Shown here one piece after another: positions 1 to 64,000 of a stretch of DNA of 64,000 nucleotides. Source of the DNA: Octopus vulgaris. Its lineage: Eukaryota. The stretch covers positions 3,224,001-3,288,000 of the forward strand of contig OX597827.1 in the NCBI GenBank assembly GCA_951406725.2, written 5' to 3'. The notes under the pieces are model-generated. The model saw only the letters and a list, made by a program, of their open reading frames with translations, was not told the DNA's origin and did not search any database. Position numbers and translations under genes: made by a program. Each line of letters begins with the position of its first letter. Positions within the stretch are counted from its first letter, which is position 1.

Positions 1-99
1 ATCCATCTATGGAGGAAAATGTGGTTTTGCTGATTAAGAAAATCAACTGCAGAAAGATACCAGGAATAGATGATGTCATTGTCGTTGTCGTCATCATCA

Positions 100-370
100 T
101 CAAACCCTGGACATTATTGTCTCAAGTCTTAGGAACCTTAGGGCCAGTTGCTCAGTTTCCATGGATTTCAAGTGACTGAGATCGCAACACTTCACTTGAA
201 TGGGACATTAGTTTGTTGCAAGGTTACCCATTTACAAGTGAGCAGACTGGAGTAACCTGAACTGAAGTGTTTTACTCAAAAACACGATGCACTACCCAGT
301 CCAGGAATTGAAACCACTATCTTATGATTTTGAGTGTAACAACCTGACCACTAGGCCATGTGCCTTCACT
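100..370 (-). mobile_element. tRNA-derived SINE with CORE-like body (family D), degraded
   Basis: Reverse strand reads GAAGGCACATGGCCTAGTGGTCAGG...GGTTTCAATTCC (A/B boxes), then GTGTTTTTGAGTAAAACACTT...CTCCAGTCTGCTCA; same head as 60444-60770. Confidence 0.75.
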
Positions 371-549
371 CATTAAATGATAGAACTGTTGGAAATTGTG
401 CATGAAAGGTTTGATGCACAAAATGCCAAATAGCTGGGAAGGCACTCGCAAACCACAAGACTGGAATGATGCAACTCTTGAGGTTCAAAGGCAAATTTCT
501 ATGTGCTTATTCTCATGGTATTATTTGACCAGGTTTTATGTAGACTATT

Positions 550-790
550 ATCTTTTATCCTTTACCTGTTTCACTCATTAAGACAGCAGCCATGCTGGAG
601 CATCACCTTGCAGAATTTCTAGTTGAATGAATTGACCTCAGTATTTATCTTTTTAAACCCTATTCCATTGGTCTCTTTTACTGAACCACTAAGTTGCAGG
701 GATGTAAACAAACCAACATCAGTTGTCAAGTAGTGGTGAGGACAAACACACACACATGCACACTCACACACACACACACACACACACATA
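550..790 (-). mobile_element. SINE family A, 3' half ending in its internal (CA)n
   Basis: Matches the reverse complement of 5230-5430 (GCCATGCTGGAGCA, GGTCTCTTTTACTGAACCACTAAGTT). Confidence 0.8.
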
Positions 791-840
791 TGTGCTCATG
801 ACTTAGTGTATAAGTAAGTATTTCATTTATTTCTTACTAT

Positions 841-965
841 ATTTATCGCTGACGAGGAGAAAATTCTCATGAATTAAGTCTGAAATTGGGACCGATACGA
901 TAATAACAACATTTTTTCGAAATTTCTGTCAGCTTACTTCGAGACGCATGCTTATAGTGATAAAT
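841..965 (+). ncRNA. hammerhead-like motif, probably a degenerate Penelope pLTR
   Basis: CTGACGA at 849-855, stem II GAGAAAAT/ATTTTTTC, GAAA at 919-922, GTC at 928-930. Stem I does not pair in the canonical register. Confidence 0.4.
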
Positions 966-1041
966 TATATGGTTATTGACGATTTGTCTATTTTCGGCAT
1001 ATTTGGCATTAGAAATTTTTCTTTTGCCCTTGTTTATAAGT

Positions 1042-1074
<33 letters not shown>

Positions 1075-1200
1075 CGGTGCCCCAGCATGGCCACAACTCA
1101 TTAGCTGAAACTGGAAAAATCAAAATCAAATATATATATATACACATATAGTTGAAAAAAGATTAGAGATCTATACAAATCAAACTTTTATATATAAAAG

Positions 1201-1597
1201 ATAGAAGTGGAAGTAGCAGAGAAGTAAATCTAAGACATTTCAATTTAAGAAGGAATTTAATAAAAGGATTTTAAAATTACATTAAGAAAATATTACTGGT
1301 TTTGGTGATGAATCTCATCTTATCAAATATCAGTAAAAATTTGAAGTAACAATAAATTTATCTTCTGTCTGGGGATCAAAAACAGTTTATATTCTGCCTG
1401 GGGGTCAAAATCAGTTTATCTTTTGTTTGGGGATATTTTCACTTCAAATTTTTATAAATTTTTACTGATATTTGATAAGATGAGATTCGTCATCGAAACC
1501 AGTAATATTTTCTTTATATCATTTTGAAATCTTTTTATTAAATTCCTTCTTAAATTGAAATTTCTTAGATTTACTTCTGCACTATTTCCACCTACAT
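1201..1597. repeat. foldback element: ~145-bp inverted arms around a 29-bp tandem repeat
   Basis: 1201-1347 is the near reverse complement of 1441-1597; the spacer holds TTTATCTTCTGTCTGGGGATCAAAAACAG about 2.7 times. Confidence 0.9.
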
Positions 1598-1905
1598 TAT
1601 CATCATCATCATCATCTTCATTTAGCGTCCGTTTTCCATGCTAGCATGGGTTGGACGGTTCAACTGGGGTCTGTGAAGCCGGAAGGCTTCATCAGGCCCA
1701 GTCAGATCTGGCAGTGTTTCTACGGCTGGATGCCCTTCCTAACGCCAACCACTCCGTGAGTGTAGTGGGTGCTTTTTACGTGCCACCCGCACAGGTGCCA
1801 GACAGAGCTGGCAAACGGCCACGAACTGATGGTGCTTTTACATGCCACCGGCACGGGGGCCAGGCGAGGCTGGCAACGGACACGAACAGATGGTGCTTTT
1901 ACATC
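1598..1905 (-). mobile_element. RTE LINE 3' UTR/tail fragment ending in (GAT)n
   Basis: Nearly identical to 43829-44120, which is joined to RTE coding sequence. Confidence 0.85.
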
Positions 1906-2580
1906 CATCAAATCCACTCACAAGGCTTTGGTCATCCTGAGGTTATCGTAGACGATACTTGCCTAAGATACCACGCAGTAAGACTGAACCCAGAACCATG
2001 TGGTTGGGAAGCAAACTTCTTACCACACAGGGGTTAATGAACTATACCTACTCCTCAATGCTACCCAAAATATAATCTGGTTTTAGATTAAGCAGGGTTA
2101 CTTTAGACATGACTCTCCTGGGGAGGCATCATCATCCTCATCAGCATCATTTTATGATGGCTTTCTATGTTGGCATGGATTGTATAGTCCAACAGAATGC
2201 AACAAGTCAGAAGAGCAAGTCTTGCTTGAAAGTCTCAATCATTACAGGGTTTCTATTGCTGGATAACTTTCCTAAGATCAACCACTATATGCATGATCAA
2301 AAGTTTTGTGTTTATTTCACCATGGGCCAGACATATATATGTTTAAAGCTATATTTAAAGGTTGGATGTATTTTTTATCACTAACCCTAATCAGTTTCTC
2401 AAGTAAGGGATATCTTAATTCATTAGACTACAGAGCTACAGGGAATATCAACAATATCACTGTTTTAAGCCCAGTTAGTCTCATGTATTAATTTAGAAAT
2501 GTCAAACTTTATAGATCCACATACATAAATAAATGTATGCACACACACTTGCATACATACACATACACACACATATAACC

Positions 2581-2838
2581 AAGGACAATGGAGTGAGCAA
2601 GTCCATTTATTTCATTGATTTACAATTGTTTCATCAAGCGTCAATCTCATGAGCATTGCCACATTACACAATATATGCAATCATGCATGATATTAGATGC
2701 AAATAAACACTATGCATGACACTTCATGTATCAACGGTCACATATATTGTGGCAAAATAATTTAGTAATGCTCATGAGCACTATGTTTGATGAAACAATT
2801 GTAAATCAATAAAAGAACTTGCTCGTTCCATTCTCCTT
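2581..2838. repeat. foldback element with ~75-bp inverted arms carrying a hammerhead half-motif
   Basis: 2581-2657 pairs with 2767-2838; the right arm has CTCATGAG...GAAAC-AATT-GTA followed by AATAAA. Confidence 0.8.
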
Positions 2839-3756
2839 CATTATGACTGTAGAAACACTGCAGATATTTGTGAATTTTTCAGGCAAGTGTTCGAATATAA
2901 CAAGCAATCTTCAGATTACTATCTGTCTGATGGCCTAGACTCATGGAAGAGCTTAATAGGGTAAACGCCAGGGTTAACACTTGGATAAAATTATATAGTT
3001 CTGTAATTGGTATAATGAGCAACAAAAGTACTCTGTCATTTAATAAACACAGGATTTCAATGAGAGCCGTTTGGAGCCTGAATGATAGCCTGATAATAAT
3101 ACATGGCATATTTGACTATGGTATCAATCAGAGGCATCAAATTTATAGCAGTTTACATTAAAATCTTGTGAGTACATTAAATTATATATGTAATGGGCTT
3201 CCATACAGCAGTTTTTAATAATCTAATTTCATTTACAAGGCATTGGTCAACTTGAGTGTATGGTAGAAGATATGTGTCCAAGCTGGATTGCAGCAAAACA
3301 GACCATAGAAGTGGATAAGTTTTGAAGCAAACTCGTATATATATAGCCATATATGTTCCTACATATCATAGATATTATATATAAATAAATATAGTACATA
3401 AATATTATAAGAATGCATGCCTCGGTGAATGAAACATAGATGTCTACTATCATATTGAACACATTCATGTATGCTTGAATGTGGGAAGATCTTTTGTTGC
3501 AGAACTAGCCTCAGAGGATGGCACAATGGGCGATCCAACACCTTTCTGGGTTACAAATAACTTCATCAGACTGTAGGATGCATGTATTTCTCTGTTGTTG
3601 CACTTTGTCAGTTAAGGACATTGAATCAGTCTTTGATTGTTCTCTGAGAATGGTTGTCCATATAAATAAAGACAGCAAGTGGTACGTTTACTGATGTGTA
3701 CACAGTTTGATCAACCTGCAATTAAATAGAGGTGTATGCATATGTATGTGTCTGCA

Positions 3757-3802
<46 letters not shown>

Positions 3803-5030
3803 AACACATAGATATGTACAGATACGTATATATATATATATTCACACACACACATATATACATAAATGTGTGCGTGCATTTGTGTGTGTGTGTGTAGATG
3901 TGTGAGCATGCATGTGTGTTTCTTCTTTTTTCTATTTGTATTTTCTTCAAAAAGTTACTTTGCTGGAAGTCAGGACATCGTTGTCATTTCCTAGCCAATA
4001 ATTTGTTAGCTGCCATCTGCTTTCAAAGATATATGGAATAAAAAAATTTCTGCCTTGAAAACAAGTAAGATTTGCTTAGGAAAGGCATCTGACTGTAAGT
4101 TAAAGCCTCACAAATATAGCCTTCTAACACATGCTAGCATGGAAAAACGAAATCAAATATACACCATGTGTGTGTGTATGTATCTATGTATGTATGTATA
4201 TATATATATATTATGCAAACACAAACAGGTACGGACATACACACATACATGCAATAGATAACAGGATTGCTTAAAACTGGCATAAAGCGTATAATATGAA
4301 TACATTTATATATATATATATGCAGAGAAAGAGAGAGAGAGAAAGACTGAGTGAGACCCCACATTTATACGTATATATTTGTGCATGTGTACATGTGTGT
4401 GTGAATGTATACACTCACACACACACACACATATATATATATATGCACACACATGCACATATATATAAATATATTTGTGAGTGTGTGTATGTGTGAGTGT
4501 GTGTGCATGTGTACATACATATAAAGATATGTAAATGGAAAAAAAAATGAAATGAAAGAAGAGATGCAAATTAGAGAAAAATGAAACAAAAAACTGATCC
4601 AATAATGGAAAGAAAACAAAATCTTGAGAATTATCAAAAAAAATCAAAAAAAGAGATTGCAAAGAAGAAATAACGACAGAGAATTTCCCAAAATAAGATT
4701 TAGAGAATTAAAACAAAAAGAATTGCTGCAAAACATGAATATTTAGAAAAAAAAGAAAGAAAAGAGGAAAAAATCTGTTCAAAGAAAAATATTATTACAA
4801 AATAGCAGAATAAAAGTAATTAAAGAGAACATTTTATTTTATTTCATATTCCATTAAAAAAGATAATGTCTTGGTGAAAATGAATGTAATGGCAGGGTGA
4901 CATGATAAGCAAAACCAAGAGGAAATTAAACGACAGCTGTTGTGGATGAAATCTAGAAATTCATGACATTATGATCTATGGATTTTGCATCAAGTCTACT
5001 ACCAACAAGGAGGTTTCTATGCAGTCGTTC

Positions 5031-5198
5031 AGCATAGGAGTGGCTGTGTGGTAAGTAGCTTGCTTACCAACCACTTGGTTCCATGTTCAGTCCCACTGCG
5101 TGGCACCTTGTGCAAGTGTCTTCTACAATAGCCTCGGGTCGACCAAAGCGATGTGAGTGGATTTGGTAGACGTATATATGTGTATATATATATATATC

Positions 5199-5235
<37 letters not shown>

Positions 5236-5430
5236 CTGTGTTTGTTCCCCCAATATCGCTTGACAACCGATGCTGGTGTGTTTACGTCCCCGTAACTTAG
5301 CAGTTCGGCAAAAGAGACCAATAGAATAAGTATTAGGCTTACAAAGAATAAGTCCTGGGGTCGATTTGCTCAACTAAAGGCGGTGCTCCAGCATGGCCGC
5401 AGTCAAATGACTGAAACAATAAAAAAAAAA
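5031..5430 (+). mobile_element. SINE family A, near full length (tRNA head, CORE-like segment, internal microsatellite, tail)
   Basis: A box TGGCTGTGTGG, B box GTTCAGTCCC, CCTTGTGCAAGTGTCTTC, internal (TA)/(TG)n, tail CAGCATGGCCGCAGTCAAATGACTGAAACAA. About 20 full or partial copies in the window. Confidence 0.9.
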
Positions 5431-5577
5431 TACAAGGAATAATAATAATAATAATAATAATCCTTTCTACAAAAGGCACAAGGCCTGGAATTTGAGGGAA
5501 GAGGGCTAGTTGATTACATCGACACCAGTGCATAACTGGTACTTCACTGTTTTTGTTGTGTAATGTTGGTCATTTTG

Positions 5578-6220
5578 CTTTCTAATAAGCAAGAATTTGT
5601 CAGAAAGCCTCCAGGAAAATGAAATGACCCACGTTACATGTCACAGACAGTGAAGTTAGTGGGTGAGAGTTTGATGCTTTGGGAATACATAATAAGTAAT
5701 GGTTCAGGAAAGTTGGTTAAAATTTATGGTAATTTGACTAGTGCCAAATACATCCAGTTGAAGAAAGGACAATTTGATACCAGATTTAGATGAAGGTGAG
5801 ATCTTTCAGCCTGACAGGGTTCAATGCCACAGATCAGGTGCAACACAACAGTGTCTGGCTGGTGAAGGAGCTACCGATTGAAAGATTGGCCAGCTCAGAG
5901 CCCTGACTTAAATATCATTCAGCAAATTTGGACAGAACTAAAGAGAAGAGTTTGTCAGAAGAATCCACACAATCTTGAAGAGTTGCAGGATCTCAGCCAC
6001 AGAGAATAGCATCTCATACCTGTGAAGATGGTGAAGGAATTGTACGCATCTCTTCCCAGGTACATTGAAGCAATTATTCAAGCTAAGGGAAGCCACATAA
6101 AATATTAACAATGTACAGTAACTTCTTGAAATGAACATTATGGAATAAACTTTCATTTTAGACATTTTTCTGTTTTAAAACACTGTATCTTGATTGGTTG
6201 CAAACTTTTGCACAGCCATT
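5578..6220 (+). mobile_element. Tc1-like transposon relic: transposase catalytic C-terminus plus 3' TIR remnant
   Basis: Manual translation gives TVKLVGESLMLW, EIFQPD, KDWPAQSPDLNIIQQIWTELKRRV (from 5881) and LYASLPRYIEAIIQAKGSHIKY*, with frameshifts and stops; end GGTTGCAAACTTTTGCACAGC. Confidence 0.9.
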
Positions 6221-6269
6221 TTTGGAGGTCGTTTCAGATCTTCCCCTTTCATTCAGAACCCCTACTACA

Positions 6270-6903
6270 AAATATAATGATTAGTCAACAAGGTGAAACA
6301 TGACTTGTGTAGTAGTACCATAGTCAACTACTACAAAGGTAAAGGTGATGCATTTGATACAAATAATTACAGAGGTATCAAGTTGTTGGATCAGGTAATG
6401 AAGGTCACAGAGAGGGTCATAGCCCAACTAATTAGGGAGAGAGTCAGCCTAGATGAGATGCAGTTTGGGTTCATGCCAAAGAAAAGCATCACTGATGCTA
6501 TATTTCTGGTAAGACAGCTGCAGGAGAAATACCTAGCCAAAGATAAACCTCTGTACCTGGAGAAAGCCTTTGACAGGGTCCCCCAATCCCTTATCTGATG
6601 GTCAATGCAGAAACTAGGGATAAATGAATGTGAGAGCTGTATAAGCCATGAACAGGGATGCTGTCAGTAAGGTGAGGGGTTGGCAACGAGTACAGTGAAG
6701 AATTCTGGGTAGGGGTAGGGGTCCACCAAGGATCAGTCCTCAGCCCCCTCTTATTCATCATAGTCCTCCAGGCAATAACAGAGGAATTTCAAGACAGGAT
6801 GCCCCTAGGAGCTTCTCTGTGCTGATGACCTTGCCCTAATTGCTGAGTCACTATCAGAACTAGAGGAGAAGTTTCAGGTGTAGAAGCAAAGATTAGAATC
6901 AAA
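6270..6903 (+). mobile_element. RTE-clade LINE reverse transcriptase fragment, disrupted
   Basis: YKGKGD..NYRGIKLL, QFGFMP, LEKAFDRVP, VGVHQGSVLSPLLF and LLCADDLAL RT motifs with stops and frameshifts. Confidence 0.93.
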
Positions 6904-7032
6904 CAAGTAGCACTGGGATCGAAGTAATCAACTTAACCCCTCCCTCAAAATTGCTGGGTTTGTGCCAAAGTTTGAAATTAATATATATATATATATCTGT
7001 AAAATAATATGTGACAATTATTCAATAGCCAA

Positions 7033-7093
7033 GATGAAACCCTGAGTTTCAGATGCCGAGGTGGAAATCCACACCACCATCTCTTTGGTTATC
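7033..7093 (-). ncRNA. decayed type I hammerhead motif in a short (TA)n-flanked insert (~6995-7110)
   Basis: Minus strand: GAUAA-CCAAAGA(for CUGAAGA)-GAUG..CAUC-U-GAAAC-UCAGG-GUU-UCAUC. Confidence 0.55.
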
Positions 7094-9654
7094 TAGCCAT
7101 CTGAACCATATATATATATATATATATATATATATGCTTTAAAATACAGCATTAAGCAAGTACAGAGTGAAGTAACAATTACTGAATAACAAAGGAAGCC
7201 AAGTCATGTAATTGATTCCATTAGTTTATGACTGTTTCTTTTATAGGAAGCAGCACACTTTTGAGTTGAGTGCTCGAGCAACATCTTTCAGTCCCTAAAA
7301 GTCATTAAAATCAAATTATGTTTATTTCAGCATTTAAGTACATAGAAATTTGCTTGTGTAATTCATGCTTCCTTATCATATATCTTATATATATATAAAA
7401 TATATATATATCTTTTATCTTTATCTTTTTACTTATTTAAGTCATTAGACTGTGGTCATACTGAGGCACATTGCCTCCTTGAACAAGACACTCCACTTCA
7501 TTTTACTTCAGTCTACTTTGCTACAAAATAATGCAATGCACCCTCAATCTACAATTGTCATATCCTGCTCCACTTTGATATATCACACTCACATGTCGTG
7601 ATAAAACAAAAACAAAAGTCTTAACAAATTGGTGGACCGCAAAATTCTAATTGGCAGTCTTTCACATTCCATTATTTCTGGCAGAAGCACTTTCCATTCA
7701 TTCAGTTAAAGAATGTATAATTAAGTTATTGTTAATTTACTTACAGTAGTGATCATAAAAATTGTAATCAAATTATAATTATTAGCTGAAACACCTCACA
7801 CCAAATAATTTTCTGTAAGTCACTAAATAATATTTACGCATTTAATTCTCCGTTCGTATAATTTTTCTGATATTATGTCTAATTTCCCTTTGCATCATTT
7901 TTATTTGTCTAATAGTACTCACTTGAAATTTAGATTAATAGCAAGCACACAAAAAAAACAGTGTTAGAATTTATGAAGAAATCAGGTATTACATTGGCTT
8001 AATTTAGCTGCATAAAAATCCTCAGTTTATCAGATATGTATATCTTGAGCTTTCGTTATCTTGCATGACAGTAAACTGGATCACATATCTAGTATGTAGT
8101 GGAGGAAATCATACAGCAAGGCTTATTGTAGTTCAGACATGTGATTGTATAACTTTTTATTTGCCCTACGTTACTTTACTATCAATATATTTATGTTTCA
8201 TTTTGTACATTTTAGTAGTAATAACCTATATAAACACGTAGTTACAGATGTAAAGGGATGGGAAATGATATATTTTCCCTCTCATTCATCATATGATCTA
8301 TGATAACATGAACAGTGATCTCAGCAAAAGAATTAATCATCGGAAATATTCAACAGATTTCATGCTACGGCCTTCACCATGTACTATAACAGTCTCCTAT
8401 AATGGTTATGGGCTGTTTTTTTTAACATTGTACACAACAATCAAGTTCTGTTGTTGAAGAAATATGGGACAAGTTTATATTTAATACAATTCACGTAAGT
8501 AAATTAAAATCACTTTTCTTCTTTGAAAAACACCCTACAAATATGAAAGGTCATAATGTGACTGGGGCTGGATTAAACTTGGAATTTTAAGAAATGTTCA
8601 TATTGATACATCTGTAGAAAGCACAAACAGGAAACACTATTGCACAATGTTAAAAAAAATGCTATCTTGTTGTGAATTAAATTTAGTTTTGTGTAGTAGA
8701 AATCTTCAATAATAAAGATCCCTAAAAATCACATTTTGATAAAAATATATTAAAATTAGAATTTTGAAGAATTATCACATTATAAAGTTTAATAATTGCT
8801 TCTTTTTTTAAAAATAAAAGTTACATACCCTCAACTAATTGATAAGCAGCTTTCTTCAATATAGTATAAATATGTTGAGAAAAAGACAAAACTAACTTAA
8901 TGATTAATATTATTTTAATTATTTCAGCAAGTATAGAAGATAACGTTGTATCACTGAGCTAATATTGTCTTTTCGTCACCATATGAATATTTTAAATTAG
9001 AATTTTGATATTTATTACATTAAATATAGTAACACTAGCTCAACTATTGTTTTTCATGCAGATGACACATTCAAGTAATTAACCCACAATAACTTAATTC
9101 TTTTTTGTTTTTCATAAAAGTTGGTATAGTCATGACAGAAATTTATCAGTTCTTATTTCCGTGATTGGAAGACTTTGCTCACATTCTCTCCAGCAATATA
9201 ATTATTCATAACTCCATAAAACTTTATCAAATAAATATTCTGATGAGATCCAGCTATCCTTCAGTGTTCCAGTTTATCAGAGCATTAATTTTTATGCATT
9301 CACTATTAAAGAATTCAACTGGGTATATGCTTAAGCCTTCAGCATCAAAAGAAAATCAATACCACCAACTTGTTGTTTGTGACACGAGGATCCAAGACAT
9401 TAACCTCTAAATAGCCATCAGACAATATGACTTCATAACAATGCACTTGAATTATATTGGAATGGAACTTGGTTAGGACAGGACAGATGAATATAAATTA
9501 TATGTGAAGTAAAACAAACAAGAGCAACCATTTACAGACTGTCATCATTGATTGTTATTTGCTCAATATTTACAAACGAAGCCTCAGGAAGACAAGAATT
9601 TATTGGCCCATCTTGTCAACATCTACAGATATATTTTCAAGTTGTAAACACTGT

Positions 9655-10240
9655 AATGGCTGTAATCATTAAGAAGCTCACTTTGCAACCATGTGGTGCC
9701 AGGTTCAGTCCTGCAGCACAGCACCTTGGGCTAGTGCTTTTTTATTGTTAGGTCAACCACTGCCTTGTGAGTGAATTTTGTAGGCAGAAGTTTTGTGGAA
9801 GCCCATCGTAGGTGTGTGGTGTGTGTGTGTATCATTGCACTTGTGCTTGTCTCTCCCCGTTAACACCCCGGACGAAATGCGAAGCCGTATTTCGTCTGCC
9901 GTTACGTTCTGAGTTCAAATCCGCCAAGGTCGACTTTGCCTTTCATCCTTTCGGGGTCGATAAATTGAGTACCAGTTACGCACTGGGGTCGATGTAATTG
10001 ACTTTATCCGTTTGTCTGTCCTTGTTTGTCTCCTCTGTGTTTAGCCCTTGTGGGTAGTAAAGAAAGAGGTGTTGGTTTGTTTACAACCTGGTAACTTAGT
10101 AGTTCTGAAAAAGGAGCTGTTAGAATAAGTTCAGATATGTATAAAACAAGTATGTGGGTGAGAGCAATTTATAGAACTAAACCCTTTAAGACAGTGTTCC
10201 AGCACAGCTGCAGCTCAATGACTGAATCAAATAAAAGACA
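9655..10240 (+). mobile_element. SINE A interrupted by a SINE B copy (~9858-10068)
   Basis: A head and tail flank a well-preserved B body GTCGACTTTGCCTTTCATCCTTTCGGGGTCGATAAATTGAGTACCAG. Confidence 0.85.
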
Positions 10241-10394
10241 TGATACACTTGTTTGTAATCTGTGGTCTATCTAGTTATCAGCAGCAGCTATGCGTCTATT
10301 TATTTAATATATAGAGAAAGTAGGGTCTAGCAAGAAGACAGACAAAATCAACTGACCCATCATTTTAACACCAATAGATGAATCTTCAAAGTGT

Positions 10395-10710
10395 ATAATG
10401 AAGAAGGGATGACCCAGGCTGTGGTAAAAAGGAAACTGCTTCATGAGATAAGGGCCAAGCAATTGAGATTTCTTGGTCATACGATGACGGAAGAGGGCCT
10501 GGAGAATTTAGCAATGATCAGAAAAATTGAAATGTAAAGAAACAAAGGAAGAGAGATGATATGGATGTCAAGCTTGGTGAACTCTTTGGAAGAAAAAGCA
10601 TTAAACAGCAAGAAGTGGAACTGTTGCAGAAAACAAAGAACAGAGAATTGTAGCAGGACATGATTGCCTATGTCCAACACTCTGGACACGGCACTTAAGA
10701 TGAAGATGCA
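10395..10710 (+). mobile_element. RTE (BovB-like) ORF C-terminus relic
   Basis: Translates EIRAKQLRFLGHTMTEEGLENLAM..KIE..GR..W...REL*QDMIAYVQHSGHGT*. Confidence 0.75.
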
Positions 10711-10960
10711 TCTTCAAGCTGCAAATATTGTTAAGCAATGTATCAACAGCAAACCACTGAGCTGTATAGTTAATACCTACAGTGGTCATTTCATTGACCC
10801 CAAAGCAGTGAAAGATGAATTCAAGGCCTTGTTTGGACATTATTAGTTTTTCATTCAAGTTTTTAAATAGTTGGTATTTCTCACTGCAGAATAGCAAAAA
10901 GAAAACAATAACAACAAATGAAACTGAAAGCAAATGTACAAGGTTAGTTATCTACTGATA

Positions 10961-11004
<44 letters not shown>

Positions 11005-11732
11005 TTGAGAAATGAGGGAAATCTCAAATGCATTTCTCAAATACCAATTCATTTGGCACTCAGCCTGGGGCTGAGCAAAGCCTGTATGACAGAAGTTCAA
11101 GGTGCCCTGCAGTGGGACTGAACCCCAAACCAAAAGGCTGGAAACTAAGATTCTTAACCACACAAACACAAGTACTTTTAGAGGGTTCAGTTAGAATCGA
11201 TTATATTGACTCAATATGTTATTGGTGCTTGTTATATTAACTCTGTAATGATGAAAGACTAAGTCAACTATGCCCTGGGTTAGAATTCAGAACAAAAGGG
11301 ATACAATAAAATGGATTTGGAGGGCCCACAAAGGCCACCAGCACAACCCCACATCCACCAGAGCAAGGCAATTAAAAAGAACAAAGAAAATGTAAGACAT
11401 TTGTTCTAAGTCTCTAATGATCCTGCCAATCAACTGCTCTATATGATAATTAAGCAAATAAAGAGGCTGTAATATATGTATTAAGTACAATTTACATTCT
11501 TCATAGGAGGCAATTACAAAATGTAAAACGTACATATGCACACCCCTTTCATTTACCCTCCCTTGTGCATGGCTATGTGGTTCAGAAGCTTGCTTAGTAA
11601 CCATGTGGTTTTGGGTTCAATCCCACAATATGGCACCTTGGGCTAGAGTCTTCTATTATAGCCTTGAAATGACCAATAGATTGTGAGTGAATTTGGGTTG
11701 GGGAGTTGTGTCAGACAAAATATGTAATAGAA

Positions 11733-11763
<31 letters not shown>

Positions 11764-12017
11764 CATTCGAGACGTAGAGTAGATGAAACCATGGTGACTG
11801 AAGAATGGTTTTTTTCTTTGTGTTAATTGTCCTGTACTCTATTTTTTTGTTGTTTAAAAAAATGTCCAGTTCCTTGGGTTTGTGTCTATGTTTTCGTTTC
11901 TCATTGTGTTCGACGTCTTTTTGGTGTCCTGTACTCATATATGCATGTATATATGCATGTAGAGGTAGGTACGTACATATATGTTTATATATATGCATAT
12001 ATTTTATTTTTTATTTA

Positions 12018-12049
<32 letters not shown>

Positions 12050-12054
12050 ACATG

Positions 12055-12495
12055 GTGTAGGCATGGGTGTGTGGTTAAAAAGCTTGCTATGAAACCATGT
12101 GGTTTCAGGTTCAGTCTCACTGCACAGCTCTTTCATCGCAGGTTGTCAACTATAACCCTGAACCAATCCATGGCTAGTGGGTGAATTTGGTAGACAGAAA
12201 TAGTGTGGAAGCCCACTGTCTGTTGTGTGTGTATATATATCTGTCTGTGCATATATGTGTGTTTGTGTGTCTGTGCGAGTATGTATGTATGAGTCTTTGT
12301 GTTTGTCCTCCATCCCAGCTTGAGAACTGGTGTTGGTTTGTTTATATCATTGGAACTTAGCAGTTTGATAAAAGTGACCAATAAAATAAGTACCTGACTT
12401 AAAAATAAGAACTGGGTTCTATTTGTTTGATTAAAGTTTTCAAGGTGGTGCTGCAGCATGACCAAATGACAAATTGCTGAAACAAGTAAAAGATA
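12055..12495 (+). mobile_element. SINE family A, full length, diverged
   Basis: Head, internal microsatellite and tail all align by eye to 5031-5430. Confidence 0.85.
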
Positions 12496-12627
12496 AATGA
12501 TAATGAAAAACAATCTGCCCTCCAAGAAATGAAAAGCCATCACTCTTTAGAGAATATGGTTTATTTTATTCTATAGGTGCTATTCAAAAATCTGTCACAT
12601 TCATACACATGAAAACATATAACCAAT

Positions 12628-12668
<41 letters not shown>

Positions 12669-12736
12669 ACACAAATATTGAACGGTGAAAATGAGTGCTT
12701 GACACTGCATTGGTAGATAAAGATTCTTTATATGTC

Positions 12737-12947
12737 TATTGAGTCTACCGTTGGTTATATGTTAAGGAATAGCTCCACAATTACCAAGCCTCTCACATGC
12801 AATATAGGTATTCATCTCCATTTTGGATTAAAACAATCCAAAATTTAATTCTATATGAAGACAAACACCAACATTTCATGTGATAGGGTTAATAATTGTT
12901 AAGGTATTCCTTAACAAGAAACCAATGGTAGCCTTAATACACAAATA

Positions 12948-12950
<3 letters not shown>
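12737..12950 (+). mobile_element. decayed hammerhead motif with an inverted partial copy upstream (pLTR-like foldback)
   Basis: 12885-12934: TTAATAA(for CTGATGA)-TTGTTAAGG/CCTTAACAA-GAAAC-CAATG-GTA, then AATAAA; 12737-12771 is an inverted copy of 12905-12939; followed by (TA)n. Confidence 0.6.
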
Positions 12951-12990
<40 letters not shown>

Positions 12991-13031
12991 ACAATGATTG
13001 AAGCAAGTATATATATATATATATATATATA

Positions 13032-13215
13032 TAATTGTTATATATTAATATGGCAATCTTATAGATATAAGACTAAAAGTTGTCGCTGATTAGCTCCATG
13101 AGGCCATCACCTTAAGATAGCTATAAGACTGCCATATTAATATGGCGATAACAATTAATTTCCAGTAACGCTGCCGTAATCTCTTTTAGAGAGACTTAGT
13201 AATTTTAATATTTTT
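13032..13215. repeat. (TA)n-flanked foldback fragment, same family as 22772-23225
   Basis: 13032-13120 is reverse-similar to 23128-23225; 13150-13205 is similar to 22870-22930. Confidence 0.7.
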
Positions 13216-13742
13216 ATTATATATATATATATATACACATATATATCTGTGTGTGTGTATGTGTGTGTGTGCTAGCACAAAATTGCAAACTATCTAAAGA
13301 AAACAGAACAAACTTTCAAAACAACACACACACATAAACTCATATAAATACACACATATATTTATATATTTCCTATAAAAAAAAGTAAACAACCTTGGAA
13401 AACTGCACACTCAGACACAAACACACAAAGACACACTCAAGCAAATAAATAGTACATACATATGCACACATGCATAAACACACATATACATGCACAAGTA
13501 GATACATGCACACACAAGCATACCTGTACATAGAAACACAAACAAAATCAGTAACAATGCAAACACGCATGCATACACACTTGCATACACACACACACAC
13601 TTGGACAAACAAAAAACACACATACATACAAACACTCAAGTACATACATGCATACACAAACATACCTAAACACATGCAGGCAAAAAGAATACCTACGCAA
13701 AGCAAAAGCACTCACATAGCGAAATACACACATGGACACACT

Positions 13743-13776
<34 letters not shown>

Positions 13777-14504
13777 GAAGTACCCATGCAAACAGACATG
13801 TGAAAACCAAAAGAAAGCTCTGAAACCGATGTATAAACACACACACACAGACACAAATACAATGCTCACACAAATACAAACATGCACACCTACACATATA
13901 CACAAACAAATTGGACACACATACACACACATTCACACATATCCTGAAAAAATAAAGCATTTTTTGGAAAAATCCACACACAAACAAAATGTGCACACAC
14001 ACATATATAAACAAAAACACACATGTATACACAAACTAAAAGTGCATACACACACACATAAACAAGAAGCATAGAAACACACACACACACATATAAAGCA
14101 CACACACACACATGAATGCACACTGGTACAAACATACACGTAAGTGATGCGGTGTTGTAGATAATGCATTAATTCAAATTTCATTTAATCAATGACATGA
14201 GTGAGAGTTTGATAATTAATTGTGACAGTTTTTCTTTTATTAACCTCAACTAGAACAATAACAAAGAGAAGCAGTAGAAGAGTTTGAAAGAGATGTTCAG
14301 TTTTAAATCTCATTGTAGCAACCTCTGCTTCTTCAGCTGCATTCTTACTGATAACATATATATATATATATCTGTGCACGAGAATATGTATCTTGTGTGT
14401 GTGTGTGTGTGTGAGTATCTTTATATATATGTATACATATATCTTATATATATATATATATATATTTATTTATAAATATAAATTATGGCAGTGACTCCAT
14501 CTAA

Positions 14505-14550
14505 GAATATCTGAGGAAAGAATATTATTCCGAAATATCATATTAGACTA
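14505..14550 (+). ncRNA. hammerhead-like motif in a (TA)n-embedded insert (~14485-14630)
   Basis: CTGAGGA at 14511, GAAT/ATTC stem II, CGAAA, quasi-palindromic AATAT-C-ATATT stem III; stem I is poor. Confidence 0.5.
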
Positions 14551-14665
14551 TGGATACTAAATTACAACAGGTATATAGACCATTGTCTGTATTATAGTAC
14601 ATTGTTGTACCATTCAAACTTTTTATTCTTTACAATATATAATATATATGTATACACACATCTTT

Positions 14666-14704
<39 letters not shown>

Positions 14705-14718
14705 CTTAAATATCTTTA

Positions 14719-14758
<40 letters not shown>

Positions 14759-15233
14759 AATATCGTCATATGTGTATATATATGTAATGGGAGAAAGCGC
14801 TAATGATCTAAGTGATATGATATATATATAAAAAATGTAATATACAAATACATATCTGTAAATATAAACCATCCGATCTTCTGATTACCTCATTTCTTCT
14901 TATATATAATACCTGTACATCATCTCCAAACCTTTCTATACATATATGTATATATATATATTTATATATATATATATATATTGCTTTATATATATCATTT
15001 AATATATACAGGATTTAAATGTAAGCTGCTATAAGTTTCATACTCTGCTGGTACAATAGTAAGACAAGTTTGTATTGTGTGTCATGTACTACCATGCAAT
15101 CTTTCAGGCTACACCAGCAAAATTGCTGGCCTTATACTAAAATCAGAATTGTTTTTCTTGGTGTTTCAAGTTTGATGTGTGTGAGTGTGTGTGCGTGAGT
15201 GTACATATATATATATATATATATACATATATT

Positions 15234-15710
15234 AGGCATGGCTATGTGGTAACAAGTTTGAATTCCTCTTACATGGTCTTGGGTTCAGTCCCACTGAATG
15301 GCACCTTGGGCAAGTGTCTTCTTTGATACCTGTAGCCTCAGGCTGACCAACCCTTGCGACGGAAACTGACAAAAATCTGTTGTGTGCGTATATATTTGAA
15401 TACATATAGATATGTATATGGTAGTGTGTGCATGTCTTTGTGCTTCACAAACAGCGTTGGTGTCTCAGCAGTTCAGCAAAAGAGACTGATAGAATATGTA
15501 CCAGGGTGGGACAAACATTGACACAAAGACAAATACACACACACATATGATGGGCTTCTTTCAGTTTCCGTCTACCAGATCCACTTACAAGGCTTTGGTC
15601 AACCCAAAACCATAATAGAAAACACTTGTCCAAGATACCATGCAGTGGGACTGTACCCAGAACCATGTGGTTGGTAAGCAAGTTTTTAACCATACAGCCA
15701 TGCCTGCACC
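15234..15710. mobile_element. two SINE A copies in inverted (tail-to-tail) arrangement
   Basis: 15234-15500 on plus and 15510-15710 on minus. Confidence 0.8.
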
Positions 15711-16377
15711 TATATACACATACATACATACATACATGCAAATATACATACAATTACACATAAATGAATACATATATATGCACACAATAGACACAGACCC
15801 CAAAAAAGAAGTTAAAAAGCATGTCTGTAAGAGTATCTCTGGACAAATTCTGCTGTAAATTTTGCCTATCACAATGTATATACTTTAGGTATGATACATA
15901 AATGGCTATTTTAATCAAACACTGCATTTGCTGAAAGCATATGTGTGTTGATGTGTGTATGAGTGTCTTCATATGTGCAGCAAGATTGAATGGTTAAGAT
16001 AATTTCCTTGCAACCAAAAGATCCTAGATTTGACTTCATAACATAACATTTTTGTTGTGAGTGATAAAAAAATAGCCTCAGATTAACCGAAATGTTTTGG
16101 GTGAAATTACATGGACAGAATCTACATGGGAGATCTGCCAAATGAATTGTTTCCATAGTTCAAAAGCACAGCTTTGTCAGACACAGCATGCCACACACAC
16201 GGTATCCCACTGATTCTACATGTGGATTACATTAAGAATAATGAGAAATATTGAGCCTCTTACAAGTTAATTTAATCTGTAGACAAGTCCATCTGACTGA
16301 AAAACTAAAACCTCATCTTCAAAAGCAATGGAGAACTAAATATTCACACACATACACACATGCATACACACATATAT

Positions 16378-16552
16378 AGGCACAGGTGTGCCTATATATA
16401 TTGGTTGGTAAGAGGTTTGCTTCCCAACCCAATGGTTTGAGGTTCAGTTCCACTGCATGGCACTTTGAGCAAGGGTCTTCTATTATAACCTTGGGTCAAC
16501 CAAAGCATTGTGAGTGGATTTGAAAGACGGAACCTGAAAGGAGCCCACCGAA

Positions 16553-16583
<31 letters not shown>

Positions 16584-16785
16584 TTGTGTGTTTTGTGCTA
16601 GTGTTTGACAACCAGAGTTGGTGTGTTTACATCTCCATAACTTAGTGGTTTGTCAAAAGAGATCAACAGAACAAATATCAGACATAAAAAGAAAAGCACT
16701 TGTTCATCTAAAATTCTTCAAAGCAGTGCCCCAGCATGGCCATAGTCTAATGACTGAAACAAGTAAAAGATAAGAAAAGATAAAG
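16378..16785 (+). mobile_element. SINE family A, full length
   Basis: Head, (TG)n and tail ending GAAACAAGTAAAAGATAAG. Confidence 0.85.
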
Positions 16786-17007
16786 GGGACACACACACAT
16801 ACACAGAAACACCCCCCCCCCCGCACACACACATGAGTGCGTGGGGAGGCTGGTACAGGCATATTTGTATGGTTAGAAAGTTTGCTTCTCAGCCATGTGG
16901 CTTTGGATACAGTCCCACAGCATGGTATCTAAGGCAACTGTCTTCTACTACAACCTTGAACTGACCAATAACTTGTGAGCAGATTTGGTAGGCAGAAATT
17001 TAACAAG

Positions 17008-17421
17008 CAGTGAGCTGGCAGAAACATTAGCACGCCGGACAAAATGCTTAGCGGTATTTCGTCTGCCGCTACATTCTGAGTTCAAATTCCGCCGAGGTCA
17101 ATTTTGCCTTTCATTCTTTTTGGGGTAGATTAAATAAGTACCAGTTACACACTGGGGCCAATATAATCGACTTAATCTGTTTGTCTGTCCTTGTTTGTCC
17201 CTTCTGTGTTTAGCCCCTTGTGGGTAGTAAAGAAATAGTTATTTTGTCTGCCATTATGTTCTGAGTTCAAATTCCACCGAGGTCGACTTTGCCTTTCATC
17301 CTTTCGGGGTCGATAAATTAAGTATTAGTTATGCACTGAGGTCGATGTAATCTACTTACTCCCTTTGTTTGTCCTTGTTTGTCCCCTCTATGTTTAGCCC
17401 CTTGTGGGTAATAAAGAAATA
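17008..17421 (+). mobile_element. SINE family B with tandemly duplicated body, nested in a SINE A (16855-17445)
   Basis: One head GAGCTGGCAGAAACATTAGCACGCCGG plus two ~183-bp bodies; TSD AGAAATT(G)TAACAAG at 16994-17007 and 17422-17436. Confidence 0.88.
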
Positions 17422-18148
17422 AGAAATTGTAACAAGCCCATCATATGTGTGTGCATGCATGTGTGTGTGTGTGTGTATGAGTGCATGTGTACTTAATTGT
17501 GTGTGTGCATGAGTATGCATTGCCATTTAGATATGTGTGTGCTGACAGCGAATGTGTCAGTATAAAAGGTGTCACTTGTTTACAGATCTCTGTGAAAGCA
17601 TTTACGGACATTTTCTTGTTTGATAGATGAGTCCCTTTGCTTGAAAATAGGTGAGGGTTGTAACAGCAAGAGCATCCGGCAGCAGAGAAAAAATTCTGTC
17701 TCAACAAAGTTATCATCTGACCCATGCAAGCAAAGAAATATGGTCACTGATGATGATATAAATACATGCATATGTATGTATGTATGTATGCATGTACATG
17801 TGTATGTATGTATGTATGCATGTACATGTGTATGTATGTATGTATGTATGTATGTGTGTATGCATGTATGTGTGTATGCATGTAATGTATGTATGTAATG
17901 TATGTAGGTATGTGTGTGTTTGTGTGTGCCCATGTATGTATGTGCGTATGTAATATTTTTCATTAACCAAAATTGCTATTAAAGTGGATCAAAAGTATTT
18001 TACTGTTTTCTGCTAATCTATTTATCAAAAAACACACACACACACACTCAGACATCTTCATGCATATACATACATATCTATGCACAAAACCCTTGAGTCA
18101 CATGGGTTGCAATGTCAATTAATAAGACCATATGATATATATATAAAC

Positions 18149-18181
<33 letters not shown>

Positions 18182-18291
18182 TACACATATACATATATAC
18201 ATACACATATACATATATACATACATACATACATATATTTTTTTAAAATTTTATCTAGTTTCAGCTCACGAGCTGTGGTCATGCTGGGGCA

Positions 18292-18337
<46 letters not shown>

Positions 18338-18714
18338 ATATATTTATGTATGTATATATACAGATAGATAGATAGATAAATGCATGCATACATACATACA
18401 TACATACATACATACATACATACAAACAGACAGATTGATAGTTAGATCAATAGACATATAAATAGGTAGATAGATAGATAGATTGATAGATAGTCATGTA
18501 GCATATCAAAATCTATATATATGCATGTATGTGTATATTTTTCAATATCGATATACCGTGAAATATCAAAGGAAATACTCATTTGGAATGGCTACTTGAC
18601 TTCACCGGAATCAATGAATGTAATCAATGCACAATATTCTTCAATTCCAAGACTGGAAACAATCTCAGCAGCTTAATGCCATTAGAGTGAAGTGTACTTT
18701 TACACCTACTAAAG

Positions 18715-19290
18715 CACCGCCACCATCATCATCATCAGAACCACAATTAACACTTGTCAGCCCCACTTCACACAGCAACCCCCCACCACTTCACTCTGCC
18801 ATCACCGCCACCATCATCACAATTACAACTATTATAATGACTATCACCACCACTACCACCATTACCACCACTATGACCACCGTCACCAATTCCACCGCTA
18901 CTACCATCACCACCACTGTCACATAGCAGTCACCAACACCATCACCGTCATGATTACCACTTCTATGATTACGATCAACACTGCTCCATCATCTTCATCA
19001 TCATCATCATCATCACCATTATCATCATTTAATGTCCATTTTCCATGCTGTCATGGGTTGGACTGTCACAACAAAAAACACCCCTCCTATACTACACTAT
19101 CACAATCTCCTCAACTCCACACCACAACCTACTAGTGCTACAACAATCACTAAAACTAATTCTACCACATCTACTATGCTATACCACAACTGTCACCACT
19201 GTCCCATGCTAGAACCACCATTCCCACCAACACCACCACACTCACTAAAACCCACTACTAACACATCATTACTCACACACCACAGCCTAT
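18715..19290. repeat. degenerate (CAC/CAT)n trinucleotide low-complexity block
   Basis: Visible trinucleotide periodicity; source of the poly-Thr/Ser ORFs. Confidence 0.85.
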
Positions 19291-20042
19291 AACAGTCTCT
19301 GCAATCCCTTTTGATGTGAAAATCCCCCCCTCTGTATTCCTGCTACACTCAGCACGCATGCATAATCACACATAAGCACATTCAACCACATGTACACATG
19401 CACACACACATACTGAATTAACAAACACATGCACACCATTACACAACACACATACACACAAATTCATGTATACACAAACATGCATGCACAACACACATAT
19501 ACAGGTATACATGCACATGCATACAACTACACATGGATACACATGCACAAACTCATGCATAACAACACACAAATATACATAGATATATGCACATATTTAT
19601 ATATATACATATATATATATATACATACACACACACGCACACACATAGATACACACAAACACACAGACACACAGACACACACTTAAAAGAACGTTCACAC
19701 AAACATGCATTCACACATAGTTACTATGATGCATGTTTGGATGTTAATGGAATTGCCTCACATTTCAACACCTGTCTTTTATTGTGTCACCTCTGTCCTC
19801 CTTGATACAACTACCAATAGCTTCACCACTAAAAACAACAACAACAACATCGTCAACTAGGTTTGAATGAGGTTTGGATGCTGATGACTGCAACAGCTGA
19901 CTGGACATCCAACCTGTTTTGGCAATGGTACATTTTGGTGCTAGAGGGAAATACACACACTCATGTATGCACATACAGAAATTACACATAAGGATAGAGG
20001 GTGAGAGGGTGAGAGAAGAGCATCACAATTCATTCGTGATCA

Positions 20043-20310
20043 GGACCAGAGCCAGTGACATGCAAAAAAAGTACCCATGAAGGTGGCATGTGAGAGGTTC
20101 CAGTGCCAGTGACACATAAAAGGTACTTGTGCCAGGGACGTGTAGAAGGTACCCATGCCAGTGACATGTAAGGGGACCCCCAGACTGGTGACCTGCAAAT
20201 GGCACCCTTGCCAGTGACATATAACAGACACCTAGTATACTCTGTAACGTGGTTGGCATTAGGAAGGGCATCCAGCAGTAGAAACCAAGCCAAAATGGAT
20301 GATTCAAGCC
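20043..20310 (+). mobile_element. RTE 3' UTR with an expanded ~24-bp tandem motif
   Basis: Repeated GCCAGTGACATGTAAAAGGTACCC-like units followed by GGTTGGCATTAGGAAGGGCATCCAGC. Confidence 0.75.
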
Positions 20311-21497
20311 ATTAACATCAATTCCACCATCTCCACCACCACCAACATTATCACATTTATGTTCCAAAATTTGGTGATCATAGGCAAGACAGACCATATA
20401 AGTCCTTCCTGAAGTCACAGTCTTCTTTTACCACACAAAAATATTGAGAGCCTACACTGGTCAAGTTTTACAGTACCTCTGCACATCCGTTCATGAAGGT
20501 TGCTGCAAGATTTTCCTTTTCTTTTCTTTTAAGGAAGCCTGGCAGTTGCCCATGTGTGCAAGTCACTTTTCTCCAAGTTACCAATGTTTATCCAAGGAAA
20601 AGGCTGCCAGCTTTGGCCATTGCAGTTTAGCACCAAAGTTGTCACAGGCATTGCTGTCAGAATGCAAAGAACTGAAACAGAAACTTCAATGTATCTCATT
20701 TGACTCTCTGACACCGCCATTAATCCACCATTCTAGGCTGATGCATTTTTATTTTTAATTTTTATCAACTCAGAAAGAATGAAGGGCAATATATACTTTA
20801 GCAGTATTTGAGCTCAGAGTACAGGGTTCAAATTGAAGTCACAATCTACTCGACACCCAAGCAACCCTTCCAATTCGTTGCTGCAAAAAGTTCTGAAGTA
20901 AGATTTGAATTGGCAGAGGCTGAATTAAACAGCACGGGTATAGTATTAACCCTACCACAGCAGGTTCCTGCTATAACAGTAGTAGTCTAAGTCTATTCTC
21001 TACCAGATTCCCATTAAAGCGGTTATGAACGACACACGTAGAAAAAGAAGAGGAAATACTAAACTTATACAAAGGATCAGGTTGCAACTTTGTAGTCAAG
21101 TACGATTATGACTCACTGTTAATGGGGTCCCTCATAGCTTTTCTTTATTTTGTTTTTAATTTTAAAAAAAATGAATTTTTGGTAATGAGATGAATATGAT
21201 GAACCTAGCACTTTGTGAGGTAAATGAGAAGGGCCAAAACTCCCTACAGTTGAGGAAATCATTGGTAAACTCTTCATCTAAAGGGTTTACCCTTTTGCAG
21301 ATAATGTGAGCAATTTGGACAACCAAATTGGTGAAAATGGTGAGGAAAATAGCAATTCAGGTGAACAAATATAATAGTTGAGAGATAAGCCTATTATTTT
21401 TATTCTCTTGATTTTTTGTTTGTTTTTAGGAATCTGCCCATTAGTTTTCCTGCAGTAAACAAATGCAGTGGTTGAGAGACAGACCTATTACTGTTAT

Positions 21498-21900
21498 TAC
21501 TCTTTTACTTGTTTCAGTCATTTGACTGTGGCCATGCTGGAGCACAGCTTTTAGTCGAGCAAATCGACCCCAGGACTTATTCTTTGTAAGCCTAGTACTT
21601 ATTCTATCGGCCTCTTTTGCTGAACCGCTAAGTTACGGGAACGTAAACACACCAACATCGGTTGTCAAGCAATGTTGGGGGTACAAACACAGATACACAA
21701 ACACAAACATACATACATATATATATATACATATATACGATGGGCTTCTTTCAGTTTCCGTCTACCAAATCCACTCACAAAGCTTTGGCCGGCCCGAGGC
21801 TATAGTAGAAAACACTTGCCCAAGGTGTCACACAGTGGGACTGAACCTGGAACCATGTGGTTCGTAAGCATGCTACTTACCACACAGCCACTCCTACATC
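21498..21900 (-). mobile_element. SINE family A, full length and young-looking
   Basis: Close reverse complement of 5031-5430 with CpGs retained. Confidence 0.92.
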
Positions 21901-22771
21901 TATTCTGAACATTTTTTTTGTGTGTGTGTGTGATTTTCTCTGTTAGCTGGCCTGTAATCATTACTCTTGAGCTGTGTATGCAACTATATATTTTTTTGCT
22001 CAAGAGCATAGATGAAGGGTAAAGTTAGACAAAAGGGTCCAGGTTCGAAAAGGTGAAGCATCACTCCTTGAGGTATTTGGACTCTGTTGTAATTAAATAA
22101 TAAGGAGATCAACCTTCCCCAAAATAATTGATACAAGCATGTGCACCATTGTGTCACATGTTTGGTGTAAAGTTCACCAGTGACTTCAAAGGTTAATCAT
22201 TGGTTTACTGCTTCAGGAATATTGGCAGAGTAGAAGTGGAGAAAATATAAATCAAAATGTTTTTTTGTCAACAACACATTTAGGTTGAGGAAATAGACCA
22301 GGAAACAGATAATCTTCAAAATCTGTGACAGGAAAATGAACTGAAATCCAACCTATGATATTTTGCAACATCTAGCACTGTTATTTTCTGTATAGTTGTT
22401 TAGTTATTGAAGCTAACTTCGCAAACATATGGTTTCAGGTTCAGTTCCATTGCATGGCAGCTTGTGCAGGTATCTTCTGGTACGGCACTTGGGAATTTGA
22501 TGAACTGAAAGCATAGAAGCCCACAAAACACGCACACATATGTCTATATATATTTATGTATGTATACATAAATGTGTGTGTGTGTGTGTGCATCGTTGAG
22601 ATTGCATTTGTTCCCTCACTGCTTGACAACCAGGGCTGGTTTGTTTACACCACTTAACAGAGTTTCATGGGTGCTTTTACATGGCACCAGCACCAGTGAG
22701 GTCACCAATAAACCTGCAAAACAAGACCTTTCAGCTGAAGGGTGTAGTACTTTACTAAAATTGTTTTTCAG

Positions 22772-22953
22772 AATAAAATTATTAAGTTATAGATATTTCA
22801 TTATTTCTAATTCTCTCTAAAAGAGACAGTGGTACGGCAGTGGTACTGTATATTAATAGTTATTGCCAAGCTATTAATATCCAGTACCACTGCCATAGTC
22901 TCCTTTAGAGAGAATTAGAAATAATGAAATATCTATAACTTAATAATTTTATT
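22772..22953. repeat. near-perfect ~85-bp hairpin (palindrome)
   Basis: AATAAAATTATTAAGTTATAGATATTTCATTATTTCTAATTCTCTCTAAA is mirrored exactly by the right arm; loop about 10 nt. Confidence 0.95.
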
Positions 22954-23239
22954 TAGGTAAATAATCCTTCAAACAGTTGGTCACTAGCAATGCCTGCTGG
23001 GTTCAGCTACTCCACATTGATAAGAGGCAAACACCTTGGAACTAGTCTGTGGATGCCAGACCAGCAAGGGGAAGCTGCTGACCTCCCCTGTTCAAAGATT
23101 ATAATGGACACAGGCTTGTGTGTCACATAGCTAGCTAGAGGCGATGGCTTCTTGGAGCAAATCATCGGCAGCATTCGCCTATTTTTCTGGACTGCCATAT
23201 CAGCTTGGCGATAACTATTAATATTATTAAGTTACTCTT

Positions 23240-23772
23240 AAGAATAATCTTATGAACACAACAAGAACTTTATTCTACAAATGTAGATTTTACCCCAAAC
23301 AGATTACAACTGAGAGTTGTATCCTTAATCCATTTGTAATGACATACTTTTGTGAATCTGGATTTGATTATCTTTTGTTAGTCAAGACAAAATATAGAAA
23401 TTTCCTGAAGCAGAAGCATGGATCACAATCAGCAAAAAACGTTTCTTTATTCAATAAAGTCATGATTGAGAAACAGGAACAAAGACATTATTGAATTTAT
23501 GTTCACAATTATGATTGATTTCACTGTTTACAACTTTTTCTCTTTTCTAATTGCTCACTTTGCATTTGCATTTTATTCACTGATTCAAAAGCTTAATTTT
23601 TTTCACTTCAGTTTGTTCACTACATTATTGTATGTGATTCAGTGAAAAAAAATGTGGTTATTAGAAAATTGATTTTCTCATCTTCATCTTGTGATATTAC
23701 TTTCATGGGGTGTGCAAAAATTAATCAAACTTTTCCTAGGGTTGTGACACACTGAAAAGGTTGCAAACCCTT
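23240..23772 (+). mobile_element. hAT (Buster/Charlie-type) transposon 3' end relic
   Basis: ORF 23252-23494 contains PFVMTYFCESGF..LLLVKTKYRN..EKQEQ, matching the Buster dimerisation-domain pattern PFxTTYLCESGFS; terminus AAAAGGTTGCAAACCC. Confidence 0.8.
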
Positions 23773-23944
23773 AATATAACTGATTATATTCATTCTTCAA
23801 AATTTGTATCTTTCTGCACATACTCAAGACAATAAGAACTTATACCAATAGGTATTTGTATGGATCCAACACACACAGATATATACATACACACTTTCAA
23901 AAACACATGCATACAGACAGACAGATACACACACACATATATAT

Positions 23945-24167
23945 TTACTCTCTTTTACTCTTTTACTTGTTTCAGTCATTTGATTGTGGCCATGCTGGAG
24001 CACCGCCTTTAGTCTAGCAAATCGACCCCAGGATTTATTCTTTGTAAGCCTAGTACTTATTCTATCGGTCTCTTTTGCTGAACCGCTAGATTACGGGAAC
24101 ATAAACACACCAGCATTGGTTGTCAAGCGATGTTGGGGGGGGGGGACAAACGCAGACACACACAAAC

Positions 24168-24218
<51 letters not shown>

Positions 24219-24574
24219 TTCATGCATGTATTTCTTGATTTAAGCAAAACAAAAAAACCTATTCAAAAAAAAAAAAAGGAGAAATAATTTGAAATTACGG
24301 ATGGAATGTTCAGCAGGCCAAGGTGCTTCCTCATGTCTATACAACAAAATATTGTCTTTCAGGAATCTTTGCAGTGGATGTAAATCTTTTACTTGTTTCA
24401 GTCATTGGACTGCAGCCCTGCTGGGCCACCACCTTGAAGAATTTTAGTCAGTACTTATTGTTTTTATAATCCTCTTTCTTATGCTATTATTCTCTTTTGC
24501 CAAACCACAAAGTTATGGGAACATAAACACACCAACACCAGTTATCAAGCAGTAGTGAAGGAACAGACACAAAG

Positions 24575-24629
<55 letters not shown>

Positions 24630-24752
24630 ATGGGATAATTTTAGTTTCCATCTGCCAAATCCATCTACAAGGCTTTGCCCCAGGTGCCACACAGTGGGAC
24701 TGAATCTAGAACCACATGATTGGGAAGCAAGCTTCTTTACAATATAGCCACA
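23945..24752 (-). mobile_element. two SINE A copies (23945-24170 partial, 24385-24752 near full length)
   Basis: Both match the reverse complement of family A. Confidence 0.8.
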
Positions 24753-25229
24753 CGAATAATAATGATTATTACATACATTTGTGTCAAATACGTTGTAAAT
24801 ACACATCTTTTGAATAAATTAAACCTGCTGTCCTTTGAAAACCTTTAGAAACTATATGTAACTTGTTTGTAAGATTTTGTACTCATGTGAAAGTACGCTT
24901 GCATTTTGGTAGTTTTGAGTACATACACATGTACAACATTTAAGAAATTTATTGTAGAAAATAACAATGTAGAATAATGAGGGGAATCCTTGATTAATCA
25001 AACCAATACAGTACTTGAAAAGTGATGAATATAATTTTCTTATTTTCCTGTTATTCTGACATTTTTAGTCAGATCCTCATACTCTCATTAACAACTCTCA
25101 TCATGCACATTTTTCAATGATAGCTCCAATTGGAAAAACTGAATATTCATAGATGCAAACCAAAATGTAATCATCACAAAGTTTAGTAAAACACCTGCTG
25201 TCATTAGTAATAGCTCAGGTATTCTAATA

Positions 25230-26078
25230 CACGAGGTCTGATATATAAGTATCCAGACTGTTGCCATAGTAATGAAGCTACAGCACGCAGAGTAAAGCCA
25301 CTTGACAAAGATTGACCTTGAGCTCTGCTGTGCAAGCACACTAGCTCTCTTCCACTATTTACAGCAATACTTGGAAGGAAAGTGTGTAGCATGTGAAGTG
25401 TCGCATTGGCCATGACAAAGAAATTTGTTGTGGTGACACCTGCTCAGAGGCTTACACAAAGTTGCAGAAAGTGTATGGAGAGGAGTGTATGAGATGCACA
25501 TAAATGTACAAGTAGTTCAGACGTTTCCAAGATGGTCGAAAAAATGTTGCTATTGACGAACATTCTGAGAGAACTGCAACCAGAAGAACTGAGAAAAGCA
25601 TTGCAGATGTGCATGCAGCTATGGGGGATGAATCATCGAATAGCCATCAGAGGATGTGCAGTTTAGTTCCAACACAGTTCAGTCCATTATCACTGAAGAT
25701 TTGGGCATGAGATGTGTATCTGCCGAGTTTGTGCCAAATCTGCTTTCAGTTGATCAAAAAGACACTCAGGGCATCAACTGCACAAGATCTGCACACACAA
25801 GATCTCGTTGGTTGTGTCGAGAACAATGAAAACTGTTTGAAAACTTTGTGCAGGATTCTAAACAGGTATCACCAAGCTTTTGGCAAAATTTAATGCAGAT
25901 TCTCTGCTCAACTTTCTCTGTCATGGTCAATGCGACGATCACACGTAACACACCTTCCTTCCAAGAACTGCTGTAAACAGCAGAAATGAACCAGAACGTT
26001 AAAACTTAGTGCACATGCACAGCAGAGTTCAAGGTCAATCTGTACCAAATGGCTTCACTCTGTGTGCTTTAGATTCAT
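25230..26078. mobile_element. mariner derivative made of two inverted 5' ends
   Basis: TA-CACGAGGTCTGA TIR, then plus-strand HTH region (LQKVYGEECM, FRRFQDGR, TEDLGMRCVSAEFVP) to ~25848. From there the minus strand encodes MTEKVEQRICIKFCQKLG with the same 5' leader. Confidence 0.88.
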
Positions 26079-26124
26079 TATGTATACACACACATACATT
26101 TATATATATATATATATATACAAA

Positions 26125-26790
26125 GGATGTAGCCAGCCGACTTATGCATACCTTTCTTTCTTTGGACACAAAACTCTGCTTGCGAAGACCTGTTGAGGCA
26201 AGTGAAATCGAAATTGAATTCGAAATTGAACCAAATTCGACGGCTGGCACCCATGGCAACCTCTCTTCATCGGACACAAAACTCTGCTTGTGAAGACCTG
26301 TTGGGGCAAGTGAAATAGAAATTGAATGAAATTCGATGACTGGCACCTATGCCAGTGGAGCGCTGACAGCTCCATCCAAGTAGGATCACTGCCAGAGCGG
26401 CTGTCTGGCTTCTGTGCCGGTGGCACACAAAAACACCATTTGAGTATGATCGTTACCAGCATTGCCTTACTGTCACGTGAACAAAACATTTGAGCGAGGT
26501 CGTTGCCAGTGCCGCTAGACTGACTCCTGTGCAGGTGGCACATAAAAAACACCATTTCGACTGTGGCTGTTTCCAGTACCGCCAGACTGGCCCTCGTTCC
26601 AGTGGCACGTAAGAGCACCCACTACACTCTCAGAGTGGTTGGCATTAGGAAGGGCATTAAGCTGTAGAAACTCTGCCAGATCAGATTGGAGCCTGGCGCA
26701 GCCATCTGGTTTTGCCAGTCCTCAGTCAAATCATCCAACCCATGCTAGCATGGAAAGCGGACGTTAAACGATGATGATGATGATGATGAT
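26125..26790 (+). mobile_element. RTE LINE long 3' UTR with (GAT)n tail
   Basis: GGTGGCAC(A/G)TAAAAA repeats, GGTTGGCATTAGGAAGGGCAT and CCAACCCATGCTAGCATGGAAAGCGGACGTTAAACGATGATG. Confidence 0.88.
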
Positions 26791-27089
26791 ATATACATAC
26801 ACACACATATCCATGCACACAAATAAATAGTACCATACATAAATATACATGCTAACACAATAATATATATACACACATCAACACAGTGAATTCTTGCTTT
26901 CACACACACATACACATACTTAAAAGAACACACAAACGCACAAGCACACACATATACCAGAATACACACACACAAACATAGACTAATGGAAGTCTGTCAA
27001 AAGTATTGGAGGACTATCTTAAATAACTACAATGATTAAATAATCAGAACATTATGGCTGTATAATGATGTTAAGTGACACAGCAGCTC

Positions 27090-27237
27090 AATGCTGGTGG
27101 TGGTGGCAGCGGGGAATAAGAGCAGTGGTGGTGGATGTGAAGGTGGTGGTGGTGCTGGCAGTGATTGCTGTGATGTCAATGGTGGTGGTGGTGGTGATAG
27201 TGGTTGTGGTGGTGGGTGTTGATGACTGTGGTGATGA

Positions 27238-27268
<31 letters not shown>

Positions 27269-27345
27269 ATCAGTGATGGTGGGTGTGATGGTGGTGCTGG
27301 CAGTGATGTCAATGGTGGTGTTGGGTGTTGATGACTGTGGTGATG

Positions 27346-27377
<32 letters not shown>

Positions 27378-27970
27378 GGTGGTATCAGTGATGGTGGGGA
27401 TGGAACGGATCCTGCTGTGATAGTGTACTACTGATGATGATGATGGGGAGAGTGGTAGAAGTGAAGTAGATGATGGTGGAGACAGGGGTGGAGGTGATGT
27501 TAGTGGCAGTGGTGGTGGTGGTACTGGTGATGGTAGTTGTGGCAGTGGTACTACTAGTGATGGTGATATTGATAATGGCAGTGGTGGTTTTGGTGGTAGT
27601 AGTGGTGGAGGTGACAGTGGTGTTCATGATGGTGTCAGTGTGTTTTGCTGACGGTGGTAATGATGGTGGGGGTGGTATTGATGGTGCTGATGGTAACATG
27701 TGAGTGGTATCAATGGTGGTGATTGGGGAGTATAGAAGTGGTGGTGGTGGTGGTGACGAGTGAAGGCGTTGAGGCTGGAGTTGACAGAGGTAGTACCGGT
27801 GGTGGTGGTGGCGGTGGTGGTGGTGATGGAGATGGCGATGGTGGCGACAGCAGCGGCAGCGGCGGTAGTCATGGTGGTGGTGGCGTAGGCGGTCATGGTG
27901 GTGGTGGTGGTGGTGATGGCGGTGGTGGTGGTGGCGGAGTTGGCAGTCATGGTGGTGGTGGTGGTGGAAA
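27090..27970. repeat. (GGT/GAT)n low-complexity block
   Basis: Trinucleotide periodicity, with an internal duplication around 27160-27400. Confidence 0.9.
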
Positions 27971-28299
27971 GTGGGTGAGAGTGGGGAATTGGTGGAACCA
28001 CCACCGAGTTTCTAAGAATTAATCTTTGCAGGACTGCTTTGGCAGTGATGATGAAAGAAAGCATTAAGCTCGTTATTTCATTAAATATCTTGTCATCAAG
28101 CAGAAAAGGTTATCCTTCTATCTTTCTCAGCTTCGATACATCATATATCTATTATCTATTGATCTACATCTGCATTCATATATATATATTATATATTATA
28201 TATACATATACACACACTCATAAGAATGTATGTTTACCCAATATATATATTATATATATAATATGGGATATATATATATATATATATACATGATATATG

Positions 28300-28333
<34 letters not shown>

Positions 28334-28654
28334 GATATATGTTATATATATATGTCATATATATATATATATATATACATGATATATGTTATATATATAT
28401 ATATGATATATATACATCATGTGTATTACACACACACATATATATATTATATATACATATACACACACTCATAAGAATGTATGTTTACTCGGTATATATA
28501 TTATATATATATGTATGTATGTATGTATATATATATCATATGCATTGTATATATGTGTGTATGTATGTGTGTGTGAACACAGTTTCTTTTTTTCTTTTCG
28601 TAGCTTTGTTATCTATCTACCATCTATGTATTTATTTATCTCTGGAGCTCACTG

Positions 28655-28679
28655 CTCTCTCTCTGTCTCTGTCTGTCTG

Positions 28680-28713
<34 letters not shown>

Positions 28714-28851
28714 CCTCTATCTGCCAATCTCTGTGTCTATCAATTTTATCTCTTCTATTATTTGTCATCAGAAATAATATTGGTGTCATTGAACAGAAAA
28801 AAGGTTACACTGATTCTCTTTCCCCACCTCCCACCACTTGCTATGTGTGAG

Positions 28852-28898
<47 letters not shown>

Positions 28899-29690
28899 TT
28901 CTCCAAAACCATTTATGTATAATTTCTTTCAATCAGCCCCCCCCCCCCACCAGCCTTCTCCATGTGACTTATTCTATCTTTCTCTCTCTCTCTTTCTCTC
29001 TCTCTGTTTTCACATTCCTCCTTTGCATTCTGTTGATCTGAACTTATTTCACTCTTTCCCTTCCTTATTCTTGTCCTCTCCTCTCCCCCTCTCCCCGTCT
29101 CTCTCTCCCTCTTCCCCGTCTCTCTCCCCCTCTCCCCGTCTCTCTCTCTCCCTCTCTCCCTCTCTGCTTTAAGTATTTGTCCCATTCTCTCCTTCTCTTT
29201 CACATTTGCTTCCTATTTTTTGGAGCTTATTTCACTCTTCCACTTCTTTCTTTCCTCCACTTGTCTCTCGCCTCCTCCTCCTCCTCTCTCTCTCTCTCCT
29301 CTTCTCCTCTTCCTCCTTCATTATCTCCTGTCTCTCCTCATCTTCTTTACCTCCCCTCATCTCTTCTTCCTCCTTTATCTCCTGTCTCTCTTCATCTTCT
29401 CTCCTGTCTCTCCTCATCTCTTCTCTCCTTTATCGCCTCTCCCTCCTCTTTACCTCCTCTTCTCTCTCTCCTCATCTCCTCTTCCTCCTTTATCTCCTGT
29501 CTCTCCTCATCTTCTCTCCTGTTTCTCCTCATCTCTTCTCTCCTTTATCTCCTCTCCCTCCTCTTTACCTCCTCTTCTCTCTCTCATCTCCTCTTCCTCT
29601 TTATCTCCTGTCTCTCCTCGTCTCTTCTCTCCTTTTTCTCCTCTCCGCCTCCTCCTTCTCCTCTCTCTCTCTCTGTACCCCTCTCATTCA
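28655..29690. repeat. long polypyrimidine (CT-rich) tract with ~115-bp higher-order repeats
   Basis: The unit CCTTTATCTCCTGTCTCTCCTCATCTTCTCTCC recurs several times within 29320-29640. Confidence 0.9.
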
Positions 29691-30444
29691 TTATTTGTCA
29701 TCAGAAGAAATAAAGAAAACATGATGGATGTTGATGTTAAAGATGTGATCAGAAGAGTGCTAGCAATTACAACAATGGCTTTTACAAAGTAAGGATATAT
29801 GACATTTAAAAATATCTCTGGAAAAAAAAAGACACAAAAAAAAAGACACAAAAAAACAACAAAAACAAACAACAAAAACAACAGCAACAAAACGCAACAA
29901 CCAAAAACACAACAAAACCTAAACCTAACCAACATTGTTTTATTGCCATTGAAATGTGAATCATTCCATTTTGATGTGATCATTTGGAATCCGGCATTTT
30001 TCTCGCTTCGTTGCATTTCGCTTGCGTATGATATGATTGCTGGACAGAGCTGCGTTGTAGTGACGTTCAGTAGTTGCCCCATCTGGCATATTAAAGTATT
30101 AAAACTCCGCCCGCCCATATAATTGGGTAGTAGGTGCGTGCGTGCGTGTGTGTGTGGTGGGGAGAGCAAGTGAAGGGTAGTGGATAGTGTCATAGTGTTT
30201 TAATAAAGGTAGTGTTGTTGTTGTTGGTGGTGGTGGTGGTGGTGGTGGTGGTGGTTGGTGGTGGTGGTAGTAGTGGGGGTGGAAGCTGAAACGAAGTCTG
30301 TAAACCATCATCATTTCGTTCGTCTTTATTCACCCGTTCATTCCTTGTGAGTGAGTAAATCAACTCCCTTAGTGATTGTGACAGAGCAGGGCTAATAAAG
30401 GAGTAAGATTTGTCCCCTTGACAGTTTATAGTACCTAATTTGAA

Positions 30445-30812
30445 GGCAATGAAGATGACAACAATGACAAAGATGATGATGATGATGATGACGATAACGA
30501 TGATGATGATGATGATGATGATGACGATGATGACGATGAGGATGATAATGATAATAATGATGATGGTATGATGATGATGATGATGATGATGGTGATGGTG
30601 ATAGTGAGGATGATGGTGTTGGTGATGATGATGATGATGATGCTCATGATCATGATGATAGTGGCCATAATTATGTTCATGGTGATGATGGCGACAATTA
30701 TAATGAAGCTGAAGATTAGGATGTTGATGACAATGATGATGGTGATGATGCTGGACAACAATAATGATGATGGTGATGACAATAATGATGACGATGATGA
30801 TTATGATGATGT
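30445..30812. repeat. (GAT)n low-complexity block
   Basis: Direct reading; similar blocks at 32670-33225, 39340-39710, 52713-53040 and 55695-56290. Confidence 0.9.
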
Positions 30813-31398
30813 TACCTATTCCCAGGTGAGCCCTGATCAAAAGCATTTCAGCTTTGATCACCATCTTGCTGGGGTTTTTTTCAAGAATATATCAAACAGC
30901 ATTATATATGTATGTGTGAGTGATACAGATAATGTAAAACAGTAGGGTGTGATCTGGAGAAAATTCACCTAGCTGCTATTTCTAGCAAGTCGGACAACCA
31001 CATAGGAACACTATGATAATGAAACCCACTCCCAAGAATATTGTACCCAGGGTAGATACTGGCATGGATCCGTGGTTAGGAATCTCATTTTGCAACCACA
31101 TAGTTTCGGGTTCAGTCCCACAGCATGGCAATTTTGAGCAAATGTCTTTTACTATAGGTTTCAGTCGACCCAATGCCTTGTGATTAAATTTGACTGATGG
31201 AAACTATGCTGAAGCCTGTCATATATATGTGTGTGAGTGTGTGAGTGTGTGTGTGTGTAAATATCTGTGTTAGTTCTGTAATGTTTGACATTCATGTAGG
31301 CTTATCTTTTCCTCCTTTACTTGTTTCAGTCATTAGACTGCAACCATGCTGGAGCAAAACCTTGAAGGAATTTTTAGTCAAATGAATCAACTCCAGGA

Positions 31399-31776
31399 CT
31401 TATTACCTCCGCCTCAGCGAAGGCAGCAGTATTGTTTTCAGTCACATTTGTTTGTTTGTTTGTCCATGGACGAGATATCTCAAGAACCATTGGATGGATT
31501 TGGATGAAACTTTCAGAGATGTTTGGCCTCAAGACTGTCACAAACTGATTAAATTTTGGGGCTGTTTTGGTACTGGACAAGGATTCTGGATTATTTTTCC
31601 TGTTATGTTACTTAATTTTTGAGAGCAGACAGGTTCATTTTTTCTATCCTCGTTTGTGAGAGCAATTGAGTTTATTACAGATATTCTAATTTTAAAAATC
31701 CTCTCTGGCTCATCATTGAGAGGACGTTGGTGTTGCCTTGGTGGATGTTTGCACTCTCTGAGTGCTTTTGTTTGTT
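31399..31776 (+). mobile_element. Helentron-associated non-autonomous element (HINE/DINE-like) nested in a minus-strand SINE A (31315-32108)
   Basis: 5' TTATTACCTCCGCC sub-TIR, (GTTT)n, degenerate 3' sub-TIR GGTGGATGT, 3' stem-loop GCACTC-TCT-GAGTGC, T-rich insertion site without TSD. Confidence 0.8.
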
Positions 31777-32528
31777 ATGTTTTTAAGCCTGGTACTTATT
31801 CTATCAGTCTCATCTGCTGAACGACTAAGTTTTGGGGATGTAAGCACAATAACACTCGTCGTCAAGCACTCACGAGAAACACCCTCATACACACACACAC
31901 ACACATACACACACACACACACACACACTCACACACATACACACTCACACGCATGACTGATAGGCTTTCTTCAGTTTCCGTCTACCAGATCCACTCACAA
32001 AGTTGTTATAGTTGAAGACACTTGCCCAGGGTGTCACACAGAGGGACTGAACCTGGAACTATGTGGTTGGGAAGCAAACATTATACTACACAGCCACACC
32101 TGTGCCTGCATTTGTTTATATTCCTTTTGCCAAAAAAGAAAAGTGACCATCAGAATAAGTCCTTTTACTTCAAGTAAGTACTAGGGTCAATTTGATTGAC
32201 TTAAAAAATCCTTCAAAGCAGTTCCCTAATGGCCTGGGGTGGGGGCAGAAAGAAGGAGAGTCTACCACTGAATGACTCTTTTATGGAAGGGATACATTTG
32301 GGTCTGCTGCATGTATAAGCCTGTGATAAGCTTGAGGGTACCAGAAGGGAGTGAGCGGATGCAAACTCAAAGGTTGTCCTGGGTGGTACACGCTCAAGGT
32401 ACATTACTGCAGTGCCCCAGTACTGTCACAATCCAATAACCCAATGATTGAAATAAGTAGAAGAATAAAAGAATTCTCCCTCTCTTTCTCTCACACGCAC
32501 ACACACACTCACTCACACACACAAACAC

Positions 32529-32560
<32 letters not shown>

Positions 32561-33454
32561 TTATATAATGTTGTTTAATAGGTATCCTTCAAAAGACAAG
32601 ATGGTGATTGTAGCTGGAATACCTTCGATCACATGTTTGCTTAATAAGAGCTGATCTAGGATAAACAACAACATCACTGTCATCATCATCATCATCTTCC
32701 TTGTCATCACTGCCAACATAATTGTCATCATTACCATCCACACCATTACCATCATCAGTGTCATTGTCATTATCTTTAACACAATTATCAAACATCATCC
32801 TCATCATCACCATATTCATGGTATTATCATTATCATCATAATCTTTAACATCATCCCCTTCATCATTGTCATCATCAACACCATCATTATAACCATCATC
32901 GTCACCATAATCATCATCAACATTCTCATCATCATCATCATCATCTCAAACATCATTGCTACTATCATCCTTATTGTCATCATTGACATCTTTAAAATCA
33001 TAATTATTATCTTCATCATCATCATCATCATAAACAGCATTATCATCACCATCACTATCACCATGACCATAATCCTTGTCATCACCATCATTATCACCAT
33101 GACAATAATCATCATTATTGTCATTGCATTCATCATTTCCAATATCATTATCATCATTTTCATCTTTGTCATCATCATCAACACTACCACCCCCAGAACC
33201 ATCATCATCATCATCATTACTATCAAGTTAGGTGATATAATTATCAGGAGAGTAAATCCTTCTCCTTTGTTACCTCTGCTCTTTTACCTGCTGCACAAGA
33301 ATTACTGCTATAGCATCACAAAACTTTTGTTTCATCATGTATTGACAAATTAGAAGATGATTTAGAACTGAATTCCAGATTTTTACCAAAGATAATTTGA
33401 AACATTCTGTTCCTTAAATCAACAAAGGAGCCGCTAACATTATTGTAATGGTCC

Positions 33455-33650
33455 AAGGCAGTGAGCAGGCAGGGTCGTAAGCACGCCTAGTGAAATGCTT
33501 AGTGTTATTTTGTCTGTCTTCATGTTCTGAGTTCAAATGCCGCTGGGATCAACTTTGCCTTTCATTCTTTCGGGGTCAATAAATTAAGTACCAGTTACAC
33601 ATTGGTGTCAATCTAATCGACTAGTCCCCTCCTACAAAATTTCAGCCCTT
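33455..33650 (+). mobile_element. SINE family B
   Basis: AAGGCAGTGAGCAGGCAG head and CTTTGCCTTTCATTCTTTCGGGGTCAATAAATTAAGTACCAG core. Confidence 0.85.
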
Positions 33651-33694
33651 TTATAAAGGTACAGTGTAATCTCTAGACACACTTACTTGCACAT

Positions 33695-34455
33695 ATTTCA
33701 GTCATTCAACAGCAATCATGCCAGGGCACTGCCTTAAAGGGTTTAGTCAAAAAAATCTACCCCAGTACTTATTATTTTAAGCCTGGTACTTTATTTATGA
33801 GTCTCTTTTTGCTGAACCACTAAGTTACAGGGATGCAAAAAACCAACACCGGTTATCAAATAGTAAGTGGGATGGGACAAACACAAACACACACACACAC
33901 ACATATACTCATAGATGTATATACATATATACAATAAGCTTCTTTCAGATTCTGTCTATCAAATCCATTCACAAGGCTTTGGTCAACCTGGGACTGTAAT
34001 AGAATATACTTGCCCCAGAATCATGGTGGGGTTGGGAAGAAAATTACTTACTACACAAGTCACACCTGAGTCTATATGTTAAGATAACCAAAAAGAAAGT
34101 GGTTGTGTAGTAAGAAGCTTGCTTCCCAACCACATGGATCTGAGTTCAGTTCCACTACATGGCACTTTGGGCTGGTGTCTTCTACTGTTGCTTTGTACTT
34201 ACCAAAACCTTGTGAGTGGCTTTGGTAGATGGAAACTGTATGTCTGTATGTGTTTTTGTCTGTGTTTGTCCCCCCACCACCTCTTGACAATTGGTGTTAG
34301 TGTGTAACTTAGCAATTCATAAAAGAGAACTATACAATAAGTACTCGGCTATAAAATAAACAAGTCTTGGGGTCAATTTGTTCAATCAAATCTCTTCAGG
34401 GTAGTTTCCCAGATGGCCACAGTCAAATGACTGAAACAAGTAAAAGATAAAAGAT
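33695..34455. mobile_element. two SINE A copies head-to-head
   Basis: 33695-34070 on minus and 34098-34455 on plus, about 30 bp apart. Confidence 0.82.
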
Positions 34456-34765
34456 AATAGATGGTTCTGGCTGGAAAGTTCTAGAGCATAGCTACAGAGT
34501 TATGCATCATCAGAATTGACCTAGGGTTAAACAACAACAACAACAACGGTCGATCTATTTGCTGTGATAAACTGTGAACTTTAACTTCCTTGCCACATGG
34601 TACCTACTTCCTGCTACTAAGACTGAGCTATTGATAGTTAATGTCTTTGCAGGTGAGTTCACTGAAATATGTCAGTTACAGTATCAGGCTGATGTGGATT
34701 CCTGGTGATTCTGAATAGAAAGAAAATCTCTCTCTCTCACTCTCTCTCTCTTTCTTTCTCTTTCA

Positions 34766-34807
<42 letters not shown>

Positions 34808-35294
34808 TGCATGCATGCATATACATACAAGCATACATACAAACATTTATATAAATATATATTATATAGATAGATAGATAGGTAGGTAGGTAGGTAGGTA
34901 GGTAGGTAGGTAGACAGACAGACAGATAGATAGGTAGGTAGGTAGGTAGGTAGGTAGATAGGTAGATAGGTAGATAGATAGATATATGCATATATTTAAC
35001 ACATGTATAGATACAATAAACACATAAACTTATATATATATATATATACATACATATACACATGTATATATAGTTGTGTGTGTGTATGCCTGTTGTATGT
35101 GTAGATGTGTTATATACACATTTTATCATCATAAATAGGAAATGGTGTTTGCATAAACGTTATTATATCCACAATAATATCATGAACAAAGGAGAAGAGA
35201 AGCAGATACCTTTGATGGAGTAAATACTGAACACACAGTATGTAGTGTTTTTGCACCTATCCTTACCTAAGGTCATGAATGTTGTGTAATAAAC

Positions 35295-35920
35295 AAAAGA
35301 GTATGATCAAGAACAGAAGTGGCTGAAATAGGGTTCCTCTGAAGACTCTCTAGAGCAGTGGTTTTCTACCAGGGTTCCGCGGAACCTTAGGGTTCTGCCA
35401 GTACAGTCCAGGGGTTACGCAAGAAGTTACAAAACTGCTAAAATCGGCAGTAATTTTTAAGTCTCCTGTGCAGATATGTGTGCATAAGACTATTAAATTA
35501 TTGCACAGGGGTTCCTCGAGCCAGTGGAATGTTTCCTTGGGGTTCCGCTCCAGCAAAAAGTTTGAAAAGCACTGCTCTAGAGCAATGCCACTTGACAGAG
35601 TGCGTAGCTTGGAGATCAGAAAGCCTCTCCTGGTTCAGTTGCTACTGGTCTGCATTGAGAGATCACAGCTCCAGTTCTACAGATTTGTAATGAGAATATC
35701 AGAGGAAAGAATTTTAAGATGGATTGTTGAAGCCAGGCCAACCAACAAGAAACCTAGGGGTAGACCGAGAACAAAACGGTTGGATAATAGTCACGGTTTC
35801 AGTGGATTACACCTGAGAATTCAGCCAGAAAGCCTACTAATGGTTGATTCAAAGAGGACCCAATGAAGGAGGTGCTTGAGGATTCTAATCTCACAACTCT
35901 CCCAGGAATAGTAGGCAGAG
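35295..35920 (+). mobile_element. RTE (Expander/Rex3-like) ORF C-terminus relic, split by a MITE
   Basis: AEIGFL*RLS|RAMPLDRVRSLEIR..IERSQL..RPTNKKPRGRPRT; the frame is continuous once the MITE and one TSD are removed. Confidence 0.82.
35356..35574. mobile_element. hAT/Charlie-type MITE, 219 bp
   Basis: TIRs CAGTGGTTTTCTACC / GTTTGAAAAGCACTG; perfect 8-bp TSD CTCTAGAG at 35348-35355 and 35575-35582. Confidence 0.95.
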
Positions 35921-36185
35921 AAGATAGATTTGTGAATGGATGGATAGTGTTATAGTTTCAACTTAAAGTAGTTCCTTACTAACTTTTTGATGACCCCTGT
36001 CCTTGAACAATCCCCAGATAGGGGTAGCTAGCGAAACTGATATATCTTCTGATTGGTGTTTATCAACATCCTTTGTTGATTTCTGGTTTGATTTGCACAA
36101 AAGTCTGTGGACCATTGTCTTGTATACAAGACAACCAGAAGTCAACAATAGGTGCAGTCATGGTAGCTCATAGAAAATATATGTA

Positions 36186-36418
36186 GGTGATGAGCTGGCA
36201 GAAATGTCAGCACACCAGGTGAAATGCTTAGTGGTATTTCATCTGTCTTTACGTTCTGAGTTCAAATTCTACCGAAGTCGACTTTGCCTTTCATCTTTTC
36301 GGGATTGATAAATAAAGTACCAGTCATGCAATGGGGTCGATGTAATCGACTTAATCCCTTTGTCTGTCCTTGTTTGTCCTCTCTGTGTTTAGCCCCTTGT
36401 GGGCAATAAAGAAATAAG
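36186..36418 (+). mobile_element. SINE family B, full length with TSD
   Basis: Direct repeat AGAAAATATATGTAGG at 36172-36187 and 36417-36432. Confidence 0.92.
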
Positions 36419-36705
36419 AAAATATATGTAGGCATGGCTGTCTGGTTAAGAAGCTTGCTTCCTAGCCATGTGCTCTGGAGTTCAGTCCCATCACACAGCA
36501 CCTCGAGCAAGTATCTGCTTCTGTAGCCCTTAGCCAACCAAAGTTTTGTAAAACTAAAAGAAGCCTATTGAGAGTGTGTGTGGGTGTGTGTGCTATTGGC
36601 TGGACATCATATGATAGTCGTAAACGATCATCATTGTCCTACAAGGGAAAGTGAGCACCACAGAAATGGTAAATGGCTGACAACTTAAGAAAAAAAAATA
36701 ATATC

Positions 36706-37135
36706 CATCATCATCATCATCATCATCGTTTAACGTCCGTTCTCCATGCTAGCATGGGTTGGACGGTTCGACCGGGGATCTGGGAAGCCAGAAGGCTGCA
36801 CCAGGCTCCAGTCTTATCTGGCAGTGTTTCTACAGCTGGATGCCCTTCCTAATGCCAACCACTCCGTGAGTGTAGTGGGTGCTTTTTATGTGCCACCTGC
36901 ACAGGTGCCAGGCGAGGCTGGCAATGGCCACGGTCGGATTGGTGTATTTTATGTGCCACCGGCACGGAAGCCAGACGAGGCGGTGCTGGCATCGACCACG
37001 AGTCGGATGGTGTTTTTTTACGTACCACCAGACCAGGGATCCTGGCTGGTTCAATTCGATTTCGATTTCGCTTGCCCCAACATGTCTTCGCAAGCAAGGG
37101 GGTTGGCATGGGTGCCTGTCGTACGGTCAGATTGG
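36706..37135 (-). mobile_element. RTE LINE 3' UTR/tail
   Basis: (CAT)n-CGTTTAACGTCCG...GGATGCCCTTCCTAATGCCAACC plus internal repeats. Confidence 0.88.
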
Positions 37136-37139
37136 TGTA

Positions 37140-37826
37140 TTTTACGGCAATATAATAATAATATTCAAAGTGGTTTATACGATTGGAAATGTAATTTCAA
37201 AGTGTTCATGGTGTCACAGAGAGGATCTGGTCAAAGGCATTTCAATTATAAAAAAGGAGGAAAAAATATTTCAAAATAAAGTGAGAAATACAAAAATAAT
37301 CATTATTTTGCATCTTTCTGTTAGTTTTATTTCATTTTGAAAAAATAAAAATTTATTTTATGGTTTATTATTTTTTATATTTTGAATTATATATATATAT
37401 AGGGTCACCAAAATCCTCTAAGTGCTTAGGACCACTATGGGTCTTAAATTGGCCATGACCTTATGTAATGTACTCCTAGATACAGTATACCTAAATGGTT
37501 TATGGCACAAAAGAAATCACTTTAATCTTGCAGAAATAATATTTGAAGTGGTCTATATCATCGGAAATATAATTTCAAAGTGTTCATGGTGTCACAGCAA
37601 GGATCTGATCAAAAACTTTGCAATTTAGAAAAGGAGAAAACTTCCCAGATATAAAAAAAGTGGAAGTAAACAAAAATAAACATTATTTTCTATTTTGATT
37701 GTTAATTTTGATTTATTTTGAAAAAATAAAAGTTTATTTCATTGTTTATATTTTGAATTACATATACATGAGAGCACGAAAATCATTTACGTGCTTAGGG
37801 CCCTTTTGGATCTTATTCCACCCATG
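37140..37826 (+). repeat. diverged tandem pair (~330-370 bp) resembling hAT 3' ends
   Basis: Shared TAATTTCAAAGTGTTCATGGTGTCACAG; both units end GTGCTTAGG...TCTTA..CCATG; DLIKNFAI-like peptide. Confidence 0.65.
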
Positions 37827-38506
37827 GAAACAGGTGATTATTAACAACAGGAAGGGTACTCAGCCATAGAAAATCTTCTTCAAGAAATTCTGACTGACCG
37901 TTTCAAGCATGGAAAAATGGACATTATATGTCACACCTATGTGGAAAAATTTCTATTAACAGAATTGTTGGTTTAATTTTGGTTTTAAATGATGTATTTT
38001 CAAATTAATTTTTGTCAAATTACTTTGACTTTAATATATCATTTTTAAGCCCGTTTTTCACTCAAATCGTGTTACTCTTTTATTTGTTTGTTTCATTGAA
38101 TGTCAAATTTCTATGCAAATGTGATTTAGTGTATCCATCCATAAAAGTCCTGCTTTAATATCTATCTGTCACTGACCCTTACTGGTTTTTCAGGTAAGGG
38201 ATTTTTTTTTTACTCCTGAGGAACTGAAAAGCAGAAATGACAGATGATTTTTTTTGACCGGAAATGTTAAACTTCACTAATTGCAGCTCAGTCACAAACT
38301 ATGATGCCAGAGTCAGCACCTGTACACATAGCTTAGCACAAATAATATGCCTTTTATATTTTGCTTGTTTCAGTCATTGGACTGTGACCAAGCTGGGTAC
38401 ATCAGCATTTGAAATTCAGTTTTCATGCTATCATCAGTGGGTGGACAGTTTAGCAGAATCTACTGAATTTTAAGGCAACATCAAGTTTGATGGGCTTCTG
38501 CACACC

Positions 38507-38921
38507 TTATTTCTTTACTGCCTACAAGGGGCCACACACAGAGGGGACAAACAAGAACAGACAAACAGATTAAGTTGGTTATATCGACCCCATTGTGTAA
38601 CTGGTACTTATTTAATCAAACCCAAAAGGATGAAAGCAAAGTCGACCTCAGAAGAATTTGAACTTAGAATGTAGCAGCAGACAAAATACCTATTTCTTTA
38701 CTACCCACAAGGGGCTAAACAAAGAGGGGACAAACAAGGACAGACAAATGGATTAAGTCGATTACATCGACCCCAATGCGTAACTGGTACTTAATTTATC
38801 GACCCCGAAAAGGATGAAAGGCAAAGTCGACCTCGGCGGAATTTGAACTCAGAACGTAATGGTAGACGAAATACGGCTTTGCATTTCTCCCGGCGTGCTA
38901 ACATTTCTGCCAGCTTGCCAT
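38507..38921 (-). mobile_element. SINE family B with duplicated body, nested in a minus-strand SINE A-like copy
   Basis: One head and two bodies; TSD CTT(C/T)TGCACACCTT at 38495-38508 and 38922-38935. Confidence 0.88.
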
Positions 38922-40714
38922 CTTTTGCACACCTTCTGTCTACCAACTTCACTCAGCCAAAGCAGAAGACATTTGCCCAAGGTGCTGTGCATTGTGCTAG
39001 AATTTAAAACCACGTGATTACATAGTGAGCTTCTTAACCACACAGCCACATGAGTGTATCTATTTTCATTTCCCTTTACTTATAACATTTCAAGATCCAT
39101 AAAAAGCAATCGCTTGTCCAGCATATAACATGTTGAACAACATTGCTCTGTATACTTAACATTCAAATAATTTAACATCAGAAAATAAAATATTTTATTC
39201 TATTTTATTTTAAGTCGCAACCTTTGGTGGCAACAAATATACACTCAATTGATATATTAAGTGAACAGAGTAAAACAGAGGTATATAATGAGAGAGCGTG
39301 TGGGTGTGGGTGGACGATTTGATATAACAAATAAAGTGAAAGTGGTGGGGATGGTGAGGGTGGTGATGATGGTAACAGTGGTGGTTGTGATAGTTGTCAT
39401 CATGGTCTTGGTGGTAATGGTGGTGGCAGTCGTCATCAAAGTGATGGTGGTGGTGGTGGTGGTTACTGTGGTAGTAGAGGTGGTAATGGTAGGAGTCATA
39501 ATGGTCGTAGTGGTGGTGGTCATCAGTGTGGTCATGGCGGGAGTGGTAGTGGTAGTGGTGCTCGTTGTTATCATTGTGATAGTGGAGATGGCGTTAATGG
39601 TGATGATAATCATTGTCAGCATCATAGTTGTTATGGAGGTGGAAGTGGTGTTGGTGGTGCTTATGGTCATGGTGGTGGTGGTGGTGGTGGAAGTAGTGGT
39701 GATACTGATGATGCACAACACAATGATTTTTTAAAATCAATGACACCAGAAGATGTGTCTTCACTGTGTTTTAAAAGCTCTGCATCTTCGCATGTGTGTA
39801 TATGTGCATTTATCTCTGCATGCACACACACATGCACAAGTGTCTGTGTGTGTGTGTGTGTGTATGTGTGAATGTATGTGCCTGTGCACATGCGCATGCC
39901 ACAAGGTAATTGTACAGCAGAAGTGGATCAGAAATATATTAAGTTCAAATTGACATTGTTATATGAAGCTATGGAAGGGAAGATTTCAGTCAGCTATAGT
40001 CAAGGGGAGAAGGAAAAAAATTGAGTAAATAAAACCTTCTAAATTCTAATTTTTGTTGTTGCTTCTTCCCATTGTGTTGAGAGCAAGAGTAAACGTTGAA
40101 ATACATTAGGTATCAACTCTTTATCTTTCTATTCCCTTAACAGTGCTCAGCACATGCTAAGTGAGGAAACTTGATATTTTTGTATTCCCCTTGGGAGGAG
40201 CTTGTTAGTTGATCCCTCTAGATTTGTATCCTTATCATTCTTGGTGTCTTTGATTAACGCTTACACTCAATACACCACAGTGAATAATAAAAAGCTATGA
40301 GGTATGTTTTTTTTTTTCCTTTTATTCTCCCTCAGGATTGTTCACAGACAAACCTATTAGGTTTCTGTTCATATTTTTATATTCGTTATATTTAACAACA
40401 AGGAACATCTGATAAGGAAGAAATCAGAAACCATTACTATTGTTGTTGTTATTGTTAGGAGCAGGCATAGTTGTGTGGTTGAGAAGGTGGCTTTCCAACA
40501 ATGTGGTCTTGAGTTCGGTACCACAGTGTAGCACCTTGTGCTAGTGTCTTCTGCAGTAGCCCCAGATCAACGAAAGCTTTGTGAGTGTATTTGGTAGATG
40601 GAAGCAGAAAGAAACCTGTCTGGTATGTATATGAATATACAAAATGTGACCGCGTGTGTACTGCTGACAATTTTTTTCTCCGTCTTCCCTTCCTTGGATC
40701 TTTCCTTTTCCTAT

Positions 40715-40749
40715 GTTTCTGACGAAGAGCTCCACTCGAAACGTTAAAT
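40715..40749 (+). ncRNA. minimal type I hammerhead ribozyme (Penelope-pLTR type) in a ~210-bp insert (40640-40850)
   Basis: GUUU-CUGACGA-A-GAG/CUC-GAAA-CGUU-AAAU: intact core, palindromic ACGU stem III, GUU cleavage triplet, stem I GUUU/AAAU. Confidence 0.8.
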
Positions 40750-40847
40750 CCTCCTTCTTTCTTTCTTTTCCTGAGCATCTAATAACACTATACCTGTTCA
40801 ACCTCCACACGCTGTTGTGTTTTCTCTTTGTGTTTTCATGTTTGGAT

Positions 40848-40851
<4 letters not shown>

Positions 40852-40895
<44 letters not shown>

Positions 40896-40912
40896 CATAT
40901 ATATATATATAC

Positions 40913-40986
<74 letters not shown>

Positions 40987-41014
40987 ATACATATACATAT
41001 ATATATACATATAC

Positions 41015-41057
<43 letters not shown>

Positions 41058-41090
41058 TGTGTATATGAGTGTGTGTGTGTGTGTGTGTGG
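40852..41090. repeat. long (TA)n/(TACATA)n microsatellite followed by (TG)n
   Basis: Direct reading. Confidence 0.95.
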
Positions 41091-41139
41091 AGTGGGGTGC
41101 AGTGGAATAGTAGACTGATAAAGAAAGTAGTGTTTGTAT

Positions 41140-42590
41140 GTGAAAGATTTTCAGAAGCCATAAAAACTACAGATACACAGGAAACTGATTTCTTCAAATG
41201 TCCTGGAGGCTCTCTAGAAGTAGTAGATAATTTCTGTTACCTAGGTGACCTAATTAGCAGTAGAGTGTACCAGAAGTGTAACTGCTAGAATAAGAAGAAT
41301 AACACGGAGAAAATTCAGAGAACCTCTGTTGGCAACAAAAAGTCTCTTTCTCCAAGTGAAAGGAAGATTGTATGATGCGTGTATACAAACAGCAATGCTA
41401 AATGGTAGTGAAATGTGATACCTGGAAGCAGAGAACATGTGAAGACTAGAGGGGGGTGGTGAAGGTCATATTCTCCACTGGATGTACAATGTCAGAGTAC
41501 ATGTTTGACAGAGCGGAAGTATATTATGAAAAAGTTCAGCATAAGGGGAGTTAGATGCAGTGTGCAAGAGAAAAGACTGCACTGGTTTGGTCATGTGATG
41601 TGTATGGATGAGGACAATTACATAAGAAAGTGTCAATCCACTTAAAGTGGATGGAACTTGTGGAAGAAGGTGACCTCCCAGGAAGACATGAGACAAAGTA
41701 CTAAAGGCTGATCTCAAAATGCTGAGTTTTACAAAGATGACAAAGGGCTGAGATATCCAATGCCTTGTTGTACTCAAGAAGACCCACCCACCACAGGAGA
41801 ATTGATATCCTAAGGCCACCTTGGTAATGATTGACCATGAGGGGCTCTCCCCCACCCACACTTCATCCCCAAACACCCATCACTTCCCTTATCACCTGAA
41901 AGCAGAATAGAAACATACAACATTCTCTGGCTTTCTCAGTTACTTTTCCTCTGCCCCAGTTACCTTTCTTCTCTCACCTGTTTCCACCAATCACCCCCTC
42001 CTTCCTCTGCCTTCTCTTCTCTCCCTTTGCTGCTCTCTGACATCAACACCTTGCTTACCTATTATCACCCTCAATGCTCTCACATATCTAACTCAACCTC
42101 CACCTCCAAGCCTCTATTATACTTCTTTCCATCACTTGCTAAAGTCACCGCAACTAACCCACTCACCCATTCTCACCACCCCTGATGTTCCTCGGTGATG
42201 GGGGCATATCCAAACACATCTCTGACATTATCTCTTTCACTATCACTCATTTTATCTTACACCCCAACTCACTCGCCATTGTTTTCCAAATGCAGTATTC
42301 CTGTATCTATTCTACAGCAAGACACCTATATCTGTCCTTTCTTTACCTTAAATGTCTCAACTGGTACAAAGCCATACTCCCTAAATACTACTCCTCTTAT
42401 CTCAGTTGAGGGACTTTTGTCATTCAAGGTACTTGACAACCTTGTTGGTGCTGGTACCATGTAAAAAGCACCCTGTATTCTTTGATTGGCATAGACATCA
42501 TGCCAAAGCAGACAATGGAAACCAGTGTGGTTCATGGCTTTACCAGCTCCTTTCAAATCGTCCAACCCAGATATTAAATGATGATGATTG
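41140..42590 (+). mobile_element. old RTE LINE 3' part: disrupted ORF end plus long 3' UTR and (GAT)n tail
   Basis: [21 protein letters not shown] and EKRLHWFGHVMCMD with many stops; tail CGTCCAACCC..ATGATGATG. Confidence 0.85.
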
Positions 42591-42619
42591 TGTGTGTGTG
42601 TGTGTGTGTGTGTATTGAC

Positions 42620-43212
42620 AATATTAAAAATAAGGATTTCTCCGAAGTAGCAATAGCATTACCTTCAATTCTATAACCATATACCACCTTTTAAGACCAA
42701 CACATGTTTCAATTGCACCAATTAATAATCATTGAAATTGCAACCCAACTATAAAACTGTGCAGTCTCTTCAGGGTCTAAATTTGAGATCCCTCGGTATG
42801 GCCATTTAATGATCTTCTATTCTAAAATCTGAGTTGCATCATTTTGAGCGGTCCCCTAAGTCAGACACAAACAATCTCTATTTCAAGTTCTCATTGGATA
42901 ATCATTTTCAGTCTGTCATTTCAAAAGCTTGTATAGTTTAAATTATAATTATTCATTTACACTTGGCAAATGTGAATTTCTTTATGTGCAAACATCTCAA
43001 TGCTTGTTCCTGTCTAGAATTTATTACATTAGCCTTGGATGTGAAAGTCCTGTAAAATTCTTCTAAACAGAGGTCACATCTATTGGTTCCAGGTCTGTAT
43101 GGTTTTACAGATTAATTCCCATTTAATTGTATAGTGCTTGTTACTGTCCTTAAAAGACCAGATTAATTTGCAAAGAACCATTTGGAACTTTATTTTTGTC
43201 TTTGAATGAACT
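42620..43212 (-). mobile_element. Penelope-like element 3' fragment: endonuclease C-terminus plus pLTR
   Basis: Manual translation with two frameshifts: SSFKDKNK / LCKLIWSFKDSNKHYTIKWELI / KPYRPGTNRCDLCLEE..VINSRQE..RCLHIKKF..*, stop at 42955-42953, hammerhead ~175 nt downstream. Confidence 0.82.
42694..42778 (-). ncRNA. type I hammerhead ribozyme with intact core
   Basis: AGACC-CUGAAGA-GACUGCAC..GUGCAAUU-GAAAC-AUGU-GUU-GGUCU: 5-bp stem I, 8-position stem II with one mismatch, short stem III, GUU triplet. Confidence 0.85.
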
Positions 43213-43828
43213 CAAATGATTTGTCAGACAGGCATAAGTTGGATAGTATGACAGAAGCTAGCCAAGTAGAAAAGACTACCCCTATGCTATTGTGTCTGTT
43301 TTGGCAGGGTTTTTACAGCTGGATGCCCTTCCTAACACCAATCACTCCACACACACACACACATGCATGCACATACACACACAGATACATACATACACAC
43401 ACATACATACATACATACATACATTATAAAATTTTCAGGATCTGATAAAATCTAGGTACTTAAATAACAAAGATAACAAAAGCACCAAGATAGAGTCAGG
43501 GATGGCACACCTGTGCACTAACAGCATGTACAGACACACAAGCACTTACTGAAGTCAATACAGATGTGCCTTCCCAGTAATGCATACATTCACAAGTATT
43601 GACCAAATACACAATGTATATGAAAAGTCAGGGAAGCATCTAAGTGTGGTGAAGTATAAACAAGAACACAGATCAGTTGAGGTTCACCACATAAAAAAAA
43701 AAATCATTTTCTTCAGGTGAATTAAGAGTATAATTTAACATTTAGGATTTTTTACACAAATAGTACATAATGCATATTGACACTCACATCTTGTGCACTG
43801 CTAGCCTTTGTCTTTTGTTCTTTTGGAG

Positions 43829-44720
43829 TCATCATCATCATCATCATCGTTTAGTGTCCGTTTTCCATGCTAGCATGGGTTGGACGGTTCTACTGGGGTC
43901 TGTGAAGCCAGAAGGCTTCATCAGGCCCAGTCAAATCTGGCAGTGTTTCTATGGCTGGATGCCCTTCCTAACGCCAACCACTCCGTGAGTGTAGTGGGTG
44001 CTTTTTACGTGCCACCCGCACTGGTGCCAGACAGAGCTGGCAAACGGCCACGAACGGATGGTGCTTTTTATGTGCCACCGGCACGAGGGCCAGGCGAGGC
44101 TGGCAACGGACACGAAACGGGGCAGTGCTGGCAACGGTCGCGAAACGGAAAGTTCTCTTACATGCCACCGGCACTGGTAACACATCTGCAATTTCCATTG
44201 ATCGATTTCGATTCTGATCCTCACTTGCCTCAACGGGTCTTCACAAGTAGAGTTTCGACATGCCACCGGCACTGGTAACACATCCGCAATTTCCATTGAT
44301 CGATTTTGATTCTGATCCTCACTTGCCTCAACACATCTTCACAAGTAGAGTTTTGTGTCCCAAGAAGGGAAGGTATGCATACATAGGCTGGCTCCATCCC
44401 ATGTAGAAGGCCACGGGTTATGGACTCACTTGTCCTGCCGGGTCTTCTCGCGCACAGCACACTTCCAGAGGTCTCGGTCTCTAGTCATTTCCTCAGTGAG
44501 ACCTAAAGTTCGAAGGTCGTGCTTCACCACCTCGTCCCAGGTTTTCCTGGGTCTGCCTCTTCCACAGGTTCCCTCAACCGCTAGGGTGTGGCACTTTTTC
44601 ACACAACTATCTTCATCCATTCTCGCCACATGACCATACCAGCGCAAACGTCTCTCTTGCACACCACAAATGATGCTTCTTAGGTCCAGCTTTTCTCTCA
44701 AGGTACTTACACTCTGCCGA
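43829..44720 (-). mobile_element. 5'-truncated young RTE LINE: open ORF C-terminus, full 3' UTR and (GAT)n tail
   Basis: ORF 44426-44749 LREKLDLRSI..VQERRLRWYGHVARMD..RGRPRKTWDEVV..DRDLWK runs directly into the repeat-rich UTR. Confidence 0.93.
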
Positions 44721-44754
44721 GTGTGAGTGTGAGTGTGAGAGTGAGTCAATAAAA

Positions 44755-45070
44755 CAAATACCGGCTGAGAACTGGAGTCAATATAATTGACTTACCCCAA
44801 CCCTAAAATTGATGGCCTTGTGCCAAAATTTGAAGCCAATACTATAGGTGGTGAGCAGGAAGAATCATTAGCACACCAGGCAAAATGCTTCAAGGTGTTT
44901 CGTCCATTCTTACATTCTGAGTTCAAATTCTGCTGAGGTTGACTTCGCCTTTCATCCTTTCGGGGTCGATAAAATTAGTACCAGATGTATACTGAGGTCG
45001 ATGTAATCGACTGTGCCCCTCCCCACAAATTTCTGGCCTTGTGCCTACAATAGAAAGGATTATCAGTAAT
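44755..45070 (+). mobile_element. SINE B tail fragment followed by a full SINE B ((ATT)n-tail subfamily)
   Basis: B core plus tail GGCCTTGTGCCTACAATAGAAAGGATTAT. Confidence 0.82.
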
Positions 45071-45104
45071 ATCAATATTATTATTACTACTACTATTATT
45101 AGTA

Positions 45105-45725
45105 GACTTAGTAGCTAGGGTGTTAAGCTCACAACTGCAAGATTATAATCTCAATTCCTAGACCAGGTGGCGTATTGGGTTATTGAGCAAAACACTTCAT
45201 TTCAATATTGCTCTGCGATCACTTCAACACCAGGAATGTGGTACACAGTGCACCTATTCAGGTAAAATCAGTTTGATGGAGGGAGTGAGTTAATGTACAG
45301 CACATACATTTGATCACTATTACCTGCGTCACCTTACTGGCACTTGTGCTGGTGGCACATGAAAAAATATTTGAGCGAGGTCATTGCCAGTGCTGCTGGA
45401 CTGGCTCCTGTGCAGGTGGCACATAAAAAGCACCATTTGAGCGAGGTCATTGCCAGTACCGCCTGACTGGCCCTCGTGCCAGTGGCACTTAAAAGCACCC
45501 ACTACACTCTCAGAGTGGTTGGCGCTAGGAAGGGCATCCAGCTGTAGAAACTCTGCCAGATCAAGATTGGAGCCTGGTGCAGCCCTCTGGTTCGCCAGAC
45601 CTCAGTCAAATCGTCCAACCCATGCTAGCATGGAAAGCGGACATTAAACCATGATGATGATGATGATGATGAAACAAATTATTTTGTGCAGGTCGTTCAG
45701 CTGGAGCTGAACACTCATACATCGT
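45105..45725 (+). mobile_element. SINE D-like copy interrupted by an RTE tail (45325-45670)
   Basis: TTGAGCAAAACACTTCATTTCA body, then RTE UTR with (GAT)n. Confidence 0.7.
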
Positions 45726-46472
45726 CTTCAATGAGAGAGTCCATCATCATCATCATCATCATTATTATTATTATTATTATTATTATGTCAGAATATATCA
45801 CTATTATTATTATTGTTGTTGTTGTTGTTGTTGTTGTTTGTCGTTGAAAATTGTTTTCCTGGTCGATCTTGTTAGTAACTGACTCACGCATCACATCAAG
45901 TTGGCATTACATAAAAACTCTCCACTAATTCTACAGAACAAATTGCCAGTGGCTAATACAGTTAGTTCTCAGTAGTGGCTAAAGCAACCATTCAGCCAGT
46001 GATTAAGACTTCCGTTCAATGAGAGAGAGAGAGGAGTTCTGCTTCTTCCCCACCACCCTTTAAAAGGAAACTAAATAAAATAGAATGAATGGAACAGAAT
46101 GAAAATGGCTAGGATTGATACAACAGACAACTCAGAAATGACAAACCAACAAAAATCTACCCTGCTCAATAAAATCCCTAAAAAAAACAAAACTTTTGAA
46201 AAGGAACTAATTCAAGATCGCAAGCTATTTTCAATAAAAGGATGAAGCAATTTGACAGCTATTGGAGGCCTTGCGTGTTGTCCACTCTATGATGGGAAAA
46301 AAATAGAGAAAGACTGAAAAGGGGGAAATAAAGAAAGTGAAAGTATATCGAACGAAGGGGTTGATGCTGCTGCACGTGATGTAATGGCTTAAGATATTAT
46401 TGACCGAGGTAAACTCCTTTTTTGAATAGTCCTGGTAACATGGACAAGAAAACTGATTGATTATACATACAT

Positions 46473-46506
<34 letters not shown>

Positions 46507-46536
46507 GTAAGCAGTATATATTAATGTATCTCTGTA

Positions 46537-46576
<40 letters not shown>

Positions 46577-46723
46577 ATGTATATATATATGTATGTATTT
46601 ATATATATAAATAGATAGATATTTATAAACGGAAACAATATAAAAAAAACAAAATAAAAACAATCAGTCATTGATTGTTATTTAGATTCCACTCTCTATA
46701 TAAATAATAAAAAAGGAATAATG

Positions 46724-46754
<31 letters not shown>

Positions 46755-46759
46755 TAATA

Positions 46760-46993
46760 ATCCTTTCTACTATAGACACAAGGCCTGAAATTTTGGGGGA
46801 AGGGAGATAGTCGATTACATTGACCCCAGTGCTTCCCTGTTACTTAATTTATCAACCCCGAAAGGACAAGAGGCAAAGCTGACCTCAACAGAATTTGAAC
46901 TCAGAACATGCAAACAGATGGAATACTGCGAAATATTTCGCCCAGTATGCTAACGATTCTGCTAGCTCGCTACCTTAGTATAATAATAATAAC

Positions 46994-47029
<36 letters not shown>

Positions 47030-47598
47030 CCTTTCTACTATAGGCACAAGGCCTGACATTTGGGGTGAGGGGTAGAGTCGATTACAACAATCCCAGTGTA
47101 CTTATTTCATTAGCCGCAAGAGGATTGAAAGCAAAGTCGACCTCAGTGGAATTTGAACCCAGTGCATAGGACCAGAAGAAATTCCACTAAGCATTCTGTT
47201 CAGTGTGCTTATGATTCTGCCAGCTCACTGCCAATAACAATAATGGTTTCAAATTTTGGTACAAGGCCAGTAATTTCAGGGAATGGGAAAATCAATTACC
47301 TTCAACCCAGTGTTCAACTAACACATATTTTATTTACCCCAAAAGGATGAAATGCAGGGGCGACCTCAGTGAAATTTGAATCCAGAATGTAAAGACATTC
47401 AAATGCTGCTAAGAATTTTTCTCAAGCATGCTAGTGATTCTGCCAATGTGCTGCCTTAATAATAATAATAATCCTTTCTACTATAGGCACAAAGCCTGCA
47501 ATTTGGGGGGAGGGGGATAATCGATTACATCGACCCCAATACTCAACTGGTACTTATTTCATCGACCCCAAAAGGATGAAAGGCAAAGTCGACTGCCA
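46760..47598 (-). mobile_element. array of four SINE B copies separated by (AAT)n
   Basis: Copies at ~46760-46975, 47028-47235, 47245-47458 and 47470-47598, all in the same orientation and mutually diverged. Confidence 0.85.
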
Positions 47599-47663
47599 CA
47601 AATTAATAATAATATAATAATAATAATAATAATAATAATGATGATGATGATGATGATAATAAT

Positions 47664-48905
47664 AAAGTGAAGGTCAGCGAGGCATATCTAAAAAGGGTGA
47701 AGATGGTGTTGAAATCCAACCAGAATGCCAAAAATTTGATTACTGCAGTCAGACATAGTGTGTCCATCCTCAAATGAGGATGTCATTTCCTCAAAGGGGG
47801 AAATGTCAATACTGGATAGAAAGATGAGAAAGTTGATGATGCTGCATGGGACGCTACCCCCTAAAGCAACCATAAACAGATTGTATATGAAAAGAAAGAA
47901 TGGTGGCAGAGGACTAATTAGTATAGACCATTGTATAAGGAGTGAAAGGAGAACGCTTGCTGAGTATTTTATAAATAGTGATGAAGACCTGCTGCAATAT
48001 GCTGCAAAATATATGGGTGTAAATGCAGATGAAATGATGGGCAAGGAAGAGTTTAACCAAGGAGCTGAGGAGAAGTGAAAAGAAGACCTTCTTGAAATGA
48101 GAATGCATGGACAGTTTGAAAAGAATACACAAAACGTTAAGGATAATACAGCATCGTGGGCATGGCTTGAGTGAGGTGATTTGAAGCGTACTACTAAAAG
48201 CTTGATCAATGCTGCACAAGACCAGGCTCTTGCAACCAATTCAGTGAAGTATAACATCTATAAAACTTCTGACACCCAGAAATGGAGAAAGAGTGTGGAA
48301 AATGTGATCCACTTGGTAAGTGGATGTGATAGCTTTGCACAAAAAGAATACAAGCACCGTCACGATAACGTGTTTGTGTATCTTCATTGGCTTTTATGCC
48401 ATAAATACCAGTATGAAGTAACAGGGAATTGGTATGAGCATGTACCAAGTAAAGTTATGCAGGAGGATGGAAAAGTAATGATATTCTGGGACTATGATTT
48501 TCAGATGGATCGTGTAATCGAACACCGTCGGCCGGATATTGTCATATTGAATAAGAGAGACAAATACTGTCGGATCATTGATGTAGCCATACCAAATGAC
48601 ATGAATGTTGTGAGTAAAGAGGTTGGAAATATCACCAAGTGGAAATGGCAAGACTGTATGAAATGCAAGAGGGTAATGTAAAAGTCATACCAGTGGTGAT
48701 TGGAGCGTTGGGTTCAATCTCATTGAAACTTCAAAACTTCTTAAGGCGACTGGAAACCCAATGCAAGATTGATGCCTTGCAAAAAGCAGCTTTATTAGGC
48801 ACAACGCACATCTTAAGGAAAGTATTACCTGTCTGCGGTCCTTGTTGTGACTTGACAGATGACTAAAGACTCCGGTGCGTTTTTACCCACACTGTGTTAT
48901 GAAGG
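47664..48905 (+). mobile_element. R4/Dong-clade non-LTR retrotransposon, 5'-truncated and disrupted
   Basis: RLYMKRKNGGRGL, MHGQF, AAQDQALATN, HLVSGC (broken CCHC), RHD, RRPDIV..IIDVAIP restriction-like endonuclease, VIPVVIGALG, LQKAALLGT; (TAA)n on both sides. Confidence 0.92.
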
Positions 48906-49149
48906 AATAATAATCATAATAACAACAACAATAATTCTGATTTCATGTATTTGCCATAGGAGCATCAGATGAGGGAGATAATTCAAAGACGTTACAAATT
49001 CTGTTGGGATTTACATATCAGGTGAGGAGAAAAAGGTAGGAAAAAAGGGACCAGTTGGTGATACCCTTGTTTGAAGATCTCCTGTATCAGGGAGGACTGC
49101 ATCATCCATGTACACACATATTTCATCAACTGCATATACTTTTCATATC

Positions 49150-49184
<35 letters not shown>

Positions 49185-51080
49185 GATTGTGCAAAAATTG
49201 TCAGGAAATCTTTCACCAAAGTGTTGGAGCAGATGTGTTGTGCTTTAGAAATGAAGAAAACAAATAAAATAAGATAAAACTGAAATGATGGCAATTGTAT
49301 TGACAAATTGAGATTCCACCGGATAAAGAGAAGATGGCGTGAGTCATTGCTATATAATGCATCTCAGTAATCTCCTAATTCTATATTTCAGAAAAATTTT
49401 ACAGAATGTGTGTGTGTGTGTGTGTGTATGTGCGTGTGAACACAGTGTGGTGGTGGTGGTGGTGATGGGGAGGTGAATGGGAGGCTTCTCCCTTTTAAGG
49501 GATGAAACAAGTATAGATGAAATGCAGAGGGTGTGTGTATGAGAGTGTTTGAAAGTGTCAGAGTTTGGCAAAGTGTAGCCCTTGGATATTTACGATTCAA
49601 AGAGTTTACTGGTATTTATGCTGAGTGAAATATAAAGATTTCTTTTAGTCTTGTTTTTTAAACTTTTTTCATCATTTGTTTTGATTTAATTGCTTCAAGC
49701 TGATCATCCATTTCATATCCTACACAGTGTTATAATTATCGGAATTTATTTCTTATATTATTATTATTATTATTATTATTGGTTTCACTTTGAAGATGCT
49801 TCATATCTTAAGCAAAATCCATATCAGCCATAAATACAAATAGTGTAGCACTGGCAATGAAATGGTGTATCATCATCATCCTCTGCATCATTTAACATCC
49901 TCTTTTCCATGCTGGCATGGGTCGGACAGAATTTGTTGAGGCAGATTTTTTCTATGGTGGGCCTTCCTATTGCAAACCAGTTTCCAAGCCAAGTAATATT
50001 TCTCCCCATGGCCAGATATGTTTTTCCACAAAAGACTGGAAATGAACAACATTCGTATGATGGTGATGCTCGTTTAAACCATCACATACTACCAAATCAA
50101 GGTTACACACACACAAACACATACATACAATGGGCTTCTTTCAGTTTTCATCTACCAAATCCACTCACAAATCTTTGGTCAGCCCAAGTCAAAAGTAGAA
50201 GACATCTACCCAAGGTGTCATATAGTAGGATTGAACCTGAAGCCAAATGCTTGGGAAGCAGGCTTCTCAACCACACAGCTGCACCTGCATCTTGATATAA
50301 AGGAATCCTGAACGACATTTTGATAATAAAAAAGAAAAAAAATGCTCTATCTTTGAATGACACTCTCGTGTTTAAAACCAGTTTTTAACAATAAGAATGC
50401 CTAAAATATTGTTTCTCCTATCCACCAGTTCTATTACTCTATATAACATGTTAGAAAATAAGCCAGTGATAAAGTTTGTACACAAATCCCTTTGCCTGTG
50501 AATGAAAATTTGCATGCATTCAGATATGAAACAACACATTGATGAAGTCTCTAAAAACCCACAAGAAATAAACGGTTATGCCTTTAAGAACAAAATTTAA
50601 TACAAGTTACATCGCCATTGAATTTGTAAAATTAAAGATGTTCATTGAATGGTGTAGTTCAAAGCAAAAAGAGCTATTGATGTTGGGTTAAAACCCTTGG
50701 ATGATAAAAAAGGAAAAGGCCAAAGGTTACGCACAGGACACAACCATGCCCCTTCTATAATCATGACAGATTGTGCCACCAATTGTGCCAGAGAAACCTT
50801 TGGTCTCTCTTCCATGGAATTAGAGAATGTAGTCTGGCAAGTGAGAAAGTCTGTTTACGAGTAGAAGAGAAGAGAGTAAGTGTTGTAATCAAACAAACAA
50901 GCTAGCAAGCAAACTAACACAGTGAAAATAGAGGTACTGAGTATTTGGGTGGTCTGATACATCCTTTGAGGGAAATAATGGTAGCGGTATTGATACTCAA
51001 TTCTGGAAATATAAACACATATACACAAACATACATATATATATGCATATGTCTGTGTGTCTGTCTATCTATCTATCAAT

Positions 51081-51151
<71 letters not shown>

Positions 51152-51154
<3 letters not shown>

Positions 51155-51450
51155 CATGTGGTTTAGCGGTTAGAGTATTCAGTGCATGAATGTGAGGTCA
51201 TGAGATCAATTCCCGAAGATGCATTATGTCCTTGAGCAAGACATTTTATTTCATGTTGTTCCAATTGACTCAGCTGGCAAAAATGAATTTTACCTGTATT
51301 TCAAAGGGCCAGCCATGTCACATTCTGTGTCATGCTGAATCTCCTTGAGAACTATGATGTGGGTACATGTGTCTGTGGAGTGCTCAGCCACTTGCACATA
51401 AATTTCACAACTGGAACTCTCGCCTTCATAACCAACAGAGTGCCACTGCC
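51152..51450 (+). mobile_element. SINE family D
   Basis: ATGTCCTTGAGCAAGACATTTTATTTCATGTTGTTCCAATTGACTCAGCTGGCAAAAATGA; matches 60444-60770. Confidence 0.82.
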
Positions 51451-51499
51451 ATATATATGCAAACACACATGCACACACATATCTATATATATATGGTAG

Positions 51500-51748
51500 A
51501 TACCAGCGTCACCCAAATTGGCACCTGTGCCGGTGGTACGTAAATGCACCCTGATATCAGGCAAATGGCACCCATGCCAGTAACATGTGAAAGCATGTGA
51601 AAGCACCTAATACACTCTCAGAGTAGTTGGCATTAGGAAGGGCATCCAGCCACAGAAAACCATGCCAAATCATACTGCAGTTTGGTGCAGCCTTCCAGTG
51701 TACCAGCCCAGTCAAACTGTCCAACAGATGTTAAATGATGATGATGAT

Positions 51749-51781
<33 letters not shown>

Positions 51782-52212
51782 CCACACACCCACACACACA
51801 CACACACACACACATACCATCTCTTCTAAAACCAGAGTAGTCATGTAACTCTGCTCCTCTTCAGCAAGAAACCTGTTCTGCTCAGCCCCTTTTCCCTTAT
51901 ACTTTACCCCTTTCTTCTCCTTATTCTCTTAGCATAATGTTCCCCATTTTCACTTGGGGTTTGTTATCTTGCAAGCTGCACGGTGACCCCACTAGTGCCA
52001 GTGGCATAAAAAGAAGTACCCAGTACATGTTCTAAATCGGTTGGCACTAAGAAGGGCATCCAGTCATAGAAACAACTATGCCAAAACAGACACTGGAACA
52101 TGATGTGGTGCATGAGTCCATTGGATCCTGTCAAATTGTCCTGCCCATGCTAGTATGGAATATGAACATTAAGTGTTATTATAATGATGATAACGATGAT
52201 AATGATGATGAT
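51500..52212 (+). mobile_element. two diverged RTE tails (51500-51750, 51960-52212)
   Basis: Each has GTTGGCA(T/C)TA(G/A)GAAGGGCATCCAG and a (GAT)n end. Confidence 0.75.
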
Positions 52213-53569
52213 TATGAAGAGACGCTTGCACATTCACCCACATATACAAAAGGCCACAACTTCTTATGCTTCAAGAAGTCTATTTAATTATGTAGTGATT
52301 ACCAAACATATGCAACAGAATAGACTTCATTATATGCTTATAACTTCTTGAAAATAGGGCTCATTAGTTCAACATGGCACTAATTGGTTGGCTGCTCTAG
52401 CAATTTTCCTTTATTTGTTAAAGAATGGCTTCAGATGTATACAGGAAGCTCTTTGAATACAGAGAAATTGACGTTAAGGGAAAATTAAAATATTTACTAG
52501 AATTATAAACATAAATTTAGATTATTCAATTTGCTATATTATTCCATGTATTCTTGAATTATCAAAAGATAAAAGTGTATGTGCCGAGCAAAGATTCTAT
52601 GGCTGTGTTGTTGTTGTTTGGCTGACACTGGAATCAGAACCATGAAATAATACGAGAATTTGCTGCTTTCCAAATCTCAGATGGTAAACAATTAACAAGT
52701 AAAAATTAACAAATGGTGGCGATGGCCATGGTGGTTGCGGCAGTGAGAGTGGTGGCAGCAGTGGGTGTGGTAAAGGTGGTAGCAGAGGCAGCAGTGGAAA
52801 TGGTGATAGCAGCAGCAGTGGCAGTGGTGATGGTATTGGTGGTGATGGCGGTTGTGGTGGTTGTGGTGGCGGTGGTGGTGATGTCAGTGGCAGTGGTGGC
52901 AGTGGTGGTGATTGTGGTGGGGCTGGGTAGTTGTAGAAGCAGTGGTGGTCATGGTAACGTTAGTGGTATTGTTGGTGATGGTGGTTGTGCTGGTGGCATT
53001 GCAGTAGTGGTTGTGGTAACAGTGATGGGTGCGATGGGTGACAGCCAGTCTTCCAATCAAACCAAGGAAAGTATGTTCCCATTGTTACGTTCTTTTTCCC
53101 GTTGCAGGTACAATTTTGTTAGTTGCAACGGGACAGGAGTAACACCAGTTTTCAGCAATAGGCTGGGATTTGATCTCAGAATAAACAGGACTAGAACAAA
53201 TAATGCAAGACATCCTATCCGACCCACTAACAACTCTGCCAATCCACTGCCCTGGACTTGACTTTCATTTAATGAGACCCAAAAGGATGCATGGTAAAGT
53301 TGACTTCAGTGGGATTTGAACACTGAATGCAGAGAATTAGAACAACTACCCTGAAGTTTTCTATCCAACAGGCTAAAGATTCTGCCAATTTGATGGCATA
53401 ATAAATAATGAACAAGTAGATCTGAACTGAAGTCCTTGTATGACCCTGAAAACAGTAAAGGTAAGCTGGATCTTATAATGCAATCCTTAAACTCAACTTT
53501 ATTTTCCGATCTGGACCCTGGATATTTTTTTCCTTTTTATATGATTTGGTCCCAAGAAAAATGAAGGAG

Positions 53570-53918
53570 CCTGCTGGTGTCATGTAACAGGGACCCATGA
53601 TAGTGGCACATAAAAAGTATCCTTTGAACATTGGGCCTCACGGAGGTAATAAGTGACCGAGACTTTTGGCAGTATGCTGTACTTGAGAAGACCCTTCAAA
53701 CCAAATGAAATCGTAGTTGTAACTGATGCTGGTGTCATGTAACTAGCACATGAAAAGCACCCATTACATCCTTAGAGTGGTTGGCGTTAGGAAGGGCATC
53801 CAGCCATAGAAACCATGCCAAATCAGACGGGAACCTGGTGCAGCTCCCCAGCATACCAGTTCCAGTCAAACCGGCTAATCCATGCCAGCATGGAAAGCAG
53901 GCACTAAATGATGATGAA
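53570..53918 (+). mobile_element. RTE 3' UTR/tail
   Basis: GGTTGGCGTTAGGAAGGGCATCCAGCCATAGAAAC...CATGCCAGCATGGAAAGC. Confidence 0.82.
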
Positions 53919-54086
53919 GATTGACAGAAAACTGAAAGGAGTGAATATCACAGTCCAAAAGAAAGCAAGACGATGGGAACTGGTTCGAAAGAGCAGCAGT
54001 TTGAGGAAAGAAGTTATGAGAATAAAAAGTCTTATGGGTAACAGGAAGTTCAACACAGAAACAATGATCTTTGGGAGAGAAGTAGA

Positions 54087-54332
54087 TGACATGTTTAGCA
54101 TTCAGATTATTCTGTAAAATGTAATGCTTGTATATTCAAATGTAATGCCTGTATATATTATTCTTGAATTAATCAAGCATAAGATCATAACTTTCAGATT
54201 TCATTGACGTGAGAGCTTATTTTCAGAATGACATTGTTGGGTAGGTGTGAGAGGCTCAATCTGACTGGTTTGAATATAAAACAGGAAAAATATTTGGGCC
54301 AGATATGGCTGGTTTAAGTACTAGAGGGTTAA
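54087..54332. mobile_element. piggyBac-like MITE relic
   Basis: Right end AAGTACTAGAGGG-TTAA; degraded left end TTTAGCATTCAGA is partly complementary to it; internal ~21-bp duplication. Confidence 0.5.
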
Positions 54333-54796
54333 AGGTTTAAATACAAGAGGATTATTTACATTATTTACATTTGCCGGATATTTGTCCTCATCTTGTTTGT
54401 TGTTAACACAAGAGGATACCAGGCTTAAATGTTCATCAGAGCAATGATCATGGAAATCCTTACAGAAAACACACAATGAAGTTACATTTCGACACTGAGC
54501 TAAAGACTCCAACCAAGTAGAAGAGGAGTGAATACGTTAATAGCTTGCTCCTAAATTTGATGAGGCAAGTTAAGAACCTCAGAGGTGTTAACTAAGTAAT
54601 TAATTTCATTAATCTACCTATTATAAATAGCAATAGATGAACTATTGTATCATTGGGTACAGGATTCCAATAGTCCAATTATTGGTTCCTTCCTTTTGTT
54701 TTTGGTAGCAAGAGTGATAAGGGAGTATCTGTAATTAAGTGCAGAACAAATACTCCAAAGAGCTTTCCTTATAAAAATTTTCTCTCAATGATACAG

Positions 54797-55160
54797 TGTA
54801 GTAAGAAGCTTGCTTCCCAACCACATGGTTCTGGGTTCAGTCCTACTGCATGACACTTTGGGCAAGTATCTTCTACTATAGCCTTGGACCGACCAAAGCC
54901 TTGTGAGTGGATTTGGTAGACGGAAACTGAAAGAAGCCTGTTGCATATATGTGTGTGTGTGTGTGTGTCTGTCGCCCCACCACTGCTTGACAACTGATGT
55001 TGGTGTGTTTACATACCCGTAACTTAGTCGTTTGGCAAAAGAGACCAATAGAATAAGTACTAGGCTTACAAAGAATAAGTCCTGGGATCAATTTCTTCAA
55101 TTAAAGGTAGTGCTCCAGCATGGCCACAGCGAAATTACTGAAACAAGTTGAAAATAAAAG
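54797..55160 (+). mobile_element. SINE family A, near full length
   Basis: Aligns by eye to 5031-5430. Confidence 0.9.
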
Positions 55161-57599
55161 GAAAAAGAATAATATCCTTTACCAATATAGATAGGTAGAA
55201 CACACAGACACAAAGAGACAGGAAGTTCAAATCTTTAGCATAGAAAAATTATAAATGATAAGGGTGAATGATGAAGGCCATGATAATACTGGTGGTGGTG
55301 ATGACGGTTACTGGTGAAGGTGGTGGTGGTGGTGGTTGTGGTGATTATGGTCGTTTTTCTCTTTGCTGAAAGTGAAGGGTCTCTAGCCATAACCCTTCTA
55401 GGCCCTCCAAGATCAGTGACCATGATACCATTAAAATTCCATATAAACTCTTACAGATTAACACAAGCAGGAAAGACATGTGTGAGGGGAAGATTCCAGA
55501 GAATGAAGATGTTCTGGGGGGGGGGAGGCCAGCGTGGGTGGAAGCAACAAGAGTGATGAGAGAGAAGTGGAGGGATGATTAGACTGGAGGTGAGTGAGAG
55601 GAAAAGATACATGGCCAGCCTGCTTCAAGGAATAGGGGCCATTATGAAATAGAAAGAAAAGACAGAGAGGGGACACAGCAAGTTTGTGGGTTAAAATGAT
55701 AAAGATGAAGATGTTGTTGAAGCTGATGAAGTTGATGATAAAAATAATGATGTTGACAATGACGATGACAAAAACAATGACATGAGGAGAGTGATGAAGA
55801 TGATGACAAACGATAATGATGACAATGGTGGTGATGTTACTGATGACAAAGATAATGGTAATGATAATGATGATAACATCAAAGATGTTGATATTATTAT
55901 TAAAGAGGATAATTTGGGGTCAATGGAAAAAGTACCAGTCAAGGACTGGGGGTCAATGTAATCGACTATCCCCTCCTCTCCCCTGAAATTTCAGGCTTTG
56001 TGCCTATAGTAGAAAGGATTATTAAAGGGGACATAATGACAATAATGAGAAAGATAGTGATGATGATCATGGTGATAACAATGATGATGATGATGATGAT
56101 GATGAAGTAGAGGAGGATGACGACAACAAAGATAGTGATGATGATTGTTACAATGATGCCCATGATGATGATGATGATGAAGATGATGAAGATTGTTATA
56201 ATGATGATGACGGTGATGATGATGAGAAAGAGGCGAATGATGACGATGACAACAAAGATGATGCTGCTGCTGATGATGATGATGATCGTGATAATTTTTT
56301 CTTTTTTTTTTGTTTCTTATTTTGTTCTCCAAAAGTCAAATATCTTCAGACAGACAAGTACTCTAGTTTTTATCTAATTTTACCGTTCTATTTGTTCCTT
56401 TCTGTCTTACAATATAATACAAATATCCTGTAACATGACAATAGAAACTCTTCAAATGTCTTGGATAACAATAGGAGGGATTGCTATTAATGGCAACATT
56501 CACAAACATTTTTGTTTTTCATTTGTCTTTTTAATTCTTCTTCCGAAAACAGCAAAAGGTTTCTTCTCTTCCTCTTCCTCCGAGGAACTGTTCTCAATGA
56601 CATGACTGGCACTAGCAAGTGCTACATTTATCTCGTTATTGATCCAAAGAGAGAATAAACAAAAAAAAATCATAATAATAAAAAAAAAAAATGTATAAAA
56701 AAAAACAAATGGCTCATTTAGTTTGGGTTGGGTTGGGCTGTGATGGTCATGTTGGGGAAGAAATAAGTCTTTAATATAGAAATCTCAAATCTCAGTAGAG
56801 ATGATGATAATGATGGTGATAACAATGATAATAATAAATAGAAGATAAAACCAAAAATGTGTGGTAAATAAAGAATCTATTCACTGGAGAGAAGGAAGTC
56901 AATATATAGAAGGTCAGTTCAACCTCTGGCTAAATATACAAACTGACCTTACAGTTAAGAACAAACAAAACAAAAAAAATATAGAACAAATGAGGGAGAG
57001 AAAACTTCCTCATTCTATTTTATTTTATTCATTCTATTTTCATTTTTATTTTTTATTATATTTGTTTCTTTTTTTTTGCATTCCTCTTTTGTGAAGATTC
57101 TGTTTTGGTCATTAACGAAATGATAAAAAGGGAGTAATCTTTTGTTTAAGTACACCATTTTTCTTTTTTTCTTGTTTCTTTTTTTATTGTTGATTCTACA
57201 GTTTTTTTTTTGTTTCTTTTTTTATGCATATATTCCTTTCTTTAGTACCCACATCATCATCATCATCGTTTTAATGTCCATGTTTCTGTGCTTGCTTGCA
57301 TGGGTTGGGTGGAATTTTGTTGAGGCAGATTTTCTGCGGTTGGATGCCTTTTCCATTGCCACCCTACTCCCCACCTCTGTTTCCAAGATTGTAATATTTC
57401 CCCATAGCTAGATATGGTTTTCACAGAAGACTGAGAATAAGCAACATCACTTATATGACAGTGGCGCTTGTTTACAACCATCACATAATAACAAGAAGAA
57501 GATACATACAAATACACACACACACATACATACATACATACATACATACATAGATACATACATACATAGATACATAGATACATACATACAAACATACAT

Positions 57600-57630
<31 letters not shown>

Positions 57631-58073
57631 GAAAACAAAGTTAGTGTGAGAAGAAGTAATGAGTGTGGACATTACCAGAAAAGAAGGTGGATCTGGAATA
57701 ATGAATGAGGAACTTAGACCTCTGGCCATGTCTGGGTATCTCATTCAAAGGTTTTAACCAGTTTCATAGACCTAAATGCTTGTTTCAGTCTGGTACTTAT
57801 TTTATCAGTCTCTATTTGTTGAACTACTTGGTTATGGAACATGACAGGACCCAACATAAACAAAGGCACCAGTTTTTAAACAGCATAAATATAAACACAG
57901 GCAATCAAACACACACACACACACACACATATTTGCATCTATATACAATAGGCTGATTTCAGTTAGTTCTTTGGCTATCCACAGATTTCTACATCAGTTA
58001 TAACATTGCTTTCTTCTGAATAGTGGAAAGAATTGACTGTCATGAAAGTATCAGATAGGACACTTTGCCATAT

Positions 58074-58246
58074 GGTACTAGGACAAAATCCCCACTGAGG
58101 GCAAAATTCCCACCAGACAAAATGCAGTCAATATCCCCCAGGATATTGGTCTGTCTTTACAATAAAAATATTTTAGGAAAGTGACATTTTCAGGAGGATT
58201 TTGTCCTCAGAGAATTTTGTCCTTGGTGGAATTTTGTCCTGATACC
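58074..58246. mobile_element. MULE-like MITE, 173 bp, with repeated subterminal motifs
   Basis: Termini GGTACTAGGACAAAAT / ATTTTGTCCTGATACC; three GGACAAAAT-like motifs per arm; perfect 9-bp TSD TTGCCATAT at 58065-58073 and 58247-58255. Confidence 0.88.
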
Positions 58247-58361
58247 TTGCCATATACACTCTGAGAAGTTCCTGCACAGCCAATTTGGCACCACCTATTT
58301 GGTGTCCCTCATCTAATACTAGCTTATTTGGCATATGACATTTTAATATTTCTCTCATTCT

Positions 58362-58580
58362 GAAGGTAGTGAGTTGGCAGAGAAGTTAGCATGCCTGGCA
58401 AAATGATTATCAGCATTTCATCCGTCTATGCATTCTGAGTTCAAGTTCTGCCAAGGCTAACTTTGCCTTTCATCCTTTTGGGGTCATTAAGAGAAGTACC
58501 AGTCCAGCCCTTAGATCAAAGCAATTGACTTACCCACTCACACAAATTTGCTTGCCTTGTGCCAAAATTTGAAGCCAATA
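58362..58580 (+). mobile_element. SINE family B, diverged
   Basis: GAAGGTAGTGAGTTGGCAG head and CTTTGCCTTTCATCCTTTTGGGGTC core. Confidence 0.8.
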
Positions 58581-59270
58581 TTTCTCCTTCAAATATTGGC
58601 TTCTTATCTCCCCTCTCTCTCTCTCTCTCTCTCTGTAGGTATCTAGTTATATTTCTATGTATACATAATGTCGCCCTCTCCCTTTCTCTCTCTCTTTTCT
58701 TCTCACTCAATCACTCTGTATGCAAATATTTTTCTGTGTGTGAATGTGAGTGTGTTTGCTTCCAGTGCCAAAATCTACTGTCACCCAAACAGGTGGAATG
58801 TCCAATCGGCAGTAACAAATCATCAGCAGCATCCAAGCAGCTGCACTAAATCATCTCATTTCATTCTGGTTCCTTGCACTCCGAGTTTAAATTCTCCCAA
58901 GGTCAACTTTACCTTTCATCCACTCAGAATCAATAAATGAAGCACCACTCCTTGGCAATGGATTAATAGAATTCCTAGACTAGGATAAGATCCCTTGGGG
59001 ACACTTGATCTGGGGTTTTTTATATTCTGAGTCCAAATCCCACCTACCAGCAGCACCCCAACTTTTGAGGCAGGAGAGGGGTTCTTCAAGACCTGACTAA
59101 TATGTGATAGGGATCCAAAGTCAGAAGGAACAAAATGATGACTAAAGCGACATTGGAGTTGATACTTACATGTAATGTATGGATACGGATGCAGATTCCA
59201 GAGCATTAAAAGGGAGAGAAATGCTAAGAGGGAAATTGCCAGCTTCTGAGTTCTAAGCCTTCGAATCATT

Positions 59271-60035
59271 AGGGGAGAGAAGGGGAAGAAGGGAGATGGA
59301 AGAGAGTGAAGGAGAGAGAAGAGAAAAAGAGAGAAGAGAAAGAGAAGGGAGAGAGTGAAGGAGAGGGAGAAGAGAAAGAGAAGGGAGTGAGAGTGAAGGA
59401 GAGGGAGGATAGAGAGAAAGAGAAAAGGAAGAGAGTGAAGAGAAAGTGAAGAGAAAGAGTGAAGAGAAAGAGAGTGAAGAGAAAAAGAGAATAGAAAAGA
59501 GAGAGCGGAGAGAGGGAGAAGAGAAAGAGAAAAAGAGAGAGGGAGAGAGCAAGAGAAGGAGAGGGAGGAGAGAGAGAAGAGAAAGAGAAGGGAGTGAGAG
59601 TGAGAAGAGAAAGAGAAGGGAGTGAGAGTGAAGGAGAGGGAGGATAGAGAGAAAGAGAAAAGGAAGAGAGTGAAGAGAAAGTGAAAGGACAGAGGAGAAA
59701 GAGAAAGAGTGAAGAGAAAGTGAAAGGACAGAGGAGAAAGAGAAAGAGTGAAGAGAAAGAGAGTGAAGAGAAAAAGAGAATAGAAAAGAGAGAGCGAAGA
59801 GAGAGAGAAGAGAAAGAGAAAAAGAGAGAGGGGAGAGCAAGAGGGGAGAGAGGGAAAGCAAGAGGGGAGAGAGGGAGAGCAAGAGGGGAGACAGGGAGAG
59901 CAATAGGAGGAGAGAGGGAGGGAGAGCAAGAGGGGAGACGGAGAGCAATAGGGGGAGAGAGGGAGGAGAGCAAGAGGGGAGAGAGGAAGAGCAAGAGGGG
60001 GAGAGCATGGAAATAGTGGAAGAAGGAGTGAGAGT
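59271..60035. repeat. ~760-bp polypurine (GA-rich) tract with higher-order duplications
   Basis: Almost pure purine on plus; a block starting GAGAAAGAGAAGGGAGTGAGAGTGAAGGAGAGGGAGGATAG occurs twice. Confidence 0.92.
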
Positions 60036-60443
60036 GCTCTTACTCACACAATATTACTCAGGTTTATTGAATTTGAACAGGGACTAAAGAAAACAAAATG
60101 CCTGACATCCTGGTCCTCCAGTTAGTCACAGTGAGCAATACAACACAATACTCATAGCAAGAGGAAACCATGTTTATTAAAGCAAGTAAAAACGTGGAAG
60201 TGTGGTTCAAGACGTTTACTTCCAGGTCACACAAAACGTAGGTTCAAGTCTCACTGGATGACACCTTGGGCGAGTTTCTTCCATTGAAGCTTCCAGTTAA
60301 TCAGTACTCTGATCATGAAAGAACACCTGATGTATTGTGTGATCTGACGTATGATTAACCTCAGTTTCTTCTTCTCAGAGAAACACCATATTCTGTACAT
60401 AGTAGCATATTTATAAGATGTGTGTATATGTATGTGTATATGT

Positions 60444-60770
60444 GAAGGCACTTGGCTTAGTGGTTAGGGTATTCAGGTTTACAATCACACAGTCATGAGT
60501 TCAATTCCCGGCAATGCATTGTGCCCTTGAGCAAGACTCTTTATTTCATGTTGCTCCAGTCCACTTAGCTAGCAAAAATGAGTAGTGCTTCTATTTCAAA
60601 GGGTCAACCTTATCACACACTGTGTCATGCTGAATCTCTTTGGGAACTATGCTAAGGGCACATGTGCTTGTGGAGTGCTCAGCCACATGCACATTAATTT
60701 CATGAGCAGTTTGTATCATTGATTGGATCAACTGGGATCCTCATTGTCATAACCGACAGAGTGGCAGTAT
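60444..60770 (+). mobile_element. SINE family D, full length (tRNA head plus CORE-like domain)
   Basis: A box TGGCTTAGTGG, B box GAGTTCAATTCC, then TTGTGCCCTTGAGCAAGACTCTTTATTTCATGTTGCTCCAGTCCAC. Confidence 0.87.
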
Positions 60771-63007
60771 ATGTATGTATGTATCTGTGTGTGTATATGT
60801 GAGTGTGTGTGCATGTGTGTGTTTGCATGATGTAATGCATAAATAATGAATAAAATGCCAGGCTACTGAAACATATGTAACTTGGGCAGCACTGTTACTG
60901 TCAACTCTTCTTTTACTGCATTTATTTACTGCATACTTTAAATGACTTGTATTGCTACGGAGATTGGAGCTGTGGAGTACCTGTTATCTTTAAATAATTG
61001 CTCTTAATTTTACAAATAGGATGATGATACAGGAGTAATATTAGTTTACTAATTAAATAATTAATTTATCAATCAATGTTTTCTCGATGTAGACTGCAAG
61101 CCAACCACATGCTGGAAGCTACTGTGGTAATAACAGCAATCCACATGATCCAAACCAATTGATATATATATAGAGAGAGAGAGGAGAGAGAGAAAGAAAT
61201 AGAGAGAAAGAGATTTGGTCAAGTGACTAAGATTCAGAGATCTTAGGAAATAATGTAAGCATGATACTAACTTTTTGTTTATTAATGAATGTTTTCTTTT
61301 TGAAAAATCCCATTGATTGTACAGCTGTGCTACATGAGAACATGTACACATGTTGATGACTAAGGAAATAGTAGAGAAACAGGAAATAAACACCAAACAG
61401 CACCAAATAAATAACGGCAATGTAATATAGCATTTTTCTTCTTTTTCTCTTCTAATAATGGTAAAGCAGCTACTATGAAGCATTTTTGTTTTTTTTTCAC
61501 TGATATTTATTTTATTTTATTTATACCAAACTAATTCTTTGATGAATCGTTAAAACTGTGACAAAAGAAATGGAAAAGGTGTGTGGAGAAAAAAGGTGGA
61601 AGAGGTGGTAAGGCAAAAAAAATAAAATAGAAAAGTAAAAAAATGCTTTGTTCCAGAAGGTTCTTGTGAAGTGCATTTCTAATTATTTCCTCGTCATAAG
61701 GTCACAATTAATCATGGTCGTTACTACCTAACAGTAAGCACAACAAAATAAAAAAATCAAAAACACTATGCATATACATACACATAAATAAAAATTAATT
61801 AAAAAGAAATAAATACAATACATACTATAAAAAAAGTATAAAGAAACAAATTAATAAAACATTATCAGAAATGAGAAGAAATGTATTCAAAGGTGCAACA
61901 ACAACAACAACAACAAAAATAACAAATATATAAATAAAAAAATAAAATAAGAAAATCATAAAAGAAACATGCAATAAGAACAGATGAAAAATAAGGGTTT
62001 TAATTTGATGGATTAATTTATACTCACAATGATATCGATTTTGAAGTATTTTCATCAATTAGAGAAGAACAGGGGGGAATGGAAGGTGGTTTTACTTTGT
62101 AATTTCCTACATTAAAAGAAGAATATATATTATTTAGTTTTTATTTTTTTTTTTTGCTAATAGACCGTTTTCATTAACTTTTTAATGTTGTTAATGTTGT
62201 TTTTTTTTATCTATTTTATTTGTATATTTTATTTTTCTAAATAAACCTTTCTTTCAGAATGAAGCGAAATGTCAAAATAAATGAGTACTGTAATTATATT
62301 TGATCAAACCCCTTTTTAAAAAGTAAATATCTTTTATTTTATTTTAGTTCTTCTTAACATTTCTTACTTTTTTTCTCTCTCTCCTCTCTTTTTCTAACAA
62401 TTTTCAAAGGGTTCATTAGAATTTAAAGATGTGTGTTGTTTCATTTATGCAAGGAATGTCCAATCTGAAGTCTCTTGTTGAATTTATTCAAGAAAAATAT
62501 TCAGTTTGAAGATAGTTGTTTTCTTCTGTCTAAATTATCAATCCATAAAGACAGTTTCCATTTGTCCATCATTTGTAAAAAAGGCTTGGTGATGAGGAGG
62601 CAGATGAAATGTAAAACTGTTTTGTTTGTTTGAATAATAACTCTTTCAATAGACAACAGCTTGCTAAGTGTTAAGAGCTGCATCGGTAGTGAGGAGGACT
62701 ACTGTAAGGAATATATATCCATATGGTCGATAGAGCTTTGGACTAATTAAAGAGCCACGTCAATACTGTATTAATAGGCTCTCTCATTGTTTCACTAGAA
62801 GAGGCTTCATCAAGACACAACTGCACAGAGACAGACTGTGGGAAATGACTATCATCCTATGGTTACCAGTTTGCAGGGCCAAAGCTGAAGACTTGTGGTA
62901 GCATCCTCTGCCAATCACTTCTGATTTTTGTTCCTACTCACCACTGGACTTATGAAAGATGTGTTATGGTGTTGGTCCTGGTAACGTGGTTCGCTGAGCA
63001 ACCAGTA

Positions 63008-63168
63008 TCATCATCATCATCGTTTAGCGTCCGCTTTCCATGCCAGCATGGGTTGGACGGTTCAACTGGGGTCTGGGAAGCCAGAAGGCTGCACCAGGCC
63101 CAGTTTGATCTGGCAATGTTTCTATGGCTGGATGCCCTTCCTAACGCCAACCACTCCATGAGTGTAGT
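63008..63168 (-). mobile_element. RTE tail, short 5'-truncated copy
   Basis: Near identical to 1610-1765. Confidence 0.87.
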
Positions 63169-63817
63169 ATGATGAATATTATTATAGTGGGAAAGGTTTC
63201 TGCAGTGCTTGTCCCACTCTTTCATACTTCAAACTTGCATTGATCTGGGGCAACAAGTGCCACAAGCCCAGAAGTTACTAGGATGCAGGATTTCAATGGA
63301 GTTACCTTCTTTTAGATAAGCACCTAAAGTGCTAAGGGGCCTCATCTGCCCAGGGTCCATTGGAAGTGTCTGTGAGTGACCTTTTGTAGGAGGTAGCTTC
63401 ATGGTATGCTAATTATTAACTCATAACAGGGACCCTAGTTGTTACTGCTCTGGGTCAGAGCAGACCTGTAAACAATGGTGGCTAAGCAATGGTTTCACAC
63501 TCTCCAAAATCTTGGAACACCTGAACCATGGCTCCTCTCCCAGATGTATTTAGAGTCATACTTAGAACATCAATACAGTACAAGATTACTCGAAGGATAT
63601 CTTCAACATTGACATATAACTTTGACACAAGGTCACAAGGTTTTGGGAAGAACTGATGATCAATTGTACAGATATCAGTAGATTCTTCTTTCTGAGCTCA
63701 CAGGCTGCCCCCTGGGGACTGACTTGACAATTACTATTCATGGAATTTAATAATAGAGCATAAAGGGACATAATCATGTATTACAAAGCAATTAGTCTGT
63801 GGCTCTTAATGATTAGT

Positions 63818-64000
63818 GGAGGTGCAATGGCCCAATGGTTAGGGCAGCAGACACGTGGTTGGAGGATCGCGGTTTCAATTCTCAGACCAAGCATTGTGTG
63901 TGTTTATCGAGCGAAAACACCTAAAAGCTCCACTAGGCTCCGGCAGGGGGTGGGGTGGGAGGGTGACCCCTGTTGTACTCTTTCGCCACAACTTTCTCTC
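63818..64000 (+). mobile_element. tRNA-derived SINE of a further family, cut by the window end
   Basis: GGAGGTGCAATGGCCCAATGGTTAGG A box and GGTTTCAATTC B box followed by a non-tRNA body. Confidence 0.65.

Follow-up and report, generated by a model that had tools for sequence, protein, structure and literature searches.

The 64,000-nt stretch of Octopus vulgaris DNA analysed here (the window) contains five intact type I hammerhead motifs, at positions 849, 1472, 14511 and 40719 on the forward strand and at 42773 on the reverse strand, where intact denotes a CUGANGA core (or its U3-A8 variant), a GAAA box, UH, and three helices with stem I open. The preliminary description of this DNA had listed seven hammerhead sites, four of which (849+, 14511+, 40719+ and 42773-) do carry an intact type I core, its positions 40715 and 42694 being the start of stem I and the low end of the respective motifs. 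Its remaining three sites fared less well, as 12885+ is a decayed U3-A8 hammerhead, 7033- is unproven, and 2770+ fails; the motif at 1472+ was absent from that list.

The first motif (843-903, forward strand) has an intact C3-G8 core at 849 recognised by the descriptor scans, a 6-bp stem I, a G-U pair closing stem II, a 4-bp stem III and A17, with a (TA)15 run at 1044-1073, 140 nt further 3'; its score was reached by no match in 150 shuffles. The second (1467-1509, forward strand), with the U3-A8 variant core at 1472 and a score expected 0.007 times per window, occupies the right arm of an inverted repeat at 1207-1591, and its head-to-head twin (1289-1331, reverse strand) keeps the first core box intact while its GAAA box and stem II are damaged; the nearest run of at least five TA units is 325 nt from the 1472 motif. 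A comparable pair is found in the inverted repeat at 12714-12962, whose right arm carries the decayed hammerhead at 12884-12935 (forward strand). There is no CUGANGA at 12885+; the core, TTAATAA at 12889, has a changed G5 and lies one transition away from the U3-A8 variant, stems II and III of the motif comprise 9 and 4 bp, respectively, and a (TA)n run lies 20 nt downstream. Its head-to-head twin (12714-12800, reverse strand) is decayed at other positions and provides the core and stem I bases lost at 12889, which parses as a hammerhead only when either copy may be used; such a parse succeeded in 2 of 10 inverted pairs compared with 0 of 441 other repeat pairs, and the inverted repeats at 13032-13157 and 22772-22953 gave no hammerhead parse. 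That these ribozymes had decayed unevenly, as previously proposed, is evident from both head-to-head pairs, whose arms decayed differently.

The minimal type I hammerhead at 14506-14544 (forward strand; intact core at 14511) has an extra base after A9, a palindromic 4-nt stem III and C17, the first pairs of its stem II are damaged, and it lies within an insert of approximately 150 bp flanked by TA-rich tracts. The site at 2770+ is part of an old inverted repeat (2575-2844; arm identity 69%), and was rejected as a hammerhead because the core reads CTCATGA in both arms (C in place of G5) without a stem I, the fold z-score is +0.36, and an either-copy parse is absent. On the reverse strand, 7033 is in a 110-bp insert (6998-7108) that has a (TA)n run on either side and lies within or next to a fragment of an RTE-like LINE, and it folds as a three-way junction with three stems (z -2.38); it has the GAAA box, and its stem III is of Hydra style on visual comparison with File S2 of PMC8557442, but CCAAAGA, with two changes, stands in the position of the core, the register of stem II is off by one base, and no descriptor parsed it, so this possible decayed hammerhead remains unproven. 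In the relaxed scan of single copies, 2773, 7033 and 12889 were all left unparsed.

The minimal hammerhead at 40715-40749 (forward strand; intact core at 40719, with U17) is part of a high-copy repeat of about 213 bp (40640-40852), the 3' end of which adjoins a long (TA)n tract at 40852-41067. It is also the one motif here to combine the three traits of the minimal form, namely an extra base after A9, a G10.1-C11.1 pair and a palindromic stem III, while 14511 has the extra base and the palindrome, 1472 the G-C pair, and 849 and 42773 a G-U pair instead. The motif at 42691-42781 (reverse strand; intact core at 42773), with a long stem II, a 3-bp near-palindromic stem III and U17, obtained the top score in the scan, matched in none of 150 shuffles, and lies about 180 nt 3' of the stop codon, on the same strand, of what is left of the C-terminal half of a Penelope-like GIY-YIG endonuclease (42956-43256), broken by a frame change near 43105 and by stops upstream. 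In translation this remnant displays the Hydra-clade pattern CxxC, E, N, CxH, matched by eye to Figure/alignment S7 of PMC8557442, and an exhaustive protein search recovered 17 relatives (E-values from 1.8e-7 to 8.7e-4), so that the element at 42615-43256, a truncated copy devoid of the region of the RT motifs (RWK, DKT) and the CxCX5C linker, appears from its predicted translation to carry a Hydra-clade-type endonuclease C-terminus. A quick homologue search with the 52-aa remnant, insensitive by design, found nothing, none of 12 proteins exceeded the Pfam cut-off (P0013 gave a weak GIY-YIG match, E 0.047), a cluster look-up of six proteins yielded no names, and tblastn of the 17 relatives found no match elsewhere in the window. 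The expectation that the motifs would be linked to an RT/GIY-YIG reading frame is thus borne out by the endonuclease remnant upstream of 42773, and for only one of the seven real or likely motifs.

It could be argued that AT-rich DNA with inverted repeats, for instance MITE-like foldbacks, has produced these motifs as chance look-alikes, and that their link with (TA)n reflects microsatellite density. A first, strict descriptor, however, found two matches where 60 local dinucleotide shuffles gave a mean of 0.067 and a maximum of 1, and a looser one, drafted after the sites had been seen and the U3-A8 variant was known, found five matches with zero mismatches compared with 0.325 per shuffle (maximum 3; 200 shuffles), so that intact motifs exceed chance expectation by either measure. 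The excess is confined to such motifs, as matches with one core mismatch to the looser descriptor were not clearly enriched (9 compared with 4.87 in shuffles, maximum 15) and the relaxed scored scan, whose descriptor was likewise tuned after inspection of the sites, showed no excess over shuffles below a score of 14. Chance does account for 2770 and possibly for 7033, the scores of 14511 and 40719, each taken singly, are expected about 0.25 times per window, and the best 150 of 179 Rfam rows (E up to 5) include no hammerhead. These 150 rows consist of microsatellite-driven matches to miRNAs or scaRNAs. Stem-restoring variants in the 40640-40852 family, the protein remnant near 42773 and the 3' polarity of (TA)n nonetheless speak against chance, which is already refuted for 40719 and 42773 and which we consider very improbable as a general explanation. 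In single-strand folding, 7033 alone took the hammerhead shape, 849 doing so in part, and the other isolated motifs were mostly in a different fold at minimum free energy; a minimal hammerhead is not expected to be the fold of lowest energy.

With regard to (TA)n, five of the seven sites had been described as lying in or beside such runs. This holds at a distance of 150 nt from a run of at least five TA units (5/7 compared with a background of 13-17%, P 0.0006-0.002, for hand-picked sites in a window with 60 such runs), but only three of the seven are within 50 nt; for intact motifs the proportion at 150 nt is 3/5 (P about 0.02). The association is one-sided, as such a run is found within 150 nt on the 3' side of five of the seven real or likely motifs, compared with a one-sided background of 7.3% (P 4e-5), and of three of the five intact ones (P 0.004). 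TA tracts flank 7033 (13 and 31 nt) and 14511 (42 and 125 nt) on both sides. A 3' polarity would suit a tail as well as a target, and in a genome very rich in microsatellites (382 TRF rows for this sequence) the (TA)n runs might have grown after insertion from AT-rich 3' tails, or have been carried as an RNA tail. We regard this as improbable, given that tracts on both sides are expected for insertion into an existing run and that (TA)n is listed as the insertion preference of 26 of 27 Hydra families (File S1 of Craig et al., PMC8557442).

Family-level data were obtained for 40640-40852, to which between 3,037 and 11,753 contigs aligned in each of four public runs, contigs carrying no strand, end or level information, and their summed depth not being equated with copy number. 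Neither core box showed a variant at 15% or more, and variants that restore pairing were common, with A40734G (stem II) at 84-94% of depth and T40749C (stem I) at 44-72%. In this family, therefore, the majority retains the core, and has better stems than the copy in the window. Depth runs on into the TA run, with TA-rich loose ends behind 40858-40859 in two runs. At the other end, depth drops several-fold near 40640 in all four runs, and among 24 of 521 loose-end rows those before 40640 are rich in AT and show little agreement (0.48-0.50), as would be expected of varied flanks rather than of a shared upstream ORF, while a small set of four before 40635 read (TA)n. It is possible, albeit somewhat doubtful, that some of these families, above all this one, consist of non-autonomous elements of fixed length (SINE-like or solo retrozymes), which propagate themselves via PLE enzymes, rather than of random truncations of autonomous PLEs, as dispersed monomers of PLE-derived retrozymes are known (bioRxiv 10.64898/2026.07.22.740005). 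A depth at the 5' end about 100-fold lower than over the ribozyme, however, equally fits 5' truncation or poor alignment to a diverged window copy, no contig spans the entire element, and tandem copies are absent in the window. Such a scenario refines, and does not exclude, an origin from PLE ends. Even more tentatively, the 213-bp element might be a SINE-like passenger of a (TA)n-targeting PLE, monomeric, constant in length and equipped with a hammerhead, that has been massively amplified across related species. Extrapolation from a single 64-kb window, with five intact motifs of five unrelated families and the U3-A8 type in two pairs, would give this genome hammerheads in the order of 10^5, for which its plentiful (TA)n would serve as a landing pad that renews itself.

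The closest known counterparts are the minimal hammerheads of metazoan Penelope-like elements (Cervera and De la Pena 2014, PMC4209133), with which the motifs share the type I topology, the extra base after A9 (here in 14511 and 40719), a stem III that is short or palindromic, numerous divergent families in one genome, the motifs of which are mostly single and dispersed, pairs on opposite strands at a spacing of 100-700 bp, and the U3-A8 core variant, reported there in Schistosoma and found here in both head-to-head pairs. Unlike those elements, the window has no pLTR-ORF-pLTR unit, and in 849 and 42773 stem II contains long inserts and stem III is a genuine helix of 3-4 bp. Hydra-clade PLEs, which include Hydra-1_Obim of Octopus bimaculoides (Craig et al. 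2021, PMC8557442), resemble our findings in the C-terminal endonuclease ending in CxxC...E...N...CxH, the sense hammerhead 3' of the ORF, a stem III of 3-4 bp capped by a short loop, frequently accompanied by A17 or U17, and the (TA)n preference; stem III of 12889 is, in fact, identical to the one listed for Hydra-1_oBim. The element at 42773 differs from Hydra-1_Obim in being truncated and broken, in its hammerhead stems, and in its (CA)n 3' flank, where the nearest 3'-side run of at least five TA units is 1,638 nt away, even though (TA)n insertion is a preference of that clade rather than a strict criterion. Assignment to a clade is confined to this element and extends to none of the other sites. 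Naiad PLEs (PMC8557442) also prefer (TA)n, leave head-to-head truncated copies and have cephalopod remnants, but were rejected because their endonuclease is N-terminal and they have no canonical hammerheads, whereas here the remnant is C-terminal and followed by the hammerhead on its 3' side. Non-LTR retrozymes (Cervera and De la Pena 2020, PMC7229834; bioRxiv 10.64898/2026.07.22.740005) are similar in being short (150-450 bp), protein-less, type I hammerhead elements derived from PLE ends, of which dispersed monomers occur. Their defining head-to-tail tandem units with a hammerhead in each are absent in the window, where self-BLAST found no direct (head-to-tail) second copy of any site and no direct pLTR pair; tandem retrozymes were rejected on this basis.

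Altogether, the real motifs are type I hammerheads from mutually unrelated repeats, and very probably represent the 3' ends of several PLE families whose short copies, truncated or arranged head-to-head, were inserted for the most part at (TA)n and subsequently decayed. One end linked to an endonuclease, one family ending in (TA)n, and elements as dissimilar in stems and flanks as previously claimed (best pairwise blastn among eight elements, E = 0.02 over 17 nt) bear out the proposal of distinct PLE-type families with a (TA)n landing bias. A PLE transcript would bear the hammerhead 3' of its RT-endonuclease frame, an order shown at 42773 alone. (TA)n would likely be nicked by an autonomous copy's GIY-YIG endonuclease, and reverse transcription would begin at the RNA 3' end. 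Such steps would explain why (TA)n is observed on the 3' side of the ribozyme strand and, if reverse transcription ends early, why stubs of 110-640 bp keep the hammerhead. An inverted truncated copy from the same event would generate a head-to-head pair, and the inverted, 5'-truncated arrangement is indeed observed at 1207-1591 and 12714-12962. Judging from published assays, a short or palindromic stem III would restrict cleavage to the dimeric state, in source copies arranged in tandem, and solitary copies such as these are probably inactive. We acknowledge that the protein link exists at one of the seven real or likely motifs, that family-level data cover one family, 40640-40852, that the sole element with a Hydra-type endonuclease ends by (CA)n, and that for most of the motifs in isolation the minimum-free-energy fold is not a hammerhead. 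The same motif type recurs in 78 metagenome loci, 4 of which have an opposite-strand partner, in favour of this explanation; these loci have no flank in common with the window, and the motif screen found no PLE-type ORF in them. Counting against it, none has a run of at least five TA units within 200 nt (0/78) or matches the 17 relatives (P0001-P0017), so that the motif type alone implies neither TA targeting nor the Hydra clade.

The overall arrangement is already published (Cervera 2014; Craig 2021) and the finding is largely ordinary, adding little on mechanism, as PLE-end hammerheads, multi-family genomes, head-to-head stubs and the (TA)n preference are all on record. What it does add is a set of families that are probably not yet catalogued, from an animal genome rich in microsatellites, together with two head-to-head pairs in which the U3-A8 core occurs naturally and a short family of very high abundance, 40640-40852, which provides a test case for whether PLE hammerheads are under selection in non-autonomous copies, and for the role of these ribozymes in retrotransposition.

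Run over the window, a strict type I hammerhead descriptor that had been fixed ahead of any tuning found two motifs (849+ and 40719+), against a mean of 0.067 and a maximum of one in 60 local dinucleotide shuffles. A looser descriptor, set after inspection of the sites and admitting mismatched or longer stems as well as the already described U3-A8 core variant (PMC4209133), found five motifs without mismatch (42773-, 849+, 1472+, 14511+ and 40719+) where 200 dinucleotide shuffles gave 0.325 on average and three at most; motif density is, in fact, not that of shuffled DNA. One-mismatch motifs were not clearly enriched in the window with this descriptor (9 vs 4.87 in shuffles), and the one at 37270, within a direct duplication of ~290 bp (37157-37446 and 37535-37815, 76%), is probably due to chance. 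A third scan, permitting up to three core changes, ranked the same five motifs at the top, with five observed at a score of at least 18 vs 0.39 expected and no excess in the window below 14; taken singly, the scores of 14511 and 40719 would be expected ~0.25 times per window. Based on these three scans, four of the seven hammerhead-shaped sites of the preliminary description have an intact core (849, 14511, 40719 and 42773), and one intact site had been overlooked, namely the U3-A8 hammerhead at 1472+ in the head-to-head pair 1207-1591, whose arms are separated by a 29-bp tandem repeat (1357-1434). The elements are also as unrelated to each other as had been proposed (best E 0.02 across 17 nt, eight elements compared).

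The remaining three sites lack CUGANGA and fared differently. An inverted repeat (12714-12962, 72%) has the 12885 site as its right arm; the core is TTAATAA there and TTGGTAA in the twin, each one transition away from the U3-A8 core at positions that differ between the arms. When each hammerhead base was allowed to come from either repeat copy, a full hammerhead was obtained in two of ten self-inverted pairs (1472 and 12889, the core of this site) and in none of the 441 other repeat pairs (139 kb of aligned columns); we count 12889 as a decayed hammerhead. The 7033- site, a 110-bp insert flanked by two (TA)n runs, gives a three-way junction on folding (z -2.38; one of 200 shuffles equally good) with a stem III similar to Hydra-clade entries in the available part of File S2, and has two changed core bases and a stem II out of register, so that we consider it unproven. 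The 2770 site, within the inverted repeat 2575-2844, was rejected, as it carries CTCATGA in both arms, has no stem I and could not be parsed. Two further foldbacks, 13032-13203 (72% arm identity, straight after a (TA)n run) and 22772-22953 (88%), are related to each other (78-84%); neither yielded a hammerhead parse, and they are possibly hammerhead-less ends of Penelope-like elements (PLEs) or MITEs.

The ~213-bp family at 40640-40852, which holds 40719, was found at least partly in 20 of 24 listed runs (10 studies, four organisms). Contigs of four runs, aligned at 80% likeness, numbered 3,037-11,753 per run, and no variant of at least 15% was seen in them in either core box or at position 17. 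Rather than a consensus without an intact core, we therefore have the opposite outcome, with cores kept and stems improved: A40734G (84-94% of depth) completes the 4-bp stem II, and T40749C (44-72%) turns the end pair of stem I into G-C. The copy in the window has thus decayed from a better ribozyme. Contig depth extends into the TA run, and among 24 of 521 loose-end rows those behind 40858-40859 are TA-rich in two runs; those at ~40640, where depth falls, are varied and AT-rich. No contig spanning the whole element was found in the four runs. The boldest reading, in our view less likely than not, is that the family is a SINE-like hammerhead element of fixed length, in a genome with hammerheads on the order of 10^5. 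The same motif type occurs in 78 metagenome loci, most of them from one further family whose flanks are unrelated. At position 17, 70 of the loci have C, six U and two A; an opposite-strand partner lies within the locus in four (three at 250 nt or less), and none has a run of at least five TA units within 200 nt. Two related minimal hammerheads lie on opposite strands, 13-250 nt apart, in the metagenome loci L010, L011, L013, L022 and L036 (~2.1 kb in L036), and in direct orientation, 867 nt apart, in L032; L011 and L022 are apparently one place in two assemblies.

The window itself is AT-rich, animal-type DNA (GC 0.31-0.48), dense in microsatellites (382 TRF rows), with SINE-like repeats (up to 19 overlapping self-matches) and LINE fragments. 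We take 6281-6905 to be a broken reverse transcriptase fragment resembling an RTE-type LINE, 47700-48866 to be the broken 3' half of a LINE similar to R4/Dong, with a CCHC-like knuckle and a restriction-like endonuclease motif, and 44426-44791 (-) and 41466-41879, by translation, to be RTE-like LINE 3' ends. The first is followed by another short repeat (~6910-6980) and then by the 7033 insert. A 79-bp repeat is present in two copies (3115-3193 and 14986-15060, 78%), the second adjoining (TA)n.

A link to PLEs is found beside 42773, where 52 residues are encoded at 42956-43111 (-), ending ~180 nt upstream of the motif. An exhaustive search identified 17 relatives (best E 1.8e-7), which match nowhere else in the window; for three, a further alignment was obtained in a second frame (43101-43256), and the remnant is therefore frameshifted. 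None of the six relatives looked up carries a name, and Pfam matches to the relatives fell below cut-off. Compared by eye with Figure S7 of PMC8557442, as far as available, the pattern (LSK-IW-LK, W-I, CxxC, E, N, CxH) agrees with the rows for the Hydra clade and is unlike those for Penelope/Poseidon, Nematis or Neptune.

The preliminary description had placed five of its seven sites by (TA)n, and five do lie within 150 nt of at least five TA units (three within 50 nt), compared with 13% of random intervals in the window and 17% in the span (P 0.0006-0.002). Once 2770 is replaced by 1472, such a run lies no more than 150 nt 3' of five of the seven real or likely motifs, read along the ribozyme strand, vs 7.3% one-sided (P 4e-5), and likewise of three of the five intact ones (P 0.004), all these P values being indicative because the sites were hand-picked. 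TA is found on both sides in two of the seven, and 1472 and 42773 do not follow the pattern.

Much of this has precedent. According to the available text of PMC4209133, minimal hammerheads number thousands per metazoan genome, in many variable families, are mostly single and ascribed to truncated PLEs, and are known in opposite-strand pairs 100-700 bp apart. PMC8557442, likewise seen in part, describes inverted truncated PLE copies and canonical hammerheads in the Hydra clade. For 26 of the 27 Hydra families that it lists, Hydra-1_Obim of Octopus bimaculoides among them, it gives a preference for (TA)n. Retrozymes are defined as tandem repeats (PMC7229834), and are derived from PLE ends, with solo monomers described (bioRxiv 10.64898/2026.07.22.740005), in the portions available. 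Penelope is among the repeats expanded in coleoids, in an account whose available text does not mention hammerheads (PMC8967140). Our literature search, with most subscription papers and Repbase and Dfam entries outside its scope, found no catalogue of these particular families; novelty is low, as they add to an already described type.

The preliminary description is partly confirmed in what it observed, and its proposal of several PLE-type families with a (TA)n bias and subsequent decay is supported in substance by the excess of motifs over chance, the intact majority of one family, the one PLE endonuclease link, the head-to-head pairs and the 3'-side (TA)n. A PLE endonuclease might nick (TA)n, the 3' end of the RNA would be where reverse transcription starts, new copies would be truncated early, inverted copies could arise in the same event, and neutral decay would follow. 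Monomer cleavage is absent for minimal hammerheads in the assays of PMC4209133 available to us, and since published assays predict that cleavage of minimal motifs requires a dimer, single copies are probably inactive.

What the first reader, a model, noticed from the sequence alone, without database searches (positions are those of the whole stretch)
42620..43212. Penelope-like endonuclease tail linked to a canonical hammerhead, missed by the ORF track
The frameshifted peptide has the IW..K...Y.IKW, PY....CxLC.EE and N.R.E...CxH..KF pattern I recognise from PLE C-terminal GIY-YIG regions; from memory it is closest to the Naiad group. The hammerhead has a fully paired stem I and an enlarged stem II loop of about 40 nt, so it may still cleave minus-strand transcripts. 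This locus anchors the PLE interpretation of the other hammerheads.
Basis: partly seen in the sequence, partly recalled or inferred. Interest (0 to 1): 0.75.

Follow-up and report, generated by a model that had tools for sequence, protein, structure and literature searches.

The report
Decayed Hydra-clade Penelope retroelement tail
This is the broken last 600 bases of a jumping gene of the known Hydra group of Penelope-like retroelements, an endonuclease gene end followed by a hammerhead ribozyme motif that is predicted to misfold in this copy, so it is likely an ordinary dead repeat of a family not found in the papers searched.

Summary
In detail: the minus strand carries a Penelope-like (PLE) endonuclease tail, stop at 42955-42953, and 180 nt downstream a type I hammerhead with an intact core, cut site 42699/42698. 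The clade call is wrong. Naiads have an N-terminal endonuclease and lack canonical hammerheads. CxxC..E / N.R.E....CxH at a C-terminus plus a 3' hammerhead define the Hydra clade (Craig et al. 2021). The tail scores 67.7 bits on a profile of 58 full-length Hydra-type relatives (500 shuffles, max 10.1). The copy is 5'-truncated (no RT, no GIY-YIG motif) and has two frameshifts. It is one of dozens of versions, the long laid pieces 82-87% alike, in public runs of two organisms. The 40-nt loop II is shared by relatives, longer than the 3-10 nt in 26 published Hydra hammerhead rows. Stem I is only 5 bp before a U-U mismatch, and a rival hairpin is predicted about 11 kcal/mol more stable, so this copy probably cleaves poorly. 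It differs from the described octopus family Hydra-1_Obim and shares no meaningful sequence with the window's two other hammerhead-like sites. Verdict: new member of a known kind, low interest.

The parts
43189..43230 (-). First surviving coding piece (the NH motif that follows the GIY-YIG arginine); 5' truncation point of this copy near 43227-43230
   Evidence: relatives diverge from the window behind 43227 (loose ends, 8 contigs in X1)
43110..43184 (-). Second coding piece (L.K.IW..K...Y.IKW), after a frameshift near 43188
   Evidence: tblastn HSP 43199-43110 to P0074 residues 612-641; relatives have extra letters behind 43188 (table 4)
42953..43108 (-). Third coding piece: PY, CxxC..E, N.R.E....CxH..KF and stop codon; C-terminus of a Hydra-type GIY-YIG endonuclease, after a frameshift near 43110
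   Evidence: phmmer 17 hits E<=1e-3; tblastn 43108-42962 to P0074 644-692 of 694
42779..42952 (-). 3' untranslated region upstream of the ribozyme; 42790-42870 varies between subfamilies
   Evidence: low depth at 42820-42845 and a joint 42786-42870 with 67 other letters in relatives
42694..42778 (-). Type I hammerhead motif: stem I 42778-42774 with 42698-42694; core 42773-42767; stem II 42766-42759 with 42718-42711; loop II 42758-42719 (40 nt); GAAA 42710-42707; stem III 42707-42700 (self-complementary, dimer-capable); predicted cut 42699/42698
42614..42693 (-). 3' tail after the cut site; the element ends at about 42614-42625 (exact end uncertain because the read tool skipped the repeat)
42590..42613 (+). 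(GT)12 microsatellite abutting the element's 3' end
43236..43345 (.). Unrelated very high-copy SINE-like repeat flanking the truncated 5' end (SINE label recalled, not tested)
   Evidence: summed depth 193,725 at 43288-43313 against at most 8,618 over the element in X1

Best explanation
The locus is the 5'-truncated, twice-frameshifted 3' end (endonuclease tail, 3' UTR and type I hammerhead motif) of a Hydra-clade Penelope-like retrotransposon, one copy of a multi-copy family, and it is likely dead, its hammerhead being predicted to misfold. Shown here: the sequence anatomy, the homology, the breaks, the multi-copy status and the linkage of tail and hammerhead in other copies. Inferred from established PLE biology: a full-length parent of about 700 aa (RT plus C-terminal GIY-YIG) would have been transcribed through tandem pseudo-LTRs, the hammerhead would have cut the long RNA, probably helped by pairing of two self-complementary stem III segments as a dimer, and reverse transcription primed at an endonuclease nick near a microsatellite would have stopped early and left this 600-bp piece. 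Odds that this particular copy self-cleaves measurably: about 0.2-0.25.
For: phmmer of the 52-aa piece: 17 proteins at E<=1e-3 among 1.84 billion. A profile of 14 of those 17 gave 203 longer proteins at E<=1e-10, 120 listed. Of the 37 listed with 670 aa or more: RW[KR] 36 of 37, DK[TS] 37, Y.DD 37, CxCx4-6C 37, Y[IVY]G 34, CxxC..E 37, N..E....CxH 37, all in Hydra order with the endonuclease last. The three pieces read with X at each break score 67.7 bits on a tail profile of 58 relatives; 500 shuffles reach at most 10.1; best identity 43% over 90 aa. Fig. S7 shows this tail in all 9 Hydra rows and none of the 9 Penelope/Poseidon, Nematis or Neptune rows. Of 26 published Hydra hammerhead rows, 10 cut after U and 4 close stem II with G-U as here (my count from File S2), so these traits fit the clade. 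Up to 51, 45 and 59 contigs differ at one site in runs X1, X2, X4; ungapped contigs join tail and hammerhead (X4 record 23, 42679-43057, 65 differences); several opposite-strand joints recall the inverted arrangements of PLEs. Hammerhead-constrained fold -12.9 against -25.2 kcal/mol for the rival hairpin.
Against: RT, the RWK/DKT motifs, the CxCX5C linker and the GIY-YIG motif are absent from the locus, so membership rests on the tail and the hammerhead. No tree against other PLE clades could be built. Pfam gave no hit for the window pieces or for 5 of 5 full-length relatives scanned; direct word search with the 52-aa piece found nothing; Rfam has no hit. The flank is (GT)n, not the (TA)n typical of Hydra. 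The folding model ignores tertiary contacts and Mg2+, and no known active hammerhead was available for calibration; shuffling loop II alone still leaves a mean gap of 6.9 kcal/mol.
Confidence: 0.9

Rival explanations
1. It is a Naiad remnant.
For: Octopus Naiad families are described (File S1), and Naiads are PLEs with GIY-YIG endonucleases.
Against: Naiad endonucleases are N-terminal, carry CCHH and lack canonical hammerheads. Here the motif ends at a stop codon followed by a UTR and a hammerhead, and 37 of 37 full-length relatives have it at the C-terminus. Naiad N-terminal regions seen passages have a different endonuclease end (E..WI..L.T..P.GLN).
Confidence: 0.01
2. It is a member of a short non-autonomous pseudo-LTR or retrozyme-like family derived from a Hydra element, copied as a unit rather than by truncation of full-length RNAs.
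For: Depth peaks over 42950-43050 and falls toward the 5' side. Animal retrozymes are proposed to derive from PLE pseudo-LTRs (bioRxiv 2026.07.22.740005).
Against: No tandem copy in the window. The fall in depth is gradual. Relatives run on beyond 43227 into letters that by eye read as an in-frame F-K-R-R, like the GIY-YIG arginine region (table 7).
Confidence: 0.07
3. The hammerhead is still active or has been kept by the host to cut minus-strand transcripts at this locus, possibly gated by the 40-nt loop II.
For: All core nucleotides are intact; the long loop is shared with copies about 17% diverged; stem III can pair with itself (duplex -6.0 kcal/mol); a 97% alike contig lies in a run guessed to be RNA (X12 record 8, depth 2.3).
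Against: This copy departs from its relatives at 42779 (stem I) and 42720, both toward the rival fold (gap 11.2 against 5.9 kcal/mol). A dimer estimate of -31.8 loses to -50.4. The rival fold is not beyond chance (26 of 300 loop shuffles reach it; whole-fold z -1.93). No evidence of selection at this locus.
Confidence: 0.06

Closest known systems
Hydra clade of C-terminal EN+ Penelope-like elements (Craig et al. 2021, PMC8557442)
   Same: C-terminal endonuclease tail with CxxC before E and CxH after N; no CCHH histidine pair; canonical type I hammerhead in the 3' UTR shortly after the stop; short stem III; U at the cut site and before GAA; microsatellite flank.
   Different: Loop II is 40 nt against 3-10 nt in all 26 listed Hydra rows; flank is (GT)n rather than (TA)n; only the last ~600 bp survive.
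Hydra-1_Obim (Octopus bimaculoides; File S7 and Fig. S7 of PMC8557442)
   Same: Same clade and architecture; CUGAAGAG core with a G-U closing pair and cut after U; shares PYR.GT and NSR.E.
   Different: Only 18 of 43 residues identical from PY to KF (by-eye count), about the level seen with the other relatives (36-43%); different 3' UTR, stems and loop II (8 nt). A separate family.
Naiad clade
   Same: PLE, GIY-YIG endonuclease, microsatellite targeting, present in cephalopods.
   Different: N-terminal endonuclease, CCHH motif, no canonical hammerhead.
Minimal type I hammerheads of PLEs and non-LTR retrozymes (PMC6155905, PMC7229834)
   Same: Type I topology with weak, self-complementary helix III, suited to dimer cleavage.
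   Different: Single copy, not a tandem array; attached to coding sequence; long loop II. Long loop II has precedent in two PLE-X1 spike-moss motifs (about 29 and 35 nt, File S2).

Membership tests
Hydra clade PLE | Endonuclease at the C-terminus of the ORF | tested here: met
   Tail ends at stop 42955-42953 and aligns to residues 644-692 of the 694-aa P0074
Hydra clade PLE | [quoted passage not shown] | tested here: met
   Present in the window and in 58 of 58 relatives; Fig. S7
Hydra clade PLE | CCHH motif absent | tested here: inconclusive
   The two histidine positions region aligns to Hydra rows that lack it, but the cysteine-bearing GIY-YIG core is deleted from this copy
Hydra clade PLE | Canonical hammerhead in the 3' region | tested here: met
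   Core, GAAA, NUH and three stems can be drawn; sequence motif only, activity untested
Hydra clade PLE | RWK, DKT, divergent RT4, CxCX5C linker, no CxC/IFD | not testable with these tools
   Region missing from the locus; present in 36-37 of 37 full-length relatives for RW[KR], DK[TS] and the linker; the family's own full-length copy could not be fetched
Hydra clade PLE | Insertion into (TA)n (typical, not universal) | tested here: not met
   Flank is (GT)12; the paper says 'almost all families', and one listed family has no preference entered, so not treated as defining
Hydra clade PLE | RT phylogeny or clustering within Hydra | not testable with these tools
Naiad clade PLE | N-terminal endonuclease followed by CxC and RT | tested here: not met
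   Stop codon and UTR follow the endonuclease tail
Naiad clade PLE | Lack of canonical hammerhead | tested here: not met
   Three-stem motif present; definition
Non-LTR retrozyme | Tandem non-coding repeats each with a type I hammerhead | tested here: not met
   Single copy in the window, attached to a coding remnant; other genomic copies not mapped
Active type I hammerhead ribozyme | Self-cleavage at the NUH site | not testable with these tools
   Folding predicts a rival hairpin; contigs cannot show RNA ends

The most novel reading that the evidence does not exclude
This Hydra family carries a hammerhead whose 40-nt loop II acts as a built-in switch: loop and 5' stem II arm can zip up with the whole 3' half (GAAA, stem III and cut site) and keep the ribozyme off until a second copy or the element's own protein refolds it, so regulating when the PLE transcript is cut.
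Probability: 0.05. Interest if true: 0.55.

Novelty: new member of a known kind. Interest (0 to 1): 0.15.

Why it matters
Little for biology at large: the endonuclease-tail-plus-hammerhead layout is the described anatomy of Hydra PLEs, and this copy is a fossil. It adds a probable second cephalopod-type Hydra family to a small, poorly placed clade (27 families listed in File S1), with the longest loop II of the Hydra rows I could see. It also shows that Pfam and Rfam both miss such elements. Hammerhead function in PLEs is still called unclear (PMC8557442), so an intact family member with long- and short-loop variants would be a modest natural test pair.

Tried and rejected
Own-genome search: no genome held. 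Rfam at gathering score over the window: 0 hits; E<=10 over 42300-43300: 3 unrelated weak hits, no hammerhead. Pfam on three window pieces: 0; on 5 full-length relatives: 0 at E<=0.01. Word-index protein search with the 52-aa piece: 1 candidate, none significant. Second profile search for the family's own full-length protein: 68 hits, best 46% identity, none clearly the same family. Cluster look-up of 10 proteins gave names only for jellyfish (Sanderia) members. PDB sequence search: 0. ESM Atlas: best score 0.84, unnamed, a lead only. Metagenome pattern scan: 1 match, L001, rejected as chance because it lies in a bacterial-looking ORF with no blastn or tblastn similarity. Run search: no RNA holder listed; X12 is only guessed to be RNA. 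Earlier findings of the scan: none in 3 look-ups. Idea that G-U closing and a GUU triplet are decay: rejected, both occur in published Hydra motifs. Idea that the long loop is a private insertion: rejected. Idea that the rival hairpin is a selected switch: not supported, 26 of 300 shuffles match it. Constraining stem III as a monomer failed technically (2-nt loop), so monomer energies leave stem III open. The repeat finder output was dominated by microsatellites.

Full report
Setting. The window is AT-rich (GC 0.31-0.48) and full of microsatellites and interspersed repeats. No genome is held for it. I recall this repeat landscape as octopus-like; no call tested the host, and the runs that hold the stretch carry coded names.

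The peptide. The minus strand has three short coding pieces in three frames: 43230-43189, 43184-43110 and 43108-42956, followed by a stop at 42955-42953. So there are two frameshifts. Relatives have extra letters behind 43188 and diverge in register at 43110 (tables 4 and 7), so both look like small deletions in this copy. The last piece alone found 17 proteins at E<=1e-3 among 1.84 billion representatives. A profile of 14 of the 17 found 203 longer proteins at E<=1e-10, of which 120 were listed. Of the 37 listed with at least 670 residues, 36 have RW[KR], 37 DK[TS], 37 Y.DD, 37 CxCx4-6C, 34 Y[IVY]G, 37 CxxC..E and 37 N..E....CxH, in that order, the last motif within a few dozen residues of the end. 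tblastn of the 120 proteins on the window hit this locus only, best E=4.4e-11. A whole-protein profile of 58 relatives on six frames also hit only here. With X at each break the three pieces score 67.7 bits on a tail profile of 58 relatives; 500 shuffles reach at most 10.1 bits; best single identity is 43% over 90 residues. RT and the GIY-YIG motif itself are missing: the copy begins just after the position of the conserved arginine.

The clade. Craig et al. 2021 (PMC8557442; I saw passages, sections 6 and 11, and supplement parts 1, 2, 7, 52, 53, 58, 59) define Naiads by an N-terminal endonuclease with CCHH and no canonical hammerhead. They define Hydra by a C-terminal endonuclease without CCHH, RWK, DKT, a CxCX5C linker, CxxC and CxH on either side of E and N, canonical hammerheads and mostly (TA)n targets. 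In their Fig. S7 the window's tail pattern is in the 9 Hydra rows and in none of the 9 Penelope/Poseidon, Nematis and Neptune rows. One octopus Hydra family is described, Hydra-1_Obim. By eye it shares 18 of 43 residues with the window from PY to KF and has a different UTR and hammerhead, so this is another family.

The hammerhead. A strict scan finds this one site against a mean of 0.0 in 50 resampled windows; a looser scan finds 2 against 0.14. Stem I is 5 bp, then U-U, then 2 bp. Stem II is 7 of 8 pairs with a G-U closing pair and a C-A mismatch around a 40-nt loop. Stem III is 3 bp on a 2-nt loop, and its 8 letters pair with a second copy of themselves (-6.0 kcal/mol), the layout of dimer-type motifs (PMC6155905 and PMC7229834, passages seen). 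In File S2, 10 of 26 Hydra rows cut after U and 4 of 26 close stem II with G-U, so those are clade traits. Loop II is 3-10 nt in all 26 rows; two non-Hydra PLE-X1 rows have loops of about 29 and 35 nt (my counts).

Would this copy cut? The predicted minimum-energy fold is one long hairpin in which the 5' arm of stem II and part of the loop pair with the 3' arm, GAAA, stem III and the cut site: -25.2 against -12.9 kcal/mol for the hammerhead with stem III open, at 37 C; the order is the same at 20 C and with 208 or 333 nt of context. The ensemble gap is 11.2 kcal/mol. With the three letters that relatives mostly carry at 42720, 42779 and 42782 it falls to 5.9. Shuffling the loop gives 6.9 +/- 2.8, and 26 of 300 shuffles reach 11.2, so the rival hairpin is not beyond chance. 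A dimer estimate (-31.8) also loses to two rival hairpins (-50.4). The model lacks tertiary contacts and Mg2+ and was not calibrated on an active motif, so this is a prediction: about 0.2-0.25 that the exact copy cleaves measurably.

The family. I laid 4 of 24 listed runs. At 80% likeness 1040, 803 and 1013 contigs fit in three DNA runs of organisms A and B; these counts include the flanking high-copy repeat. At 42960 alone 51, 45 and 59 contigs carry another letter. Long pieces are about 82-87% alike, which points to an old family; a PLE expansion at Jukes-Cantor 0.2 is reported for O. vulgaris (PMC13282606, passages seen), relevant only if the host guess is right. Of 32 pieces shown (2934 not shown), 7 span loop II without a gap, and one joins tail and hammerhead over 379 nt without a gap. 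Two contigs have a short loop instead (table 5c). The selection favours copies like the window, so the share of long-loop copies is unknown. Several opposite-strand joints match the inverted arrangements described for PLEs. Cover starts near 42623 beside (GT)12, where the tool skipped the repeat, and falls off near 43230-43260.

Other hammerheads. Sites at 849 and 40719 (+) have no blastn match to this element and no Hydra coding remnant. The locus supports their PLE origin only by analogy.

Novelty. Five literature searches gave no paper describing this family or cephalopod hammerheads beyond PMC8557442. Repbase, Dfam, subscription papers, the supplement of PMC13282606 and the closed supplement of bioRxiv 2026.07.22.740005 (first fifth of the text seen) were not seen and may already hold it. 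Cervera and de la Pena 2014 is cited only through these papers. Verdict: a decayed copy of a probably unlisted family of a known clade; new member of a known kind; interest 0.15.

Noticed in passing
window 843-903 (+): Second type I hammerhead-like motif: 6-bp stem I, CUGACGAG core, U before GAAA and a 5-bp stem III on a 2-nt loop, which resembles Hydra-type motifs; stem II is degraded; about 60 nt after a (CA)n tract; no coding remnant nearby. Stem I forms in the minimum-energy fold.
   Followed up: partly
window 40719-40746 (+): Minimal hammerhead-like core (CUGACGA, short stem II, GAAACGUUA) with a decayed stem I; unrelated in sequence to the Hydra element.
   Followed up: partly
window 47740-48678 (+): Two stop-free stretches (112 and 168 aa) that look like the C-terminal part of a non-LTR retrotransposon ORF (recalled resemblance, not tested).
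   Followed up: no
window 41500-41800 (+) and 44429-44791 (-): Remnants with an RL.W.GHV.RM-like motif typical of RTE-type LINE 3' ends (recalled, not tested).
   Followed up: no
window 1207-1342 and 1456-1591: 136-nt inverted repeat, 90% complementary, 113 nt apart; possibly a MITE.
   Followed up: no
run X12, record 9 (42626-42703) and record 13: In a run guessed to be RNA, a relative's 3' end has depth 215.6, far above other pieces, and record 13 holds two parts of the element in opposite orientation; may be an expressed subfamily.
   Followed up: no
proteins P0018-P0195: 58 unnamed full-length Hydra-type proteins of 670 aa or more were recovered, more than the 27 families listed in 2021; Pfam gave no hit for 5 of 5 scanned, so the clade is larger than described and poorly covered by profiles.
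   Followed up: partly
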